64,000 nt of DNA from Thermodesulfobacteriota bacterium (GTDB lineage: Bacteria; Desulfobacterota; Binatia; Bin18): the NCBI GenBank assembly GCA_964291405.2, contig OZ219926.1, positions 2,176,001 to 2,240,000 of the forward strand. Reading direction: 5' to 3'. The notes under the pieces were generated by a model. That model saw nothing but the letters and a program-made list of their open reading frames with translations, was not told the DNA's origin and searched no databases. The number at the start of each line of letters is the position of its first letter. Within the stretch, counting starts at the first letter, position 1. Below are positions 1 to 64,000 of the stretch, in pieces. The position numbers and the translations under genes were made by a program.

Positions 1-1
1 G

Positions 2-1288
2 CTGGCCTCACACGACGAGTCTGCCTGTCCACCGACATTGCCAGAGGTGGTTGTCTGGCCACAGACGACCGAGGACGTTCGCCGGGTCGTACGCTATGCC
101 TATGAGCAGGCGCTGGCGCTGACGGCACGGGGAGCGGGGTCGAGCTTGGAAGGTAACCCGATTCCGATCCGGGGCGGGGTCGTTGCGGACCTCTCGCGGA
201 TGGACCGCGTTGTGAATGTGCACGCAGAGGACCTTCAGGTCACGGTTCAGCCCGGCGTTGTCTACAACGATCTGAATGACCAGCTCAAAGCCTCTGGTTT
301 ATTTTTCCCGCCGTCGCCCGGCGGCAGTTCCGATGTGGCAACGATTGGCGGGATGGTGGCGAATAACGCCAGCGGTATCTATTCGGTCAAATACGGTGGG
401 ACGCGCGATCATGTCAAAGCCGCCACCGTGGTGACCGGTACGGGCGAGGTCCTTGAACTGGGAACGCGCAGCCGTAAAACGTCGTCGGGCTATCATCTGC
501 TGGGCCTGCTCGTCGGTTCTGAGGGAACGTTGGGCATTGCGACCGAACTGACCCTCTCCTTGGTCGGTCTACCGCAGGGGCGGAAACAAGGTGCGTTTAC
601 CTTTCCGTCCGAAAAAGCAGCGGTCACGGCTATCGCGGCAATGATGCGCTACGGAGTCGATCTGGCTGCGGTCGAGTTTCTTGACCAACGTTCCATCACC
701 GCCCTCAACCGCTTTCAGGATTTTGGGCTCACCGAGCGGCCCTCGTTGTTTCTTGAGGTCCACGGTTCCGAGAGTGCGGTCGAAGAAGTGTTCGAGACAG
801 CCCAGAGTTTGTGTAAAGAGCAGCAGGGCGAGCGGATTGTCCTGCCCGGCGGACGTAATCCGTGGGAGATTCGCCACTTCACGACCCGCGCGATTCAGGC
901 TCTCAACCCGCACGCCAAAACGATTCGCACGGATATGGGTTTTCCCGTCTCGCGTCTCCCTGAGGTCGTTGACCATAGCTATGCCATTGCCGAGCGGCAC
1001 GACACCGTCTTGCACACCTTTGGTCACGCCGGACTCGGCATTCTGCACGCTCTCTTGCGTGAAGACCCAGAAGACGAACAGCGCTGGGCCATTGCCAACC
1101 GGGCCAAAGATGAGATTGTTGCCTTTGTCCTGTCTATTGGAGGAACCGCTTCAGGCGAGCACGGTATTGGGCTCGGCAGCCAGAAATATGTTGCCCAAGA
1201 ACACGGTGCCGCGCTTGAGCTGATGAAGGGCATCAAGCACGTCTTTGATCCAAAGGGTATTCTGAATCCGGGGAAAATCTGGCTCTGA
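2..1288 (+). CDS. FAD-binding oxidoreductase (GlcD / D-lactate dehydrogenase family), 5'-partial
   Basis: ARGAGSSLEG, ATIGGMVANNASG, GSEGTLG, HAGLGILH and GEHGIG motifs. The frame stays open to the window edge (LASHDESACPPTLPEVVV), so the true start is upstream. Confidence 0.9.
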   Translation: MASHDESACPPTLPEVVVWPQTTEDVRRVVRYAYEQALALTARGAGSSLEGNPIPIRGGVVADLSRMDRVVNVHAEDLQVTVQPGVVYNDLNDQLKASGLFFPPSPGGSSDVATIGGMVANNASGIYSVKYGGTRDHVKAATVVTGTGEVLELGTRSRKTSSGYHLLGLLVGSEGTLGIATELTLSLVGLPQGRKQGAFTFPSEKAAVTAIAAMMRYGVDLAAVEFLDQRSITALNRFQDFGLTERPSLFLEVHGSESAVEEVFETAQSLCKEQQGERIVLPGGRNPWEIRHFTTRAIQALNPHAKTIRTDMGFPVSRLPEVVDHSYAIAERHDTVLHTFGHAGLGILHALLREDPEDEQRWAIANRAKDEIVAFVLSIGGTASGEHGIGLGSQKYVAQEHGAALELMKGIKHVFDPKGILNPGKIWL

Positions 1289-1330
1289 CGGGACACCATG
1301 CCGCCGCCAGCCGAGGGGAGAATTGGTATC

Positions 1331-2356
1331 CTAGCCCGCGTCCTCCCTCTGCTGCGCCAGCCGATCACCAGCCTGTCGAATATCGGCAAAACTCACCCCG
1401 GCAATGGGCAGGGCGATTAACCCCTGGCCAATCAAGGTCAGAAACTGAACGGCGTTGAGGACTAAGCCGTAGGCCAGGCCGTCAGCGTCGCTCACCCCAT
1501 AGATGCCAAGGGCGAGCTGACACGCATACTGATACGGTCCGATCATGCCCGGCAGGTTCGGCAGCGCCGTGCCAAAGCTAATAAAAATGAAAATGACCAG
1601 GGCCGCACTAAAAGGAGCGGACAGATCAAAGGCACGGATCATGATATAGCTCGACACAATAGGCAGAAACCAGACGGTCAAAGAGACCACAAAGACGGCC
1701 AGGAGCAGGCCGGGATTGGGCAGAATCCGCATCCCGTCGGTGATAGCGGCCAGAATGCTTTTGACCCGGTCGCCAAAGCGTGCCGGGAGCAGGCGGAGTA
1801 CCCAGCGATCAACAAACGCCTCGCCCTTCCACCAAAACAGCAGGACTACGGACACGAAGACACCGGCAATCACGGCTGGCACCAAAGCGCCGCGACGGAC
1901 CCACACAGGCAGGCTTTCAATAAGCAGCAAGCCAGCCAGCAGATAGAAGACGATACAAATCGAGTCCATCATCTTCTCGACCACCAGATTGCCAATCACG
2001 TTTGAGATGGATACCTGAGAGCGGCGGGATAAGAGCCAGGGGCGGACGACCTCGCCCAGGCGCACCGGGAGCAGGTTGATGGCCATATAGGCGACCGAGG
2101 TCACAACCCACAGCCGGCCGACCGGCACATGTTCGAGGGGACGGAGTTCCAGTTGCCAGCGCCAGGCGCGCAGCACCATGATGAGCAGGCTGACGACAAC
2201 GGCAAGGCACAGCCAGCCAACCTGCACCCGACCGAGCGCGACTCCTAATTCAGCGAGTTGAACATTGCGAAACGCCAGATACAGAAAACCCCCACTCACC
2301 ATCAGGCTGAGGGCGAGATTCAGTAAACGACGACGAGAGGAAAAGTGTTCTGCCAT
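1331..2356 (-). CDS. Lysylphosphatidylglycerol synthase TM / UPF0104 flippase-like membrane protein
   Basis: Multi-TM protein with LRAWRW, NLLPVRLGEVVR and PGMIGPY motifs typical of the family. Confidence 0.85.
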   Translation of the reverse strand: MAEHFSSRRRLLNLALSLMVSGGFLYLAFRNVQLAELGVALGRVQVGWLCLAVVVSLLIMVLRAWRWQLELRPLEHVPVGRLWVVTSVAYMAINLLPVRLGEVVRPWLLSRRSQVSISNVIGNLVVEKMMDSICIVFYLLAGLLLIESLPVWVRRGALVPAVIAGVFVSVVLLFWWKGEAFVDRWVLRLLPARFGDRVKSILAAITDGMRILPNPGLLLAVFVVSLTVWFLPIVSSYIMIRAFDLSAPFSAALVIFIFISFGTALPNLPGMIGPYQYACQLALGIYGVSDADGLAYGLVLNAVQFLTLIGQGLIALPIAGVSFADIRQAGDRLAQQREDAG

Positions 2357-2523
2357 GTCAGCTCCTGCGCTCGGGTTAGCATAGCACGCGGTGTCCTGCT
2401 GGTCAGGAGCGCAGGCCGTCGTTTGTGATAGTCGAATGCCCGAGTTTTGTATGAGATCATCTCTTCAGTTCCTGCGTTTGCCTCAAGGCGAGGCCATGCT
2501 GTGAGGAAAGGGAACCGTACGAA

Positions 2524-2577
2524 AAAGAGTAAACGTACCCTTCCATCAGACAAAAAAGCTGGGTACGTTCACTCCTT
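2524..2577 (+). repeat. 54-bp palindromic element, copy 1
   Basis: AAAGAGTAAACGTACCC-ttccatcagacaaaaaagct-GGGTACGTTCACTCCTT. It ends immediately before the fhs ATG at 2578. Confidence 0.85.
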
Positions 2578-4251
2578 ATGAGCCGAGACCAAAACCTTGC
2601 CGTTGCCCAGTCCGTCCGCTTGAAGCCGATTGAAGAAATCGCCGCGCAGCTATCGTTACCGTCAGAATACCTTGAGCCCTACGGCCGCGTGAAGGCGAAA
2701 ATCGCGCTTGAAGCGCTCTCTGGCGCATCCGCTGAGACCCAGGGCAAGCTGATTCTTGTTTCGGCCATTAACCCAACCCCTGCGGGTGAGGGCAAGACCA
2801 CCACGACGATCGGCCTAGGCCAAGCCCTGACCAGTCTGGGGAAAAAGTCAACCGTGGCGGTGCGCGAACCCTCAATGGGGCCGGTCTTTGGGGTGAAAGG
2901 CGGAGGCTGTGGAGGGGGTCACTCTCAAGTCCTGCCCATGGAGGATATCAACCTGCACTTTACCGGCGATATTCACGCCGTCAGCTCCGCGCACAATCTG
3001 CTGTCGGCTATGATGGACGCCGCCATGTTTCACCGAACGGTGGATTTGGATGTCCGTCAGATTCGCTGGCGGCGCGTCATGGACATGAATGACCGCGCGT
3101 TGCGTCAAATCGTGATGGGTCTTGGCGGGCGTCTCATGGGCGTCCCGCGTGAAGAGGGTTTTGATATCACCGCGGCATCGGAAGTCATGGCTATTCTGGC
3201 TCTGACGAATGGACCTGCGGACCTCATTCAGCGTCTGTCACGTATTGTGCTGGGCTATTCATCCCAGGGGGAAGCGGTCACCGCGGACCAAATTCACGCG
3301 TCGGAGGCGATGGCCATTATTCTGAAAGACGCTCTCAAGCCTAACCTGGTTCAGACCGTGGAAGGCGTACCGGCCTTCATCCACGCTGGGCCGTTCGGCA
3401 ATATCGCCCACGGATGTAACAGTATTCTCGCCACGCGACTGGCCCTGGGCTACGCCGATTATGTCGTGACTGAGGCCGGCTTCGGGTTTGATCTGGGTGG
3501 AGAGAAATTCCTCAATATCAAATGCCGCGAGGCCGATCTGTGGCCCGACGCGGTGGTCCTGGTCGCAACGGTCAAGGCGCTCAAAATGCACGGCGGTACG
3601 CCGGTGGCAGATGTGAACACACCCGATCTGTCAACCCTGAAGCAGGGCATGGAAAACCTGGCCAAACACGTCGAGAGTCTGAGCGCGTTTGGCCTCCGGC
3701 CGATTGTGGCGGTGAATCGGTTTGCCACCGATACCGAGGAGGAATTGCAACTGGTTGTAGAGGAAAGCAAAGCCCTGGGCGTAGAGGCAACAGTCATTGA
3801 CGTGTTTGGCCAAGGAGGAGAAGGCGGGCTGGAGCTGGCCGAGGCGGTAGTGAAAGCCTGCGACGGACCGGCTCCGGTACAGCGTTTTCTATATCCGACA
3901 GAAATGCCGATTGAGGACAAGATTCGGACCATTGCCCAAAAAGTCTACGGCGCGACGGATATCACCCTGCTGCCACGCGCGCGCACCGACCTCAAACGGA
4001 TCAACGACCTGGGATATGACCATGTGCCCATTTGCATGGCCAAGACCCAGATGTCCCTGTCCGACGACCCAAAACGCTACGGCCGGCCGCGTGACTTCGT
4101 GCTGAGCGTGCGCGAAATCCGCCTCTCGGCCGGGGCCGGCTTCTGTGTCCCACTCACCGGGGACATGCTAACCATGCCCGGCCTGGGCGCAAAACCTGCC
4201 GCAGCCGGGATGCGGATGGATGAGAGCGGCAAAATTTCGGGTATGTTCTGA
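2578..4251 (+). CDS. fhs: Formate--tetrahydrofolate ligase
   Basis: PTPAGEGKTT, REPSMGPVFGVKGG, INLHFTGD, HAGPFGNIAHG and TEAGFG motifs; 557 aa. Confidence 0.97.
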   Translation: MSRDQNLAVAQSVRLKPIEEIAAQLSLPSEYLEPYGRVKAKIALEALSGASAETQGKLILVSAINPTPAGEGKTTTTIGLGQALTSLGKKSTVAVREPSMGPVFGVKGGGCGGGHSQVLPMEDINLHFTGDIHAVSSAHNLLSAMMDAAMFHRTVDLDVRQIRWRRVMDMNDRALRQIVMGLGGRLMGVPREEGFDITAASEVMAILALTNGPADLIQRLSRIVLGYSSQGEAVTADQIHASEAMAIILKDALKPNLVQTVEGVPAFIHAGPFGNIAHGCNSILATRLALGYADYVVTEAGFGFDLGGEKFLNIKCREADLWPDAVVLVATVKALKMHGGTPVADVNTPDLSTLKQGMENLAKHVESLSAFGLRPIVAVNRFATDTEEELQLVVEESKALGVEATVIDVFGQGGEGGLELAEAVVKACDGPAPVQRFLYPTEMPIEDKIRTIAQKVYGATDITLLPRARTDLKRINDLGYDHVPICMAKTQMSLSDDPKRYGRPRDFVLSVREIRLSAGAGFCVPLTGDMLTMPGLGAKPAAAGMRMDESGKISGMF

Positions 4252-4272
4252 GCCTGACAATACCGCCGATGG

Positions 4273-5190
4273 TCACGCGGCCCGACGCCGGGTGAGCTCC
4301 GCATAGCAATAGACAAGGGCCAGCCCACGATAGGGACGCCAACGCTCGGCAAAGGCACGCATTTCGGCTTCGGTTGCCTTTTCCTTTTTGCCCAACATGC
4401 CCTGGGCAAGATATTTGACCACTCCCAGGTCGCCGCCCGGAAACGCGTCGGACCTGGCCAGGCCACGCATCAGTGCAGTCTCCGCCGACCAGCGACCAAT
4501 CCCTTTGAGTTGGATCAGGGCTTCAATCGCTGCTTCGTCTGAAAGCTGAGCGATTTCGCTCTGCTGAAAAGCCCGAGAGGCAAACGCTTCGCCCAGGCGG
4601 ATCAGCGTACTGGCCTTGGCATGGCTCAGCCGGAAGCCGCGTAGGGTCTCTAGGCTCAGGCTCGCAAACCGCACCGGCTCGGGAAACGCGCAATACGTAT
4701 ACCCCTTGTAACGCCATTTACGACCAAATGCCTCAACCAGTTCTTTTTTAATGGAGTAGGCAAAGGTGAGGTTGATCTGCTGTGAGAGGACCGCCATGAC
4801 CAGGGCCTCGAACAGCGTTGGGCTGGAGGTGATACGCAGCCCACGAAAGCGCTTTACCAGCGGCGCCAGCATCTCGTCCTGACGTGCTAAGCGATAAAAC
4901 GGTCTGATATCAAAGTCGGTACACAGAATATGACGGAGCTGGGCATGAAATGCCGCCTGCTTGAGGGTGGCCCTGGATGGACTGCGCAACTCCACCGTCA
5001 GCCTCGGCTTGGCCAGCGTGCCAACATCCGTCACCGTAGCCAGCGCCAGTTGGCGACCGGCCGCGAGCAGGCGTTGGTATTGCTTGCCTACGACCAAGTC
5101 GACGTTCTCGCTCGCAAAACGCCGGAAGCGGGCTACGGTCAGGTCGAAGGAATACGGTGCTCGCGGGAGGAGTTGAAAGGTAAGGATCAT
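4273..5190 (-). CDS. alkA: DNA-3-methyladenine glycosylase (AlkA family, HhH-GPD)
   Basis: FEALVMAVLSQQI, LKGIGRWSAE, DAFPGGDLGV and ERWRPYRG motifs. Confidence 0.9.
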   Translation of the reverse strand: MILTFQLLPRAPYSFDLTVARFRRFASENVDLVVGKQYQRLLAAGRQLALATVTDVGTLAKPRLTVELRSPSRATLKQAAFHAQLRHILCTDFDIRPFYRLARQDEMLAPLVKRFRGLRITSSPTLFEALVMAVLSQQINLTFAYSIKKELVEAFGRKWRYKGYTYCAFPEPVRFASLSLETLRGFRLSHAKASTLIRLGEAFASRAFQQSEIAQLSDEAAIEALIQLKGIGRWSAETALMRGLARSDAFPGGDLGVVKYLAQGMLGKKEKATEAEMRAFAERWRPYRGLALVYCYAELTRRRAA

Positions 5191-5254
5191 CGCTCCAGGT
5201 CTTTGAGAGCCAGGCGTAGTTTCAGTCGGGTGTTGCTGTCCTCAGTTGCGCGGG

Positions 5255-5286
5255 CCCCAACCCCAAATCCCCAGACCCTAATCCCT
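5255..5286 (+). repeat. Degenerate heptamer tandem repeat (CCCCAAY-like, STRR-like)
   Basis: ccccaac-cccaaat-ccccaga-ccctaat-ccct, intergenic between alkA and the CoA transferase. Confidence 0.55.
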
Positions 5287-5289
5287 TTC

Positions 5290-6507
5290 TTAAATCACTT
5301 CATCTTCTCTCAACTTGGCCACATCTTCCCACGAATAGTCGAGCAGCTCGGTAAGGATGCGCTCGGTGTGTTCGCCGAACTCCGGAGCCGCGCCTTTGGG
5401 GTCGCCCGGGGTTTTGCTTAAGCGCACGGGAACGCCGACCAACTGCGTCTTGCCGATACTGGGATGCTCATAATCGACAATATATTCATTGGCGAGCATC
5501 TGTTCGTCGGTGGGCAAGTCAGCAATAGTGTTGACGACCGTGTAAATGAAGTCTCCGCCTTCCTTGAGGGCCTTCATCCAGGCGTCTCGGGGCCGAGAGG
5601 CAAACGCAGTATCCAGCATGGGAATCAAATCTTTGGCGTTGTCGGCTCGGTCTCCCATGGTCGCAAAGCGGGGGTCGTCCAGGACGTGCTCAATGCCCAG
5701 CACTTTGCAGAAATCAGACCAGTAGCGATCCTGTTGCGGCATGGCCAGACAGATCCACTTGTCATCGCCGCATTTGTAATGGTTCCACAGCGGGCTCGGC
5801 GCTGCGGCGCGTGGCATGCGCTTAAACTCCTTGCCGAGAATGGCTTTACACGCCACATTGAGCCCTTGAAGCGCGGTCATACTGCCCAGATGAGAGATAT
5901 CGACCTCCTGACCCATGCCATATTTTTCACGCGCCAGGAGCGCAGCCATGACTCCGTAGGCCAACATGATGGCGCCCATCTGATCGGCGATGCCACCGGC
6001 AATACTGAGGGGTTCCATCTGAGGCTCACCCACCGCAGTCATGATGCCCGAGCGCGCCAGTCCCATATAGTCAAAGGAGGGCTCACCGGAATCCGGTCCG
6101 AACGGGCCGTAGCCGGTTGCACTGGCGTAGATGATTTGGGGGTTACGCTGAGAGAGCGCCTCGTAGCCGATGCCCAACTTGTCGGATACGCCTTTTCGGA
6201 AGTTCTGAACAAAGACGTCAGATTTCTCCGCCAATTGATAGACAATCTCTATAGCTTTGGGGTTTTTGAGATCAAGAGTGAGGCTCTGCTTATGCCGGTT
6301 ATTGGCCTCAAAGTAGAAATTCGGGCCACTCGTCGCCCCAACCAACGCCCCAGCAATACTCAACACGCCTCGGCCCGGGTCCCCTCCGACGCGCTCTTCG
6401 ATCTTGATGACTTCGGCGCCCAGGTCAGCCAACATCATGGTTGAGACCGGCCCTTGTTGCCAAATCGTCCAGTCAATAATGCGGACGCCATCTAATGGTC
6501 GTTTCAT
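5290..6507 (-). CDS. CoA transferase (CaiB/BaiF family III)
   Basis: RPLDGVRIIDWT, LADLGAEVIKIE, NRHKQS and APEFGEHT motifs. Start moved to ATG 6507 (GGAGGGGAAG RBS); the longer ORF overlaps the PHP gene. Confidence 0.93.
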   Translation of the reverse strand: MKRPLDGVRIIDWTIWQQGPVSTMMLADLGAEVIKIEERVGGDPGRGVLSIAGALVGATSGPNFYFEANNRHKQSLTLDLKNPKAIEIVYQLAEKSDVFVQNFRKGVSDKLGIGYEALSQRNPQIIYASATGYGPFGPDSGEPSFDYMGLARSGIMTAVGEPQMEPLSIAGGIADQMGAIMLAYGVMAALLAREKYGMGQEVDISHLGSMTALQGLNVACKAILGKEFKRMPRAAAPSPLWNHYKCGDDKWICLAMPQQDRYWSDFCKVLGIEHVLDDPRFATMGDRADNAKDLIPMLDTAFASRPRDAWMKALKEGGDFIYTVVNTIADLPTDEQMLANEYIVDYEHPSIGKTQLVGVPVRLSKTPGDPKGAAPEFGEHTERILTELLDYSWEDVAKLREDEVI

Positions 6508-6704
6508 AGCTTCCCCTCCTGATGGAATAGCCTTAGTGACATAGCTGAGGTAAGCGGACTGTAGCATAGGCCGGGTGGAGAACAAAAGGAAGCGAATGAG
6601 AAAGTCCAGCCCAATCTGGACGGGGACGCTGGATTGCACTCTTGCCTGCGTATTCAGAAGACGGTATAGAGAGGCGGCCGACGAAACGGGAGCTATCATA
6701 AACC

Positions 6705-7382
6705 ATGCGGATTGATTTCCACGTTCATACGACACGCGGCAGCTCTGACAGCAATCTTGACCCCTTGCTGATGATCGACCAAGCGCACACCATCGGCCTA
6801 GAGGGGATTTGCATCACCGAACACGACAATGCCTGGACGGACCCGGAAATCGAGGAGTACGCCCGTGAACGTGGGGTGACCTTATTTCTGGGGATTGAGG
6901 TCACGACCGAGTGGGGCCACATCGGCGCCTTTGGCCTCGACCGCTATGTCGGCGGTATCTATAAAGTCAAAGAGTTACGACGCATTATCGATGAGGTTGA
7001 CGGCTTTCTGATTGCCAACCACCCGTTTCGCTATAAGCTCGACCCCCGCTTCCAGTTTATCCATAAAACCGCCCCGATCGACCAGGCCGATCCTACGTCC
7101 GGGAGTAAAGCCCTCGAAGTGCTGAAATATGTAGATGCCATTGAGGTGGTGAACGGGGCCTGCTCGGAGGAAGAAAATCGGTACGCCCAGGCGGTGGCCG
7201 AGCATGTCGGGTGCAAGCGCATTGGAGGCAGTGACAGCCACTCCGCCTCTTCCATTGGCTGCGCGGTCACCATTTTCGAGCGTCCCCTCTCGACCACACG
7301 GGAACTCATTGATGAGCTCAAAGCAGGCCGCTATTCCACCGGTCAGGGGCTGAACACCGGCGAGTTGCGCGTGTTCCCCTAG
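6705..7382 (+). CDS. PHP-domain metal-dependent phosphoesterase
   Basis: DFHVHT, ITEHD, GIEV, ANHPF and GGSDSH metal-ligand motifs. Confidence 0.9.
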   Translation: MRIDFHVHTTRGSSDSNLDPLLMIDQAHTIGLEGICITEHDNAWTDPEIEEYARERGVTLFLGIEVTTEWGHIGAFGLDRYVGGIYKVKELRRIIDEVDGFLIANHPFRYKLDPRFQFIHKTAPIDQADPTSGSKALEVLKYVDAIEVVNGACSEEENRYAQAVAEHVGCKRIGGSDSHSASSIGCAVTIFERPLSTTRELIDELKAGRYSTGQGLNTGELRVFP

Positions 7383-7426
7383 CCAGCATCATTTCCTGTA
7401 GACCGCGTGTACGAGACACTAAGGCC

Positions 7427-8212
7427 ATGACACGCCCGAAAGCCTTAACCATTGCCGGGTCGGATAGTGGAGGTGGGGCCGGTATTCAGGCCGATCTCAA
7501 GACTTTTATGGCGCGCGGTGTATATGGCCTGAGCGTGCTGACCGCGGTGACCGCCCAAAACACGCTGGGTGTCCAGGCCGTTGTTGAGCTCCCGCCTGAT
7601 TTTGTCGCCCAGGAATTCGATAGCGTGTTCGGTGATATGCAAATCCAGGCCGCAAAGACGGGCATGCTGTCATCCATTCCACTCGTTGAGGTGGTGAGTC
7701 GCAAGATAGAAGAATATGGTGTCGGGAAGCTGGTCGTTGACCCGGTGATGGTTGCCAAAGGAGGCCACGCCCTTCTCCAAGCAGATGCCCGCCAGGCGCT
7801 GACCGAGAGACTGCTCCCACTGGCGTTTGTGGTGACACCAAATCTACACGAGGCCGGGCTGCTGTCCGGCATGGAAGTGGCACGGCGGTCTGATATGGAA
7901 GAGGCGGCCCGCCGTATTAAAGCCTTAGGACCGACCTATGTGGTGGTAAAGGGTGGGCATCTCGAAGAAGACGCCTGTGATCTGCTGTTCGACGGCAACA
8001 CTTTTCGGGCCTACTCCTGTCAGAAAATAGACACAGTGTGCACGCATGGAGCGGGATGCACCTTCTCGGCCGCGATCACGGCCGAGCTTGCCAAAGGCGA
8101 AACGGTCGAGGCAGCGGTCGCGCATGCGAAAGACTTTGTGACTCGCGCGATCTCCACCGGGTTCCGAATTGGACACGGGCATGCTCCGCTGAATCACCAA
8201 GTTGATCTGTAA
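7427..8212 (+). CDS. thiD: Hydroxymethylpyrimidine/phosphomethylpyrimidine kinase
   Basis: LTIAGSDSGGGAGIQADLKT, VDPVM, TPNLHEA and THGAGCTFS motifs. Confidence 0.97.
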   Translation: MTRPKALTIAGSDSGGGAGIQADLKTFMARGVYGLSVLTAVTAQNTLGVQAVVELPPDFVAQEFDSVFGDMQIQAAKTGMLSSIPLVEVVSRKIEEYGVGKLVVDPVMVAKGGHALLQADARQALTERLLPLAFVVTPNLHEAGLLSGMEVARRSDMEEAARRIKALGPTYVVVKGGHLEEDACDLLFDGNTFRAYSCQKIDTVCTHGAGCTFSAAITAELAKGETVEAAVAHAKDFVTRAISTGFRIGHGHAPLNHQVDL

Positions 8213-8311
8213 GACGACCGCACCCATTCGGGTCTTGTGGCCTCCAGCCTGCCAGCCTTGGGACCGCGGGGGAACCCGTGCCTTGTGGCTCTCCAGGGCC
8301 TTCGATAGAAT

Positions 8312-10759
8312 GTGACCCCTTACTTTATGAGTGAATCTTCAAAAACTGCCGTTCAAAAACAGACCGAGGGACGAGTCCGGCCAGAACCGCGATCTGCACA
8401 GCCACCCGGGCTCCACCTGCTCGAAGATATTGATGCCCTCTCCTCTCACGCTCACGACTTACGAGGCACACTACAGGAGATTACCCAGATTATTGCCCAG
8501 CGAATGGGGACCGACGTCTGTTCGCTCTATCTCCTAGATTCCAAGGGGGAGCGGCTGACGCTCTGGGCAACAACTGGTTTGGATCAGACGGCTGTCGGGA
8601 AAGTCAGCCTGGACAAACATGAAGGGCTGACGGGCCTCGTAATTGAAACACAGGAACCCGTTGTCGCCCCTGATGCCATGACGCACGAACGGAATAAATA
8701 CTTTCCAGAAACCGGAGAGGAGCGCTTCCATTCATTTCTGGGCCTTCCGATGAGCGCCAAGGATAAGATCCTTGGCGTGCTCATAGTCCAGAGTCGAAGT
8801 CGTCGCCGTTTTCCGCAGGCAGAGGTCCGGCTGCTCAAAACGATTGCCACCCAGGTTACGGGCATCATCGTGCAAGCCCGTACACAGGACTCGCTCAAAA
8901 CAAAGGAGCGAGAGCGTCAGGATTATCGGGCCCGCATGTTGGCGGCCATTCAACGCCCAAGCGCCTATGAGCGCAGGCGGGCACAGCAAACACAGAGGCC
9001 GGGGCGGGCGAGCCGTTTACGCCTGACCGGAGTCAGTGCTTCGCCGGGAATCGGCTCCGGTCAAGCCCACCTTGTCCACCCGGTTGTTCGTCTTGACGCG
9101 ATTGAAGAGCATCGCACGGACAATCCGGATGCCGAACGCCAGCACTTGCACGCCGCTCTGGCGCGATCGATTCAAGAGATTGATATGCTCAAGGAACGCG
9201 TCCAAGAGCGCCTGCCAGAGATCGACCGGGCGATTTTTGATGTGCATCGTATGATGCTGGAAGATGCGATGTTTATCGAGAAAATTGAAACGCAGATTCA
9301 GGATGGCTATGCCGCAGATACCGCTCTGAAGAAAGTCACGGAAGGCTATGTCGAGACGCTGGAGCGAACAGGCGGTGAGCACCTGCGTGACCGGGCAGCC
9401 GATGTGCGCGATATCGGCCAGCGTGTCCTCCGCCATCTGCTCGGCTTAGAGGAGAAGAGCGGACCACAAGGGGAGAATCTGATTCTCGTGGCGGACGATC
9501 TCTCTCTATCTGACCTCTGCCGAGTGGATCATCGTCAGCTGAAGGGGGTCGTCCTCGCCAACGGTGGCGCAACCTCACATACGTCTATTCTGGCGAAGTC
9601 CTTTGAAATTCCAACCGTTGTTGGGGTCGAGCACGCTGCCGTTATCCAGCAAGGCGATGCGGTGATTGTGGACGGGAATGCCGGGGTGGCCTATGTGAAT
9701 CCCGGCACCGAAATCGTCCGTGAGTATAGCCGCTTTGACCGCGAGTATCGCGCGTTTAACCGGAATCTCGAAGAAATTCACGACCTCCCCGCAGAGACGC
9801 AGGACGGGGTATGTATTGCGCTCGGCGCCAATGTCGGCTTGCTGAGCGACGTTGATTTTGCCCAGCGCCACGGAGCCGAAAACGTTGGGCTCTACCGGAC
9901 CGAAGTCCCGTTCCTGACCTATAGCGATTTCCCGGACGAAGAGACCCAGTTAGCGCTGTATCAAAGGGTGTTAACTGGTATGGAGGGAAAACCGGTAACC
10001 ATCCGCACCTTGGATCTCGGACCCGATAAATATCCGCCCTATATGAAGCTGCCCCAAGAAGATAATCCCTTCTTAGGCTGGCGCTCGATTCGGATCTCTT
10101 TGGAGATGGCTGACCTCTTTAAGGTGCAGTTGCGTGCTATTTTACGCGCCGGAGTGCATGGGCCGGTTCGCATTTTATTTCCCATGATCTCCAGCGTAGA
10201 GGAACTGCTCCAAGTCAAGAACCTGCTGGCGCAGGCAAAGGATGAATTACAACGAGAGAGAAAACCGTTCGACCCGTCGATGCCAGTCGGCATGATGGTT
10301 GAGGTACCCGCGGCAGTCTGGTTAGCAGATCGGCTCGCTCAGGAAGTGGACTTCTTTAGTATTGGGACGAATGACCTCATTCAGTATCTGCTTGCGGTAG
10401 ACCGGAATAACCGCAAGGTCGCCTCTCTCTATGAGCCTCTCCATCCGGCTGTCTTGAATGCCATAGCCACTACCGTCCGCGCCGCGCAACACGCCGGGAA
10501 ACGTGTCAGCATGTGCGGAGAAATGGCCTCCGACCCGCTGTGTACACTTGTGCTACTCGGTATCGGGTTGGATGAGCTCAGTATGGAGCCGTTCTTTGTC
10601 CCGGTTATCAAACGTCTCATTCGTTCGCTCTCCTATACCGACGCCCAATCTCTCACCCAGGAGGTTGTTCAACTTGGAACGGCTCGCGAGGTGAAGGGCC
10701 GCCTGTTTTCCTCGCTCAAAGCTCTCGGCATGATCGAACTGGTCGAGATGTATCGGTAG
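8312..10759 (+). CDS. ptsP: Phosphoenolpyruvate-protein phosphotransferase with N-terminal GAF domain (EI-Ntr)
   Basis: GAF domain (DVCSLYL...GLTGLV), phospho-His TSH, GLYRTE, RTLDLG, DFFSIGTNDL and MCGEMA. The start may be ATG 8327. Confidence 0.95.
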   Translation: MTPYFMSESSKTAVQKQTEGRVRPEPRSAQPPGLHLLEDIDALSSHAHDLRGTLQEITQIIAQRMGTDVCSLYLLDSKGERLTLWATTGLDQTAVGKVSLDKHEGLTGLVIETQEPVVAPDAMTHERNKYFPETGEERFHSFLGLPMSAKDKILGVLIVQSRSRRRFPQAEVRLLKTIATQVTGIIVQARTQDSLKTKERERQDYRARMLAAIQRPSAYERRRAQQTQRPGRASRLRLTGVSASPGIGSGQAHLVHPVVRLDAIEEHRTDNPDAERQHLHAALARSIQEIDMLKERVQERLPEIDRAIFDVHRMMLEDAMFIEKIETQIQDGYAADTALKKVTEGYVETLERTGGEHLRDRAADVRDIGQRVLRHLLGLEEKSGPQGENLILVADDLSLSDLCRVDHRQLKGVVLANGGATSHTSILAKSFEIPTVVGVEHAAVIQQGDAVIVDGNAGVAYVNPGTEIVREYSRFDREYRAFNRNLEEIHDLPAETQDGVCIALGANVGLLSDVDFAQRHGAENVGLYRTEVPFLTYSDFPDEETQLALYQRVLTGMEGKPVTIRTLDLGPDKYPPYMKLPQEDNPFLGWRSIRISLEMADLFKVQLRAILRAGVHGPVRILFPMISSVEELLQVKNLLAQAKDELQRERKPFDPSMPVGMMVEVPAAVWLADRLAQEVDFFSIGTNDLIQYLLAVDRNNRKVASLYEPLHPAVLNAIATTVRAAQHAGKRVSMCGEMASDPLCTLVLLGIGLDELSMEPFFVPVIKRLIRSLSYTDAQSLTQEVVQLGTAREVKGRLFSSLKALGMIELVEMYR

Positions 10760-10785
10760 ATTACGGCTGTTTCTGCCTGAATTTA

Positions 10786-10814
10786 TTGACATTCCCAAGC
10801 CTGATGGATAAAAA
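10786..10814 (+). promoter_or_regulatory. Candidate sigma70 promoter upstream of HU
   Basis: TTGACA-17bp-TAAAAA, about 240 nt before the HU start. Confidence 0.4.
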
Positions 10815-11052
10815 TTGAAGAGATGGATTCGGCTCTGAATGCGAGACTTGCCTTTCCTATTTCTGCCTGGGGTCGGACATCTCACGTTGTGATTGTGGAA
10901 GGAGGGTGAGAGGAGGACACGGGTAGAAGAAGTGACCGATTAGTAGAGGAGTAGACAAGTAAATGGTGAGTCGGAGGCGCTTCGTGGCAAGACCTCTCGA
11001 CTTCTGGTGTGGGATGTAGTGTAGAACCCGATCGGGTGAGGAGGTTGGTAGC

Positions 11053-11391
11053 ATGACGAAGACCGAGATGGTGAAAAAACTTGGTGAGACGTGGGGGGAA
11101 GCCTCGAACCGTGCGGCAGCCGACAAGCTGGATTCCTTTGTGGAGTTCATCACAAAGACGGTCAAAAAAGACAAAGAGTTGAAAATTCCCAACCTGGGGA
11201 CCTTTCGGCTCCGTCAGTTGAAGCGCCGCAAGGGACGCAACCCGCAGACCGGGGAGGTGATTACCATTCCGGCTCGGAAAAAGGTTGCCTTCACGCCGGC
11301 AAAAGTGTTTAAGGAATCTATTCTCGGCCCAGCAAAGAAGACGGCAGCGAAGAAGACGGCAGCGAAGAAGGTCGCCCGGAAGAGAAGGTAA
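11053..11391 (+). CDS. hup: HU family DNA-binding protein with Lys/Ala-rich tail
   Basis: MTKTEMV...LGTF...RKGRNPQTGEVITIPARKKVAFTP; KKTAAKKTAAKK tail; GAGG RBS. Confidence 0.95.
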   Translation: MTKTEMVKKLGETWGEASNRAAADKLDSFVEFITKTVKKDKELKIPNLGTFRLRQLKRRKGRNPQTGEVITIPARKKVAFTPAKVFKESILGPAKKTAAKKTAAKKVARKRR

Positions 11392-11446
11392 GCCCGAGAG
11401 TCTTGTATCCGCGGATATTTCCCCTCTTTCCTCTTCCGGGTCCGAC

Positions 11447-11478
11447 AAGGGACGTCTTTGGCGTCCCTTTCTTTTTTT
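11447..11478 (+). terminator. Intrinsic terminator after HU
   Basis: aagggacgtc-tttg-gcgtccctt hairpin followed by TCTTTTTTT. Confidence 0.8.
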
Positions 11479-12120
11479 ATGAGCTACGCAGTCAAAGAAA
11501 TTTTTTATACCCTCCAGGGCGAAGGCGCTCACGCCGGCCGGCCGGCGGTCTTCTGTCGTTTTACCGGATGCAATTTATGGTCTGGGCTGGAGAGGGACCG
11601 AGCTACGGCGGTCTGTCAGTTCTGTGATACCGATTTCGTTGGGACGGATGGCTCCGGGGGGGGACATTTCGCGTCTGCCCGCGACCTGGCTCGGGCCGTC
11701 GCTGCTACCTGGCCGACCCAGCGGGCCCCTCACGGTGTTCGGTTTGTCGTGTGTACAGGCGGCGAACCCTTACTCCAGCTTGATGCCGCGCTTGTTGACG
11801 CCCTGCACACAGAAGGCTTCGAGATTGCGATTGAGACAAATGGAACGCTGCTTCCTCCGCCGGGCATTGATTGGATCTGTGTCAGTCCCAAGGCTGGCTC
11901 GACCCTCACCCTTAGGCATGGCAGTGAACTGAAACTCGTCTTTCCCCAGTCCGGTGCTGAACCAGAGCGCTTTGATCAACTCGATTTTCAGGAGTTTTTC
12001 TTGCAACCAATGGATGGTCCTGAGCGAGAGCGCAATACCCAACTGGCGCTGCAATACTGTCTTGATCACCCGCGGTGGCGGCTCAGTCTGCAAACACATA
12101 AACTGCTCGGGATTCCGTAG
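11479..12120 (+). CDS. queE: 7-carboxy-7-deazaguanine synthase (radical SAM, CX14CX2C type)
   Basis: YAVKEIFYTLQGEG, C-NLWSGLERDRATAV-CQFC, TGGEPLLQ, ETNGT and LSLQTHK. Confidence 0.96.
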   Translation: MSYAVKEIFYTLQGEGAHAGRPAVFCRFTGCNLWSGLERDRATAVCQFCDTDFVGTDGSGGGHFASARDLARAVAATWPTQRAPHGVRFVVCTGGEPLLQLDAALVDALHTEGFEIAIETNGTLLPPPGIDWICVSPKAGSTLTLRHGSELKLVFPQSGAEPERFDQLDFQEFFLQPMDGPERERNTQLALQYCLDHPRWRLSLQTHKLLGIP

Positions 12121-12155
12121 TCCGACCCGTTCATTAGCATGATCGAGAAGACCCT

Positions 12156-12914
12156 GTGAGAGACGACCTCGGCCAACAAGAAAAGCTCCTTCAGCTTGCC
12201 GCACAGCAAGCCGCCCGACAGGGGAAAAGTGTCGCCCGTTATCTCCGAGAACTGCAAACGAAAGTCTCACGCCAAGAACGCGTTTCCGTTCGAGGCGCGG
12301 AACCCCGGCAGCAGGAGCCTCGCGCGAAATATGTGACGCTGACTCGTCGGGAGGTTGAGCGGTTATTTGCCCAGATCACAGACGAGCGCGACCGTGCGCT
12401 GTTTGCCGCCATGTACGCCTTCGGACTGCGTGCCTCTGAGGTGGGCCTCTTACTGCGCGAGCACGTCGATTTTCGTACCCGTCGCATTCATATTCCACGC
12501 CTCAAGGGCGGCGTCGCCGGAGAGAAACCGTTAACCGCAGAGTATCTGCGTCTGCTCCGAGCGTATCTGCAAAACCGGAGGGACGCCCTGCCCTACCTCT
12601 TTCCGTCGCGGAACGCGCGTCCGGTCAGTCGACAGCGTATTGATCGACTCTTCCGCCTGTACGCAGAGCAGGCCAAGCTTCCGCCGTCGAAACGCCACAG
12701 TCATTGTTTACGCCATTCCATTGCCGCCCATCTGCTTGAGGACGGACATGCCCTAGAGGAAGTGCAGGCGCATTTGGGGCATAAATCTATTCACTCAACA
12801 GTCGTCTATACGAAAACCACTGCACCACGCCGCCGCCCGCTCTCCGTGCGTATCCAACCGTCCGGAAGCACGCGAACGGTCATACAGGTAATAAGAAAGT
12901 CGGGACCACGCTAA
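12156..12914 (+). CDS. Tyrosine recombinase, FimB/FimE-like (catalytic domain only)
   Basis: Full catalytic set: R (GLRASE), K (RLKGG), H-x-x-R (HCLRH), H (LGH) and Y (TVVYT). No SAM-like core-binding domain is evident. Confidence 0.88.
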   Translation: MRDDLGQQEKLLQLAAQQAARQGKSVARYLRELQTKVSRQERVSVRGAEPRQQEPRAKYVTLTRREVERLFAQITDERDRALFAAMYAFGLRASEVGLLLREHVDFRTRRIHIPRLKGGVAGEKPLTAEYLRLLRAYLQNRRDALPYLFPSRNARPVSRQRIDRLFRLYAEQAKLPPSKRHSHCLRHSIAAHLLEDGHALEEVQAHLGHKSIHSTVVYTKTTAPRRRPLSVRIQPSGSTRTVIQVIRKSGPR

Positions 12915-12957
12915 GCTGCCCTCATCGTATTCGGGAAGGGATAATGTGCCTGAACGA

Positions 12958-13029
12958 ACGAGTCAAAATTTTTATTGTGACCCCTTGACTCGTGGTCGAT
13001 CGTCCTTACGTTTGTCTTGTGTCAGACAA
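12958..13029 (+). promoter_or_regulatory. Inverted repeats / candidate promoter upstream of hsp20
   Basis: ACGAGTCAA-N18-TTGACTCGT (12958-12993); TTGACT-16-TACGTT; TTGTCT-N6-AGACAA. Confidence 0.45.
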
Positions 13030-13057
13030 CAACCCAAACTCACAGGAGGTAGAGACA

Positions 13058-13549
13058 ATGAGACGAGAATTGAGTGTATGGCGAGGACCGTTTGGAACGA
13101 TGCATCCCTGGCGACATGATCTGGAATCTGTTGTCAACGATTTTTTCTCTTCCCGCGGCTGGCCAGGGGTACGCACTGGAATGCCCTCGGAAGCGTCGTT
13201 CAGGATTGACAGCTATGTGGACGACAACCGGCTGCATATCAAAGCGGATTTACCCGGGGTGGAACCCAAGGATGTTGAGATTGCGCTGGACGGCAACCGA
13301 CTGACGGTCAAGGGTGAGCGCAAGGCAGAGCACGAGGACAAGAACGGCGGATGCTTCCATCAAGAGCGTTCATACGGATCGTTTGCCCGGTCGTTTATTT
13401 TGCCGAAGGACATAGATGCGGAGAAAATCGAAGCGAGGGCCAAGAACGGCACGCTCGAAGTCGTGGTACCATTCCCGGAAGAGGTCAAGCCGAGACGTAT
13501 TCCAATCGATGTGAAACCTGAAATCGCGACCGATGCAGCCTCAGACTGA
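13058..13549 (+). CDS. Small heat-shock protein (Hsp20/alpha-crystallin)
   Basis: DLPGV, LTVKGER, ERSYGSFARSF, NGTLEV and C-terminal IPI motif; AGGAGG RBS before ATG 13058. Confidence 0.95.
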   Translation: MRRELSVWRGPFGTMHPWRHDLESVVNDFFSSRGWPGVRTGMPSEASFRIDSYVDDNRLHIKADLPGVEPKDVEIALDGNRLTVKGERKAEHEDKNGGCFHQERSYGSFARSFILPKDIDAEKIEARAKNGTLEVVVPFPEEVKPRRIPIDVKPEIATDAASD

Positions 13550-13576
13550 TTGCTGCCCTCCTTTCTCTCCATGCGT

Positions 13577-13606
13577 TGGGGGCTTCTCCGGGAGCCCCCA
13601 TTTTTT
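13577..13606 (+). terminator. Intrinsic terminator after hsp20
   Basis: TGGGGGCT-loop-AGCCCCCA followed by TTTTTT. Confidence 0.8.
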
Positions 13607-13626
13607 CAAACGATTGGACATGGAGC

Positions 13627-13815
13627 CTAGCCGCGTTCCTCTAACCACCGATTAAAGCCTTCTGGCGTATTGCCATACGGCAGGCCGGCCGCATAGTAAT
13701 CCTCAAGCAGGCGCATATCGTTCTCTGAGAGCGTCAGAAAGCCACGCTGCTTTTGCTCCTCCTTCCGCCACGCCCGGTCCAGCATCTCCCGAATTTCACG
13801 GTCACGGTCGCTCAT
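13627..13815 (-). CDS. Small hypothetical protein (62 aa)
   Basis: GAGGAG RBS, protein-like charged composition, and it fills the intergenic gap. Confidence 0.7.
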   Translation of the reverse strand: MSDRDREIREMLDRAWRKEEQKQRGFLTLSENDMRLLEDYYAAGLPYGNTPEGFNRWLEERG

Positions 13816-14011
13816 TTTCTCCTCGCTTCGTAAGGACTCTGTGCACTCCCCGCGACTCCCCCTCCTCCACTCTTACCTGATAACACCATCGACACCAGAA
13901 ATCACTTCTCGTACACTACTTCTGTAAAGAGTTTCACGATTTCTGTATGGTTCTTGAGCGGCGCGAACGAGACGCTGCCACGTATACGGACGCTAACGGA
14001 GGGAGAAAGTC

Positions 14012-15385
14012 ATGGAACTGACCTCGTTTTCGGCTACAACGCTGGCTCGATTTATTCGGACAAATCTCGTCTCTTCGGTTGCCGTGGTGGATGCACATCT
14101 GGCCCGCCTCGAAGCAGCCAATCCAAAGCTCAACGCCGTGGTGCAGCTTCAGGCCGAAGCAGCGCGGCGACAGGCTCGTGCAGCCGACGAAGCCGTCTCG
14201 CGGGGAGAACGCTTCGGCCCACTGCACGGTGTCCCCATCACGCTCAAGGATTCGTTAGACACCGCCGGCATGGTCAGTACCTGGGGGACAACGGGCCGAG
14301 CCGCCTTTACCCCCGAGCACGATGCCACAGTGGTGGCGCGTTTGCGTACCGCGGGAGCTATCATCCTGGGAAAAACAAATACGCCGGAGTTCACCCTGGC
14401 GGGGATTACGGATAACGATGTCTATGGCCGGACAAACAATCCGTATGATGTGGAGCGGTCGCCCGCGGGCAGTAGTGGGGGGGCTGGGGCGATTCTTGCG
14501 GCGGGCGGCTCGGCGCTCGACCTGGGGAGCGATACGGGCGGCAGCATTCGTATGCCATCCCACTATTGCGGTATTGCCGGTATCAAACCCACCTCGGGCC
14601 GCGTGCCCCGCACCGGGCACGCCATTTCGTTTGATGTCGGCGCCCTGGATGCCTTCACCCAGATTGGCCCTATGGCGCGACATGTCGAAGACCTGAGCCT
14701 GACCTTATCCATTATTGCCGGTCCGGATGGGCACGACCCGGCGGTTGTGCCAGCCCCGTTGGGAGACCCCCAAGACGTGAGCGTGAAGGATCTACGGGTC
14801 GCCTTCTTCACGGACAACGGGATCAAATCCCCGAGCCCGGACACCGCCAGCACCGTCCGGGCTGCGGTCAATGTGCTCGCCGATCATGGCGTCTCGGTCA
14901 CAGAAAATCGGCCGCAGTGTGTGAGCGACGCAGAGCGACTGTGGTACAGTCTCTATCTTGCGGATGGAGGAGCCTGGATACGTCGGCTCATCCACGCAGC
15001 CGGGACTGAGCGCATGTCTTCCGCCTTGGATTGGATGCAAACGGCTCAGCCTGTATCACTCACGGAGTTCACCCAGGAAATGAGCAGGTGGAATGTCTAC
15101 CGGAGTGAAATGCTGGCGTTTATGGAGCCCTACGATGTGCTGCTGTGTCCTGTCAGCGCCACACCCGCCACGCGCCATGACGATCCCGACGGCCCGGATT
15201 TTACCTACACCTTCGCCCACAATCTGACCGGCTGGCCGGGCGCGGTCGTGCGCTGTGGAATGTCTGCCGAGGGGCTGCCGATTGGGGTCCAGATCGTCGC
15301 CCATCCCTGGCGTGAGGATGTCGCCCTGGCCGTCGCCCAGTATCTGGAGACGAATCTTGGCGGTTGGCAAAGCCCGTCCCTCTAG
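14012..15385 (+). CDS. Amidase (amidase-signature family)
   Basis: PLHGVPITLKD, GKTNTPEF, GSSGG and GSDTGGSIRMP motifs. Confidence 0.95.
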   Translation: MELTSFSATTLARFIRTNLVSSVAVVDAHLARLEAANPKLNAVVQLQAEAARRQARAADEAVSRGERFGPLHGVPITLKDSLDTAGMVSTWGTTGRAAFTPEHDATVVARLRTAGAIILGKTNTPEFTLAGITDNDVYGRTNNPYDVERSPAGSSGGAGAILAAGGSALDLGSDTGGSIRMPSHYCGIAGIKPTSGRVPRTGHAISFDVGALDAFTQIGPMARHVEDLSLTLSIIAGPDGHDPAVVPAPLGDPQDVSVKDLRVAFFTDNGIKSPSPDTASTVRAAVNVLADHGVSVTENRPQCVSDAERLWYSLYLADGGAWIRRLIHAAGTERMSSALDWMQTAQPVSLTEFTQEMSRWNVYRSEMLAFMEPYDVLLCPVSATPATRHDDPDGPDFTYTFAHNLTGWPGAVVRCGMSAEGLPIGVQIVAHPWREDVALAVAQYLETNLGGWQSPSL

Positions 15386-16780
15386 CGTCGGGTTTGACTG
15401 TTAGGCTGGCGGGGAGCCTCAACGCTCCTGCTCGCTCCCCCCAAACACCAGCCGTCCGGCTGCCTCCTGTGCCTGGATACGAGCTACAACCTCAGCAGGG
15501 ATCTGGAGCGGGCGCTCCTCGGGAAATTTCTCTTCCTCTAAGGTAGGTCGTAAGAAAAAGAGTTCGGGGAAAGGCACTTGGGCTTGGGTCTTGACGGAAG
15601 TATCAAGGGCCCACTGTCGGCGCATAAAATCCGGGCTAAAGAACAGTGCGACCTCCTGAGGATTCCAGGCGGTTACCCGGTGACTGTCGTTCACAAAATA
15701 TGTCATCAGGTCATCTGCAACAGCCCAGAACAGGGTAATCAGCGAGCCATATCCCTGCTCTCCCAAATCTGGATTAAAAATCTCAGCCAGTCTCACCTCG
15801 ATGAGGATGAGCTTCCCGGCGGGACTATATTGCTCAGTACGCAGGGGGAAAAAAGAGTGTTCCTCCAGCCAAAACAGGAGTCGCGGGGCATAGTAATTGG
15901 GCAACCATTCGGGACGAGCCCGAGCCTCTACAACATAGCACCTGACCCCGCCCTCGGTCGTATAATATCGATAGCTGTCTCCCATCAGCTTGAGCTCAGC
16001 CGTCTGCCGCTCTTGAAACTGACCGGTCTCTCCATTCCGCAACATGATGGTGGGTCGCGTCTTGGGAAAGCGCACGGTTTGGTGTAGGGTATCCAGACCC
16101 AGTATCCGCCAAGAAAACTCCCAGGCGTCGCGTCCATAACTGTCGTCCGGCGTGACCGCCATGTTGGGGACCTTCCCCTGTCGGCGGCGGGGCGCGTCAT
16201 GACGCACCCGGCGCGTGGTCGGTGAGTACCGAAACCGTTCTTCCTTCTTGATGAATTCTTTATCCGTGCGATAGCGAATCGAGAGTCGTTGCGAACCTTC
16301 TGCAGCTGGGGGGGCAGTGCTCTGGCTGAGAGCGCGGTAGAGTTCTTCGCCAGGCTTGAGGGCGAGTTCCGCTTCCACACCAGTCGCACTTGAGTTATAG
16401 GCCAGAAAATTGATCGCGCTACCCGGGTTGAGGAGCACGCCCTGGGTGGAAATCGACGACCACGCCCTGGCAAACACGGCCGACCAACGCGGCCGTGCGG
16501 TGAACTCCATGACCCGATAACCCATCTCCTCAGCCGTATAGGGCGGTGTAAAAGGATAGGGCTCAGCCGGCAGATACGGAACCTGTGGATGGCGGGGAGT
16601 GTCAACCGCAAGGTCCAGCTGCTGACGTTCCTGTGGAGAGAGGTCGGCGACCGTTTTCCAGGTACGGTTCCGGGAGTTGTTCGTCTCTTCAGCAGCAGAG
16701 AGACCAGCCTCAAGAGTCAGGATGAGTGCCGAAAGCAACCAGAAGAACAGGCGCGAGACCATGGGGGGCAATTAACCATA
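15296..16780. repeat. ~1.5-kb direct repeat, copy A (amidase 3' end plus exported-protein gene)
   Basis: Colinear with 31768-33252 at a constant offset of 16472 (stop 15385/31857; start 16771/33243). Confidence 0.92.
15419..16771 (-). CDS. Exported protein, DUF1329 / outer-membrane lipoprotein-sorting-like (paralog A)
   Basis: Signal peptide; YSPTTRRVR, DDSYGRDAWEFSW and CYVVEA motifs. The family call is from memory. Confidence 0.7.
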   Translation of the reverse strand: MPPMVSRLFFWLLSALILTLEAGLSAAEETNNSRNRTWKTVADLSPQERQQLDLAVDTPRHPQVPYLPAEPYPFTPPYTAEEMGYRVMEFTARPRWSAVFARAWSSISTQGVLLNPGSAINFLAYNSSATGVEAELALKPGEELYRALSQSTAPPAAEGSQRLSIRYRTDKEFIKKEERFRYSPTTRRVRHDAPRRRQGKVPNMAVTPDDSYGRDAWEFSWRILGLDTLHQTVRFPKTRPTIMLRNGETGQFQERQTAELKLMGDSYRYYTTEGGVRCYVVEARARPEWLPNYYAPRLLFWLEEHSFFPLRTEQYSPAGKLILIEVRLAEIFNPDLGEQGYGSLITLFWAVADDLMTYFVNDSHRVTAWNPQEVALFFSPDFMRRQWALDTSVKTQAQVPFPELFFLRPTLEEEKFPEERPLQIPAEVVARIQAQEAAGRLVFGGSEQER

Positions 16781-16834
16781 TAGCGAGTGAGTTGCCTAGC
16801 CTTTTGTGATATTGGCGGCGGGGAGCGGTTCAGT

Positions 16835-16864
16835 TTGACGCAACCTCGGAACATCGGGTACACT
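16835..16864 (+). promoter_or_regulatory. Candidate sigma70 promoter of the permease gene
   Basis: TTGACG-18bp-TACACT, 70 nt before the TTG start. Confidence 0.45.
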
Positions 16865-16933
16865 CACCGTCGCTCACTGTGGCAGAAAGCAGAAACAGCG
16901 ACAAAGCAGGCAAGCCTACTTGGGAGGTTCCGC

Positions 16934-18682
16934 TTGGCATCAGCCCCCTTAAACGAACACATCCGCTACGAGCCGGACGAGAAGTGCCCGCCACTATCGT
17001 CCTTCGTCGTCGGCATACAGGGCATAATGCTCATGCTCCCACCCACGATTTCGGTAGTGGTCGTTACCGTTCTGGCGGCCGGTCAGGGCGAAGAGTATCT
17101 CATGGGGGCGATGTTCGCCGTGCTGATAATCGTAGGGATAGTCACCGCGCTGCAAGCCTCCAGGATAGGTCGACTGGGCGCCGGGCACCTGGTCGTTACG
17201 GGAGTTACGCCCAACTACATCCCGTTAGCGGTACTTGCCCTGGATGAGGGCGGACCGGCCATGTTGGCGAGCCTAATGGTCGTTTCCGCGCTCTTTTTCT
17301 TTGCGGTGGCGACATGGCTTCCGCAATTACGGCGCGTGATTACGCCGACCGTGTCAGGTACGGTCCTGATGCTGATAGCCGTGATTACGCTACCGTTCTG
17401 TTTGGATCGATTCAACGAAGTACCGGAGGGCGCGCCGGCATTCGCCGGGCCGTGCGTGGCTGCGGTAACGCTGATTGTATCCACGGCGCTAGTGCTGCGC
17501 GCGCCGCGGCGCTGGCGTCCGTGGTCCATGCTGATCGGATTCGTTTCCGGCTGTGTTGCTGCCGGGCTGTTGGGAGTGTATGACCTGGAACGGCTGTCCA
17601 CCGCACCGTGGATCGGCATTCCCCAAGTCGGTTTTCAAGGGCTGGACCTGACACCGAGTGCCGGGTTCTGGGCACTGCTGCCGATGTTCCTGATTGTCAC
17701 CCTCGTGCAGGCGATCAAGGGCATTGGTGATAATGTGGTGATTCAACGGGTGTCGCGGCGCAGACCAAGAGCGACCGATTTTCGACTGCTTCAGAGCTCG
17801 ATTTACGCGAATGGGTTAGGCATTCTGCTCTCGGGTCTTGCGGGAACGCCGCCTGCATCGTCCTATTCGTCATTCACGACATCGGTCGTGAACATGACGG
17901 GGGTCGCCGCCCGCAATGTTGGGTACGCCATAGCGGTCATCCTCCTGGGACTGGCATTGCTGCCAAAATTAACGGGGGCCCTGCTCACCATACCCAGCCC
18001 AGTGGTGGGCGCATTCCTCTTGACCGCGCTAGGTATATTTTTTGTCGAGGGATTACAGACTATCGTGCGGGACGGACTCGACCTTCAAAAGTCCCTTGTG
18101 GTCGGCCTGTCGTTCGCGATTGGTGCCGGGCTACAACAACAGAACATTCTTGAGGGTTTGTTGGGGCATCCGTGGGGCGTGCTGCTTGGGAATGGCATAA
18201 CAGCTGGCGCGGTAACGGCAATGGCGCTTACCGTCTTCCTGAATATGACCGGTGCGCGTCCCAAGCGGCTGGAGACTCAGCTGGACTTTTCCGACCTGCC
18301 ACGAATTGACGCCTTCATGCAGGAAGTCGCAGCCGATATGGGCTGGAGCGATGCAGCGACCCAGCGTCTGCGTTCGGCGGGCGAAGAGACGCTGTCGAGC
18401 CTGTTACAGCCGGGTAACGAATACCCCGCGGACATGGGGGCTGACAAGACGCCGCGCCTGATCATAGTCGCGCGTCCCGAGGGCGGAGCGGTGGAGATGG
18501 AATTCGTCTCGGCGCTGGAGGGCGAGGAGAACCTGGAGGACCGTCTGGCGTATCTGAACGACGAGGACGAAAGCGTGGACGAGAGGGAAATGTCGTTCCG
18601 CCTGCTGCGTCATTATGCCGCATCGGTGCGCCACCAGAAGTATCATGGGATGGACATCGTGACGGTACGGGCCGAAGCCTAA
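16934..18682 (+). CDS. supE: NCS2 xanthine/uracil permease-like protein with C-terminal degenerate HATPase-like domain (SupE-like)
   Basis: IRYEPDE N-terminus and many TM helices with an NCS2 layout; soluble C-tail. GGGAGG RBS before TTG 16934; sup context. Confidence 0.8.
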   Translation: MASAPLNEHIRYEPDEKCPPLSSFVVGIQGIMLMLPPTISVVVVTVLAAGQGEEYLMGAMFAVLIIVGIVTALQASRIGRLGAGHLVVTGVTPNYIPLAVLALDEGGPAMLASLMVVSALFFFAVATWLPQLRRVITPTVSGTVLMLIAVITLPFCLDRFNEVPEGAPAFAGPCVAAVTLIVSTALVLRAPRRWRPWSMLIGFVSGCVAAGLLGVYDLERLSTAPWIGIPQVGFQGLDLTPSAGFWALLPMFLIVTLVQAIKGIGDNVVIQRVSRRRPRATDFRLLQSSIYANGLGILLSGLAGTPPASSYSSFTTSVVNMTGVAARNVGYAIAVILLGLALLPKLTGALLTIPSPVVGAFLLTALGIFFVEGLQTIVRDGLDLQKSLVVGLSFAIGAGLQQQNILEGLLGHPWGVLLGNGITAGAVTAMALTVFLNMTGARPKRLETQLDFSDLPRIDAFMQEVAADMGWSDAATQRLRSAGEETLSSLLQPGNEYPADMGADKTPRLIIVARPEGGAVEMEFVSALEGEENLEDRLAYLNDEDESVDEREMSFRLLRHYAASVRHQKYHGMDIVTVRAEA

Positions 18683-18724
18683 GGGCGGCTTGGATTGGCG
18701 AGCCACCTCAAGGGATGGGTCGAA

Positions 18725-19645
18725 TTAGCCGGCGATAATCGGCTCGATGAACTCCAGCATTGTCTTGACGCACTCCTGTGGCTGTTCCAAAAGAAGAAAG
18801 TGCGTCGCGTCAGGCAAGAAGTCATAATCTACAGTGAAGACATCGCTCAGGTCGAGCGACGGCAAGTATGAGAATGGCAAGGTCGGGTCAGCCCCGATGA
18901 CTTTCGTCGGACACAGAAGCGACTGAAAGTCCACGAGCACGGCAAAGGGAGTGGCGTAGTCTATGATCTGCGCCTCATACTCAGGAGGGCAGCGCAGTTC
19001 ATACCCCTCTCCGTTCGCCCGCTCACGCAGGGTTGTTCTGGAAAACAGATCGAATACCCCCGGCACCGTGCGCTGGAAGTGTGGTGCGTGGGTAAGAAGC
19101 TCCGCCATTTGTTGCGGGGTTTGAAAGCGATTCGTGCGTCGGCGGGTCATTTTGGCCAGGCGGATTGCTATATCTTCAAAATCCTTATAGCTCCGGCCGG
19201 GCTTGCATAGCGGCGGGTCGAACAGAACGCGCGCAGCAAAGTTGCTGCCCTTGTTGGGTGACAGCAGCGTCGCCAGAGCCGAAATCGAGTGGAATACACC
19301 TATTTGGGTCTTCGTCCCATAGTGACGGTCGATAGCCTCAAGAACCGTGTCGTGGTCCTGCACTAATGTTGGAACATTATGGTTTCGGAGATTGCTGACG
19401 GTATTCCAGCCATGATTTCTGAGGTCGTAGAGTATCAGGTCGAAATCGTCGGTCAGGAGCGACCAGAAAGGGTAATACAGGTCGATTGCAAGACCGTTGC
19501 CGTGGTTCAGAACGAGCCGCGGGCCGGACGGATTTCCGTGTTGCCGCAGCGTAATGACGGTGTCGTCGTCCACGCGCACATCGTGAGTGGAAAGCGGCGC
19601 GGGCAACTCCCATACGGTTTGTGAAGTCATTGACAAATCCCTCAT
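18725..19645 (-). CDS. supD: Alpha/beta hydrolase (SupD-like)
   Basis: HGNG oxyanion motif, YDLRNHG, FHSIS nucleophile elbow and catalytic H in ATHF; operon position. Confidence 0.82.
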   Translation of the reverse strand: MRDLSMTSQTVWELPAPLSTHDVRVDDDTVITLRQHGNPSGPRLVLNHGNGLAIDLYYPFWSLLTDDFDLILYDLRNHGWNTVSNLRNHNVPTLVQDHDTVLEAIDRHYGTKTQIGVFHSISALATLLSPNKGSNFAARVLFDPPLCKPGRSYKDFEDIAIRLAKMTRRRTNRFQTPQQMAELLTHAPHFQRTVPGVFDLFSRTTLRERANGEGYELRCPPEYEAQIIDYATPFAVLVDFQSLLCPTKVIGADPTLPFSYLPSLDLSDVFTVDYDFLPDATHFLLLEQPQECVKTMLEFIEPIIAG

Positions 19646-19674
19646 CTTTCTGGCGGGTTACCGTTCAGCCTACG

Positions 19675-20403
19675 TCATTCCTGATCGTCGAATTGGGACG
19701 GGAGGAACTCGTGTGCGATGGCTGCGGAGAACTCCTCGTTGCCAATGTATTCAACGCGCCAACGCACTTCCGGCAGTTGTGGGAAGCGAAATAGGCTCAT
19801 CCTCCCCTGACGCAAGGCTGATGGCACTTCAAACTGGGATACGTCAAAGGAAAATCCCGTTCCAAGAGCCTTGATCAGCGCTTCCTTGATGGTCCAGAGT
19901 CTGAAGAAGGGTTGAACCTTATCGCATCCACGCGCGAATGCAATGATGGACTGTTCATGAGGACCAAACACGGCTTCACTCAGCTCGTCAAAATCCCTGC
20001 GGGCAACGCGCTCCTCCACATCCACGCCCAGCCGTCCCTGGGGAGCAAATGCTATCAAGCCATGCTGGCCGCTGTGACTGAGGTTGAAGCTGATGGTAGC
20101 CGGCACATTGTCCACTAATGCAAACGGCTTTCCATAGGAGGATGAACCAAAGGTAAGGCGTTCATTGCTGCAACCGAGTTGGCGGCAGAGGACGGCCCGA
20201 AGCGCCGCACGACACAGGGCAAACCTGCGACGAGAGCCCGGGAGCGGATATTGACGCCAGCGCGCCCGTTCTTCCTCCTTCAGCCACAACAAGGATGACG
20301 CCTCACGGCTGGCATGAGGCGTCAGATCTACGTGTATAACCGTAGCGGAACCGACTTCGCGGAAGAACCTCCACCAGCACCTTGCAGCGGAAGCGGACAT
20401 CAA
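19675..20403 (-). CDS. supC: 4'-phosphopantetheinyl transferase (Sfp type, SupC-like)
   Basis: YGKP, FNLSHS, LGVDVE and WTIKEALIKALGTG motifs. Confidence 0.92.
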   Translation of the reverse strand: MMSASAARCWWRFFREVGSATVIHVDLTPHASREASSLLWLKEEERARWRQYPLPGSRRRFALCRAALRAVLCRQLGCSNERLTFGSSSYGKPFALVDNVPATISFNLSHSGQHGLIAFAPQGRLGVDVEERVARRDFDELSEAVFGPHEQSIIAFARGCDKVQPFFRLWTIKEALIKALGTGFSFDVSQFEVPSALRQGRMSLFRFPQLPEVRWRVEYIGNEEFSAAIAHEFLPSQFDDQE

Positions 20404-20432
20404 AATGCCAGTTACCCCCGCAAGGGTAAGTG

Positions 20433-20675
20433 TTAAGAGGCGTTAGCTTCCAGGTACGTTATCAAGTCCCTGAAGCTCTTTATCTCCGCGCCCTTTTCAT
20501 CGGTGAATGGCGGGACGTTAAACTCGCGCGCGACTACCTTGCCAAAGGCAATGATATCCAGAGAGGAAAGACCCAGGTCAAAAAGATTCTTGCTCGGATC
20601 CAGATTTAGTGGCTTCCCATCCACTTCCAAGTTTTCGTCCGCGAGTTGTCTCAGGCGCTCTTCAATTGAAGCCAT
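20433..20675 (-). CDS. supB: Stand-alone acyl carrier protein (SupB-like)
   Basis: 80 aa, acidic, with LFDLGLSSLD Ser motif; GGAGG RBS. Confidence 0.88.
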   Translation of the reverse strand: MASIEERLRQLADENLEVDGKPLNLDPSKNLFDLGLSSLDIIAFGKVVAREFNVPPFTDEKGAEIKSFRDLITYLEANAS

Positions 20676-20779
20676 AATAGTCCTCCATTCGAGAGTTTAG
20701 AATAATACAGTCGGTATCAATAATAGGTGCTCACGTCAATCAAAATTCCTAAAGCTTGCTGCATGACACAGCGTCTCAA

Positions 20780-23700
20780 TTACACCCAGTGACGCCTGCG
20801 CTGGAACGGATAGCTCGGCAGCGAGATGCGGCGGCGCGACTCCCCGGCAAACATGCCGTCAAAGGCAGGCGTCAGCCCCGCCTCGTATGCTCCCGCAACC
20901 GCCTCCACAAACCCAGTTCCACCCTCTGAATCCGCGTCGGATGGTTGCATCAGACTCGTAAGCACCAGCGGCACGCGGGCAGCTTCTTCTCCGTCCGCTG
21001 AGTCCGGCCATTCAAGACTCACCCGCGGCCCTAAGACCGCGTTGGGGCCAATCTCTACCACTGTATCCACTCCCAGCTCGGCAAGCGTGCGGACACACGC
21101 GCTGAACGCCTCAGTCTCGCGCGCCTGCGCGCGCCAGTACGCCCCGTCGAGTGGACTGTCCGCATCCACAACTCGCCCCGTGATACCGCTCACCAGAGTC
21201 AGGGACGGCGGCGAGAGCGTAACATCTGTGAATGCTGCTTCCAGACCGTTCAGGGACTGGTTCGGGTCCACTCCCGGCAGCGCCGCCATCAGCGTGCCGC
21301 GCGTCAAGGTGAAGCGCAATCCGTCCTCTAAGGTGAAGACTCCCGCCGCCCGTGCCGCGGCAATCTCGCCCGTACCGGATCCCAGCGCGATATCCGGGCG
21401 GAGCCCAACGCTCGCCCACAGCGCCGTCAGCGCACACTCCAGCGCATAGAGAGCCGGCTGCGTCCAAGCCGCGGCATGCAAATCACCCGTGGCTTCGGTG
21501 CGTCCGAACATCACATCCAGTAGCGACTCTCCCCTCTCTGCACACACCACGGCGTCGCAGCGATCCAGAACGGAGCGCACTACCGGCTCGCGGTCGTACA
21601 AAGCTTCGCCCATGCCAACCCACTGGCTGCCATCATCTGTGTACACGAAGGCAACTCTCGTCGCAGATCGTGGCTCCGGCTTATCGGCCGCACCGTCGGC
21701 TTCCGTCAGTTTCGTCAGCCCCTTCCGCAGAGACTGCACGTCCCGGAACACCACAGCGGCGCGATGGTCGAAATGGCTACGTCCAACACCCGCCGTCCAC
21801 GCCATATCAGCAAGGGCAGGCGCTTCAGGCGACGACTCAGCAACGCGCTCGTCGAGCCACGACAGGTACTGCTTCGCCAAGTCCCGAAGTGCGCCATCCG
21901 TTTTGCCCGACAGTGGCAGAAAGCGCACTGCGCGCTCCGTTAGTCCGTCCATAGCCATCGGCAGGTGCGCAACCGGCTCAGGCAGGGAAGCGGGCACCTG
22001 CCGCGGGACACTCGCAAACGATTGTATTCCAACGCTTGTGCCGTAATCGTCTGCCGCGCCTCTGTAGCCTTCCATCACAATATGCGCGTTTGTGCCGGAA
22101 ATACCGAACGCGCTCACTGCCGCGCGCGGCGGTCTGTCGGGATAAAACGGCCAGTCGGTCTTTTCGGAAGTCACCCGCACGGGCAGTCGGTCCCACTCGA
22201 TTTGTGGATTCGGATTCTCGAAGTGCAGATGTTCCGGAATGACGCCCTGCTTCATGGCAAGCACGGTCTTTATCAGACCGGCAACGCCTGCTGCCGCCTC
22301 CAGATGTCCGATGTGCGACTTTACCGTGCCCATCAGCAGCGGGCGGTCGGCTTCGCGCCCTCTGCCATACACCGAACCTACTGCGTAGACTTCAATCGCA
22401 TCCCCCAATTGGGAGCCTGTAGCGTGCGCTTCGAGATAGTCGACGTCCGCCCCCGTGAAGCCCGTCCGAGCAAGCGCAGCCTCCATGACACGCTCCTTCG
22501 CCGGACCGTTCGGGATAATCAGTCCCGCGCTCGCCCCGTTCTGGTTGACGGCGGAACCCTTGATAATACCCCAGATACGGTCGCCATCAGCCTCCGCCTC
22601 GCTCAACCGTTTCAAAACGACTATTCCACAGCCCTCGCCGCGCACATAGCCGTCCGCAGACGCATCGAAGGGACTGCACTGTCCCCTCGGCGACAACATC
22701 CCGACCTCCATCATGAACCTGGAAACCGCGGGTGAAAGCACCGCCTGCACGCCTCCGGCGAGGGCCAAGTCTACCTCGTCCCGCTGTAGCCCTGCGACGG
22801 CTTGATGGACCGCAGCCAACGACGATGCGCACGCCATGTCTATGGCCATTGCCGGGCCTTCCAGACCCAGAGCGAATGCGACCCGTCCTGCGGTGACGCT
22901 TGCGGTTGTGCCGAGGTAGCTGTCTGCCTTGCCACTTCCTTCGATCAAGTCTCGGTATTCGCTACCGCCGACTCCGGCGTACACTCCGGTGCGGCTGCCC
23001 CGCAGCCCTTCGGGGTCGATGCCCGCGTCTTCAAGAGCCTGCCAACTCGTTTCCAGCATCATCCGCTGTCGCGGATCCATCAAGCGCGCTTCTATCGGCG
23101 CAATGCGGAAGAAGCGCGAGTCGAACCACTCTATGCCTTCAACGAACGCGCCGTGTAGATGGGCCGCATCCTCTCCATCCGGGTCTCCAGCAGCACTGCT
23201 CCACGAACCGCCGTCCGGGCGCCCGTTGGTAATCGCAGCGGTGCCTGATTCCAACAGATGCCAGTATTCGGAAAGGTCCTTTGCTTGAGGGAAACGGCAA
23301 GACATGCCGACTATTGCTATGTCGTCATCCTCGGTGGCGACCGGCGCGCGTGGTTCAGGAACGGTTATCTCTGGCGCTGACGTAGCCCCACCGCTCGCGC
23401 CAAGTTGATCGAGTTCGTCCGCCAGATGGCGGGCGAGCGCCGTGATGTCCGGGTAGTCGAAAATAGCCGTGTTGGAGACGACATACTCGCCGGCGAATGC
23501 ACGATTAAGCCGGTTTCTCAGTTCCACCGCCATGAGCGAGTCCATTCCCAGATCGAAGAAGCCAACCGAGGGCGAGGGCAAGGGCGTACTGGGCAGCCTC
23601 ATCACCGCTTGCAGTTCCTTTTGCAGGAACGACACCAAGATGTCCTCTGAATCGGTTCGCTGCGAGACTCGCAGTTGCGACAACAGGTCTTCTGAGGGAT

Positions 23701-26700
23701 CCTCCGCTGCGTCGTTCGCGCCTGCAGATGTGGCTAACAATTCTTCCAGGAAGGGTGAAGACTCATCGTCATTCTCGGCGAATGTCGGCCAGTCCACTGC
23801 GGCGACCATGCCGACAGGCACATCCTGCCGCACCAGCGTCTCGAGCGCTCTCAATCCCTGCTGCGGCGTTATCCAGCCCGTCCCCGCTGCCTCCAGTTGC
23901 CTTTCGATGCGCTCGCGCTGTTCCTCCGCTTCGCCAAGTTCCGACCACGCGCCCCACGCTACCGACTGACCGGGGAGACCCAGCGCGCGGCGGTGCCCGG
24001 CAAGCTGGTCGAGGAATGCGTTAGCCGCCGCGTGGTTCGCCTGGCCTGCGTTGCCCATAACGCCCGCCACGCTGGAGAACAGGACGAACATGTCCAAATC
24101 CCTGTGCGTGGTCGCGCGGTGCAGATGCCATGCACCAAGCATCTTCGGCCAAAGGACCTGCTGGAAACTGTCCCAACTCTGGTTTGTCAGGACGGCATCC
24201 GACAGCACGCCCACGCTGTGTATAATGCCAGCGAGAGGCGGTAGAGTCGCATCGATACGCTCCAGCATCGCGTCTACCGCCGCCGTGTCCGTCACATCTG
24301 CAATCTCAATCTGCACCGTCACGCCACGTTCGCGTAACGCACCGATAGCTTCTACGGCCTCGGGGTCGGGGTCGCGTCGGCCGTTCAGTACGATTGCTCC
24401 TGCGCCCCGTTCTGCCAGCCAGCCAGCCAGAGCGCAGCCGATACCGCCAAGCCCGCCCGTTACGAGGTAGGTCCTGTCCCCTCGCAGCTGTCCCGTCTCC
24501 AGCGCCGAGTTCGTCAGCACGATCTTGCCGATGTGCCGCGCCGCACGCATAAATTTCATCGCCGGTCCTGCTTCGCCCATCGGCCACCTGGTGTGGATAA
24601 TCGGCGCCAGTTCTCCAGCCGCCACTCGTTTCATTACGGTCTTCAGGGCTGCTCCCGGCCGTTCCGGATCGTGCTCTTTCAGAGTATCCAACTCCAGGAT
24701 GTGGTAATCCACATCCGGGCGCGCGGCGGTCATTTCTTCCTCGCTGTAGATGTTCACTCTGGCCAACTCGATGAACCGGCCGCCATGCGCGAGGCAGGAC
24801 AGACTCGCCTCGATAAAGCCCTCTCCAGTCAGGCTGTTCAACACCACATGAACGCCTTCACCACCAGTGGCTTCGAGGATTTCCTGGCCAAACTTCGTCT
24901 GCCTACTGTCGAAGACATGCTTCACACCCAGCGAGTGCAGATACGCCTGTTTCGGCGCGCTTGCCGTGGCGAACACTTCCGCGCCCGCGGCGTGCGCAAG
25001 CTGGATAGCTGCCAGTCCTACACCGCCCGCGCCCGCGTGAATAAGCACTCGCTCGCCCGCCTTCAGCTTTGCCAGATCGTATGACAACGCGGCAGAAACG
25101 AACACGGTCGGCATAGTGGCAAGCTGTGGAGTCGGGACATCCGGCGGCGCGAGCGCAACCATCTCCTCCCGCATGACCGCCTCTGAACCGAAAGCGCCGA
25201 ATGCCAGCGCAACTACGCGATCACCCACGGACACACTCGTGACATCGGAACCGACTTCAAGGACATGTCCGCACATCTCGCCGCCCAGGATACCCTCATC
25301 GATAAGACCGAGAGAACGGAACACATCCCAGAAGTTCAATCCGGAAGCCCCCACAGCCACACGCACTTCTCTCGGTTCGAGGGAACGCTCCGGTGAGTCC
25401 AGCACGTGCAGTCCTTCGAGCGTGCCGCCCGCGTCCGGCTCCAGGAACCAGCGCGACTCTTCCGGCAGGGTCAGCCGCTCCGTATCAGCGCCGGTACGAA
25501 CGAGACGTGCCGCCTGACGGAGTCCCAAGCGGTAGGCGATGTGAGTCTCGGAGTCAGGGTACATCAGCTCATTGACGAGGTCGGACAGCGGCACGGCATT
25601 CGCGGGGTCAAGGTCGATCATCCGCGGTTGCAGATGGGGCGCTTCCCGTGCCACTACCTTACCGAAGCCCCATAGCATCGCCCCGATCAGTTGACCGAGA
25701 TGCTCCCGCTCCAGCACCTGACCGCCGCGCGTGATGAACCACACGCCCTTCGCAGGTGTCGCATCCGCGTCCATAACGCCCTGCACGAGCGCCAATGCGC
25801 TCCCGCCCGCTTGCCTCGCGTCCTCGCCCAACTCTTCGGTGGTAGCATCCTCGCCGTGCCCGTCCAGCGCCGCAAAATGCACAACACCGCTGAGGGGCAC
25901 CTCCGCGGGCAGACCTTCGAGTAATGAGCGCCACGATTCGCGGCTCTGCATCTCCACGGCCGCCTTAATCACTGCGCGATCCTTTTCCGATGATTCCCCG
26001 TCTGATTGCGCGTGGTCGCCCACCAGCACGACGGTCTGGTTGTGCGCCGCCAGTTCCGCTGCCAGCTCATCTGCCACGCCGTATTGATCACCTGCGAGAA
26101 CCCATACTCCTGTCGCCTCCTTCACCTCCGCAGGTCCCTGCGCCAGTATCACACCTCTGTCCGGTGTGCTGGTCGCGTCAGACTCCCCCCCTCCCAATAT
26201 CTCCACTTCACCGAAACCCGCATCGCCGAGCGCCTGTCGCCAGATTGCGGGGCTGGCCAGTGCATGGTGCGGACGGTAGTCGTCAGCAAAGCGCCACCAG
26301 CCGTCCAACTGCCCGAAAGTCAAATCCTGCCAGCCCTGACCGCGAAGGTTCTCAAGCGCCACCAACTGGCCCGATGGCGCGAGTAGCGCGCGACAGTGGG
26401 CCAGCGTCTCATTCAGGTAGCGTGTGGCGTGCAGCACATTGGAGGCAATGACCAAGTCATAGCCATGAAGATCAAAGCCTTGCTCGATAGGTGCCTTCTC
26501 GATATCCAGCACTCGGTATTCGATTGACCCGTCGCTCCCTCCGAAACGCGCCTCAGCTTCCGCGAAGAAGCCGGCCGATATATCAGTATATGTGTAATCA
26601 AAGCGACCGACCGGCAGCTCGGGCAGCACCGCCGCCGTCGCCGCTCCCGTACCGGCACCGACCTCCAACACGCGCAGCCTTCGGCCTTCCGGCAAGTCGT

Positions 26701-29700
26701 CCAGGAGCGCCGCAATCGTGTTCCCCAGCATGCGGTTCGCCGCACGCGCAACCGGCGATTTTAAGTACAGGTCGCCGGCGGTCGGCTCTCCACTACTGAA
26801 CAGGAGCGTCAACGGGTCCGCTTGCCCGATGAGGACATCAGCAAGAGCGGCACCGCACCGCCTGAATAGTCCGACTTCGGTCGCACCATGCCAGTATCGC
26901 GCATTCATTTCGTCTGCAAACGCATCGGGATTGTGCGGCATATCATCCGGCAGCGGGTCGTCTTGCCCAACCTTCACGACAAACCCATCGCCCGCTTCCT
27001 CCATCACCCTCGCTCTGACGAGCAGCTCGAACATACGGCGAAACACACGCTGGTGTTCCGGCAGGACATTCAGCCCGTGCTGCACGGCTTCCGGCTCAAC
27101 GAATTCGCCGACCTTGCGTGCCCACCCCAGTTGCTCCAGCGCCGCGAGCGCATAGAACCACGACAGTCGCTCAAGATCATTCAGCAGGTCGACGCGCTCA
27201 TCGGCTTCTACGCCTTCATCTGCCAGATACTCGGTGAACGGCATCGAGCGGGCGGCAATGCTTGTCGGACTCGTAAGGAAGTCGGCTGAGGGCATTCCGT
27301 CTGCAAGGGCGCGGTCGCGCCAGACAATTTCGTATAAGAGGTCTTGCAGCCCTTCCGCCGCCGAGAGCAACGCCGCGCGAGTAGCGCGCTTCACGATGTA
27401 TCCGCTCAATCCGCCAAGCTCGACACCGTCCGACGTGTAGAACAGGAGGTCGCCGCTCAGCACCTCCGGCGTCTCGTTCCGTCCATCGTCCTCAGACGTG
27501 TCGCGGGCGCTCTCCCGCAAGCGGGCGTGACAGATGAGACGTTCCGGCAGCTGCTGCCTCAGCCACAGGTGTTCCCATCCGAAAGGCAGGTAGGTTATCT
27601 CGTCCTCGCCTCTGGCGGAATGGCGTGCCGCCGACAGCACCTGGAAGCACCCATCGAGCAGAACCGGATGCAGGTGGAGACCGCTGCTGTCAACGGCTGC
27701 CGGCAGGGCTACCTCGCCAATCGCCTCACCATTGGCTGCCCACAGGCCCTGAAGCGTGCGGAACGTTGGTCCGAGGTGGATGTTGGATTCCGCCCGCGCG
27801 CGATAGAACGCCGCCACATCCTGCGGCTCCATACCCGACTTCAAGCCGTCCACGTCGATGCGATTGACAGTCCCGCGCGTCCTGCCTCCAAGCGAAACCT
27901 TGCCCTCGGCGTGAAGCGACCAGCCCTCTTCGGATTCGCCCTTGCTGAATATCTCGATATGCCGTGTATTCCCGTTCTCGGACGTACTCAGTACGGCCTG
28001 AATTTTTCGCCCAGCTTGCTCGGTGTCGTCCGCACCGTCCTCCTCGGCAAAGACCAGCGCGCTGTGCAGTTGCAAATCCTCCACATCCACCGATTGTGCG
28101 CCTTCGGACAGCGACGCTGCTGCTGCCATAACGCCATACAACGCACCCGGCATTATCACCCGCCCGAAGACGCGATGGTCGTTCAGCCAAGACGGGTCGG
28201 AAGGGAACATTTCCGTCTCGAACATCACCTCGCCGTGTGGCGACTCGTGCCTTATACCCAGCAGAGGATGCCCGGCGGCCGCGCGTCTGCGCCTTGGCGC
28301 ATCAATCCAGTGCCGTGCACGCTGGAAGGGATAACCCGGCAGCTCAACCCGGCGTCGCTCCTCTCCCGCGAACAGCCCATCGAATGCAAGCGTCAGCCCC
28401 GCTTCGTATGCTCCCGCAACGGCGTCCATGAAGCCATCGTCATGGTCTGACGGAAGGACATCCGTCGATGGGCGCAGCATACTCTCAAGGACGGTGGGGT
28501 CTTTCGCGTCATCCGTCACGCCAGACCAGACAAGAGAAACCAGTGGACCGAGCACGGCGTGGGGACCCACTTCTATAACCAGATCGACGCCCAGTTCCGC
28601 CAGAGTTCCGACGCCTTTGCGAAACTGCACAGCCTCTCGCGCATGACGACGCCAGTATTTGCCATCGAGGATTTCATCCGGCGCAACAACACTACCCGTT
28701 ACATTGCTCACCAGAGCCACGGACGGCGGCGAGACCGTAACATCCTGATACGCCTCTTCCAATGCATCCAGCGCGGGCTCCACCAAAGCACTGTGGAAGG
28801 CCTGATTTCTGGTCAACGGCCTGACGGTAATCTCTTCGGCCTCGAAACGCTCCGATACCGTCTGAACTGCCGCGCTGGGACCGCTAATGACCTGATGAAT
28901 ACCGTTGTCAACCGCGATACTCAGGTCCATGCCGTCGGATGACGCATTGTACTCATCAACCGCCGCCGCCACTTGATCCTCTGAAGCGAACACCGCCGCC
29001 ATTGTGCCGAACTCAGGAACTGACGAAAGCAGGACACCGCGTTTTGCAACAAACCTCAGACCTTCTTCCAACTCGAACACACTGGCAGCCTGCGCCGCTG
29101 CAAACTCGCCGAGGCTGTGCCCGATGACCACGCCCGGTTCAACTCCGATGCTACGCCATAGTGCGGTCAGCGCGCACTCCAAGGCATAGACGGCGGGCTG
29201 TGCCCAAGCGGTATCGTTCAGGTCGCCTTCGCTGCCGAACATCACATCTAGCAGCGAAGTGCCTCGCTCCTCCAATATGACCTGCTCGCACCGGTCGAGA
29301 ACGGCGCGCACCACCGGCTCGCACTCGTACAGAGTCTTGCCCATGCCCATCCACTGGCTACCCTGCCCCGTGTACACGAAAGCCACTTTCGTCGCCGCTG
29401 CCGCCTCCGCACCACCGTCACCATCCGCAACCGCCTTCAGCCCGGCGCGCAGCGACTCGGCGTCCCTGAAAGCAACACCCGCACGGTGAGCGAATTGGCT
29501 GCGCCCAACGCCCGCCATCCACGCCAGGTCCGAGAGGAAGGGAGAAGCTGCCAGGTCTGTGGGTTCCAAGTCTGTGGCGCGCTCGTCAAGCCATGCAAGG
29601 TAGCGTTCCGCCAGCTCTCGCAGGGCATTGTCCGTCTTGCCTGACAGAGGAAGTAGACGTGTGGCACGCACAGCGGGTGCTTCCGCCGCCGAGTCTGAGG

Positions 29701-31165
29701 CCGCCTTTGGCACAGAGACGGCGACATGCCTTGGAGAACCCGTAGGCCACTTCCCATCACACAATCCGTTAGAGGCGCGTGCTGGCGTACCATAGCCCTC
29801 CACCACAATATGCGCGTTTGTACCGGACCAGCCGAAACCGCTTACGCCGGCCAACGGCGCTCGGTCGGATACGAGAGGCCACTCCGTTGCTGTCGAAGTA
29901 ACACGTAAAGGAAGCTGCCGCCAATCGACCGCTGGTGTCGGATTGTGAAAATTCAGGTGCTTCGGGATGATGCCCCGATTCATCGCCAGCAATACCTTCA
30001 TCACCCCGGCAACGCCCGCCGCAGATTCCAGATGTCCGAAGTTCGTCTTCACGGAACCTATGAGCAGCGGTCGCTCAGCCGGACGGCCTTTGCCGTATGC
30101 GGCCGCCACTGCCCGCAGCTCGATGGGGTCGCCCACCGGCGTTCCCGTGCCATGCGCTTCCACATAGTCCACCTGTGATGACAATACGCCTGCCCTGAGC
30201 AATGCCGCCTTGATGACCTGTTCCTGGGCCTCCCCATTCGGCACTGTCAGCCCCGTACTCGCACCGTCCTGGTTCAGTGCAGAGCCGCGAATGACGCCCC
30301 AGATTCGGTCGCCGTCCGCTTCCGCCTCGCTCAGCCGCTTGAGAACCAGGATCCCGCAGCCTTCGCCGCGCACATACCCATTGGCGGCAGCATCGAAAGT
30401 CTTACAGCGTCCGTCCGGCGCCAGCATTCCGGCATTCGCCCGCAGTTCCAGGAGCCGTCCCGACAGGATGGTGTGGACCCCGCCCGCCAGCGCAAGGTCG
30501 GCCTCGCCATACTGCAAGCCGGTCACCGCCTGATGGATTGCTACGAGCGATGAAGAGCAGGCCGTGTCCACGGCAATTGCCGGCCCCTGCAAGCCAAGCG
30601 CGAAGGAGACTCGTCCGATGGCCGTGTTGTAGGAAGTACCGCTGACCGTGTAGAGGCTGGAGGCCGGCTCGGCTGTGTCACTGGCTTCCAGTATGACTCC
30701 CCGGTATTCGTTATTGCTGATACCCGCATACACTCCGGTTCGGCTGCCCTTCAGTCCGTCAGGGTCTATTCCCGCGTCTTCGAGCGCCTGCCAGCTCGTT
30801 TCCAGCATCAGTCGCTGCTGCGGGTCAAGGTACTGCGCCTCAACCGGCGAAATACGGAAGAAGGAGGCGTCGAACTGGTCAACCCCATCAATGAAAGCAG
30901 CAAAGCGACAAGCCTCGCTCTGAACTGATGCATCCTGGAAAAGCTTGCCGGCACGTCCGACACCGGAACCCGGAACGCCCTCGCTGACCGCATTCTCGCC
31001 CGCTTCCAGCATACGCCAGAATGCCGAAATATCATTCGCGCCGGGGAATCGACATGCCATGCCTACGACTGCGATCGGCTCTCCGAATTGTGAACCCGAG
31101 CGATTCCGAACATCTGGCTCAGCTACCGTCGCGTGTGAAGAATCAGCAGACCGCCCTGTACTCAT
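20780..31165 (-). CDS. supA: Type I PKS/FAS, KS-AT-DH-cMT-ER-KR-ACP-KS-AT0 (SupA-like)
   Basis: KS DTACSSS/HGTGT, AT GHSLG/QAFH, DH HRVFGRVIMP, MT LEVGAGTG, ER LIHAGAGGVG, KR VTGGLGGIG, ACP LGMDSL, KS2 DMACASS and AT2 GSGTG. This matches the published sponge-symbiont sup architecture. Confidence 0.93.
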   Translation of the reverse strand: MSTGRSADSSHATVAEPDVRNRSGSQFGEPIAVVGMACRFPGANDISAFWRMLEAGENAVSEGVPGSGVGRAGKLFQDASVQSEACRFAAFIDGVDQFDASFFRISPVEAQYLDPQQRLMLETSWQALEDAGIDPDGLKGSRTGVYAGISNNEYRGVILEASDTAEPASSLYTVSGTSYNTAIGRVSFALGLQGPAIAVDTACSSSLVAIHQAVTGLQYGEADLALAGGVHTILSGRLLELRANAGMLAPDGRCKTFDAAANGYVRGEGCGILVLKRLSEAEADGDRIWGVIRGSALNQDGASTGLTVPNGEAQEQVIKAALLRAGVLSSQVDYVEAHGTGTPVGDPIELRAVAAAYGKGRPAERPLLIGSVKTNFGHLESAAGVAGVMKVLLAMNRGIIPKHLNFHNPTPAVDWRQLPLRVTSTATEWPLVSDRAPLAGVSGFGWSGTNAHIVVEGYGTPARASNGLCDGKWPTGSPRHVAVSVPKAASDSAAEAPAVRATRLLPLSGKTDNALRELAERYLAWLDERATDLEPTDLAASPFLSDLAWMAGVGRSQFAHRAGVAFRDAESLRAGLKAVADGDGGAEAAAATKVAFVYTGQGSQWMGMGKTLYECEPVVRAVLDRCEQVILEERGTSLLDVMFGSEGDLNDTAWAQPAVYALECALTALWRSIGVEPGVVIGHSLGEFAAAQAASVFELEEGLRFVAKRGVLLSSVPEFGTMAAVFASEDQVAAAVDEYNASSDGMDLSIAVDNGIHQVISGPSAAVQTVSERFEAEEITVRPLTRNQAFHSALVEPALDALEEAYQDVTVSPPSVALVSNVTGSVVAPDEILDGKYWRRHAREAVQFRKGVGTLAELGVDLVIEVGPHAVLGPLVSLVWSGVTDDAKDPTVLESMLRPSTDVLPSDHDDGFMDAVAGAYEAGLTLAFDGLFAGEERRRVELPGYPFQRARHWIDAPRRRRAAAGHPLLGIRHESPHGEVMFETEMFPSDPSWLNDHRVFGRVIMPGALYGVMAAAASLSEGAQSVDVEDLQLHSALVFAEEDGADDTEQAGRKIQAVLSTSENGNTRHIEIFSKGESEEGWSLHAEGKVSLGGRTRGTVNRIDVDGLKSGMEPQDVAAFYRARAESNIHLGPTFRTLQGLWAANGEAIGEVALPAAVDSSGLHLHPVLLDGCFQVLSAARHSARGEDEITYLPFGWEHLWLRQQLPERLICHARLRESARDTSEDDGRNETPEVLSGDLLFYTSDGVELGGLSGYIVKRATRAALLSAAEGLQDLLYEIVWRDRALADGMPSADFLTSPTSIAARSMPFTEYLADEGVEADERVDLLNDLERLSWFYALAALEQLGWARKVGEFVEPEAVQHGLNVLPEHQRVFRRMFELLVRARVMEEAGDGFVVKVGQDDPLPDDMPHNPDAFADEMNARYWHGATEVGLFRRCGAALADVLIGQADPLTLLFSSGEPTAGDLYLKSPVARAANRMLGNTIAALLDDLPEGRRLRVLEVGAGTGAATAAVLPELPVGRFDYTYTDISAGFFAEAEARFGGSDGSIEYRVLDIEKAPIEQGFDLHGYDLVIASNVLHATRYLNETLAHCRALLAPSGQLVALENLRGQGWQDLTFGQLDGWWRFADDYRPHHALASPAIWRQALGDAGFGEVEILGGGESDATSTPDRGVILAQGPAEVKEATGVWVLAGDQYGVADELAAELAAHNQTVVLVGDHAQSDGESSEKDRAVIKAAVEMQSRESWRSLLEGLPAEVPLSGVVHFAALDGHGEDATTEELGEDARQAGGSALALVQGVMDADATPAKGVWFITRGGQVLEREHLGQLIGAMLWGFGKVVAREAPHLQPRMIDLDPANAVPLSDLVNELMYPDSETHIAYRLGLRQAARLVRTGADTERLTLPEESRWFLEPDAGGTLEGLHVLDSPERSLEPREVRVAVGASGLNFWDVFRSLGLIDEGILGGEMCGHVLEVGSDVTSVSVGDRVVALAFGAFGSEAVMREEMVALAPPDVPTPQLATMPTVFVSAALSYDLAKLKAGERVLIHAGAGGVGLAAIQLAHAAGAEVFATASAPKQAYLHSLGVKHVFDSRQTKFGQEILEATGGEGVHVVLNSLTGEGFIEASLSCLAHGGRFIELARVNIYSEEEMTAARPDVDYHILELDTLKEHDPERPGAALKTVMKRVAAGELAPIIHTRWPMGEAGPAMKFMRAARHIGKIVLTNSALETGQLRGDRTYLVTGGLGGIGCALAGWLAERGAGAIVLNGRRDPDPEAVEAIGALRERGVTVQIEIADVTDTAAVDAMLERIDATLPPLAGIIHSVGVLSDAVLTNQSWDSFQQVLWPKMLGAWHLHRATTHRDLDMFVLFSSVAGVMGNAGQANHAAANAFLDQLAGHRRALGLPGQSVAWGAWSELGEAEEQRERIERQLEAAGTGWITPQQGLRALETLVRQDVPVGMVAAVDWPTFAENDDESSPFLEELLATSAGANDAAEDPSEDLLSQLRVSQRTDSEDILVSFLQKELQAVMRLPSTPLPSPSVGFFDLGMDSLMAVELRNRLNRAFAGEYVVSNTAIFDYPDITALARHLADELDQLGASGGATSAPEITVPEPRAPVATEDDDIAIVGMSCRFPQAKDLSEYWHLLESGTAAITNGRPDGGSWSSAAGDPDGEDAAHLHGAFVEGIEWFDSRFFRIAPIEARLMDPRQRMMLETSWQALEDAGIDPEGLRGSRTGVYAGVGGSEYRDLIEGSGKADSYLGTTASVTAGRVAFALGLEGPAMAIDMACASSLAAVHQAVAGLQRDEVDLALAGGVQAVLSPAVSRFMMEVGMLSPRGQCSPFDASADGYVRGEGCGIVVLKRLSEAEADGDRIWGIIKGSAVNQNGASAGLIIPNGPAKERVMEAALARTGFTGADVDYLEAHATGSQLGDAIEVYAVGSVYGRGREADRPLLMGTVKSHIGHLEAAAGVAGLIKTVLAMKQGVIPEHLHFENPNPQIEWDRLPVRVTSEKTDWPFYPDRPPRAAVSAFGISGTNAHIVMEGYRGAADDYGTSVGIQSFASVPRQVPASLPEPVAHLPMAMDGLTERAVRFLPLSGKTDGALRDLAKQYLSWLDERVAESSPEAPALADMAWTAGVGRSHFDHRAAVVFRDVQSLRKGLTKLTEADGAADKPEPRSATRVAFVYTDDGSQWVGMGEALYDREPVVRSVLDRCDAVVCAERGESLLDVMFGRTEATGDLHAAAWTQPALYALECALTALWASVGLRPDIALGSGTGEIAAARAAGVFTLEDGLRFTLTRGTLMAALPGVDPNQSLNGLEAAFTDVTLSPPSLTLVSGITGRVVDADSPLDGAYWRAQARETEAFSACVRTLAELGVDTVVEIGPNAVLGPRVSLEWPDSADGEEAARVPLVLTSLMQPSDADSEGGTGFVEAVAGAYEAGLTPAFDGMFAGESRRRISLPSYPFQRRRHWV

Positions 31166-31297
31166 AGATTTCTTCTCCTGTCGTAGCCTGTCGCCGAAGG
31201 GTGTATAGTTTTCAAGATTTGTATAAAGACTGGCTTTCGGTATAACAATCCTGAAAAGATGATTTCATAACCCAACCTTGAAGGGAAGGAAATTCTT

Positions 31298-31678
31298 ATG
31301 GGGGAAGGAATAGACGTTCAATGGGAACGGAAAAACGGGGTTTTGTTTGCCACGCTCGTCGGCCGTGTTGACGGCGGCAATGCTGAGGAATTTCAGCGGC
31401 TCTTGGAGTCTGGCATTGAGCCGGGCGACCAGTCCTTGATCTTGGACTTTGAGCACCTGTCCTTCATCAGTAGCGCGGGTCTGCGGGTCAGTCTGATTAT
31501 GGCTAGGGCATTCAACGAGCCAGGGAAGCAGTTTGGCATTTGTACGCTCTCTGGCCCTGTTCTTGAGGTTATCACGATCAGCGGCTTTGATAAGATGATT
31601 GCCGTGTATGAATCACGGGTCGCCGCGCTCGGCGCACTCACAGGGGAGTCCAGCAGTGACGGTGATGATCAAGGATGA
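31298..31678 (+). CDS. STAS-domain protein (anti-sigma factor antagonist)
   Basis: LVGRVD, LILDFEHLSFISSAGLRV and VITISGFD motifs. Confidence 0.92.
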   Translation: MGEGIDVQWERKNGVLFATLVGRVDGGNAEEFQRLLESGIEPGDQSLILDFEHLSFISSAGLRVSLIMARAFNEPGKQFGICTLSGPVLEVITISGFDKMIAVYESRVAALGALTGESSSDGDDQG

Positions 31679-31680
31679 GC

Positions 31681-31857
31681 AAGGATAAGGATCAGCCGGC
31701 AGGTACGGAACCTGGGGATGGCGAGGGGTGTCAGCCGCAAGGTCCAGCTTCTGTCGTTCCTGTGGAAGTCGCCCATCCTTGGCGTGAAGATGTCGCCCTG
31801 GCCGTCGCCCAGTATCTGGAGACAAATCTGAGCGGTTGGCAAAGCCCGTCTCTGTAG
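31681..31857. pseudogene. Chimeric scar: 86-bp fragment of a third exported-protein paralog fused to the last 90 bp of the amidase
   Basis: 31681-31766 matches 16552-16637 (PQERQKLDLAADTPRHPQVPYLPADPYP, minus strand); 31768-31857 matches 15296-15385 (VAHPWREDVALAVAQYLETNL.GWQSPSL*). Confidence 0.88.
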
Positions 31858-33252
31858 CAATGGGTTTGACTTTGAGGCCGACGGAGAGCCTCAACGCCCT
31901 TGCTCGCTCACCTCAAACACCAGTCGCCCGGCGGCCTCCTGTGCCTGGACACGAGCGAGAATCTCAGCAGGGAGTTGGAGCGAGCGCTCCTCGGGAAATT
32001 TCTCTTCCTCTAAGGCGGGCCGTAAGAAAAAGAGGTCGGGGGAGTGCACTTGGGCCTGGGTTTTGACAGAAGAATCAAGGGCCCACTGCCGGCGCATAAA
32101 ATCCGGGCTGAAGAACAGCGCGATCTCCTGAGGCTTCCAGGCGGTTACCCGGTGACTGTCGTTCACAAAATATGTCATCAGGTCATCGGCAATATCCCAG
32201 TACACGGTAAACAGTGATCCATATCCCTGTTCCCCCAAACCTGGATTAAAAACCTCGGCCAGCCTGACCTCGATGTGAATGAGCTTGCCGTCGGGACCGT
32301 ATTTCTCGATACGCAGGGGGAAAAAAGAATATTCCTCTAGCCAAAACAAGAGCCGCGGCACATAGTAATCGGGCAGCCATTCGGGGCGGGCTCGGGCCTC
32401 GACAACATAGCACCGTACCCCACCCTCGGCCGTATAGTGCCGATAGCTGTCTCCCATCAGCTTGAGCTCAGCCGTCTGCCGCTCTTGAAACTGACCGGTC
32501 TGCCCGTTCCGTAACATGATGGTGGGGCGCGTCTTGGGAAAGCGCACAGTTTGATACAGAGTATCCAGACCCAGTATCCGCCAGGAAAACTCCCAGGCGT
32601 CGCGGCCGTAATTGTCGTCGGGCGTGAGCGCCATATTGGGCACCTTCCCCTGCCGTCGGAGTGGCGCTTCGTGACGCACCCGGCGCTTGGTCGGTGAGTA
32701 TCGGAAGCGTTCTTCCTTTTTGATGAATGCCTTGCCCGTGCGATAGCGAACCGAGAGAAATTGCGATCCTTCTGCAGCCGGGGGAGTGGTGCGCTGACTG
32801 AGAGAGCGGTAGATTTCTTCGCCGGGCTTGAGGGCGAGTTCCGCCCCCGCACCGGCCGTGCCAGCGTTATAGGCCAGAAAATTGGTGGCACTGCCCGGAT
32901 TGAGGAGTATGCCCCGGGTGGAAATCGACGACCACGCCCTGGCAAACACGGCCGACCAACGCGGCCGTGCGGTGAACTCCATGAGCCGATAGCCCATCTC
33001 CTCAGCCGTATAGGGCGGTGTAAAAGGATAGGGCTCAGCCGGCAGATACGGAACCTGAGGATGGCGGGGAGTGTCAACCGCAAGGTCCAGCTTCCGTCGT
33101 TCCTGTGGAGAGAGGTCGGCGACCGTTTTCCAGGTACGGTTCCGGGAGTTGTTCGTCTCTTCAGCAGCAGGGAGACCAGCCCCAAGAGTCAGGATGAAGG
33201 CTGAAAGCAACCAGAAGAACAGGCACGAGACCATGAGGCGCAATTAAACATA
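31768..33252. repeat. ~1.5-kb direct repeat, copy B
   Basis: Diverged, colinear duplicate of 15296-16780. Confidence 0.92.
31891..33243 (-). CDS. Exported protein, DUF1329-like (paralog B)
   Basis: 450 aa, same length as and highly similar to 15419-16771. Confidence 0.7.
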   Translation of the reverse strand: MRLMVSCLFFWLLSAFILTLGAGLPAAEETNNSRNRTWKTVADLSPQERRKLDLAVDTPRHPQVPYLPAEPYPFTPPYTAEEMGYRLMEFTARPRWSAVFARAWSSISTRGILLNPGSATNFLAYNAGTAGAGAELALKPGEEIYRSLSQRTTPPAAEGSQFLSVRYRTGKAFIKKEERFRYSPTKRRVRHEAPLRRQGKVPNMALTPDDNYGRDAWEFSWRILGLDTLYQTVRFPKTRPTIMLRNGQTGQFQERQTAELKLMGDSYRHYTAEGGVRCYVVEARARPEWLPDYYVPRLLFWLEEYSFFPLRIEKYGPDGKLIHIEVRLAEVFNPGLGEQGYGSLFTVYWDIADDLMTYFVNDSHRVTAWKPQEIALFFSPDFMRRQWALDSSVKTQAQVHSPDLFFLRPALEEEKFPEERSLQLPAEILARVQAQEAAGRLVFEVSEQGR

Positions 33253-33389
33253 AGACGAAAGAGTTTCATAGCTTTTTATTGGAGCAAACGGGCACTCGGA
33301 AACGCGGCTCCCTCTTGAAAGTTGGGGGGGTCAGCGCTAGCGGGGAAGTATTCACTCGGCAAGTAGCTCAAACGACAGGGAGGCGGCGT

Positions 33390-34592
33390 ATGGAAAATCC
33401 CAGGCAGTATACAGGCTATCAATCCTACCAGTATTTAGACGCGCCGCGCGATTACAAGCGCTTTCGGTTGGCCAAAGAAGTCGGGCGGGTGTCGTCTTCT
33501 CGGATTGCGCTCACGCCGGCTGAGGAAGCGCGAGTGCAGAGCCTATTGGCCGAGAATATTGCCATCTCCATGCACGACCATCCTGTTGTGGTCCCGGAGG
33601 AGATCAACGAGATCTTCGAACAAAAGCGCCTGGGGCGGGACTTCACCGGCTTTCAGGGACTGGCGGCCTCTGGGTTGGACGGCATCTTTGACAATTTGAT
33701 GAACGGTCTGTGTACGATTACCTCGCAGGCTGGCTGGAAGTGGAATGATGTCACCCACGACTTGGGCATGCGTTTGTGCGACCTGGCCCATCAGGATTTT
33801 GTTCTTGTCTGCGACGGCACTCGAGATATTATCGCGGCGCACGAGACCCGGCGACTTGCCCTGGTGCCGACACTTGAGTCCGCAACGCCGATAGAGAACG
33901 AACTGGACCGGCTCGATGTACTGTATGGATTTGGCGTGCGCAGCATGGGCGTCGCCTACAGTGAAGCCAATGCTTTGGGTAGCGGTTTGCGAGAGGGACG
34001 AGATGCCGGACTGACCGATTTTGGGCGCCAGGCAGTCCGGCGTATGAATAAACTTGGCATCCTGATTGATGCGGCCCATTGCGGCGATCAGACGACGTTG
34101 GACATTATTGAGGAAAGCGAACTACCCATCGTGATCTCCCACGCTGGGGCACGGGCATTATGGGACACCCCGCGACTCAAACCGGACCACGTGCTGGAGG
34201 CCATGGCGGCCAAGGGAGGCATACTGGGAATTGAAGCGGCTCCGCATACGACCCTGACCGAGCAGCATCCGCACCACAGTATAGAATCATGCATGGAACA
34301 CTTTGAGTATGCAGTCCGGCTGATCGGCATGGAGCATGTTGGGTTTGGACCGGACACCATGTTCGGCGATCATGTCGGGCTGCACCGGGCCTACGCGGCC
34401 CAACTCTCCGTTGACAAGATACTGGGCAATAAAGCGTTTGATCCGGTCGAGTACGTTGATGGCCTGGAGAATCCTGCCGACTTTCCCAACATCGTACGGT
34501 GGCTGGTCAAACGGGGCTATGCGGATCCAGACATTGCCAAGGTCATAGGCGGCAATGCGCTCCGCGTTCTGAAACAGGTTTGGGTCCGCTAA
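33390..34592 (+). CDS. Membrane dipeptidase (peptidase M19)
   Basis: SMHDHP, GLTDFGRQAVRRMNKLGILIDAAH, ISHAGA, HVGFGPD and GGNALRV; GGAGG RBS before ATG 33390. Confidence 0.92.
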   Translation: MENPRQYTGYQSYQYLDAPRDYKRFRLAKEVGRVSSSRIALTPAEEARVQSLLAENIAISMHDHPVVVPEEINEIFEQKRLGRDFTGFQGLAASGLDGIFDNLMNGLCTITSQAGWKWNDVTHDLGMRLCDLAHQDFVLVCDGTRDIIAAHETRRLALVPTLESATPIENELDRLDVLYGFGVRSMGVAYSEANALGSGLREGRDAGLTDFGRQAVRRMNKLGILIDAAHCGDQTTLDIIEESELPIVISHAGARALWDTPRLKPDHVLEAMAAKGGILGIEAAPHTTLTEQHPHHSIESCMEHFEYAVRLIGMEHVGFGPDTMFGDHVGLHRAYAAQLSVDKILGNKAFDPVEYVDGLENPADFPNIVRWLVKRGYADPDIAKVIGGNALRVLKQVWVR

Positions 34593-34611
34593 ATTGAAAT
34601 GTTCACTCCTT

Positions 34612-35193
34612 TCATGAGGGAACTGGGATGGGATTCACGTTCTCTTTTTGGGAGAGGTAATCCCTGCTGAGTAACCCGTACAGTTCGCAATCTTCAAAAA
34701 CCCCCCACTTTTTAACGTGCTCTCTCAAACACCCTTCATAGTGCATGCCAAGCTTCTGCATGACCCGCCCAGAGGCTGGATTACGTTTGAAACAGGCGGC
34801 ATGCAGCCGGTTAAGTCCAAGGACGTCGAACCCATATCTGACCACAGCCTGCGCCGCCTCAGTGCAATAATCACGATTCCAGAAGGGTTTCCCGATCCAA
34901 TAGCCGAGTTCCGCACTGGCATCCTGCTGGGTGAGCTGTAGCCCAATAGAGCCAATGAGCGCCTGATCAGCTCGTAGGATGATGGCAAAGTTGACCCGTT
35001 CACCTTTTTCGTAGCACTCCTGATGGGAAGCAATCCACTGTTCGGCCATGCCCTCTTCGTAGGGATGAGGGATATTCAATGTGGTTGAAGCGATATCCCT
35101 CTCCCCGGCGAGCCGTCGGACATCTGAGGCGTCAGACACAGTGAAAGGCCGTAGAGTCAGACGAGTCGTTTCGAGGGTTGGACGTTCTTTCAT
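34612..35193 (-). CDS. GNAT N-acetyltransferase (RimJ/RimL family)
   Basis: LETTRLTLRPF, AELGYWIG and NPASGRVMQKLGM; start at ATG 35193. Confidence 0.92.
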   Translation of the reverse strand: MKERPTLETTRLTLRPFTVSDASDVRRLAGERDIASTTLNIPHPYEEGMAEQWIASHQECYEKGERVNFAIILRADQALIGSIGLQLTQQDASAELGYWIGKPFWNRDYCTEAAQAVVRYGFDVLGLNRLHAACFKRNPASGRVMQKLGMHYEGCLREHVKKWGVFEDCELYGLLSRDYLSQKENVNPIPVPS

Positions 35194-35233
35194 TATTCGC
35201 TCATCATGGGACGGCGCTGACAACCCGCCAGGT

Positions 35234-36037
35234 TCAGTGACCGTGCTGGGCGACAAATTCCTCCAGCACCTGGTTAAATTCGAGCGGCCGTTCGATCTCG
35301 TAGCAGTGGCCCACCTCTTTGAGCACGCGCAGTTCGGCCCCGGGAATCCGCTCGGCCAGAAATCGGTTGGCCTCGACTGGGGTGGCCTGGTCTTCCTCGC
35401 CGACCAGGACCAATGTGGGCTGGGTAATCTCCTGTAAGTGGTCTGAGATATCCCATTGCCACACACCGTTGGGATCTTCCAAACAGGCCAGGGCCACCCG
35501 GCGCGGAAAGCCGCCCTCGTTCAGAAAGTTGTGCTTAATCATCTGACACACCTCGGGCCGCTCGGTCCGCGTCTTGACCGAGAAGCAGCGGGTAACCAGG
35601 TTTTCCGCGGCAGCCTCGTAATCGTTCTGGAAGCTGGCAATCAGCTCGGCAGTATCCAAGGTCTGGTGCAGATTGGTCGCACTACTGATGATGACATTCC
35701 CGGCAACCAGGTGCGGATAATCAAGACTCATCTGCATGGCCCGCATCCCGCCCATCGAGTTGCCGACTAGAATGGCGCGATCGATGCCGAGGGCGGCCAG
35801 GACGGCAGCATCGTCGGCCGCCATGTCCTGAATGGAATAGCCCGTGAGCGGCTTGGAGGAGAGCCCGTGTCCGCGCGCCTCAATGACAACGCAGTGGTAT
35901 TTATGGGCCAGGATCGGAGCCTGATAGGCCCAGAGCCAGGCGTTGGCCGAAAAGCCGTGTAAAAAGACCAGGGGAAACCCCTTTCCATAGTGGTTGTAGT
36001 GAATCCGCACTCCCTTTTCCCTTTCAATGTACGGCAT
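35234..36037 (-). CDS. Alpha/beta hydrolase
   Basis: LVFLHG, RGHGLS, GNSMGG, GEED and GH catalytic motifs. Confidence 0.93.
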   Translation of the reverse strand: MPYIEREKGVRIHYNHYGKGFPLVFLHGFSANAWLWAYQAPILAHKYHCVVIEARGHGLSSKPLTGYSIQDMAADDAAVLAALGIDRAILVGNSMGGMRAMQMSLDYPHLVAGNVIISSATNLHQTLDTAELIASFQNDYEAAAENLVTRCFSVKTRTERPEVCQMIKHNFLNEGGFPRRVALACLEDPNGVWQWDISDHLQEITQPTLVLVGEEDQATPVEANRFLAERIPGAELRVLKEVGHCYEIERPLEFNQVLEEFVAQHGH

Positions 36038-36095
36038 AGATTTTCTCCTTTCTGTGTGAAAACGGACCGCTCAATGGACCCATTCAGCCAAAGGC

Positions 36096-36245
36096 TCATA
36101 ACTCTGTATCGTCCAGCGGTGGCAATGTTTCGTCCACATCTGGAAACGTGTCGTCAATCGGCTCTAGGGTGGCGAGCAAGGCAAGTAATCCGTCCTTGCT
36201 GGCGGACTCAACAGTTGATTGATCTCCGTCTTTTTTGCGGCTCAT
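36096..36245 (-). pseudogene. C-terminal remnant of a VapB/VagC (AbrB-type) antitoxin
   Basis: RKKDGD...LLALLATLEPIDDTFPDVD resembles the VagC C-half. The N-terminal AbrB domain and a partner toxin are absent. Confidence 0.55.
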
Positions 36246-36256
36246 AAGCTTTCCCC

Positions 36257-36592
36257 CTATTTCGGCCCCAGCCCTTGTGCGAGCAGAGTCGCGGCCAGTT
36301 GATTCAGGCTGACCCCCTCGCTCGCCGCTCGCTTGGCGAGCCGCATATGTAAGGTCTTGGGAATGCGCTGCACGAATTGTCCGCTGTAAGTTTTTGGCGC
36401 GGGCAGTTCTCCCTTGTCTTCCTGTTCGGCCATTGCCCACGCCGTGAAGGCATCGCGGGCTTCTGCTATGGCTGTGTCGATAGTCTCGCCATCCGCGATA
36501 CAGCCGGGCAAGTCGGGCAGGGTAACCAGATAGCCGCCGCCTTCCTCTTCGGGGATGGGAGCGATATTGATCGCATAGTCCTCAAATCTCAT
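36257..36592 (-). CDS. hicB: HicB antitoxin
   Basis: YLVTLPDLPGCIADGET plus RHH tail YSGQFVQRIPKTLH...EGVSLNQ. Confidence 0.93.
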   Translation of the reverse strand: MRFEDYAINIAPIPEEEGGGYLVTLPDLPGCIADGETIDTAIAEARDAFTAWAMAEQEDKGELPAPKTYSGQFVQRIPKTLHMRLAKRAASEGVSLNQLAATLLAQGLGPK

Positions 36593-36820
36593 TGTGCTGC
36601 CTCAATCAGTTCTACCAAATGCCTGATATAGACGGGTTTGATGGGTTTGTGCATGGGAATCGTCAAATGTTGTCCTACTGCGTTCGTGAGAACCGCGTGA
36701 CTCGTTCCTCGTTGACGCACGGCCAAGTGATATGTCCGTGCGACCGTTTTAACATTGTCAGGCGTCCAATCCGCTTTCGGATTAGCTCATGGAGTCGAAT
36801 AATCGCTCGGCTCTAGCCAC
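36589..36820 (-). pseudogene. hicA: HicA toxin, frameshifted near 36787
   Basis: MARAERLFDSM / ANPKADW...RGTSHAV...LTIPMHKPIKPVYIRHLVELIE*. Its stop overlaps the hicB start (ATGA); the length is 3n+1. Confidence 0.85.
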
Positions 36821-36908
36821 AGGCTAAATGATACCGTATGCAGTATCATCGTCAACTGGGACGAATTCGATCCGCACTACCGTCTACCGCACCGGGCCGT
36901 CACCTTCC

Positions 36909-38429
36909 TCACTCCCGGTCCAAAGCCCGGTACTGAATGGCCTGGGCGATATGGGCGCCGGTGATATGGTCCTCGCCGGCGAGGTCGGCAATAGTGCGGG
37001 CGACTTTGAGAATGCGGGTATAGGCGCGGGCGCTTAGCCCCAGGCGTTGCATGGCATTTTCCAGGAGCTTCTCGCCGGCGTCGTCGGGCTGACAATACGT
37101 GCGGATATCCCGGCTGGACATTTGTGCGTTGCAGAAAATCTTGCGCTTCTGAAAACGCTGGAGTTGAATTTCACGGGCACGGTTCACGCGCGTCCGAATG
37201 GTTGCCGAGTCCTCCCCCGTGGCTTTGTCACTCAGTTCTTTATACTTGACCGCCGGGACTTCGACCTGAATGTCGATACGATCCAACAAAGGGCCGGAAA
37301 TCCTGGCCCGATAGCGTTGGACCTGCTGCGGGGAGCAGGTGCACTCGTGCTGCGGATCACCGAAGAAGCCACAACCGCACGGATTCATCGCCGCAACCAG
37401 CATGATGTCCGCCGGATACGTGATGGACCCGACCGCGCGCGAGATCGTGACCCGGGCATCCTCCAGGGGCTGACGCAGGACTTCGAGGACGTTCTTGCGG
37501 AACTCCGGCAGTTCATCCAGAAAGAGCACGCCATGGTGGGCCAGGGAGACCTCACCCGGTTTGGGAACCGTGCCGCCGCCAATCATGCCGGCATCGGAGA
37601 TGGTGTGATGCGGGCTACGGAAGGGCCGGGTTGCAACGAGGGCCTTGCCGTTCAGGCTGCCGGCGACGCTGTGAACCTTGGTCGTTTCAATCGCTTCGGT
37701 CAGGGTCAGCGTGGGCAGCACCGTTGGCAGGCGTCTCGCCAGCATGGTCTTTCCGGACCCCGGCGGACCCACTAACAGCAGGTTATGTCCGCCACTGGCC
37801 GCGACTTCGAGGGCGCGCTTCACGTGCTCCTGACCTTTCACATCGTTAAAATCAACCTCATATGCGGAGTGCCGGGTAAAGAGGGTGTTGACATCAACAG
37901 CGGCCGAGTCGAGTGGACGCTCGCCGTTGAGCAGCAGAAAGGCTTCACTCAGTGTGGACACGCCAAAGACCGCAACCTCGTCAACAACCGCAGCCTCGGG
38001 CGCGTTTTCCGTAGGAACAATCAAGCCCTTGAGCCCCTTCTCCTTTGCCATCACGGCTAAGGGTAAAGCTCCATGGATAGGCTTGACTCGTCCGTCGAGT
38101 GAGAGTTCGCCCAAGATCGCGTAGGAGTGAAGCTGTTCTTTGGTCAGCCAGCCTTCCGCCGCCAGAATGCCGAGGGCAATAGGCAGATCGTAGGCCGCGC
38201 CTTCTTTTTTGACGTCCGCAGGGGCGAGATTAACGGTGATGCGGCGAGCCGGAAATTCGTAGCCGGAATTCTTTATGGCCGAGCGAACCCGGTCTTTGCT
38301 CTCTCGGACAGCCCCCTCAGGAAGGCCGACGGTGGTAAACTGCGGCAAACCCAGTGCCACGTCAACCTCGACCTCAACCAACAACCCATCAATACCGACC
38401 AGAGCCCCGGATACCGCTGTCGCAAGCAT
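36909..38429 (-). CDS. comM: YifB/ComM family Mg-chelatase-like AAA+ ATPase
   Basis: [35 protein letters not shown] and SGPLLDRID. Confidence 0.93.
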
Positions 38430-38485
38430 GCTCTGCTGCTAACGGAAAGAGCACCAGAAATCAATAAACGGGGCCATCCGGCCGA

Positions 38486-38539
38486 AAAGAGGAAACGTGT
38501 CCAGCATCGCATATCTATTGGAAGACACGTTTCCTCTTC
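38486..38539 (-). repeat. 54-bp palindromic element, copy 2
   Basis: AAAGAGGAAACGTGTCC-agcatcgcatatctattgga-AGACACGTTTCCTCTTC, between divergent genes. Confidence 0.9.
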
Positions 38540-38614
38540 GTTCCCTTGTCTGACTGCGAAGAGGTGATAGGCTACGCTCCGTACTGAAATATGGATTGAC
38601 CGGAAAAAGGAGGT

Positions 38615-39565
38615 ATGGCTATGGCCCGGATCGGAGTAGTTGCCGCTAATATGTCAGGACTGACGTTTCCCGAGTTGCAGGACTTGGCCAAGAACGCCGA
38701 GGCGGCTGGGTTTGAATCGATCTTTTCACCGGAATTCATGAACGACTCGCTGATGAACTGCCAGATCATGGCCCAGGCCACCTCGCGAATTAAGGTCGGC
38801 ACCTGGATTGCGAATATCTATCTGCGCCACCCCGCACTGTGCGCGCAAACGGCCATCGCGATTGACGACACCTCGCACGGTCGGCTGATTCTGGGTCTCG
38901 GGGTGAGTCACCGGCCCATTGTTGAAGGCCTCTACCAGGAAAAAATGGAAAAACCGCGGACCTTTATGCGCCAGTACATTGGTGCGATCCGCGATATGGC
39001 CGCAGGCAAAGAGCTGCCCGGTATGGCCATGCAACCTCGCGCGGCAACGCATCATGTTCCCATCTATATCGCGGCCCTGGCTCTGGGCACCGCCACCCTC
39101 AGTGGTGAACTGGCCGATGGCGTCATGCTGTATCTTTGTCCCACGAGTCGGCTGCCCACGGCCGTGGCCGCGGTTGAAAAGGGAGCAGCCAAAGCCGGTC
39201 GACCGCTTTCGGACATTGATATTACCACGGGCATTCCATCCTGCATTCACGACGATATGGACGCAGCCATGCAAGCGGCCACGGCCAACCTCGGATTTTA
39301 TGGCGGCCTGCCCTTCTATAACAAGCTGTTTCACGACAGCGGGTTTGAAGCGGAAGCAGCGCAACTCGCAGACGGTCAGGGGCAGGGAGCGACAGACAAT
39401 ATGGCGGACGAACTGTCAGTCATCGGGCCGCCCGCACGCTGCCGGGAACAACTCGCTGCCTTCCGCGAAGCCGGCGTTCAACTGCCGATCCTCAATCCGG
39501 TACCGGTCGGAGACCAGACCTACGCCCAGGCCGTCCAGAAGGCGATTGAGACGTTTGCCCAGTAA
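38615..39565 (+). CDS. LLM-class flavin-dependent oxidoreductase
   Basis: AEAAGFES, TSRIKVGT, SHGRLILGLGVS, PIYIAA and ELADG motifs. Confidence 0.92.
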   Translation: MAMARIGVVAANMSGLTFPELQDLAKNAEAAGFESIFSPEFMNDSLMNCQIMAQATSRIKVGTWIANIYLRHPALCAQTAIAIDDTSHGRLILGLGVSHRPIVEGLYQEKMEKPRTFMRQYIGAIRDMAAGKELPGMAMQPRAATHHVPIYIAALALGTATLSGELADGVMLYLCPTSRLPTAVAAVEKGAAKAGRPLSDIDITTGIPSCIHDDMDAAMQAATANLGFYGGLPFYNKLFHDSGFEAEAAQLADGQGQGATDNMADELSVIGPPARCREQLAAFREAGVQLPILNPVPVGDQTYAQAVQKAIETFAQ

Positions 39566-39574
39566 CCTGAATCC

Positions 39575-39600
39575 TAGGGGCGCGACCTGTCGTGCCCCTA
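39575..39600. repeat. REP-like hairpin / bidirectional terminator
   Basis: TAGGGGCGCGA-cctg-TCGTGCCCCTA between convergent genes. It resembles GTAGGGGCG...CGCCCCTAC REPs. Confidence 0.6.
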
Positions 39601-40644
39601 TTGATCATCCGGGATCTCCCACCGTTCGCCAACCGCAAAGATTTTAATAGGATCGAGCGTCCCGCCGGCCTGCTCAACGACCCGCTGAAGTTCTCGGGGC
39701 GGTTCGTCTATGGGCTCGTCGGTGAGCCGAAACGTTCCCCAGTGGCACGGCAGCATCCAGCGCGCCTTGAGGTCCAGAAAGGCTTGATAGGCTTCGGCTG
39801 GATTCAGGTGGGAGTAGTGCATGATCCAGCGGGGCTCATAGGCCCCAATAGGCAGTATGGCCACATCGATCGGACCGAATTTCTTCCCGATCTCGGTAAA
39901 GCCGTGGAAATATCCCGTATCACCGGCGAAGAAATAGGTCCGTTCGGCATTGGCAATGATCCAGCCACACCATAGGGTGGAATCCCGCGCCTGCTCAATG
40001 CGTTGCGACCAGTGTTGCACCGGCACGCAGGTGACCCGCCAGCGACCGTGCTGTGCGCTTTGCCACCAGTCGAGTTCGACCGCTTTTCTTCCCTTTTTTT
40101 CGATCCACTCGCCGAGTCCCAGCGGGACAAACCAAGTCACGGTCCGGGGCAAATGCTCAACCGTATAGGCATCGAGATGGTCATAGTGATTATGGGAGAC
40201 CACGGCAAAAGCGTCGGCGGGAATAGAGGTGATCGGCACGCCGGGCGGATGGAAGCGGGCTGGAATCAACGCCCGCTTGCCAAAATGGGGATCGGTCAGA
40301 AAGACATCCCCCGTGTCATGGACAGCAAAAGTCGAATGGCCTACCCAAGTGACGGAAGCCGAGGTTTCAGGGGTGGTAAACGAGCGGCCATCGTTGTCCA
40401 CCCGGCGAACGAGTGGGGGGTCACGCCACTCGCCGGTATAGGCGCTACGCGAGACCGCCCAGCGGAACAGATCGGTCCAATGCTTGTTTGAAGGGCGCCA
40501 GGGATTGAGCCACGCCCCAGGCTCACCGTGGGCCGCATACAGCAACGTCGGGTCGGGATTCAGTTCGGGCGTGCGGTCCGGGGGAACCGAACAGGAGAGA
40601 GAAAAGAAAACCAAAAGAGTGCTGGAGAAGACACGGATATACAT
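39598..40644 (-). CDS. MBL-fold metallohydrolase (NAPE-PLD/RomA-like), putative lipoprotein
   Basis: TWVGHST, SHNHYDHLD, FAGDTGY, PIGAYEP and HWGTF; lipobox-like SLSC. Confidence 0.9.
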   Translation of the reverse strand: MYIRVFSSTLLVFFSLSCSVPPDRTPELNPDPTLLYAAHGEPGAWLNPWRPSNKHWTDLFRWAVSRSAYTGEWRDPPLVRRVDNDGRSFTTPETSASVTWVGHSTFAVHDTGDVFLTDPHFGKRALIPARFHPPGVPITSIPADAFAVVSHNHYDHLDAYTVEHLPRTVTWFVPLGLGEWIEKKGRKAVELDWWQSAQHGRWRVTCVPVQHWSQRIEQARDSTLWCGWIIANAERTYFFAGDTGYFHGFTEIGKKFGPIDVAILPIGAYEPRWIMHYSHLNPAEAYQAFLDLKARWMLPCHWGTFRLTDEPIDEPPRELQRVVEQAGGTLDPIKIFAVGERWEIPDDQ

Positions 40645-40740
40645 GAGAGATTCTGCTCTATCCCGCCCTCTCCGAGAAGAAAAGTCCCTGCACCCCTCCT
40701 GTGACCGCTCTCCTCGGAATCCGTCATCAGCAACTTGGTT

Positions 40741-41715
40741 TTATGTCTGATACAGAGACGCCACAAACTCTCCATACCCGTTGTAGGGGAGCGTTGCCTT
40801 GATTTCTCTCGTCCCCAGCACACGCTCGCTCGCCTGGGACCAGCGGGGATGAGGAATGGCGGGATTCACGTTGGCAACAAAGTCGTACTCCCAGGGGATG
40901 AGGGTATTCCAGAAGGTCTTTGGCTGTTCTGCGACAAACTCCAGGCGCACAATCGACTTGATGCTTTTATAGCCATACTTCCACGGCACCACGAGCCGAA
41001 TCGGCGCACCGTGCTGTTTGGTCAGCTCATGGCCGTAGATGCCGGTCACGAACAGGGATAGCTCATTGGTGGCCTCGGCCATGCTGAGTCCTTCGTGATA
41101 CGGCCACGGATAGGTGTCGTTGCGCAGGCCGGGTGCGACCTGTGGATCGTGGAAAGTAACCATGTTCAGATATTTAGCCGAGGCGAGCGGCTGGACAAGA
41201 TCGATCAGCGCCTGAATGGGAAAACCGGTCCAGGGCACGCTCATGGACCAGGCTTCCACGCAGCGGTGCCGGTAGAGGCGCTCTTCCAGTGGCATCTTCC
41301 GCACCAGGTCGTCGATATCGAAGGTCTGGGGCTTGTGGACCAGACCGTTCACCTCTACCTGCCAAGGGCGGGTCTGCCACTGCTCGACCAGGCGCACGAC
41401 CAGCTCTTTGCGCGAACTGAACTCGTAGAAATTATTGTAATTGGCCGCATCCACTTCGGACGTCAACGGTCGGTCCAGGGTAAACTGTTCGTTGCGCTGC
41501 GCCGGGTAGAGGTCGGCGGTGGCGCTTGGTTCGGGCAGGCCGCGAATCTCAGGAGCTTCTTTTGCGCCTGAGCTTTCACACCCGGCAAACGCACCCAGCG
41601 TACTGATACCAGCGATCCCGAGCGCCTGCAGAAAGCTGCGCCGGTTGAGGTAGACATTTTCCGGGGTTGCCGTGCGCTCAGAAATTTCCCAGCCACGAGG
41701 GCTCTGAATCAACAT
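40741..41715 (-). CDS. msrP: Protein-methionine-sulfoxide reductase catalytic subunit
   Basis: Tat motif NRRSFL, YNNFYEF, RCVEAWSM, HGAPIRLVVPWKYG and HPRWSQASE. Confidence 0.95.
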   Translation of the reverse strand: MLIQSPRGWEISERTATPENVYLNRRSFLQALGIAGISTLGAFAGCESSGAKEAPEIRGLPEPSATADLYPAQRNEQFTLDRPLTSEVDAANYNNFYEFSSRKELVVRLVEQWQTRPWQVEVNGLVHKPQTFDIDDLVRKMPLEERLYRHRCVEAWSMSVPWTGFPIQALIDLVQPLASAKYLNMVTFHDPQVAPGLRNDTYPWPYHEGLSMAEATNELSLFVTGIYGHELTKQHGAPIRLVVPWKYGYKSIKSIVRLEFVAEQPKTFWNTLIPWEYDFVANVNPAIPHPRWSQASERVLGTREIKATLPYNGYGEFVASLYQT

Positions 41716-41883
41716 GTTGTGTCCTTTCTGCTGCGTGCCTGACCTGAGGCCCTCAATCTCACCCCCATCATCGTAGGTGACTGGTGGCGAGAGTCAATCT
41801 GACTAGGCCGTATTGTGAATTATGGGTCGATCAGCCACAATCCAACAGGCTGGCTCTCATGGCGACGACTCTGAGGAGGAGAC

Positions 41884-43143
41884 ATGGCTGACAAGACAAA
41901 TGGTGCGCAGAAACTCCTGTCCGGGATAACCGTGCTCGACTTTACCCAATATCTCGCCGGCCCGTCCGCAACCCGGATTCTGGCCGACCTCGGGGCGGAT
42001 GTGATCAAGATTGAACGCGCCCCCGACGGCGACCTGGGACGGCAGATCCATCTTGTTGAGCACGGCCAAAGCGCGCTCTATCTGGCCGCCTGCGCCGGCA
42101 AGAAAAGTGTCTGTGTTGAGATCAAGCACCCGAAGGGAAAGGAAATCGTCTATCAACTGGTACGAAAGGCCGACGTTGTGGTGGAGAATTACAGCCCTGG
42201 GGTCATGGCACGGAACGGACTGGACTATGACACGCTTAAAGAACTGAACGCCAAACTGATCATGTGCTCGGTGTCAGGCTATGGGCAGGACGGGCCGTAC
42301 GCCAGCCATACCAGCTTTGACATTATCGCTCAGGCCCAGAGCGGCGTGATGGCCATGACCGGGGAACCGGATGGGCCACCGACCTATGTGGGCAACTATT
42401 TTGGGGACCCGAATACGGGTATTCATGGCGCGCTCGCCATCTGTGCCGCGCTCTTTCACCGCGCCAGTAGCGGACAGGGCCAGTATATTGACGTGTCGCA
42501 GCTCGAATCCCTGGTCTATCTGGACTACGTCAACTTCCCACTTTTTCTGATGAGTCAGGGCACTATTGTGCCGCAGCGTTTTGGCGGAGACTTTTTCAAT
42601 GTGTGCCCCTATGGCGTGTACAAGGCAAAAAAAGGCTATCTCGTTTTTGCCGTCGCCGGTCATCAATGGCCGGCATTAACAAAGGCGATGGGCAAACCGG
42701 AACTGGCCACGGACGAACGCTACGCCACCATGGAGGATAGAGTCGAGCGAAGTGCGGAGGTTCGGCAACATATCGAAGACTGGCTCCAGACCTTTGAGGA
42801 CGACGAGACACCCCTGAAAATTCTGGCCGAAGCCCGCGTGCCGGCCGCACCGATCCTGGATATTCCCGACGCCGCGGCTCACCCCCAGTTGAAGGCGCGC
42901 GGACTGTTTCAAGACGTGCCACATCCGCTACTCGGTCCGACTCCGATTGCCAAATCGCCCTTTCATTTTTCCAACGCGGACGTCGAGATTCCCTTTCGCG
43001 CAGCCTTCCTGGGCGAACATAACGAGGAAGTGTTGCAGAAGCACCTGGCCTATTCGGAAGAGCAAGTCGCCGCGCTGTATACAGACGGCGCCCTCGTGCA
43101 AGAGGACCAGGTGAAAGAGCTGCGAGCAGCAGGGAAGCTCTAG
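41884..43143 (+). CDS. CoA transferase (CaiB/BaiF family III)
   Basis: VLDFTQYLAGP, LADLGADVIKIE, ADVVVENY and SGYGQDGP. Confidence 0.93.
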   Translation: MADKTNGAQKLLSGITVLDFTQYLAGPSATRILADLGADVIKIERAPDGDLGRQIHLVEHGQSALYLAACAGKKSVCVEIKHPKGKEIVYQLVRKADVVVENYSPGVMARNGLDYDTLKELNAKLIMCSVSGYGQDGPYASHTSFDIIAQAQSGVMAMTGEPDGPPTYVGNYFGDPNTGIHGALAICAALFHRASSGQGQYIDVSQLESLVYLDYVNFPLFLMSQGTIVPQRFGGDFFNVCPYGVYKAKKGYLVFAVAGHQWPALTKAMGKPELATDERYATMEDRVERSAEVRQHIEDWLQTFEDDETPLKILAEARVPAAPILDIPDAAAHPQLKARGLFQDVPHPLLGPTPIAKSPFHFSNADVEIPFRAAFLGEHNEEVLQKHLAYSEEQVAALYTDGALVQEDQVKELRAAGKL

Positions 43144-43171
43144 GCTGCGCCAGAGTAGGCCGTCCCCGCGC

Positions 43172-43963
43172 TTACTGTCCTTTCCACTCGGGCTCACGTT
43201 TTTCCGCAAATGCGCGTGGGCCTTCGGTATAGTCCTGAGTCTGGGTCAGCGTCGAGAATAAGATGTTCTCAAACCGCAGGGCATCTTCAAGCACGCGACC
43301 GAGGCTGCGCAGCATGGATTCTTTGGCCGACCGCACGCCCAGCGGACTGTTGCGCAGAATGGTCCGGGCGTAGCGCTCGGCGGTAGGCATAAGCTCCGCG
43401 GCGGGCACGACTTCGCTCACCAGACCGATCCGCAGAGCTTCCTGGGCGTCAATCGCCTCCCCGGTGAGCTGCATCTTGAGGGCATTGGCCAAGCCGACGA
43501 TCAGCGGCAGACGGACCGTTCCTCCGTCGCAATGATGAAACCCCCGCTTGACCTCAGAGCAGCCGAACTGAGCGTTGTCTGACGCCACGCGAATATCGCA
43601 TGCCAGCGCCAGTTCTAACCCTCCGGCTAGGGCGTAGCCATTAACGGCGCCGATAATCGGCTTCCAGATTTCGAGGCCACGGGTGATGCCTCCAAATCCC
43701 AGGCCGTTGGCAACCTGTCTGACCGCGTACGGACTCCCGCTACCGATACTCGGCGTGTAGGTCTTGAGATCGGCCCCGGCGCAAAAGGCCCGTTCGCCAC
43801 TCCCGGTGAGGATAGCGACCCAGACATCCGGATCGTCGCGAAAGTCGGTCCAGACTTCGATGATTTCCTGATTGTGGGCCGGCCCGAGGGCATTCATGGC
43901 TTCCGGGCGTTGGATGGTGATATAGGCGATCCGGTCACGTTTTTCATACGCTATGACAGACAT
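43172..43963 (-). CDS. Enoyl-CoA hydratase/isomerase
   Basis: RPEAMNA, AFCAGADL, AVNGYALAGGLE and SEVKRG. Confidence 0.94.
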   Translation of the reverse strand: MSVIAYEKRDRIAYITIQRPEAMNALGPAHNQEIIEVWTDFRDDPDVWVAILTGSGERAFCAGADLKTYTPSIGSGSPYAVRQVANGLGFGGITRGLEIWKPIIGAVNGYALAGGLELALACDIRVASDNAQFGCSEVKRGFHHCDGGTVRLPLIVGLANALKMQLTGEAIDAQEALRIGLVSEVVPAAELMPTAERYARTILRNSPLGVRSAKESMLRSLGRVLEDALRFENILFSTLTQTQDYTEGPRAFAEKREPEWKGQ

Positions 43964-43977
43964 GGGCTTCTCCTCCT

Positions 43978-45210
43978 TTATGTTTCGTGACGGGCGTCCC
44001 GTCCGACTTGCTCAAGCCGAGTGATGACTTCTTTGGGATTAATCCGGTTCTTAAAAAAGAACACCCTACCCGGAACGTCGGTAAAGTCGTCCTGGCTGAC
44101 ATTCAGGTTGGCCGACACGGCAATCACCATGTCCTGCCGGCCTGAACGGCGCAGCTTCATGAGCTTTTTTTTCAGGTACTCCGGTCGCCAGTAGCCCACG
44201 ATTTCCATGAGCGCGGTACGCCCGTCCATGTGCCGAAAAGCGAAGTCCGGAATGAAGACGGTCTCTTTCAGATTGATAATGGCCACCTCCCGTTCAATCT
44301 TCCAGCCGCTCTCAATCGCGTGAAAGCGTTCGGCAAAGGTCTTTTCGAGGAGCGAGTCATACATGGTGCTGTCGCGATAGTGCGAGACGAGATTGGCACT
44401 CTCGTCGAGGGGGAAATAGCGATGCTCGCCTGCGGCGGTGACAATCTCCGCCTCCATTTTCCAGCGGGTACACAGTAGCAAGGCCGGCAGGAAGACGGCC
44501 AGCTTGAGGCCGTACTTCTGAGAGAGACGGAACATGCTGACCGGTCCGTCCAGTAGAATCTCATAGCCACTGTCAAGATCGCCCTCAATCGCGTGCATGA
44601 GTTGATAGAATTTGATGAACTTGAAGAGCTGTTTGTAACGGCTCGGAATGTTCCGAAAGACCGACAGCTTCATCCGAATGCAGCGATACAGCAGAGCCTG
44701 CGCCAGGGCAACATTATAACGTTGGAGCAGCCACGCCGGCTCGGGCGGGTCAAAGCGCGTCAGGATGTGGTTCTCGGCCAGATCGGCGTAGAGCGCCCAG
44801 GCAATCTGTTCCGGCTCGGCTGTATACTCGCGCGCAACCTCGGCGATCAACTCGTCTTTGGTCACGGGATGGATATGGTCGGGCTGTAAGACAACGGGAT
44901 GGTTCTCGCGAGCCAAAGCGAACAGGCGGCGGCGGACCTCCAGCGGCGGGGCCACCGCCTGCTCCTCAAATTCGCACCGGTCGTCACGCAGCAGCTTGGC
45001 CAGCCCGCGCTGGATGCGAAAGTCGGTCCGATCTTCCGCATACTGATTCAGCGCCGCAGTCAGCTCCCGCCTGGGCTTGCCCTGATGATCGGCATAGATG
45101 GAGATCAGCTCCTCGGCCATCCGGGTAAAGCGCGGCGCGTCGGTCCGCACGTAGCGCGGATAGAGATACGGGCCTTCGGTCCGCGTCAGCAGAAGATCCG
45201 AGGTCAGCAT
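43978..45210 (-). CDS. DUF790 family (Bax1-like) putative endonuclease
   Basis: MLTSDLL, LYADL, RYNVALAQALL, DGPVSMF, DSLLE, IPDF and EIVGYWRPEYL. Confidence 0.88.
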   Translation of the reverse strand: MLTSDLLLTRTEGPYLYPRYVRTDAPRFTRMAEELISIYADHQGKPRRELTAALNQYAEDRTDFRIQRGLAKLLRDDRCEFEEQAVAPPLEVRRRLFALARENHPVVLQPDHIHPVTKDELIAEVAREYTAEPEQIAWALYADLAENHILTRFDPPEPAWLLQRYNVALAQALLYRCIRMKLSVFRNIPSRYKQLFKFIKFYQLMHAIEGDLDSGYEILLDGPVSMFRLSQKYGLKLAVFLPALLLCTRWKMEAEIVTAAGEHRYFPLDESANLVSHYRDSTMYDSLLEKTFAERFHAIESGWKIEREVAIINLKETVFIPDFAFRHMDGRTALMEIVGYWRPEYLKKKLMKLRRSGRQDMVIAVSANLNVSQDDFTDVPGRVFFFKNRINPKEVITRLEQVGRDARHET

Positions 45211-45293
45211 GGTTCCGGTCGAGTCTGGAGATTTTCACCACCGAGGGCAAGAGGGATGGGCTAGACTGTTCAGTCTGGTTCGCTATGGTTTGG

Positions 45294-45347
45294 AAAGAGT
45301 AAACGTGCCCTCCACTCAGGTATAATTGCTGGGCACGTTTACTCTTT
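45294..45347 (+). repeat. 54-bp palindromic element, copy 3
   Basis: AAAGAGTAAACGTGCCC-tccactcaggtataattgct-GGGCACGTTTACTCTTT; perfect 17-bp inverted repeat. Confidence 0.92.
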
Positions 45348-45365
45348 GTCAAATGAGGAGGGGCT

Positions 45366-46196
45366 ATGACGTATCAGAACCTGATATTCGAGAAGAAGGA
45401 TGCTATCGGCTATCTGACCCTCAACCGGCCACAGAAGCTCAATTCATTCAGCAAGGAACTGATGGCCGAACTGGGCGAGGCGCTTGATGCGATCGAAGCC
45501 GATGACGACATCCGGGTCGTGATTCTGACCGGAGCCGGGCGGGCGTTTTCCGCGGGGTTCAATATCGCGCCGCCGGAGGGCGAGCCCGAACTCTACGACC
45601 GCTCCGCGGATAGCTGGCGGACTGATTTGAAGTACAACATCGAGATTTTTCTCAAGATCTGGCATTCCAGCAAGCCGTATATTGCGGCGATTAACGGCTA
45701 TGCCCTGGCTGGCGCGTGCGAACTCGCCCAGTTATGCGATATTAAAATTGCCTCCGAGCAGGCGGTGCTCGGTGAGCCGGAAATCCGGTTTGGGACCGGC
45801 CCCCCGGTCCTGGTCACGCCGTTCAGCGTCGGGTTTGCCAAGGCAAAGGAACTGCTCCTGACCGGGGAAATGATCTCCGCCCACGAGGCTGAGCGCCTGG
45901 GCATGATCAATCGTGTCGTACCGCACGACCAGCTCATGCGTGAATGCGAGAAGACGGCCCGCAAGCTGGTAAAGATCGCTCAGGTTGGGGTGAAGTTTAA
46001 CAAGGCCGCCATTAACCGGGCGTATGAGAACATGGGCTTTCTGAACAGTATCTACCAGAATCTCGATCTGGTTGTCATGTTTGACACCACCCGGACGCAA
46101 GAGCAGGAAACGTTCAACCAGATCCGGAAGGAAAAAGGCCTGCGCGCCGCGCTCGACTGGCGCGATGCGCTGTTCAAGGAAGACGACAAAGAGTAA
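45366..46196 (+). CDS. Enoyl-CoA hydratase/isomerase
   Basis: LNRPQKLNS, AFSAGFNI, AINGYALAGACE and PEIRFG; GAGGAGG RBS. Confidence 0.94.
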   Translation: MTYQNLIFEKKDAIGYLTLNRPQKLNSFSKELMAELGEALDAIEADDDIRVVILTGAGRAFSAGFNIAPPEGEPELYDRSADSWRTDLKYNIEIFLKIWHSSKPYIAAINGYALAGACELAQLCDIKIASEQAVLGEPEIRFGTGPPVLVTPFSVGFAKAKELLLTGEMISAHEAERLGMINRVVPHDQLMRECEKTARKLVKIAQVGVKFNKAAINRAYENMGFLNSIYQNLDLVVMFDTTRTQEQETFNQIRKEKGLRAALDWRDALFKEDDKE

Positions 46197-46241
46197 ACGT
46201 GTCCAGCATCTCGTGTTTATTGGAAGACACGTTTACTCTTT
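46188..46241 (-). repeat. 54-bp palindromic element, copy 4 (contains the ECH stop codon)
   Basis: AAAGAGTAAACGTGTCC-agcatctcgtgtttattgga-AGACACGTTTACTCTTT. Confidence 0.92.
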
Positions 46242-48455
46242 TGAGCCCGCGTATATTTCTGGTCATCGCGACCCTGGCCGTGTTGGCACTGGCCAATACG
46301 GCCAGTGCTGATACACCGGCGTCGCAGTCCGGGAGCACCCTCCAGCCCATCCCCCTTGAGGATATGGAAGTCTCGGTGTTTGCCCCGGTCGCCTTGCAGG
46401 CCGTGCGCATTCCCCAGTCCATTATCCTCGATGGTCGGCTAACCGAGCCGGCCTGGCAGAACGGCGCCGGTCGGCAGCGACTTCCGCCAACGCGAACCCG
46501 ACGAAGGCGCTCCGGCCTCCCAGCCGACCGAGGTGCGCGTCCTGTACACGGCGACCCATCTCTACGTCGGCGTGCTGTGTCACGACTCGGATCCGGGTGC
46601 CGCGGTGGCCACCCGCTTCAACCGGGATGCGGACCTGGCCGCGGATGATCGGGTGACGCTCCTGTTCGATACGTTTGCGGATCGGCGCAACGCGTTCAAA
46701 TTTCAAACCAACTCGGTTGGGGCACGGGTGGACGAACTCATCGGAGACGAGGGGGAGACCGAAAACCGGGACTGGAACGGTATCTGGAACGTCAAGACCG
46801 CACGCTCACCGAGCGGCTGGAGCGCGGAATTTGAAATTCCGTTTCAGACCCTCAGCTATGCCCCAGGACAATCGAGCTGGGGTTTCAACGTCCAGCGCAT
46901 CATCAAGCGGGTGAACGAAGAAACGGTCTGGAGCGGCTACCTCCAGAGCCTGGACTTCAACCGGGTCTCACGCGCGGGTCGACTCACCGGACTGCGCGGC
47001 AGATCCCAGGGTCTGGGGCTCGATTTTTCCCCGTTTCTGACCACCGAGGTGCGCCGCGATGCCACGTCCTTTAAGCCGGGCTTTGACCTGTTCTACAAAC
47101 CCACCCCCGGCCTGACGCTCAGCCTGACGCTCAACACTGACTTTTCCGAGGCCGAGACGGACGATGTGCAGGTCAATCTGACGCGTTTTTCACTCTTTTT
47201 CCCCGAGAAGCGGCAGTTCTTTCTGGAGGACGCGCCCAATTTTGCGGTTGACGGACTGACCCCGACCTCGGGGCCGTTGGTGATTATCCCCTTTTTCAGC
47301 CGGCGGGTCGGCATTGCCGACGACGGCAAGCCGGTTGACATGATCGGCGGCGCAAAACTCAGCGGCCGAGTTGGCAAGTATTCCCTGGGAATACTCAGCG
47401 CCCAGACCCAGGAACGCGATCCCGTACCGGGCGAGAATTTCAGCGTGGTCCGGCTCAAGCGCGACGTCGGAGAACAGGCCTCGGTAGGACTGATCGCGAC
47501 CCGTCGGACACCGGAGAACGGGGATGCGACCGGCCTCTACGGGCATGACTTTCTGTATAAAACAACCAGCTTTCTGGGAAGGCGCAACCTCACCCTGTCT
47601 TCGTTTGTGTTAAAGAGTTTTCGTCCCACGGCGCGCAAGAACTGGGCCTGGGGCAGTCAGATCAATCTGCCCAACGACACCTGGACGATATTCGGCACCT
47701 ATCGTGAGGTGCAACGCGATTTTGAGGCCAGCATGGGCTTTGTGCCGCGCACCGGCATTCGGCGCTTTGGCTGGTTCCTCCAGGCGGCTCCGCGGCCCGG
47801 GCGCTGGGGAACGCGGCAGGTCGCCTGTGCTTTTGACGGCAATTATATTACCGACCAGTCCACGGACCGCCTCCTCACCCGCAACATCGTCTTTCCCTGT
47901 GAGTGGCGCTTCGAGAGCGGCGACACCCTCATGTTTCGGGCCTGGCAGCAGTTGGAACGCCTGACCGAAGATTTTGAGATCAGCCGCGGTGTCCGCCTGT
48001 TGCCCGGCCGCCACACCTTTCGCCGTTATATGGTCAAAGCCGAGACCGCGGATAAACGCAAGCTGTCGGCCAGTCTGGCCCATTTCTGGGGCGACTATTA
48101 CAGCGGCAAGCGCGACAGTTGGAACCTGCGTCTTAATTTTCAGCCCGGCCCGCGCCTGTTCCTGAGCCCAGAGTATCTCCAGAGCGATGTCCGTCTGCCT
48201 GAGGGCAATTTTGTCACGCGTCTGCTGCGGGTGCGGCTGGACATAGCCGTCAACCCCAATCTGTCCTGGTTCAGCCTGATCCAGTATGACAACGTATCGG
48301 ACGTGTTCAGCATCAACACGCGCATTCGCTGGATTATCGAACCGGGCAACGACATCTTTCTGGTCTTCAACCAGCGCTGGCTGGACGAAGAGGGCGGCTT
48401 CCGCTCCATCGGCCGCGAGGGCCGCTTCAAGGTGCGCTACACGTATCGGTTTTGA
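46241..48455 (+). pseudogene. CBM9-like/DUF5916 outer-membrane protein, frameshifted at ~46460
   Basis: Signal peptide and IILDGRLTEPAWQ are in one frame; TAPVGSDFRQREPDEGAPASQPTEVRVLY continues after one extra A. Also NTDFSEAE, NLTRFSLFFPEKRQFF and C-terminal YTYRF. Start uncertain (GTG 46199 or TTG 46241). Confidence 0.8.
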
Positions 48456-48488
48456 TAGAGAACGCTCTGGGCTTACATCTCTTAGTTC

Positions 48489-48614
48489 TTAGTGCGGGGA
48501 TGGCGGCTGGGCGTGGTGGGTCTTCTGAATTTTTGACAAGCGCCATACAAACCATGCCAGGCCGGTCAGGCCGGTCAGGACGCCAACAGATGCAAGTATC
48601 TCAATGAGAGTCAC
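48489..48614 (-). CDS. Small single-TM protein (41 aa), not in the ORF track
   Basis: MTLIEILASVGVLTGLTGLAWFVWRLSKIQKTHHAQPPSPH; its GTG start overlaps the upstream stop (GTGA) behind GGAG. Confidence 0.5.
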   Translation of the reverse strand: MTLIEILASVGVLTGLTGLAWFVWRLSKIQKTHHAQPPSPH

Positions 48615-48853
48615 GATTTCTCCTCCTCAATCGAATCAACCAGACGATAAATCACCAGCATTTGTGTCAGAATGGTTCTAACCAAAAGATAGGAAAGGGG
48701 TAAACCCAAGAGTCCGGCTACTACTTGAATCTCGGCCGAGGCATAGGAGATCAAAATCCCAACTGACCCGCCAAGTATAGCAAAGAAGAATACCATGAGA
48801 AATTTGAGTAATTCTGTCTCCCATCGGATTTGTTCTGCTCGTTTATCCGCCAT
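48611..48853 (-). CDS. Small two-TM hypothetical protein
   Basis: Two hydrophobic segments; purine-rich RBS. Confidence 0.65.
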   Translation of the reverse strand: MADKRAEQIRWETELLKFLMVFFFAILGGSVGILISYASAEIQVVAGLLGLPLSYLLVRTILTQMLVIYRLVDSIEEEKS

Positions 48854-48919
48854 CCCTATTCCCCTTCTCGCCCGAAAGTGCTCTTACCGCCCCAAACTAA
48901 CGACATCATTGCGCAAGCG

Positions 48920-51430
48920 TCACCATGCTGCCGGAGATGGTAACACGGTCTCAACCCGGTAACTCTTCCCATCGCTCCGCACCGTTACCGCTCCTACCTG
49001 GTCCGTTCTGAGCAAGGTCGTACCCTGCTGCTCATAGCGGCCCACCACTTCTGGCGCTGGAAAGCGAAAGCGGTTTTGATAGCCGAGCGAAGCGATCGCT
49101 ATCTCAGGTGACACGGCTTCAAGAAAGGGCCGGGTGCTTGAGCTGCGGCTGCCGTGATGGGGAACCTTGAGAATCTCGCTCTGAAGAGGTGCCGGTGTTC
49201 CGAGCAGAATGCCCTCCCCCACAGCCTCAACATCACCGGAAAACAGCATATCCACCTCCCCGTGACTGAGACGGAGCACAAGGGAGGCGTCGTTTGTGTC
49301 CAGTCCGGTCTGGCCGCAGGGCGGATGCAGGATGTGGACCTGCACCCCACCAATTTCCCGGTCCGGCGTATCGCGGCACAAAGTGTGGGCCTGGATACCG
49401 TTCTCTTGCAACGTCGCCATCAGCCGCTTGAAACGCGAGCTTTTTGACTCCTGACCATTAAACCAGAAGGCTGTGGCGCCAAAGTGCTCGGCCAAAAACT
49501 CCAGCCCGCCGTAGTGGTCAAGGTTGGGATGGCTGAGGACCAGCGTGTCTATACGTCCTATTTTCTGCTGCCACAAGAAAGGCGCAACAATAGCCCGACC
49601 CGAATCAAACGTCTGACTCGTGAATCCGCCTGCGTCAATGACCATGACGTGAGAGCCGGGAAACTCGACCACGGCCGCATCACCCTGTCCGACATCGAGA
49701 AAAGAGACCTGCAGCTCAGTCTGAAAATAGCGTTGAGTCAGCCAGTACAGACCGTCACAGAGCATCAGGCCGAACAGGCAGGAGAAAAAGACTCGTCGCA
49801 GCCCGGATGGTTGGAAGCGTGAGTAGAACAAGAGGGAAACACAGAAGGTATAAAACAGCAGAAGTTCAAAAGACGTGAGGGTTACAAAGTGAATGGCGGT
49901 GAAGGGCAAAGCTGCGATGGCTTCGACCATCCCCACGCCGAGCGAGACCACGGCTCCGGCACACCACCCGACCAGGGTCGCAGCACTCGTGTGAATAAAC
50001 ACCAGCACTGCTGTAGCCAGACCCAACACCACGGCGGCACTCCCCAGGAAAGGGACCAACAGCAGATTGGCCACAAATCCAACCAGCGGGACAGTATGAA
50101 AATGGGTCGCGACAAGCGGGAGCGTACCGACCGTCGCACTCAGAGTAACAAGACAATAGAGACCGGCCCAGCGCTGGAATCGTTGTCGCCATTGAGAGGG
50201 GTCGACATCTCGCGCTTTGTCACGATTATCACGCCAGATTTGGAAACGGCGCAGGCCAAGAAAAATAGCCAAGACGGCCACAAAAGAAAGCTGAAAAGAG
50301 ATATCAAGGACGGCTCCCGGCCAGAGCAGCGATACGATCAGGGCAGCAAGGGCGAGGCTGCGGAAGACCTCCTCTTTTTGGTCCAGCAGCAGCGCAGTGA
50401 GAAAGACAGTCACCATAATGACCGCCCGCAAGGTCGAAACACTACCGCCTGCAAGTCCGGCGTACAGTAGCACGACCGGCAGCGTAAAGAGCGCGGCCAG
50501 TTTGGGTACCGACCACATCAACAGCGCATACTGACTCCGCGCCAGGAGCCACCACCAGGCTCCATACGCCAGCGCTGCAACCAGGCCGATGTGAAGCCCG
50601 GAAATGGCAAGGACGTGGGCAACACCCACCCGCGTGAAGCTGTCGCGCAACTCCGGCTTGAGGCGGCTTTTATCGCCGATGATCAACGCGCGGAGAATGG
50701 CCGCGGCTGTGGTTGAAAGCTGCGCGTCAAAGAATGCACCGACTGTCCGACGAACGTGTTCAAGCCGATGACGCAACCCAGTACCGGTCCTGTTGTCCGG
50801 CTCGATCTTTTCGATTTTTCGGTCATCCCACACAAAAGCAGTGAGATAGAGACCCCGCCGGGCCAGATAGCCTGCATAATCAAAACTGCCCGGCGTATGA
50901 AAATTGCGCGGGGTGCGGAGTTTGAGCGGAAGCTTCATCACATCGCCGTATTGCCAGCGACCTTGGAGATGACGAACGGTGACAAGCACCTTGCCCGTTA
51001 CCGGCCGTGACTGCCCGTCTTGCCAGATGCGTCGCGCCTCAAGATATAACCGGCCGCGGGCCGGACCCCGTTCCGGCTCCTGGAACAGCCAACCTTCGAG
51101 TGTAACTTTTTGTGGTAAAGTAAGCTGCCGGAGGTGGTGCACGGGAAAATCGGGAGTGTAGACGCGCTGGAGAGCGAGATTACCGACCAGGAAAGCGCCG
51201 CTCAGCAGACTGACCAAAACGGCTAGACGGAACCCCCCTATGATCCAACTGGCCACACTGAGAATCAGCAGTCCGCCCAGCCATAGAGGAGAAGCCGCCT
51301 GCCAGCCCCAGGCCACACCGGCTTGGCCCAAGAGATACACCAGAGCGAGATGGATGAGGATCGACCGCTCAAGCCAGCCCGTCAGACGAAGACATGTGAG
51401 AGACGCTTGCCAGGACAGCTGACGAGACAT
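48920..51430 (-). CDS. comEC: DNA uptake channel ComEC/Rec2
   Basis: HVLAISGLH, SFQLSF, FLDVGQGDA, SHPNLDHYGG and LKVPHHGS. Confidence 0.95.
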   Translation of the reverse strand: MSRQLSWQASLTCLRLTGWLERSILIHLALVYLLGQAGVAWGWQAASPLWLGGLLILSVASWIIGGFRLAVLVSLLSGAFLVGNLALQRVYTPDFPVHHLRQLTLPQKVTLEGWLFQEPERGPARGRLYLEARRIWQDGQSRPVTGKVLVTVRHLQGRWQYGDVMKLPLKLRTPRNFHTPGSFDYAGYLARRGLYLTAFVWDDRKIEKIEPDNRTGTGLRHRLEHVRRTVGAFFDAQLSTTAAAILRALIIGDKSRLKPELRDSFTRVGVAHVLAISGLHIGLVAALAYGAWWWLLARSQYALLMWSVPKLAALFTLPVVLLYAGLAGGSVSTLRAVIMVTVFLTALLLDQKEEVFRSLALAALIVSLLWPGAVLDISFQLSFVAVLAIFLGLRRFQIWRDNRDKARDVDPSQWRQRFQRWAGLYCLVTLSATVGTLPLVATHFHTVPLVGFVANLLLVPFLGSAAVVLGLATAVLVFIHTSAATLVGWCAGAVVSLGVGMVEAIAALPFTAIHFVTLTSFELLLFYTFCVSLLFYSRFQPSGLRRVFFSCLFGLMLCDGLYWLTQRYFQTELQVSFLDVGQGDAAVVEFPGSHVMVIDAGGFTSQTFDSGRAIVAPFLWQQKIGRIDTLVLSHPNLDHYGGLEFLAEHFGATAFWFNGQESKSSRFKRLMATLQENGIQAHTLCRDTPDREIGGVQVHILHPPCGQTGLDTNDASLVLRLSHGEVDMLFSGDVEAVGEGILLGTPAPLQSEILKVPHHGSRSSSTRPFLEAVSPEIAIASLGYQNRFRFPAPEVVGRYEQQGTTLLRTDQVGAVTVRSDGKSYRVETVLPSPAAW

Positions 51431-51456
51431 GGTGTGCGAGCGATGGGCCGACTCGG

Positions 51457-53376
51457 TTAGCGTGAAGCGGGGTGTGCCCGTAAGTGCTGGTGTATTTTTT
51501 CCGCCAGGATCGGGGTAATCCCCGCGACCTGGCCCAACGCTTCGGGTGCGGCGGCGCGCACGCGCTTAAGACTGCCAAAATGCCGTAAGAGCGCTTTGCG
51601 TTTGGCCGGGCCAACGCCGCTAATCGCCTCAAGCGGCGAACTGAGACGCTCTTTGGCACGTAGGTTCCGGTGGTAGGTAATGGCAAAGCGGTGGGCCTCA
51701 TCCCTGATACGTTGCAGAAGGAAGAGCGCCGTAGCGTTGGGCTTGAGAATGACCGGATTCTTGCGACCGGGCAGAAAGACGCGCTCGGAGGAATGAGCGA
51801 CTTCTTCGGCAAACGGGTCCCGCTCGGTCCGCATCTTGGCCAGACCAATGACATCCACCTCAGTAATTCCCAACTCTCGCAGCACAGTGACTGCGACGCC
51901 GAGTTGGCCTTTGCCGCCATCCACCATGAGAAGGTCCGGCAGGTCATGTTCCGCCAAGGCGCGCTGATAGCGGCGGGTGAGGACTTCATACATCATGCCG
52001 AAATCATCCGCTCCCTCGACGGTTTTGATGCGAAACCGGCGGTAGCGGTTCCTATCCGGCTCGCACTCGTCAAAGACAACCATGGAACCAACGGAGAGAT
52101 TGCCCTGGGTATTCGAGATATCGAAACACTCAATCCGTTTTGGCGCGTTTTGCAGATGCAGCGCACGGCGGAGGTTCCCCAGGGTTTTCTCCTTATGTTC
52201 TTCTCCCCGCCGCTTTTCGACAAAGCTGTGACGCGCGTTTTCCTGAGCCATTTCCACCAGTCGCAGTTTGGCTCCGCGCTGCGGACAGAGCAGGCTGATC
52301 TTTTTCCCTTTCCGTTCCGAGAGGAGTTCCGCCCGGATGTCGGCATCGTCAAGTGCAACGGGGACAAGAATCTCGTCGGGGATAAATCGGCCGCTCTGGT
52401 AGAATTGGCTCAGGAATTCAGCCACGACCTCCACGTCGGGAAACTCATTATCGGTAAAGCTATAGGCCAGATTGCCAACCAGTTTCCCGCCGCGTACAAA
52501 CAGGACCTGTCCTTCGATCAGCCCGCCTTCGCGGTACAGGCCGAACACGTCCTGGTCGTTCCCCAGGGGGGTGGCGACCTGCTGCTTTTCCGCGGTTTTT
52601 GTCATGGCCTGGATTTGATCCCGTAGCCGGGCGGCTTCTTCAAAACGCAACGCGTCGGCGGCCTGGTTCATCTGCCGGGTGAGGCGATCTATCAGTTGGG
52701 TGCTTTTGCCTTCGAGCAGCAGCAGGGCATTTTTCAGTTGGTGCTGATAGTCTTCGGGATCAACCGGCAGGGTACAAGGACCGAGGCAGCGCTTGATCTG
52801 GTATTCCAGACACGGCCTGGTGCGGTTGCGAAAGACAGTGTCGGTACAGGTTCGCAGGGGAAAGACTCTGCGAATGATTTCCAAGGTCTCCTGGACTGCC
52901 GTGCTGGAGTGAAACGGTCCCAGATATTTACTGCCGTCCTTCGCAATCTGGCGGGTCAGGAGGAGACGGGGCCACTGGTCGTGCTGGGTGACCTTCACGT
53001 GCCAATAGGAGGTATTGTCCTTGAGCCGGATATTATACCGAGGCCGGAATTGCTTGATCAGGGTGTCTTCGAGCAGCAGGGCTTCTTTTTCGGTTTGGGT
53101 AACAATAACCTCAACATCGGTCAGTTGGGCGAGGAGAAAACGGATTTGTGCACGACCGTCCCCGCCACGGGCGTATTGTCTGACCCTGGCGCGCAGATTG
53201 TTCGCTTTCCCGACGTAGATGACGGTGCCGGTGTGATCCGTGAACTTATAGACGCCGGGACTGGTTGGCAGGGTTGTCAGCTTGGCTTCGAGTTCGGCGT
53301 TACGGGAGAAAGAGGAAACGTGTCCGGCTTTTTTGTCTGGTTGGAGGACAGGTTTCCTCTTTACGGCACTCGCCAC
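51457..53376 (-). CDS. uvrC: Excinuclease ABC subunit C
   Basis: PGVY...IYVGKA (GIY-YIG), RIECFDIS, VDGGKGQ, RDEAHRFA and HhH tail. Probable start is GTG 53376 after GAGGA. Confidence 0.96.
   Translation of the reverse strand: MASAVKRKPVLQPDKKAGHVSSFSRNAELEAKLTTLPTSPGVYKFTDHTGTVIYVGKANNLRARVRQYARGGDGRAQIRFLLAQLTDVEVIVTQTEKEALLLEDTLIKQFRPRYNIRLKDNTSYWHVKVTQHDQWPRLLLTRQIAKDGSKYLGPFHSSTAVQETLEIIRRVFPLRTCTDTVFRNRTRPCLEYQIKRCLGPCTLPVDPEDYQHQLKNALLLLEGKSTQLIDRLTRQMNQAADALRFEEAARLRDQIQAMTKTAEKQQVATPLGNDQDVFGLYREGGLIEGQVLFVRGGKLVGNLAYSFTDNEFPDVEVVAEFLSQFYQSGRFIPDEILVPVALDDADIRAELLSERKGKKISLLCPQRGAKLRLVEMAQENARHSFVEKRRGEEHKEKTLGNLRRALHLQNAPKRIECFDISNTQGNLSVGSMVVFDECEPDRNRYRRFRIKTVEGADDFGMMYEVLTRRYQRALAEHDLPDLLMVDGGKGQLGVAVTVLRELGITEVDVIGLAKMRTERDPFAEEVAHSSERVFLPGRKNPVILKPNATALFLLQRIRDEAHRFAITYHRNLRAKERLSSPLEAISGVGPAKRKALLRHFGSLKRVRAAAPEALGQVAGITPILAEKIHQHLRAHPASR
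53309..53362 (-). repeat. 54-bp palindromic element, copy 5 (in frame at the uvrC N-terminus)
   Basis: AAAGAGGAAACGTGTCC-ggcttttttgtctggttgga-GGACAGGTTTCCTCTTT. Confidence 0.9.
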
Positions 53377-53386
53377 ACAAATCCTC

Positions 53387-53417
53387 AAAAAAGAAGGGCG
53401 ACCCCGAAGGCCGCCCT
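53387..53417 (-). terminator. Intrinsic terminator after comEA
   Basis: Minus strand AGGGCGGCC-TTCG-GGGTCGCCCT followed by TCTTTTTT. Confidence 0.8.
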
Positions 53418-53464
53418 GACAGCAGTGTTCAGAGGCACTGCTATTCTGTTGCAGGTTCCATCGG

Positions 53465-53806
53465 TTATTCGCTGGACCCCACGGTGATTTGCTCTTTCAG
53501 TTTCTCAAGCGTCTTCTCGCCAACGCCCTTGACGTTTTTCAGATCATCTACAGTCGCAAACGGACCATTGGCTTCGCGATGGGCGATAATGGCCGCGGCT
53601 TTTGTTTCACCGATACCGGGCAGGGTCTGCAAGGCAGCCGCGTCCGCCGTGTTGATATCAATCGGCCCGGCAGCCTCAGGCATCTGCTCCTCAGCGGCTT
53701 CAGCCGTCTCCTCAGCCGCCTCGTGATGATCCGCCCAGACGGGCGTCCCCATAAAACAGCCGACCGCAAAAACTCCAAGCGCCAACCAGAGAAATCTCTG
53801 TTTCAT
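53465..53806 (-). CDS. comEA: ComEA-like helix-hairpin-helix DNA-binding protein
   Basis: Signal peptide; IDINTA, LPGIG and VKGVGEK; GGAGG RBS before ATG 53806. Confidence 0.92.
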   Translation of the reverse strand: MKQRFLWLALGVFAVGCFMGTPVWADHHEAAEETAEAAEEQMPEAAGPIDINTADAAALQTLPGIGETKAAAIIAHREANGPFATVDDLKNVKGVGEKTLEKLKEQITVGSSE

Positions 53807-53978
53807 GCTTCCTCCGTACAAGAATAGGATAAGAAAACACACTAGGTCTGCAATCAATATCTGTCAATACGTCATCAAGGAGGACCCCGGTCGCGTTGAC
53901 CGAGCAGGGGAAACCCGTTAGATGAAGGGCTGATATACTACAGCTACCGATCTGCTTACAGAAGGAGAACCGTTCAGC

Positions 53979-55349
53979 ATGGCGACGATGATCACCGATG
54001 ACTGTATCAACTGCGGAGCGTGTGAGCCCGAATGTCCCAATACCGCCATCTATCAGGGAGGCGTGGAGTGGGACTTTAACGGCGCCACGAATCCGGCTAT
54101 CGATGACGACATCTTCTATATCGTGCCGGATAAATGTACGGAGTGTGTGGGCTTTTTCGATGAGGAAGCGTGTGCGGCCGTGTGTCCGGTCGACTGCTGC
54201 CTGCCCAACCCGGACATTGTCGAGACCGAAGAGGTGTTACTGGCGCGGGCCAAGGAGTTACATCCCGAGCAGACGTTTGGGGAGGACTTCCCCTCTCGCT
54301 TCAAAGGGGAAGGAGGAGAATCCACTCCGGCTGAAGCCGAGGCCCCGGCGGCGAATGGCGCAGCGGCACCAGCGGCCGCAGCGGCACCAGCCGCAGCTCC
54401 TGCCGCGGTGGCACCCGTCGCCGTAGCGCCAGCAGTGACGGCACCGACACCCAAGCCGGTTGCGCCCAAAAAGGTTGTCGAGGAAAAGGTCTTTGAAGGT
54501 GAACTGGCCGGTACGTACGCCCAGGCCCTGGCCCGCGTCCAGCAGGCGCAAAACCATTCAATTCTGGGGACGCTCCTTGCCTCGGCTCAGCCCATCCTTG
54601 GCGCGCTGCCGCTCTCAACTAAGCGCGCCCTGGAGCAAGCTATTGGGGATACGCGCTATTTTCATGTCGGGACGGCAACCAGCCTGAATATCCTTTTCAA
54701 TATGGTCCTGTATCCGATTATTCTCCTGGCCGTTTATAGCGCTGTTTTAGGAGGAGAACTCTTCAGTCAGGCGGCGAATAAATTTATCTTTCTGGGCGTA
54801 CTCATTGCCTCGGTCGAAACCTTAATCCGCCTGCGCGAGTCTTTCTTTCAGGGCGTTCCAACCGAAGAAACTCCGCTGCGTGGGACCTTCTATGGCCTCC
54901 CCCTTGCTCCGGCGATGGCCCCTTTTCTCGGTATCTCCGGCGGACGGACGCCTGATAAGGGCGACCAGCCGATTGAGGGCTATTATACACCGGAATTTGA
55001 TGAAAAGACCGAACGTTCGCGCCGTTACGGCGAACGATACACGGTCGAAGAACAGGGCAATGCCTATATCCTGCGCATGGAATTCCCGCGTCGGGTCCCG
55101 GTTTCCGCTGCTAAGCGGGAAATGGGGATTGGCGATGAAATGCCTGACTACGAGTATACGCTCTCTCTGAAGGACGGCAATTTTCTTGTCCGCGGCAGTG
55201 TCGATGACCCTGATATCCGTAAACTTGCCGCGGTATCGTCCGCGTTTCCCCCTGACTTTAATAAACGCATTGATGTGAGGGGAACCATATCGAGTTTCAA
55301 GCATCGCTATAGCGATAAGACGCTCGAAGTTGTGCTGTTCAAGCGCTAG
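53979..55349 (+). CDS. YfhL-like 2x[4Fe-4S] ferredoxin fused to a TM region and a C-terminal beta-rich domain
   Basis: CINCGACEPECP and CTECVG...CAAVCP; Ala/Pro linker; two hydrophobic helices; AAGGAG RBS. Confidence 0.85.
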   Translation: MATMITDDCINCGACEPECPNTAIYQGGVEWDFNGATNPAIDDDIFYIVPDKCTECVGFFDEEACAAVCPVDCCLPNPDIVETEEVLLARAKELHPEQTFGEDFPSRFKGEGGESTPAEAEAPAANGAAAPAAAAAPAAAPAAVAPVAVAPAVTAPTPKPVAPKKVVEEKVFEGELAGTYAQALARVQQAQNHSILGTLLASAQPILGALPLSTKRALEQAIGDTRYFHVGTATSLNILFNMVLYPIILLAVYSAVLGGELFSQAANKFIFLGVLIASVETLIRLRESFFQGVPTEETPLRGTFYGLPLAPAMAPFLGISGGRTPDKGDQPIEGYYTPEFDEKTERSRRYGERYTVEEQGNAYILRMEFPRRVPVSAAKREMGIGDEMPDYEYTLSLKDGNFLVRGSVDDPDIRKLAAVSSAFPPDFNKRIDVRGTISSFKHRYSDKTLEVVLFKR

Positions 55350-55533
55350 GGCTCTTCCAGAGCGATACGAGCAGGAGCGCGCAGAGGAGCCTCTTCTCTC
55401 AGAGATAGGTGGAGAGGTGTTGCTCCGCCGTACCCGTCACTACCCGCTTCCCAGACAGCGCCCCTGCTTATGGGGAAGGACGCCTCGTCGGACAATGCTT
55501 GCAAAAACCCGACTCGCCCCATAAGCAGTAAGT

Positions 55534-58500
55534 ATGTCTCAAAAGCGAGTATTTCTCTCCGACTCGCTTGCCGTCCTGCAAGAGGCGCTCATTGCCGCTG
55601 TCCATACGCTGAAGGCGGCCGATCCACTGACCTCACTCACGATTATTGTTCCCAGTGATATCATCGGATCACAGCTCAGCACCGCAATTGCCAGGGCGGG
55701 TGACGGGCATATCGGCCTGCGGTTTACGACACTGATCGACTATGCTGCACGCCTGACCGAAGCGCGACTGAGACGGGAGGAGAAACATCGCGTCTCAGCC
55801 GCGCTGGTTCCGCTTCTCGTAAAACATCTCTTGCTGGAACAAGCCCAGACCGGAAAGAGTAAACGTGTCCTCCAACAACATGTAGATGCTGGACATGTTT
55901 ACTCTTTATTTCGGGAACTCGCCCGGCAGCCGCGGTTTCCCCAGTTCTTGAGCGAGACGCTGTCAGACCTCAAGCAGGCGGGGGTCCAGCCCCACCATCT
56001 GCACGTATTGTATACCCGGATTCCTTCGCGGGACGTATTATATCGAGAGAAAATACGTCATTTGCTGGACCTCTACACGCGATATGAAGCATGTTTGGAC
56101 GAACAGCGGCTCGTTGATGACGCCAGTTTGTTCACCATCCAGGCCCCAACGGCAATGAGTAACGGGCCGCTGCTTGTGTACAGCGGCCTTGAGTATACCG
56201 CCCAACAGCAGCATTTTTTGGAAACGCTTTTCGCGCAGAGGGATACTCTGGTCTTTCTTCCCTGGCGGCCCGGTTCAGCCTACGAAGCCGTGACCCCCAC
56301 ATTGAGCTGGCTCAGCGGGCTCGGCTTTCAGTCATCTTCGTTAGCCCGTCCACAGGTCTCATCCTGTTCACTCTCTCAGGTCCAGACTCGGCTTTTTGAA
56401 CGCACCGGGGAGCCGCCCCAGCGGCCGGTCTCAACACTCCCGGATACCTCTCTTCACATCATTTCCGCCCCAGATCAAACCCAGGAGGCGCGTGAAATTG
56501 CGCGCACGATCTTTTCACTGGTTCGGGAGCAGGACTATATCTTTGACGAGATTGGCGTGCTCCTTGTCGAGCCAAAAACATATGGTCCGCTGCTGCTTGA
56601 GACGCTCTCCCGCCTCGGGATTCCGTGTACCTTTGTTGGGGAGCAGCCCTTGCTGACCACGCGACGGGGAAAAGCCGTGCAGGCGCTATGCCACCTCTTG
56701 TTAGAAGACTGCTCACGGCAGCGTCTGTTCGCCTTTCTCAGGCTGGCTCGCCCCCCGTTTCAAGACCTGATCGGGGAAACTGTTTCAGAGGCGCATATCG
56801 CCCAGTGGGAAGCCCTGTGTCTGGAGGCCGGGATAGGACGCGGAGGCCAGGAGTGGCGCGTTCGACTCGCCGCCCTGGAAGCTCGCTACCAAAACGTACC
56901 AGAGGGACGCACCGAACAGCTCGCGCCCGCCCTCCGTTTGCTTGTCAGGTTTATGACCCGTTTTCTGGCGGATGTGAAAACGGGTCAGGACCAACAGACC
57001 TGGGAAGGCTGGCTGGCCCACTTCCTGCGTATGTATAAAAAGTATGGAGAATATGGAGATTATGTGTCCGGCGGAGTCCCGTGGAGTGACGAGGAACCGG
57101 ATCAAGAAGGTGCAGGTGAGCAGGATCTGAATATTACGGAGACTCTCCGGAGTCTCTCTCCATTCTTGGCTGAAACAACTCGCCCTGAGGAATGGGTTGA
57201 GACTGTTCTGACCTGTCTTTCCTGGGGAAAGGTTCGACCCCGAAAAACGCACACGACCGGCGTCTTTCTTGGCGATATGACCCAGGTGGCCGGTCTCCGC
57301 TTTCGGGCGGTCATCATGCCGGGCCTTGCACAGGAATCCGGGGTTCGCCTCCCCTCTCAGGACCCTATTTTGTCCGATGCCGAGCGCCAGCATCTTGCCG
57401 AAGTGCTGACCATGGACGTGCCTGTCCGCCGCCAGGCGGTTGAACGCCAACAGTTCCTTTTCCTGCTGGCGACCCAGAGTGCGCAGGAGGTGTTATGTCT
57501 GAGCTATCCACGCACTGTCCAGGGAGTAGCCCGCCCTCCTGCTACGCTCCTCTTACAGACGGTCAGTGTGCTGTGTGGCCGTCAGGCCACGCTGGCAGAC
57601 CTGCAACACCGGAGCCGGTGGGTCTCGGCGGCTGAAGGATATGCGCAGAGCACCCGGCATGCGGTGGACGCGTTGGAGTTCCACCTGGCCTATGCGTTTA
57701 CCCATGCGCATCACGTTAAACACAATGCCCCGGCGCATGCGGTCCGGCCTGGTCTACAGACGATGCCGTTCTTTGCTCCTGCCGCGCGGGCGATGGTAGA
57801 CCGTTGGGAGCATCCACACCTCACGGCCTTTGACGGCTGCATGCAAGCGGAGAGCGTCAAGAACACGCTACGTCAGTACCTCTTCCCGCAGGGCTTGTGT
57901 TTGTCCGCGAGTAGCCTGGAAACCTATGCACGCTGTCCGTTTCGGTATTTTCTGGAGACCGTGCTCGCGCTCAAGCCGTGGGAAGAGCCGGAACAGATTC
58001 TTACCCTCCTGCCGCGCGACCGTGGAGTGTTGGTACATGCCATCCTGTACGAATTTTTCTCTCGTCTCCAACAGACGGACCAATTGCCCCTGTCCGCGCA
58101 ACGGAGAGATGAAGAGCAGCAACTGCTCACCCGGATAGCAGAGGAGCATTTTGCGCTATTTGCGCAGACGCGGCCGGTCGGACTGCCCCTGCTCTGGGAG
58201 CTTGAGCGTGAACGCCTGCTGCGGCGTTTGCACACCTTTCTCCAGCGCGAGCGCCGGGCAACGCACGGTTTTTGTCCAGCGGCATTTGAGGTATTTTTTG
58301 GCATCGGGATAAAGAGCTCAGAGTCGGAGGATAGGGAATCGGAGCGAACCCCTATCCCCCAATTCCTCACCCCCAATATTCCCGTTCCCTTTCGCCTTGA
58401 TACGGGGGAAGAGGTCCAGCTTCGAGGCCGGATTGACCGGATTGATGTTTCGACGGAACACATTGACCTTGTACAACCCAGGCAGGCACGCATTCTTGAC

Positions 58501-58878
58501 TATAAGACGGGCCGGACACCAGCCCAGGGTTTTGCGGGTGGAACCACGCTCCAACTGGTCCTCTATCTCTATGCCGCCCAGCATCTCCGCCCGGACCTGG
58601 ACTGGGTCGGGGCGGAGTACACGAGCGTGGACGGAACTGCTCAGCCCGACAAAAAGTCCCTGACGACGGAGACCCAAGCGGCGACGCTCGGAACCTTACG
58701 GACTATCGTCACCCGCCTGGCCGAGGGCATCACTGCTGGACTGTTCTTTCCTGCTCCGGATGCCTGCCAATCCTGTGCGTTTCCTGAAATCTGCTCTATG
58801 CACGGCGCTGAGTGGGCGACACAGAAACTCCAGGATCCCCACACAACGGCATGGCGCTGGGTACGGTCACAGGCATGA
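55534..58878 (+). CDS. addB: AddB/RexB-like protein with C-terminal PD-(D/E)XK nuclease and Fe-S ligands
   Basis: LSASSLETYARCPFRYF, RGRIDRID, LDYKTG, QLVLY and CQSCAFPEIC; degenerate helicase N-half. Confidence 0.85.
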   Translation: MSQKRVFLSDSLAVLQEALIAAVHTLKAADPLTSLTIIVPSDIIGSQLSTAIARAGDGHIGLRFTTLIDYAARLTEARLRREEKHRVSAALVPLLVKHLLLEQAQTGKSKRVLQQHVDAGHVYSLFRELARQPRFPQFLSETLSDLKQAGVQPHHLHVLYTRIPSRDVLYREKIRHLLDLYTRYEACLDEQRLVDDASLFTIQAPTAMSNGPLLVYSGLEYTAQQQHFLETLFAQRDTLVFLPWRPGSAYEAVTPTLSWLSGLGFQSSSLARPQVSSCSLSQVQTRLFERTGEPPQRPVSTLPDTSLHIISAPDQTQEAREIARTIFSLVREQDYIFDEIGVLLVEPKTYGPLLLETLSRLGIPCTFVGEQPLLTTRRGKAVQALCHLLLEDCSRQRLFAFLRLARPPFQDLIGETVSEAHIAQWEALCLEAGIGRGGQEWRVRLAALEARYQNVPEGRTEQLAPALRLLVRFMTRFLADVKTGQDQQTWEGWLAHFLRMYKKYGEYGDYVSGGVPWSDEEPDQEGAGEQDLNITETLRSLSPFLAETTRPEEWVETVLTCLSWGKVRPRKTHTTGVFLGDMTQVAGLRFRAVIMPGLAQESGVRLPSQDPILSDAERQHLAEVLTMDVPVRRQAVERQQFLFLLATQSAQEVLCLSYPRTVQGVARPPATLLLQTVSVLCGRQATLADLQHRSRWVSAAEGYAQSTRHAVDALEFHLAYAFTHAHHVKHNAPAHAVRPGLQTMPFFAPAARAMVDRWEHPHLTAFDGCMQAESVKNTLRQYLFPQGLCLSASSLETYARCPFRYFLETVLALKPWEEPEQILTLLPRDRGVLVHAILYEFFSRLQQTDQLPLSAQRRDEEQQLLTRIAEEHFALFAQTRPVGLPLLWELERERLLRRLHTFLQRERRATHGFCPAAFEVFFGIGIKSSESEDRESERTPIPQFLTPNIPVPFRLDTGEEVQLRGRIDRIDVSTEHIDLVQPRQARILDYKTGRTPAQGFAGGTTLQLVLYLYAAQHLRPDLDWVGAEYTSVDGTAQPDKKSLTTETQAATLGTLRTIVTRLAEGITAGLFFPAPDACQSCAFPEICSMHGAEWATQKLQDPHTTAWRWVRSQA
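55854..55907 (+). repeat. 54-bp palindromic element, copy 6 (in frame within addB)
   Basis: AAAGAGTAAACGTGTCC-tccaacaacatgtagatgct-GGACATGTTTACTCTTT. Confidence 0.92.
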
Positions 58879-61800
58879 CCCAAGCTCCCCTTTCGGACGA
58901 CGGCGCTCAGCAACGTATCGTCTCGGATTTTCAGACCACGTTTTTACTGGAAGCCGGAGCGGGAACGGGCAAGACGCAACTCTTACTGAATCGTTTGCTG
59001 GCCCTGCTGCGAACCGGCCGGAGTCCGCTGAGCCGGGTCGCGGTTATCACCTTTACGGATAAAGCCGCGGCTGAGCTTCGGACGCGGCTCCGCGCAGCGG
59101 TTGAGTCCGCACTCCAAACGGCCCTGCCTGAGGCAGAGCGCGCGGCCTTACAGGCGGTGCTGTCTGAGCTTGACCGGGCGATGGTGATGACCATCCACGC
59201 GTTCTGCGCGACCTTGTTGCGCGAACGAGCGCTGGAGGTCGGGCTGGACCCGGCTTTTACGGTCTTAAATCAGGCCGAGGCGGGCCTGCTGCACGACCAG
59301 GTCTGGCAGACCTGGCTCGCCCAAGAGCTGCAATCTGGGACTGACAGCGCGACCCTGATACGCCAGGCGTTTCGCGCCGGTCTCTCAGTGACCCATCTCA
59401 AGGCCCTGTGCGATTTTTTGGTCGAACAGCGCGACTGCCTGGACTGGCTACCCGCAGCAGTCGATAGCGATGTCCCGGCATACTGTACCGAGAGCCATCA
59501 GGCCGTCGCCCGGCTGACGGCGCTACAGGACTGTTGTCACGACACCACAGACTCGGCGTTCGAGCAGATCACGACTCTGACCGACAGCGTCCCAACAGCC
59601 TTCTATCAGGACAATGCGGAGGCCTGGGAGCACTTTCTGTTACACCGCCTGACAGTACAGCCTCGAAAGGGGAGACGGACGAACTGGCAACCGACCGCGG
59701 CGCTCAACGAAGTACGGACGCTGCTCGCGCAGCTCAAGGCCCTTCATCTCAAGACCCGAGCCGCCTGGCTGCATAATCTGACGGTGGGCCTGGCCGGTTG
59801 GCTGGGCGGCTATCTGCGCGCCTATCAGGCCAAGAAACAACACCAGGGCAGCCTCGATTTTCTGGACCTGCTGGTGCTGATGCGCGACGGACTCAGGCAT
59901 AACCACGAACTGCGGCGCTATTTTCAACGCAAATTCGACTTCCTGCTGGTTGATGAAGTCCAGGACACCGATCCCTTACAAGCCGAAATTCTGTTCTTCC
60001 TGGCCGAGGATCAACCGCGGGCGGAGCGCTGGACACAGGTTGCCCTCCGCGCCGGGAAACTGTTTCTGGTCGGCGATCCCCAACAATCCATTTATCGCTT
60101 TCGGCGGGCTGACCTTGAAGTCTATCACCTGCTTCGCTCGGCGGTTGAACGCCAGGGGAGCGTTCTCAACCTCTCGACAAATTTCCGGATGCGAGCTGCC
60201 CTGGTGACACAGATGAATACCCTCTTTTCACGGGTGCTGGACAATGAGGACGACCCGGACCAACCTCGGTATCTGCCCTTGCGCGCGGTGAGCAGTGATG
60301 GGGACGAAGACGGGCTGACGTTTTTGCTCTTGGATCTGCCTCACGCAGCGCCACACGAACAGGGTGCGCTCGAAGCGCGCTGCACAGCACAGTTTATTCG
60401 TCACAGCGTTGAGCAGCAGACGCTGGCAACACAAGCAGATCGGCCTCTGAGGTATGGCGATATCGCTATCCTGTGCCGAACGAATCGAGGCGTAGAGCTG
60501 TATGAACGAGCCCTACGGGATGCCGGCGTCCCGTACCGAAGCACGGGCGGGCGGCGGGTTGCGGCAAGTCAGGAACGGACCGATATACAGGCGTGTGTGC
60601 GGACGTTGCTTCATCCCGCGGACGCTACGGCCCTGGTGGCGACCTTGCGCTCGTCACTCTTTGGCTTTTCAGACGAAGAGCTGGCGCAATTTCGCTGTGC
60701 CGGCGGGACATTCGACTATCTCGGTGGCAGGATCCCAGGACAGCTTCCCTGTGCCGACCGGCTGCATGCCGCTTTTGCGGTGCTGCGTACCCTACACCAG
60801 AGTCTGTCCCGTACTGTGCAGAGTGCTCAGAGTGTCGGGGCCGGGCTCTCTATTCTACTCACCGAGATATATAGCCACACCCCCTTACTCCCGCTGTTTG
60901 CCTGCCGCCCCCACGGACAGCAGCGGCTCCACAAGATGCTTCAACGTGTTGAGGCGCTACGCGATATGTCCGGCCAATACGGAGCTGCGCAGGATTTCTC
61001 CCCGGACTTTTTCGACCGTCTGCTCGCCTCTGCGCTAGATGAATACGAGGAAGGGCAGACCGAGCAAGCGAGCGCTCTTGATGAGCCGCAAGACGCGCTC
61101 CACGTCCTGACAATTCACAAAGCCAAAGGACTGGAATTCCCACTTGTCGTGGTGGCGGAGTCCGGAGCGCCGTCCAACCGGTTGACCCGTCCCGGCCTAG
61201 TGAGACGCAAAGATAATCGTCTTGAACTCCACCTTGGTCCGCGCTCCCTCCAGTGTTGCACACTCGGCTGGCAGGAGGCTGAGGCCCGAGAACGCCAGCA
61301 GGAAGCTGCCGAGGAGAGACGGCTCTGGTATGTGGCAGCTACGCGCGCCCGGGAATACGTCGTGTTTCCCGTACCCCCACCGTCAGAGACGAAAAAAAAG
61401 GACACCGTGCTGCATACGGTCCTGCGCGACCTCTCAGGCACAGAGCGGCAGGCTGTCCCTCAGAGCGATGCCAACCAAACGGACCAGTCTCAGGTTTCGT
61501 CCGGGCCTGACCCGACTGACTCCCAGGAAAAGTCAGCCGCTGCTGATGCTCAGCCTTCCGATATCGACTGGGTAACGGACAGACGGCGACTCATTGCCAA
61601 AGGGCGGCAAAAGCGACAAACCCGGAATATACTTCAGCGGGGAAATGCATCGCAGCAACAGGTTCAGTTGGATCGTCTTATTACGCAGACGGCCGTACAC
61701 CTGAGGCAAGACCAATCAGTGGAAGCGTCTCTCCAGGCGGCATCAGCCGCGCAGGACAACAGCGGCTATGCCTCGGACGCCCCTTTCCCCGACGACGTGC

Positions 61801-62159
61801 AGCAGTATATTGCCAGGGCCGCACTCTGGCCACGTATTCACACTGCTCCCCAATGCATTGTGGACGAGGAATTCACGCTGCATGTCGGCAAGACGCTCCT
61901 CACTGGGCGTATTCCACTGGCGTTTCTCGAAGGCGGCAAATGGGTTATTGCTGACTTTTCCCTGGGAGGGGTAGATCTCTCAGGAAAAGAGCACAGCGTT
62001 GTGTATACACGCCTTGGGCCCAGCGCTCTGGCCCTTGAGCAATTGACCCCGTTTCCGGTACAGGACCTACTCCTCTTTCTGGTCGATCGACAGCAGGAAA
62101 TCTGCGTTGCATGGGAGAGTCCGGGGAAGGACGCTCTCCAAAAACAATTGTTGGGCTGA
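58875..62159 (+). CDS. addA: AddA/UvrD-family ATP-dependent helicase
   Basis: AGAGTGKT, ITFTDKAA, VDEVQDT, VGDPQQSIYRFR, TIHKAKGLEF and YVAATRA. ATGA coupling to the addB stop fixes the start at 58875. Confidence 0.9.
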   Translation: MTQAPLSDDGAQQRIVSDFQTTFLLEAGAGTGKTQLLLNRLLALLRTGRSPLSRVAVITFTDKAAAELRTRLRAAVESALQTALPEAERAALQAVLSELDRAMVMTIHAFCATLLRERALEVGLDPAFTVLNQAEAGLLHDQVWQTWLAQELQSGTDSATLIRQAFRAGLSVTHLKALCDFLVEQRDCLDWLPAAVDSDVPAYCTESHQAVARLTALQDCCHDTTDSAFEQITTLTDSVPTAFYQDNAEAWEHFLLHRLTVQPRKGRRTNWQPTAALNEVRTLLAQLKALHLKTRAAWLHNLTVGLAGWLGGYLRAYQAKKQHQGSLDFLDLLVLMRDGLRHNHELRRYFQRKFDFLLVDEVQDTDPLQAEILFFLAEDQPRAERWTQVALRAGKLFLVGDPQQSIYRFRRADLEVYHLLRSAVERQGSVLNLSTNFRMRAALVTQMNTLFSRVLDNEDDPDQPRYLPLRAVSSDGDEDGLTFLLLDLPHAAPHEQGALEARCTAQFIRHSVEQQTLATQADRPLRYGDIAILCRTNRGVELYERALRDAGVPYRSTGGRRVAASQERTDIQACVRTLLHPADATALVATLRSSLFGFSDEELAQFRCAGGTFDYLGGRIPGQLPCADRLHAAFAVLRTLHQSLSRTVQSAQSVGAGLSILLTEIYSHTPLLPLFACRPHGQQRLHKMLQRVEALRDMSGQYGAAQDFSPDFFDRLLASALDEYEEGQTEQASALDEPQDALHVLTIHKAKGLEFPLVVVAESGAPSNRLTRPGLVRRKDNRLELHLGPRSLQCCTLGWQEAEARERQQEAAEERRLWYVAATRAREYVVFPVPPPSETKKKDTVLHTVLRDLSGTERQAVPQSDANQTDQSQVSSGPDPTDSQEKSAAADAQPSDIDWVTDRRRLIAKGRQKRQTRNILQRGNASQQQVQLDRLITQTAVHLRQDQSVEASLQAASAAQDNSGYASDAPFPDDVQQYIARAALWPRIHTAPQCIVDEEFTLHVGKTLLTGRIPLAFLEGGKWVIADFSLGGVDLSGKEHSVVYTRLGPSALALEQLTPFPVQDLLLFLVDRQQEICVAWESPGKDALQKQLLG

Positions 62160-62190
62160 GAGGCCTTGTGAGAAGCGAAAAGTAACAGAG

Positions 62191-63342
62191 ATGAAAACCA
62201 CGCCGCCTGATCTTTCAACCGCGGAGAAGGATTTCTACCTCAAAGAATTTCGGGGAAAGAGTCTTCTGTTCGCTCTGCGGGCAAAAGACATCACTGCACC
62301 CAAGGACCGAGACGCGATCCAGGAGGTCCTGCGTACGCTTGGGTTGAATGAAACCCGAGTGATTTTGCTCATGGAGACAGACATATCCACACCAGAGCAC
62401 CAGGCGGTTGAGGAACTGCATACACAGTTGTCTCACGCGCTGAACGGCATCCCTGCCCCCGTACTCCTATTGCCCGAGAGCGATGAAGATCAACACTGTC
62501 TCACCATTCTGGAAACCCTGCGTACGGTTCCCGTTTTTATCGGGCTCTGGCCAGCTCAGGCTCGTCTGCCGGCCCTTCAGAACGCCCAGCAACTCGCAAA
62601 TCGCCTCACCGTCCATAAGCTCGTGATACTGGACCCGCAGGGTGGATTAACGGCCAGCGGAGCGCCGTTATCCTTTCTGAACGGTTCGCACTTGGAAGAA
62701 TTGCAGACTCATGGCGCGCGCGGGGAGCTACCCCACGAGCGGCACCGGCAACTGGAAACAGCGCGGTTAGCCTTGGAAGGCGGCGTTGCCTCAGTCTCTC
62801 TGTGCTCGCCGGCGAGCCTGGCAAAAGAACTCTTTACCTACGAAGGGTGTGGGACGTTTTTTACCCTGACGGACTACTGTCAGGCGGAACGCTTAGTCCT
62901 GGATGATTTCCCCGAAGCCGAACGACTCATACAGCGGGGCGAACAGGAAGGAGCGCTCAAAAAGCGTACTCCCTCCGATATCAGTCAGTTGTTGCTGCAC
63001 GGCTATGGTGCGCGGCTTGGGAAAGAGCGCGACCTCGTTGGGTTATGCGCTCTCTTGCCGTATGCCGATGACAATGCAGGGGAAATAGCTGGGCTCTACA
63101 CCCTCAGGCGGTTCCACGGCGAAGGAATTGGTAGCCGCCTGGTTGGGAAAGCGATCACAGAAGGGCGGGCACGCGGCCTTGCCTACCTCTTCGCCTGTAC
63201 CAATCAGGAGGGTGCACGACGGCTTTTTGAGCGGTTTGATTTTCATCAGGTCAAGCCGGACGCAGTCCCGACGACAAAATGGCACGCCTATGCTCCCGAA
63301 CGAAAGCAGGCTATGAGCGTGTATAAGCGCGAATTGTCGTGA
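62191..63342 (+). CDS. ArgA-like protein (degenerate amino-acid-kinase domain plus GNAT)
   Basis: ELFTYEGCGT linker, GALKKRT, GEIAGLY, GEGIGSRL and YLFACT; start at ATG 62191. Confidence 0.75.
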   Translation: MKTTPPDLSTAEKDFYLKEFRGKSLLFALRAKDITAPKDRDAIQEVLRTLGLNETRVILLMETDISTPEHQAVEELHTQLSHALNGIPAPVLLLPESDEDQHCLTILETLRTVPVFIGLWPAQARLPALQNAQQLANRLTVHKLVILDPQGGLTASGAPLSFLNGSHLEELQTHGARGELPHERHRQLETARLALEGGVASVSLCSPASLAKELFTYEGCGTFFTLTDYCQAERLVLDDFPEAERLIQRGEQEGALKKRTPSDISQLLLHGYGARLGKERDLVGLCALLPYADDNAGEIAGLYTLRRFHGEGIGSRLVGKAITEGRARGLAYLFACTNQEGARRLFERFDFHQVKPDAVPTTKWHAYAPERKQAMSVYKRELS

Positions 63343-63447
63343 AACTGCGGGGAGTACGGCCTGAGTGCTCGCCGCACGAATACTCCCTCAGTAGCTTTTC
63401 TCAGTCTGAGCACTTTATTAGGTAGGGTTACGTCTGTACATAATTTC

Positions 63448-63477
63448 TTGACATACATACCGATTGCATGTTATTTT
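63448..63477 (+). promoter_or_regulatory. sigma70 promoter with overlapping TetR-type operator
   Basis: TTGACA...TATTTT with the imperfect palindrome ACATAC-N5-GCATGT between the boxes. Confidence 0.6.
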
Positions 63478-63514
63478 CCACCCTCGATAGGAGAGGCGAT
63501 GTAAAGGGTTTGCC

Positions 63515-64000
63515 GTGGCAGGAACATCAAAGGCCGAACAATTTCAAAAAACCCAGAGAATCTTGCTCAAAACGGCCCGAGAGCTGTTTACCCAGAATGG
63601 GTACGCCGACACCTCAACCGAAGAAATTGTCCGCCGTTCCAGGGTGACAAGAGGCGCACTGTACTATCATTATCGGGACAAAGCCGATATCTTTGCCGCG
63701 GTTTTCGAGGAGGTGCGGGCCGATTCAGCACAATTCATTAGAGGAAAAATGGAGGAGGCTGAAGACGCTGGGGCTGATTTGTGGCAGCAGGTGATAGTCG
63801 GGTGCCACGCCTTTATTGAAAGCGCCTTGATCCCGAGTGCACAGCGCATTGTCCACACGGATGGCCCGTCTGTTCTGGACTGGCCTGTCGTACAAAGAAG
63901 CGGGCCGGGACTGACTCTCTTACGAAAGATCCTCGGGCAGCTCATGGACGAGGGTATTATTGAAAGAATGCCGATTGGCCCACTGGCATATGTACTCTGG
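63515..64000 (+). CDS. TetR/AcrR family regulator, 3'-partial (absent from the ORF track)
   Basis: Manual translation: MAGTSKAEQ...ARELFTQNGYADTSTEEIVRRSRVTRGALYYHYRDKADIF. Confidence 0.93.
   Translation, partial: MAGTSKAEQFQKTQRILLKTARELFTQNGYADTSTEEIVRRSRVTRGALYYHYRDKADIFAAVFEEVRADSAQFIRGKMEEAEDAGADLWQQVIVGCHAFIESALIPSAQRIVHTDGPSVLDWPVVQRSGPGLTLLRKILGQLMDEGIIERMPIGPLAYVLW

Follow-up and report, generated by a model that had tools for sequence, protein, structure and literature searches.

Small palindromic repeats are common among bacteria, and to our knowledge the mode of movement is not known for most families of them. The REPINs of Pseudomonas fluorescens SBW25 are doublets of REP sequences that form hairpins in single-stranded DNA and are associated with RAYT transposases; in the published description a pair of conserved arms in inverted orientation encloses a spacer that is less conserved, compensatory changes are common and most copies are extragenic, with 71 bp between two conserved 16-mers in the GI REPIN, and the abstract reports a random distribution in extragenic space (PMC3116915). 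Rickettsia palindromic elements are described as about 150 bp long and fall into ten families in obligate intracellular Alphaproteobacteria (PMC10969869). Hairpin repeats of another kind, the NTS/SRM repeats of about 30 bp with an orienting non-palindromic flank, are bound by the Ssn GIY-YIG single-strand nucleases; as described, they flank the gene of a small dedicated protein that recognizes them as single-stranded DNA, and they are common in symbionts (PMC11893778). Chloroplast hairpin loops of 4-50 bp are reported to flip in place, their orientation being homoplastic (Kelchner & Wendel 1996, cited in PMC12371153).

The palindromes described here, which are dispersed over a Candidatus Binatia chromosome, probably represent a non-autonomous mobile element, about 54 bp long and confined to one lineage, of the type of the REPINs and the Rickettsia palindromic elements, with fold-back handling. 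By the published description they share with REPINs the conserved inverted arms, the less conserved spacer, the single-stranded DNA hairpin and the frequent compensatory changes, as well as a copy number of at least 100 and vertical inheritance within a lineage accompanied by gains and losses; by approximate gene calls, they may also share the location mostly between genes. They differ from REPINs in measuring about 54 bp in all, against the spacing given for the GI REPIN, in having no cognate RAYT, and in being clustered at the origin with about one-seventh of copies in called frames, whereas the abstract has REPINs placed at random in extragenic space. Like the Rickettsia elements as described, they are palindromic repeats without a known transposase that lie in frame in unrelated housekeeping genes and add a conserved peptide; unlike them they are 54 bp (18 codons) long, form one family and, by the same gene calls, are mostly intergenic, a distinction drawn from descriptions of the Rickettsia elements rather than from their sequences. 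With MITEs they have in common that they are short, gene-less, present in many copies, bounded by terminal inverted repeats and variably present between relatives, but they have no target-site duplication and, in this genome, no parent insertion sequence with their ends. The Ssn repeats, compared here by the description of SRM, are likewise dispersed, hairpin-forming and non-randomly distributed, although the small GIY-YIG frame of the Binatia genome is far from any copy. Finally, the chloroplast small inversions resemble the Binatia palindromes in that a short loop between inverted repeats flips in place during evolution; those described are single-copy, non-mobile and in plastids, in contrast to a mobile family in a bacterial chromosome.

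Structure of the element

Six copies lie in the window, by which we mean the whole 64-kb stretch of DNA that was analysed (Table 1), and direct checking bore out the positions given in the initial annotation and the division of each 54-bp copy into 17+20+17. The element is a 17-bp inverted-repeat stem with a loop of about 20 nt, it has no coding capacity within its 54 bp, and at least two loop subtypes make up one family. When up to 3 mismatches were allowed, the arm was matched 12 times in the window, twice per copy, where 2.0 were expected and 0 of 100 shuffles reached 12. All six copies fold into hairpins as single-stranded DNA, at -9.5 to -17.8 kcal/mol (z -4.1 to -8.4; equalled by 0 of 200 shuffles). 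The length, which had been taken to be invariant, is so in the six window copies but not elsewhere: chromosome-wide, near-full copies measure 51-57 bp, and only 87 of 152 are of 54 bp (35 are of 55 bp, eight of 56, seven of 53, seven of 57, five of 51 and three of 52). Searches of Rfam gave no matches, either for the entire window at gathering thresholds or for positions 45200-46300 at E values up to 1.

Table 1. Copies of the palindrome in the 64-kb window, their gene context and the state of the orthologous site in other genomes
Copy	Position	Strand	Core	Gene context	Orthologous site
1	2524..2577	+	forward, AATCAGACAAAAAAGC subtype	Divergent intergenic region; abuts the ATG of the formate-tetrahydrofolate ligase gene (2578-4251), ending exactly there	
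2	38486..38539	-	reverse	Between divergent genes: Mg-chelatase-like ATPase, 36909-38429 (-), and luciferase-like monooxygenase, 38621-39565 (+)	Clean empty in G001, G018, G042; in G041 the core is flipped in place relative to G004
3	45294..45347	+	forward	Between the DUF790 gene (-) and the enoyl-CoA hydratase gene (+)	Degenerate relic in G019; empty in G011, G004, G041; core inverted in G018
4	46188..46241	-	reverse	Inserted into the enoyl-CoA hydratase gene (45366-46196), precisely at the junction of its last sense codon with its TGA stop	Empty in G019, G017
5	53309..53362	-	reverse	Extreme 5' end of uvrC (51457-53376, - strand)	
6	55854..55907	+	forward	In frame inside the addB-like nuclease/helicase gene (55534-58878); translated as 18 extra residues (KSKRVLQQHVDAGHVYSL)	Clean empty in G019, G021, G017, G014, G020, G024; in G013 by one set of alignments only

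The covariation of the arms proposed from the six copies holds genome-wide. Across 151 distinct copies 94% of arm cells are paired. Compensated double changes number 96, where 1000 shuffles give 25 on average and never more than 39; this test overstates the signal because the copies are related by descent. Compensated changes are also seen in place at the addB-like orthologous site, where the arms read TAAAC/GTTTA, TCAAC/GTTGA or GAAAC/GTTTC.

With home-made gene calls, by which all context counts are approximate, 131 of 153 copies lie outside called frames and 22 (about one in seven) inside, and copies within the opening 25 codons of a frame may in fact be upstream of the true start. The copies outside frames persist in short intergenic spacers, often abutting start or stop codons; at copy 4 the TAA of the arm now serves as the stop of the enoyl-CoA hydratase gene and the insertion adds Lys-Glu. 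Copy 5 represents either codons 5-23 of the called uvrC frame or DNA just upstream of its true start. Intragenic copies are whole-codon, stop-free inserts, 15 of the 22 share one reading phase, and the peptide that they encode is mostly KSKRVLQ..AGHVYS. Such 18-codon inserts are found in alaS, mnmG, mnmE and mfd, and in uvrA-like, addB-like and miaB-like genes. Pfam domains run on both sides of the copy in MnmG, AlaS, the MiaB-like protein and a FAD monooxygenase; the copy sits between domains in Mfd and in the AddB-like protein, and in MnmE it follows the GTPase domain, inside the span of the helical-domain match.

Lineage range and chromosomal distribution

A profile scan of the genome with nhmmer found 153 loci, all on contig C3, and we put the total for the chromosome at 152-153 copies. 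Of 24 further genomes sampled within the genus, 17 contain the exact arm; none of 16 from outside it does, and the reversed-pattern control gave 0. When one mismatch was allowed in a search of 301 genomes, matches were obtained in 19 of 25 genomes of genus g1 and in three of genus g19 (18-30 per strand), and the remainder were single matches, like the 9 single matches of the control. The family is present in these two sister genera and was not found in a search of 253 genomes from 19 other families of the class. Two close relatives, G019 and G013, keep few copies, which are degenerate at orthologous sites. Between the two genera the arms are near-identical and the loops drift.

The copies are strongly clustered around dnaA, with 78 of 152 within 500 kb where 20.6% would be expected, and the non-coding space there is not larger. 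In two genomes of the sister genus a hand count of the listed places gave a modest enrichment in the same direction around the origin. This clustering is not predicted by a simple selfish-element model, and it is a reason to consider a site that serves the host and was spread by selection. Such a site might be one in DNA, structural or bound by a protein and linked to the origin, or a hairpin in mRNA with a stabilizing or insulating effect on transcripts. The conservation of the arms across genera could reflect a host function, and the restoration of pairing after one-sided changes and the position of 94 of the 131 copies outside called frames between co-directional genes agree with one. We nevertheless regard this explanation as unlikely, since sister species differ at about half of the positions compared, translated inserts lie inside essential genes, G019 and G013 do well with their few, decayed copies, and core orientation relative to transcription is only mildly biased among tandem and intragenic copies (70 same, 46 opposite). 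Nor do the copies resemble intrinsic terminators (a GC-rich stem followed by a T run), a function that we rejected: a 20-kb region that holds five copies contains 23 terminator-like sites, against 19.5 +/- 5.2 in shuffles, and the single one inside any copy is at 46212-46231.

Gain and loss of copies

The comparison of occupied and empty orthologous sites revealed empty alleles that differ from the filled ones by the element alone. The site of copy 6 in the addB-like gene is filled in 11 genomes and clean empty in more distant ones, the difference being exactly 54 bp, and a second in-frame copy about 100 codons downstream is found in only three of the 20 genomes aligned there. Private copies are found in G000, in G001 and in G006, each at a site that lacks the element in one or both of the other two genomes, a pattern that indicates movement of the element after speciation. 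Copy 3, which has left a relic in G019, is an old copy. Direct repeats of 2-6 bp in the flanks are at chance level, so that the flank statistics and the empty sites together confirm the earlier remark that no target-site duplication is visible. There is a weak target preference, GC-N3-(insertion)-N3-GC, and this GC-N6-GC target is weakly palindromic and cut at its centre.

Copies have also been lost. In five genomes 66-78 bp are missing at the addB-like site, flanking codons included, by secondary deletion, and the second addB-like site may bear a 3-bp footprint in G002. Loss therefore contributes to the pattern of presence and absence, because some absences are secondary deletions and not empty targets. 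Such deletions, together with the failure to find an active enzyme and the near absence of insertion sequences from the genome, would suit a dead family, in which a single ancient burst was followed by deletion alone with no movement since the genus radiated. We think this very improbable. Deletions of a palindrome are expected to be imprecise, yet in 23 clean filled/empty comparisons among G000, G006 and G001 over about 200 kb, 16 differ by the exact element with no extra base and seven by the element with a 1-bp ambiguity; the private copies, the empty addB-like site of the more distant genomes and the restriction of the second addB-like copy to three genomes also speak against it. As read from these alignments, then, copies of a mobile element are both gained and lost between species. 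The initial annotation had suggested a non-autonomous mobile hairpin moved by an enzyme encoded elsewhere, and its mobility and non-autonomy fit these data, although the enzymes that it named have gained no support.

Inversion of the loop

The asymmetric core had been thought to give each copy a direction. Three forward and three reverse cores are indeed present in the window, but a copy does not keep its direction reliably: a relative carries the core specific to that locus in inverted form at five orthologous sites (38486 and 45294 in the window, and 2304093, 2343070 and 2469335 on C3). A fixed direction per copy is therefore wrong, because the core flips in place, and the orientation of the loop is an unreliable record of the direction of insertion.

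We suggest that an enzyme recognizes the conserved sequence of the arms and acts on the element when it is a folded single strand or a cruciform; such recognition would be why the arms stay near-identical across two genera while the loops drift. On fold-back pairing the two arms may recombine or template each other, which would both flip the loop in place and restore complementarity after a change in one arm, and covariation and orientation would then be two products of one process.

Candidate mobilizing enzymes

Genome searches and co-occurrence across relatives tied no transposase or recombinase to the element, and in this genome long-range pairs of arms enclose no gene. The sole RAYT (Y1 HUH) gene, at C3:982103, is recognized by NF047646 (91.7 bits, cut-off 80), and its existence, the agreement of the palindromes with the published architecture of REPINs (PMC3116915), and insertion without target duplication, which suits HUH enzymes, could point to a true REPIN family moved by a RAYT as in Pseudomonas and enterobacteria. 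Furthermore, the genomes with few and degenerate copies, G019 and G013, have no PF01797 match. However, the gene is split into two reading frames, the hairpin repeat on either side of it is a different, GC-rich one (of the TGCGGGCTKCCAGCCCGCA type), and the nearest 54-bp copies are about 15 and 18 kb off. Moreover, PF01797 was not found in 10 element-rich genomes (G041, G042, G043, G022, G010, G006, G015, G011, G002 and G004) and was found in the element-free G008, G014, G024, G020 and G016. We therefore reject this RAYT as the mover; the HUH/RAYT-like enzyme first proposed is not supported, and we consider a RAYT-driven family quite unlikely. An IS200/IS605-derived palindromic element is also rejected, the only PF01797 match being the broken RAYT and PF07282 (TnpB) having no match in the genome.

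The other proposed enzyme, a tyrosine recombinase, fares no better. The genome has two Xer-like genes and one other, a conserved host gene, which is present in element-free species and absent from all eight sister-genus genomes examined, though the sister genus carries the element; with no co-occurrence, this third recombinase is rejected as the mover. It scores 65.5 bits against the integron-integrase model, whose cut-off is 265, and this, the lack of co-occurrence and the dispersal of the copies in both orientations led us to reject integron attC sites also. The genome holds almost no insertion sequences. The single one, a DDE_3, IS630-like element in 2 copies, has ends of the CTAGAGC..GTGTAGC type, unrelated to the arms, and a MITE of its own, and in this genome its transposase is rejected. 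Of three GIY-YIG matches (uvrC, a 636-aa frame and a 152-aa frame at C3:4191387), the small one is about 28 kb from the nearest copy. Searches of the genome for enzyme families that insert without duplicating their target (Y1, TnpB, IS110 and serine recombinase) yielded no intact member.

Because no intact enzyme was found among those searched, yet there are gains after speciation, a GC-N6-GC target and a dnaA-centred distribution, we tentatively raise the possibility that the mover is something not yet recognized as a transposase. It might be an enzyme of a new family that recognizes the folded arms, or the replication or repair machinery of the host, working on the hairpin where it is extruded at forks close to the origin.

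Significance of the family

The Binatia palindromes constitute a new family within a known class of selfish DNA, whose closest kinds are the REPINs and the Rickettsia palindromic elements. The family is unusually tractable by comparison: the sister species, at about 80-93% DNA identity in the region of the window, range from genomes rich in the element, through some with a few decayed copies, to others that lack it, and synteny is good, so that one can see directly whether a site is empty, filled, flipped or deleted. If the mover is an unrecognized enzyme, this range of sister species is a ready comparative screen for its gene. The family further illustrates that a REPIN-like population can exist beside a RAYT serving another repeat, and that core genes, alaS, mnmG, mnmE and mfd among them, can accommodate a hairpin of 18 codons. 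For the annotation of Binatia, and of sponge- and coral-associated metagenomes, it accounts for unusual start and stop codons and for inserts of 18 residues in conserved proteins.

Structure and copy number of the element

Six palindromes of 54 bp, each with 17-bp arms around a 20-bp core, lie in the window exactly where the initial annotation had placed them. A mismatch-tolerant arm search (up to three mismatches), used instead of a strict gapped pattern, gave 12 matches in the window, which are exactly the 12 arms of these copies; shuffled windows gave a mean of 2.0 matches, and 12 was reached in 0 of 100 shuffles. The strict pattern with perfect consensus arms has no match in the window, because no copy there has both arms exactly at that consensus. 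In single-stranded form, each of the six copies folds as DNA into the hairpin expected of it (-9.5 to -17.8 kcal/mol, z -4.1 to -8.4), and complementarity of the flanks outside the element is depleted rather than extended, so that the palindrome stops at 54 bp. According to the family profile, the core is forward in the copies starting at 2524, 45294 and 55854 and reverse in those at 38486, 46188 and 53309, the three-to-three division reported previously.

The source genome (G000) is assembled in 4.95 Mb on three contigs, and yields 149 copies with a paired-arm regular expression and 153 loci with a profile search, all of them on the large contig, C3, on which the window occupies positions 2176001-2240000. 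The length had been described as invariant, and this does not hold across the family: 87 of 152 near-full copies are 54 bp long and the others are 51-57 bp, with insertions and deletions in the core, for which at least two subtypes recur among the copies listed by the regular expression. The compensatory nature of the arm changes is borne out in 151 distinct copies, in which 94% of arm positions are paired and 96 compensated double changes are present (mean 25, maximum 39, in 1000 column shuffles), a T:A/G:C alternative at arm position 7 supplying 39 of the 96; since the copies share descent, this test alone is no proof of constraint. Assembled DNA contigs from sequencing runs accumulate over the element, consistent with its presence in many copies.

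A perfect palindrome of 22 bp at C3:2812971-2812992 retains just the outer halves of the arms, without core or inner arm portions, and is apparently a deletion derivative of an element copy. Two identical copies 101 bp apart (C3:2091886-2092040) are the product of one copy and its flank being duplicated locally in tandem, not of two insertions. At C3:1018206-1018230 a truncated copy, comprising the left arm and the beginning of the core, lies directly against part of the GC-rich repeat family that also flanks the RAYT gene (below), and either one element has inserted into the other or a deletion has joined both.

Occupied and empty orthologous sites

Comparison of occupied and empty orthologous sites, as proposed in the initial annotation, revealed clean empty alleles in relatives. 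For the addB-like gene that carries the copy at 55854, orthologues were recovered from 25 of the 27 other genomes of the genus. Alignment at the protein and DNA levels shows the 54 bp to be present in 11 genomes, and the site is empty with intact flanks (CCGG followed directly by NTTTCAGG) in G019, G021, G017, G013 (on one set of alignments only), G014, G020 and G024; five genomes have lost the copy along with 12-24 flanking bases. Downstream by about 100 codons, G004, G041 and G010 have a second in-frame copy that 17 others lack, and three extra bases at this second site in G002 are possibly the footprint of a lost copy. The copy at 46188 falls precisely at the junction of the final sense codon and the TGA in an enoyl-CoA hydratase gene, and the empty site in G019 and G017 reads GACGAC directly followed by TGA. 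For the copy at 38486 there is a clean empty site in G001, G018 and G042.

We also compared G006 and G001 over 200 kb apiece, in the stretch syntenic with the region of G000 where copies are densest. Those G000 copies whose flanks could be placed were filled at 8, empty at 10 and unclear at 4 sites in G006, and filled at 10, empty at 8 and unclear at 7 in G001; conversely, 10 of the 20 copies in G001 and 7 of the 20 in G006 correspond to an empty site in G000. In 23 comparisons with flanks aligned base by base, the element alone accounts for the difference in 16, and a single ambiguous base is added to it in 7. Flank direct repeats of 2-6 bp are at chance level, in agreement with the earlier statement that no target-site duplication is visible. 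The sole target signal, a weak one, is G at -5 and C at -4, mirrored at +4 and +5, and is also seen in several empty sites.

Runs X3 and X5, labelled sponge and coral-reef metagenome, contain 54 and 17 contigs, respectively, that match window positions 38001-58000 at at least 99%, including alleles without the copies at 38486 (joint 38469-38539) and 55854 (joint 55842-55921); judged by these joints, other samples appear to hold one empty and one deleted allele. Contigs from RNA libraries are short, none demonstrably bridging a copy.

Inversion of the core and compensatory change of the arms in place

The core had been said to give each copy a direction. At five orthologous sites (Table), however, the same copy, known by its locus-specific core, is inverted in one relative with the arms unmoved, and core direction is therefore no record of insertion direction. 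The arms also change in place, the addB-like site showing the compensated forms TAAAC/GTTTA, TCAAC/GTTGA and GAAAC/GTTTC together with half-changed intermediates. At the same site the G007 copy has the other core subtype and matches the G004 copy of the second site at 53 of its 54 bases, which may reflect gene conversion or site re-use. Pairing of arm with arm, through recombination or template switching, would both flip the core and restore complementarity; loop inversion between short inverted repeats is known in chloroplast DNA (PMC12371153). Regional counts relative to dnaA give a ratio of plus to minus cores of about 2:1 on the right replichore and about even on the left; since this pattern is not mirrored between the replichores and the core flips, orientation is uninformative as a test of replication-strand bias.

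Gene context and in-frame copies

A home-made gene caller (4539 genes, 88% coding) places 94 of the 153 copies between co-directional genes, 27 between divergent and 10 between convergent genes, and 22 inside reading frames. Neighbouring stop codons lie at or within the element edge in 45 of 114 cases, and 20 of these 45 are a TAA inside the element arm; the copy at 2524 ends exactly at the ATG of a formate-tetrahydrofolate ligase gene. The intragenic copies are read in one phase, as KSKRVLQ..AGHVYS, in 15 cases, in a second phase in 5 and in the third in 2. Their host proteins are ordinary and intact by Pfam, with the copies within or between domains (Table). Six copies placed within the first 25 codons of a frame may in reality precede the true start. 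One of these six, at C3 2425432, splits an ATG; it is absent in G006 and present in G001, and thus the 18-residue extension called there is at least a real insertion.

The long UvrA-like frame (C3:1688170-1693884) encodes 1904 residues with two UvrA domain sets, about twice the usual length. A type I polyketide synthase gene in the window (20780-31012, minus strand; 3410 residues, KS-AT-DH-MT-ER-KR-ACP-KS) lies between 1.5-kb direct repeats (15296-16805 and 31768-33277) that are 88% identical and each contain a 447-residue frame.

Locations of in-frame copies, inverted cores and the IS630-like element
Feature	Location	Genomes compared	Basis
In-frame copy	MnmG, residue 127		Pfam
In-frame copy	MnmE, residue 358		Pfam
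In-frame copy	AlaS, residue 272		Pfam
In-frame copies	MiaB-like enzyme, residues 81 and 148		Pfam
In-frame copy	Mfd, residue 446		Pfam
In-frame copy	Long UvrA-like protein, residue 250		Pfam
In-frame copies	Histidine kinase; FAD monooxygenase; AddB-like protein		Pfam
Core flip	Window 38486	G004 vs G041	One mismatch, core vs its reverse complement
Core flip	Window 45294	G018 vs eight others	Locus-specific core
Core flip	C3 2304093	G000 vs G006	Locus-specific core
Core flip	C3 2343070	G000 vs G006	Locus-specific core
Core flip	C3 2469335	G000 vs G001	Locus-specific core
IS630-like element copies	C3:1699488-1700511 and C3:4345077-4346100		

Distribution around the origin and among relatives

The dnaA gene is at C3:2459882, in the GC-skew trough. 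Within 500 kb of it lie 78 of 152 copies (20.6% expected), and within 100 kb 25 of 152 (4.1% expected); non-coding space near dnaA is no larger than elsewhere. Another 12 copies form a smaller group at 38-160 kb on C3, close to the GC-skew maximum. Two genomes of the sister genus show an enrichment of about 1.5-fold within 1 Mb of dnaA among the arm matches listed. Clustering at the origin may come about through local hopping, replication-coupled insertion or a host role. The first 29.5 kb of C3 (1-29551) repeat its last 35 kb (4860337-4895696) at 92-99.6% identity, probably as an overlap left in the circular assembly or as strain variation, with a true chromosome nearer 4.86 Mb.

Carriers of the exact arm in public records are almost all Candidatus Binatia MAGs. 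A draw of relatives had it in 17 of 24 other species of the genus and 0 of 16 genomes of other genera, the reversed control pattern giving no match in the same draw. When one mismatch is allowed in a scan of 301 genomes from the class, 19 of the 25 that belong to the genus are positive, and three of the sister genus have 18-30 arm matches per strand, with a different last base of the arm; all remaining matches are single, like the 9 single control matches. Arm matches per genome number about 200-270 where the element is abundant and fall to about 15 in G019 and G013, both close relatives with decayed copies. G000, G001, G004-G007, G010, G011, G015, G018, G022, G023 and G041-G043 are element-rich, as are G191, G207 and G218 in the sister genus, and G003, G008, G009, G012, G016, G020 and G024 are free of it. 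A class-wide superfamily of 54-bp hairpins was rejected, no recurrent hairpin being found in 200 kb around dnaA in G038 and G033, members of two other Binatia families.

Search for a mobilizing enzyme

The movers suggested initially were a HUH/RAYT-like enzyme and a tyrosine recombinase, neither of which is supported. PF01797 has one match in G000, a RAYT by NCBIfam (NF047646), and this gene is split into two frames and flanked by a different repeat; moreover, within the genus 10 element-rich genomes lack the domain and 5 element-free ones have it. A GC-rich hairpin repeat (TGCGGGCTKCCAGCCCGCA type) recurs several times on both flanks of the split gene (C3:980603-983833, stretch L118), and gene and repeat together look like a second, classical REP/RAYT system, apparently decayed. 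Three tyrosine recombinase genes (PF00589) are present, none linked to the element. Two are Xer-sized, and the third (window 12156-12914; 252 aa, XerA-like, single-copy) is conserved in syntenic position, having been detected in 24 of 27 genomes of the genus, element-free ones included, and in none of 8 from the sister genus. The XerA-like gene lies downstream of an IHF/HU-like gene at a distance of about 0.8 kb, the interval being occupied by queE (window 11053-12914).

PF01548, PF07282 and PF00239 have no match in G000, and thus no IS110, TnpB or serine recombinase was detected. None of the three GIY-YIG genes (PF01541) is adjacent to the element; the small frame among them, tested because of the Ssn/NTS precedent (PMC11893778), is about 28 kb from any copy. 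Dispersed repeats of at least 250 bp form only two-copy families in G000, one of them an IS630-like (DDE_3) element of 1024 bp that, in two identical copies (Table), is the sole multi-copy insertion sequence. Its ends (CTAGAGC..GTGTAGC) match not our element, of which it can be rejected as parent, but inverted repeats of a third kind held within the split RAYT gene (L118:1286-1468), which suggests that a MITE derived from it disrupted that gene. A gene flanked by the element's own arms, as envisaged initially, was sought in G000 and no convincing long-range arm pair emerged. The two small contigs carry no element copy; they hold BREX-like defence genes, HEAT-repeat genes and one rve fragment, C1 (38.7 kb; stretches L233 and L234) having PglZ, a DNA methylase and DUF6079 with a run of HEAT-repeat genes. 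As no candidate enzyme is tied to the element, its mover was not found in G000.

Relationship to known repeats

Rfam gave no match over the whole window at gathering thresholds, or in 1.1 kb around two copies at E values up to 1. Neither plasmid nor phage collections held a look-alike, BLAST with one copy giving a single partial, chance-level match (E 0.3) in the former and none in the latter. An attC array, a terminator and an Rfam family were each ruled out as its identity; it had not been recognised as a described attC site or IS end in the initial annotation. A limited search of Binatia and Binatota literature, at the level of titles and abstract openings, found no description of it.

Judged against the published accounts, the element is closest to REPINs in architecture and population behaviour (PMC3116915) and to the Rickettsia palindromic elements in its in-frame copies (PMC10969869). 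It fails the tests for a REPIN that involve a RAYT, and those for a MITE that involve target duplication and a parent IS. We conclude that it is a new family of a known kind of repeat, of which three features are worth following: the lack of a cognate enzyme among those found, the flipping of the loop, and the clustering of copies around the origin.

Follow-up and report, generated by a model that had tools for sequence, protein, structure and literature searches.

We found that a 54-bp palindrome at positions 55854–55907 of the window, i.e. the whole 64,000-nucleotide stretch of DNA that was analysed, lies in frame within an addB-like gene, where it adds 18 residues that many homologs lack exactly. 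The palindrome looks like a member of a non-autonomous mobile element family of Ca. Binatia that is apparently undescribed. On balance of the evidence presented below, we consider it likely that these elements are moved in trans and that the copies found within coding sequences are neutral survivors of such insertions.

An in-frame palindromic insertion in an addB-like gene

The organization of the insertion site and of its host gene is as follows:

55854–55907 (+): putative mobile palindrome, copy 6, 54 bp, in frame in addB; 18-residue gap in orthologs
55854–55870 (+): left inverted arm, 17 bp; ends sharply conserved over 195 copies
55871–55890 (+): asymmetric spacer, 20 bp; flipped in homolog P0051, of another subtype in L004/P0015
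55891–55907 (+): right inverted arm, 17 bp, one mismatch relative to the left arm
55534–58878 (+): AddB-like gene, 1114 aa, with a PD-(D/E)XK nuclease domain; among solved structures, best matched by B. subtilis AddB
58812–62159 (+): AddA/RecB-like UvrD helicase, partner gene
55855–55908 (+): inserted peptide, residues 108–125, KSKRVLQQHVDAGHVYSL; low-confidence coil in the predicted structure
55843–55848 and 55921–55926 (+): GCCC(A/G)G microhomologies, 78 bp apart, around the element

Within the ORF, the element runs from the third base of codon 107 (Gly) to the second base of codon 125, an example of the predicted junction peptide being VLQQHVDAGHVYSLFR. This location bears out the original prediction, which had placed copy 6 in frame about 107 codons into an addB-like ORF.

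The assignment of the host gene relies on several concordant observations. A profile of 49 relatives retrieved B. subtilis AddB as top match (E 4.5e-86), as did Foldseek with the predicted fold (E 1e-34); the PD-(D/E)XK domain is found at the C-terminal end and a gene for a UvrD-type helicase follows downstream. Because the score remains under the curated AddB cut-offs (103.7 bits against 903.7 for the equivalog model TIGR02773), we refer to the gene product as AddB-like.

To place the insert among its relatives, the 58 closest of 67 returned homologs were aligned, 57 of which span the insertion site; the nine distant homologs P0059–67 were excluded from the indel count and from the tree, and P0050 does not contain the region. 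The latter protein starts just past the insertion site and is possibly derived from a broken allele or a fragment. As anticipated by the original prediction, which expected a gap of about 18 residues, exactly 18 residues are missing in 26 of the 57 homologs, including all 15 that lie outside a 42-member ingroup, so that the competing view of an ordinary, alignable segment in orthologs fails. The insert is present in 16 of the 57 (18 residues in 14 cases, 17 and 16 residues in one case each), one of these inserts being flipped and one carrying another spacer type. The 15 remaining homologs are 23–26 residues shorter than the filled form and represent larger in-frame deletions. Insert carriers are 78–89% identical to the query. 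As protein searches return intact reading frames alone, open inserts are over-sampled in these counts.

A start codon downstream of the element, which would have left the palindrome untranslated, is not consistent with the sequence upstream. Codons 1–106 show pN/pS values of 0.27–0.30 in all three DNA comparisons, and the N-terminal region aligns to B. subtilis AddB from residue 16 on; the addB start therefore lies upstream of the element. Both flanks (codons 1–106 and 126–400) are under purifying selection (pN/pS 0.2–0.3 against three orthologous loci), and the gene is therefore alive on both sides of the insert. Within the insert itself, pN/pS amounts to 1.45 (18 codons) and 0.79 (16 codons) and shows no sign of protein-level constraint. 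From this pattern, we infer that the insert peptide is produced in the cell.

In the predicted structure (mean pLDDT 77), residues 104–123 have values below 50 and would form a coil between the helices 89–106 and 125–129, in agreement with the loop position that had been proposed; the low pLDDT may in part reflect thin alignment coverage of the insert. The mycobacterial AdnAB chain 7SJR_A has extra residues at the same turn.

A family of palindromes in Ca. Binatia

Folding of copy 6 yields a hairpin of −14.6 kcal/mol (z −6.1), a stability reached by 0 of 200 shuffled sequences. All six full copies in the window, starting at 2524, 38486, 45294, 46188, 53309 and 55854, fold as a single long stem between the arms, and the arms are devoid of an internal hairpin upon inspection. 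No lone arms were detected in the window at up to 3 mismatches. Inverted repeats of 15 bp separated by 18–25 nt begin at 16 positions of the window, versus 0 in each of three shuffles, and Rfam returned no match in the window at gathering thresholds.

A scan of GTDB genomes with the left-arm pattern identified at least 127 stretches representing at least 126 loci. All 126 loci among the matches listed are titled Ca. Binatia or Binatota, corresponding to about 22 assemblies as counted from the titles. Together, the window and the scanned loci contain at least 196 distinct full copies at at least 148 sites. Their length is narrowly distributed (54 bp in 117 of the 196, 55 bp in 42, 53 bp in 18 and other values in 19, with a range of 43–59 bp), and away from the anchor matches the scanned loci contain approximately one copy per 17 kb.

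The remaining copies of the window, and the gene that probably carries copy 5, are located as follows:

2524–2577 (unstranded): copy 1, immediately followed by the ATG of formate--tetrahydrofolate ligase
38486–38539 (unstranded): copy 2, intergenic
45294–45347 (unstranded): copy 3, intergenic; the same site in L073:5121 holds the opposite orientation
46188–46241 (unstranded): copy 4, enoyl-CoA hydratase gene, just before the ancestral stop; clean empty site at L073:9160
53309–53362 (−): copy 5, probably uvrC codons 6–23, KRKPVLQPDKKAGHVSSF
51457–53376 (−): uvrC, begins upstream of copy 5 with a GTG preceded by GAGGA

Copy 4 provides the C-terminal end K-E-stop, and the ancestral TGA is found immediately beyond the element. 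In many of the scanned loci, copies are likewise located at gene ends and provide a K-E-stop. Copy 5 begins five codons past the GAGGA..GTG start of uvrC; the insert is present in all 10 UvrC homologs returned, 6 of which were aligned and start at the same GTG. UvrC of the window is thus probably another in-frame carrier in which residues 6–23 are translated from the element. At the uvrC site of locus L004, an in-frame remnant of the copy is all that is present.

Copies in other proteins

Sufficient flanking sequence for a coding test was available for 188 copies from the scanned loci and the window. Forty of these lie between coding-like stretches; 21 are inserted in frame with no stop codon and represent 17 sites, and 19 are out of frame or contain stops, and are located mostly at gene ends as judged by eye rather than one by one. 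Of 400 random positions, 206 satisfied this coding filter, compared with the 21 of 188 copies. Genes are thus depleted of copies, and the coding copies therefore look like tolerated survivors and not like donated functions.

The in-frame hosts include GyrB, MnmG (two sites), RimO, MrpA, MltA, RavA-like and ViaA-like proteins, CoA-transferases, a molybdopterin oxidoreductase, and PhoR-like, BamD-like and HEAT proteins, and for 11 of the 17 sites an ortholog without the 18 residues exists. The 55-bp copies in GyrB (L049) and in L104/L122 are accompanied by the loss of one junction base, resulting in a net gain of 54. In spite of its insert, the GyrB protein of L049 (7854–10337; 55-bp copy, net 54) exceeds the curated cut-off for GyrB. 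Coding copies occur in all three frames and in either orientation, the RGNVSS..DTFPL frame being the commonest in the coding sample. The single peptide motif K[SR]K[RP]VLQ, by which the original prediction had proposed to search the proteome, would consequently miss most cases. Its broader suggestion, that the element donates loops to housekeeping proteins, holds as far as the 17 in-frame sites are concerned (e.g. GyrB, MnmG, RimO and MrpA); it should not be taken to mean a functional donation, in view of the depletion in genes, the absence of any sign of protein-level constraint on the insert and the frequent loss.

Two profile searches seeded with known sites, and therefore biased to the seeded genes, added 126 new proteins in 16 groups, two of which may be spurious ORFs. 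An element-like peptide was present in 124 of the 126, and 27 contain two such peptides. For MnmG site 1, the insert is found in 22 of 22 returned proteins, a proportion biased by the use of the insert itself as search seed. Finally, a 55-bp copy breaks a coding-like frame at L064:10000, and the RimO record P0086 is frameshifted at the insert; both are possible gene-breaking insertions, or sequence errors.

Insertion is blunt and its target preference is weak

Comparison of filled and empty alleles gave a zero offset in 31 of 82 empty-type pairings and a non-zero offset in 51, and 16 sites passed a strict clean-empty ortholog filter. Over 147 sites, flanking direct repeats are as frequent as in shuffled sequences for lengths of 2 nt (11 vs 9.7), 3 nt (2 vs 2.5) and 4 nt (0 vs 0.6), and direct repeats of 1 nt are slightly in excess (50 vs 36, p 0.007). 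Insertion is blunt, and target bases are neither duplicated nor deleted.

The target preference is weak and two-sided: on either side, A is avoided at flank position 6 (6 of 294) and G is favoured at flank position 5 (156 of 294). The gain from an asymmetric target model was weak, at 42 log units compared with 18–34 in 20 shuffles. Neither of two candidate targeting determinants was retained. The spacer does not guide the element to its target, the mean longest common word being 3.95 in both real and shuffled comparisons (160 of 300 shuffles as high), and the target is not a pre-existing hairpin, since over positions 1–6 at 147 sites the left and right flanks are less complementary to each other than shuffled pairs are. 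The flanks behave as if extensions of the hairpin were avoided or lost.

In five loci (L031, L075, L098, L101 and L118), the element has inserted into a second type of repeated palindrome (CCCCTCC..GGAGGGG), and in several copies the base is identical. Moreover, the site of element copy L030:9970 is occupied at L015:9411–9465 by another palindrome, A-rich and about 55 bp long, an observation that hints at sister families with common targets.

Flips, concerted arm changes, and repeated gain and loss

Both orientations were encountered at 9 of 35 sites represented in more than one genome, and in these cases it is the spacer of the site itself that is reversed. Flips also affect coding sites, as observed for P0051 (AddB) and for P0140 and P0142 (MnmG). 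The arms change in concert: a T/G variant is common to both arms in 58 copies where 21.5 are expected, and both arms have changed at this position in 8 ortholog pairs. According to the accessible part of PMC8604942, template switching yields both arm homogenisation and spacer inversion.

At the addB site, additional types of alleles are observed. The deletion allele of locus L061 (78 bp) joins the two GCCC(A/G)G words that surround the element, and L004 holds a different spacer subtype at the identical base. In a single-gene protein tree built without the insert region, exact-empty alleles are nested among insert carriers in four places; parsimony requires 5 changes at the site, and the carriers do not form one clade (a single carrier clade is rejected with p-AU 2.2e-5 for a 17-row subset picked after seeing the tree). 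Given that flanking direct repeats are absent, slippage should not restore the site exactly, so that exact restoration calls for enzyme-driven excision, reinsertion at a favoured site, or allele exchange.

Comparison with known palindromic repeats

Statements on published systems in this section refer to the accessible parts of the papers cited. Rickettsia palindromic elements (RPEs) are in-frame palindromic repeats in unrelated protein genes, have a size of about 150 bp and are found in ORFs in nearly half of the cases (PMC10969869). The Binatia element likewise resides in frame in unrelated protein genes, at its 17 sites, but differs by its unit of 54 bp, its coding proportion of about 11%, the use of three frames and its occurrence in another phylum, as judged from the published description of RPEs. 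The Rickettsia parallel drawn by the original prediction is hence a functional one and extends no further.

Intragenic GTAG/CGTC REPs have been described in Opitutus terrae, in Xanthomonas recB and elsewhere, where dimers add 20–30 residues; they are listed in uvrA, uvrC, recB and recD of several species and provide stop codons (PMC3733652). The Binatia element resembles them as a short palindrome inside ORFs that supplies stops. In contrast to REPs, however, it has GTAG and CGTC tags near its ends in just 3 and 3 of 196 copies, and unlike REP dimers it forms one long stem of fixed length in place of two small hairpins. The TIRs of TIRtrons (TIRYT, HUH Y1 subclass 2.1) are long inverted repeats, many of them dimers (PMC3733652, PMC6006769), with GGGGWSAS as the TIRYT motif (PMC3733652). 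The inner end of the left arm of the Binatia element, itself built of long inverted repeats, is close to this motif; yet the exact motif occurs in 1 of 196 copies, and no TIRYT gene was found in the scanned loci. A closer relative of the Binatia element could be present among the TIR sequences in Figure 9 or the supplement of PMC3733652.

REPINs of Pseudomonas are non-autonomous, consist of two inverted repeats around a spacer, and have been reported to excise (PMC3337134). The general architecture is shared by the Binatia element; REPIN arms are, however, REPs with palindromic cores and mainly extragenic, and no RAYT was seen in the Binatia loci scanned. Bacterial MITEs (Correia, RUP, ERIC, Chunjie) combine TIRs with a transposase-free core and a stem-loop, and some generate in-frame ORF fusions (PMC3184786). 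Terminal inverted repeats, a transposase-free core and dispersed polymorphic copies are also features of the Binatia element, but it creates no target duplication and is far shorter than the tabulated MITEs (about 100 bp or more, BOX units excepted; PMC3184786).

No description of the family, including three 14-nt arm words, was retrieved from the literature searched, a search in which most subscription papers fell outside the scope. Translated palindromes are already documented, even in recB and uvr genes, and the central observation is therefore not new in kind. What appear to be new are the family and the way in which it unites blunt insertion with flips inside proteins and with repeated exact gain or loss; the phenomenon itself is known.

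The family offers a clean natural experiment, in which one 18-residue cassette is found in many proteins of about 22 assemblies, the alleles at a given codon being empty, filled, flipped, swapped or over-deleted. Loops of AddB, GyrB, MnmG and RimO that tolerate an insertion are mapped in this way, and the neutrality of such repeats becomes testable. The family also suggests that it is mobilised by an enzyme that does not duplicate the target. The spread of REP-like and RPE-like repeats is still poorly shown, and a scarless inserter of this kind would be useful as a tool.

A model for spread and persistence, and its alternatives

Taken together, these results suggest a model in which an enzyme encoded elsewhere would copy the palindrome around Ca. 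Binatia genomes, inserting it bluntly and hitting genes in any frame and orientation. Most coding insertions would be purged, and those kept would lengthen the gene by a multiple of three bases, preserve an open frame and lie in a tolerant loop; such copies would be common because the usual length is 54 bp. The host protein would then bear an 18-residue loop that is neutral and probably disordered, located after Gly107 in the case of addB. Spacer flips and concerted arm changes could arise by template switching during replication, and microhomology would remove the hairpin together with adjacent codons, as shown for L061. Either enzyme-driven excision and reinsertion or allele exchange would repeatedly restore or refill the site.

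As to the mobilising enzyme, our best guess for this step alone, which we put forward at somewhat under even chances, is an HUH Y1 transposase of TIRYT/RAYT type. It is prompted by the absence of target duplication, the exact loss and the near match to the TIRYT motif: at the inner end of the left arm, GGGGWSAS is matched with one mismatch in 127 of 196 copies and exactly in 1, and right arms match with two mismatches in 125. No transposase candidate was found in the 1.58 Mb of loci. An HUH pattern matched 2 ORFs there, neither of them a transposase, and E. coli RayT produced chance matches only against 13,860 six-frame segments, a sample covering a small part of each genome; the best of these matches lies in an ORF that presumably resembles a type I restriction subunit. 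No lone arms facing a transposase-like ORF were found in the loci, the lone arms there being decayed or partly deleted copies, and plasmids and phages yielded one partial, chance-level match each (E about 4). Moreover, targeting by IS200/IS605 elements is one-sided, and a two-sided preference is not expected from it.

The two-sided flank preference would fit with a dimeric enzyme acting on double-stranded DNA, and the element may then be a MITE served by a blunt-cutting DDE transposase or a site-specific recombinase, with the same consequences for the proteins. We regard this as a tenable, albeit less probable reading: the ends are sharply defined, the arms long and perfect, and the different 55-bp palindrome at a shared site (L015:9411 vs L030:9970) suggests related elements sharing targets, but target duplication, a signature listed for MITEs in the accessible part of PMC3184786, is absent, and no IS with these ends was found, either in the 1.58 Mb of loci or in plasmids and phages. 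A more far-reaching proposal, which we consider doubtful, is that a so far undescribed transposase or recombinase moves the unit scarlessly in and out of the same base and flips it, the essential proteins AddB, GyrB and MnmG toggling between empty, forward and reverse 18-residue forms in living populations; its two-sided target rule would be unlike that of characterised HUH or DDE enzymes.

The scatter of presence and absence in addB could also be explained if lineages had exchanged short addB segments by homologous recombination, which we judge rather unlikely. The lineages are close (78–89% amino-acid identity), a copied-in empty allele would restore the site exactly with no need for a special enzyme, and the scatter of carriers rests on a single-gene protein tree. 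The neighbouring residues of empty alleles nevertheless appear lineage-like, for instance QSQTG|F in the P0010 group, whose insert-bearing sisters have QDLVG or QDRTG, and the L004 spacer subtype at the same base requires either a second insertion event or conversion by another copy.

Co-option, in which the peptide or an mRNA hairpin tunes AddB (or UvrC, GyrB, MnmG) and repair genes are favoured targets, is improbable in our estimation. The insert is old enough for its carriers to be only 78–89% identical to the query, some sites such as MnmG site 1 look widespread, two adjacent repair genes in the window hold copies, and many intragenic REPs are reported from repair genes in the part of PMC3733652 available. 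Against this stand the 41 of 57 AddB homologs without the insert, a pN/pS of the insert near or above 1 (on few codons), the tolerance of flipped and swapped versions, the mixed functions of host genes, and the seeded search behind the MnmG count. That flips and inserts are assembly errors at hairpins, or that addB is a pseudogene, is largely refuted and has hardly any probability left. Hairpins can mislead assemblers, and one RimO record (P0086) is frameshifted at the insert; however, the insert occurs in 16 separate protein clusters of graded divergence, flipped pairs have fixed differences and come from different assemblies, and addB shows pN/pS values of 0.2–0.3 on both sides. Insertion in trans followed by neutral survival of tolerated copies is the reading that we favour.

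Additional features of the window

Several features of the window were noted in passing. In the C-terminal part of the AddA-like protein (58812–62159; also in L061), where Pfam finds no nuclease domain, the sequence reads GRIPL..IADFS at the place where we take the RecB-type nuclease motif to have its catalytic D and K, and the nuclease site may be inactive as judged from these residues. A stand-alone tyrosine recombinase (Phage_integrase) is encoded at 12156–12914, with no element copy nearby. Upstream of addB, the ORF at 53979–55349 combines a 4Fe-4S ferredoxin domain and an Ala/Pro-rich linker with a region that contains hydrophobic stretches and has no Pfam match. The ORF at 20780–31165 (−), of 3461 residues, resembles a modular polyketide synthase and contains internal repeats spaced by about 7.7 kb, and the region is bracketed by a duplicated 450-residue gene plus flanks (15296–16771 and 31681–33243), the two copies being 16,472 bp apart and 87–91% identical.
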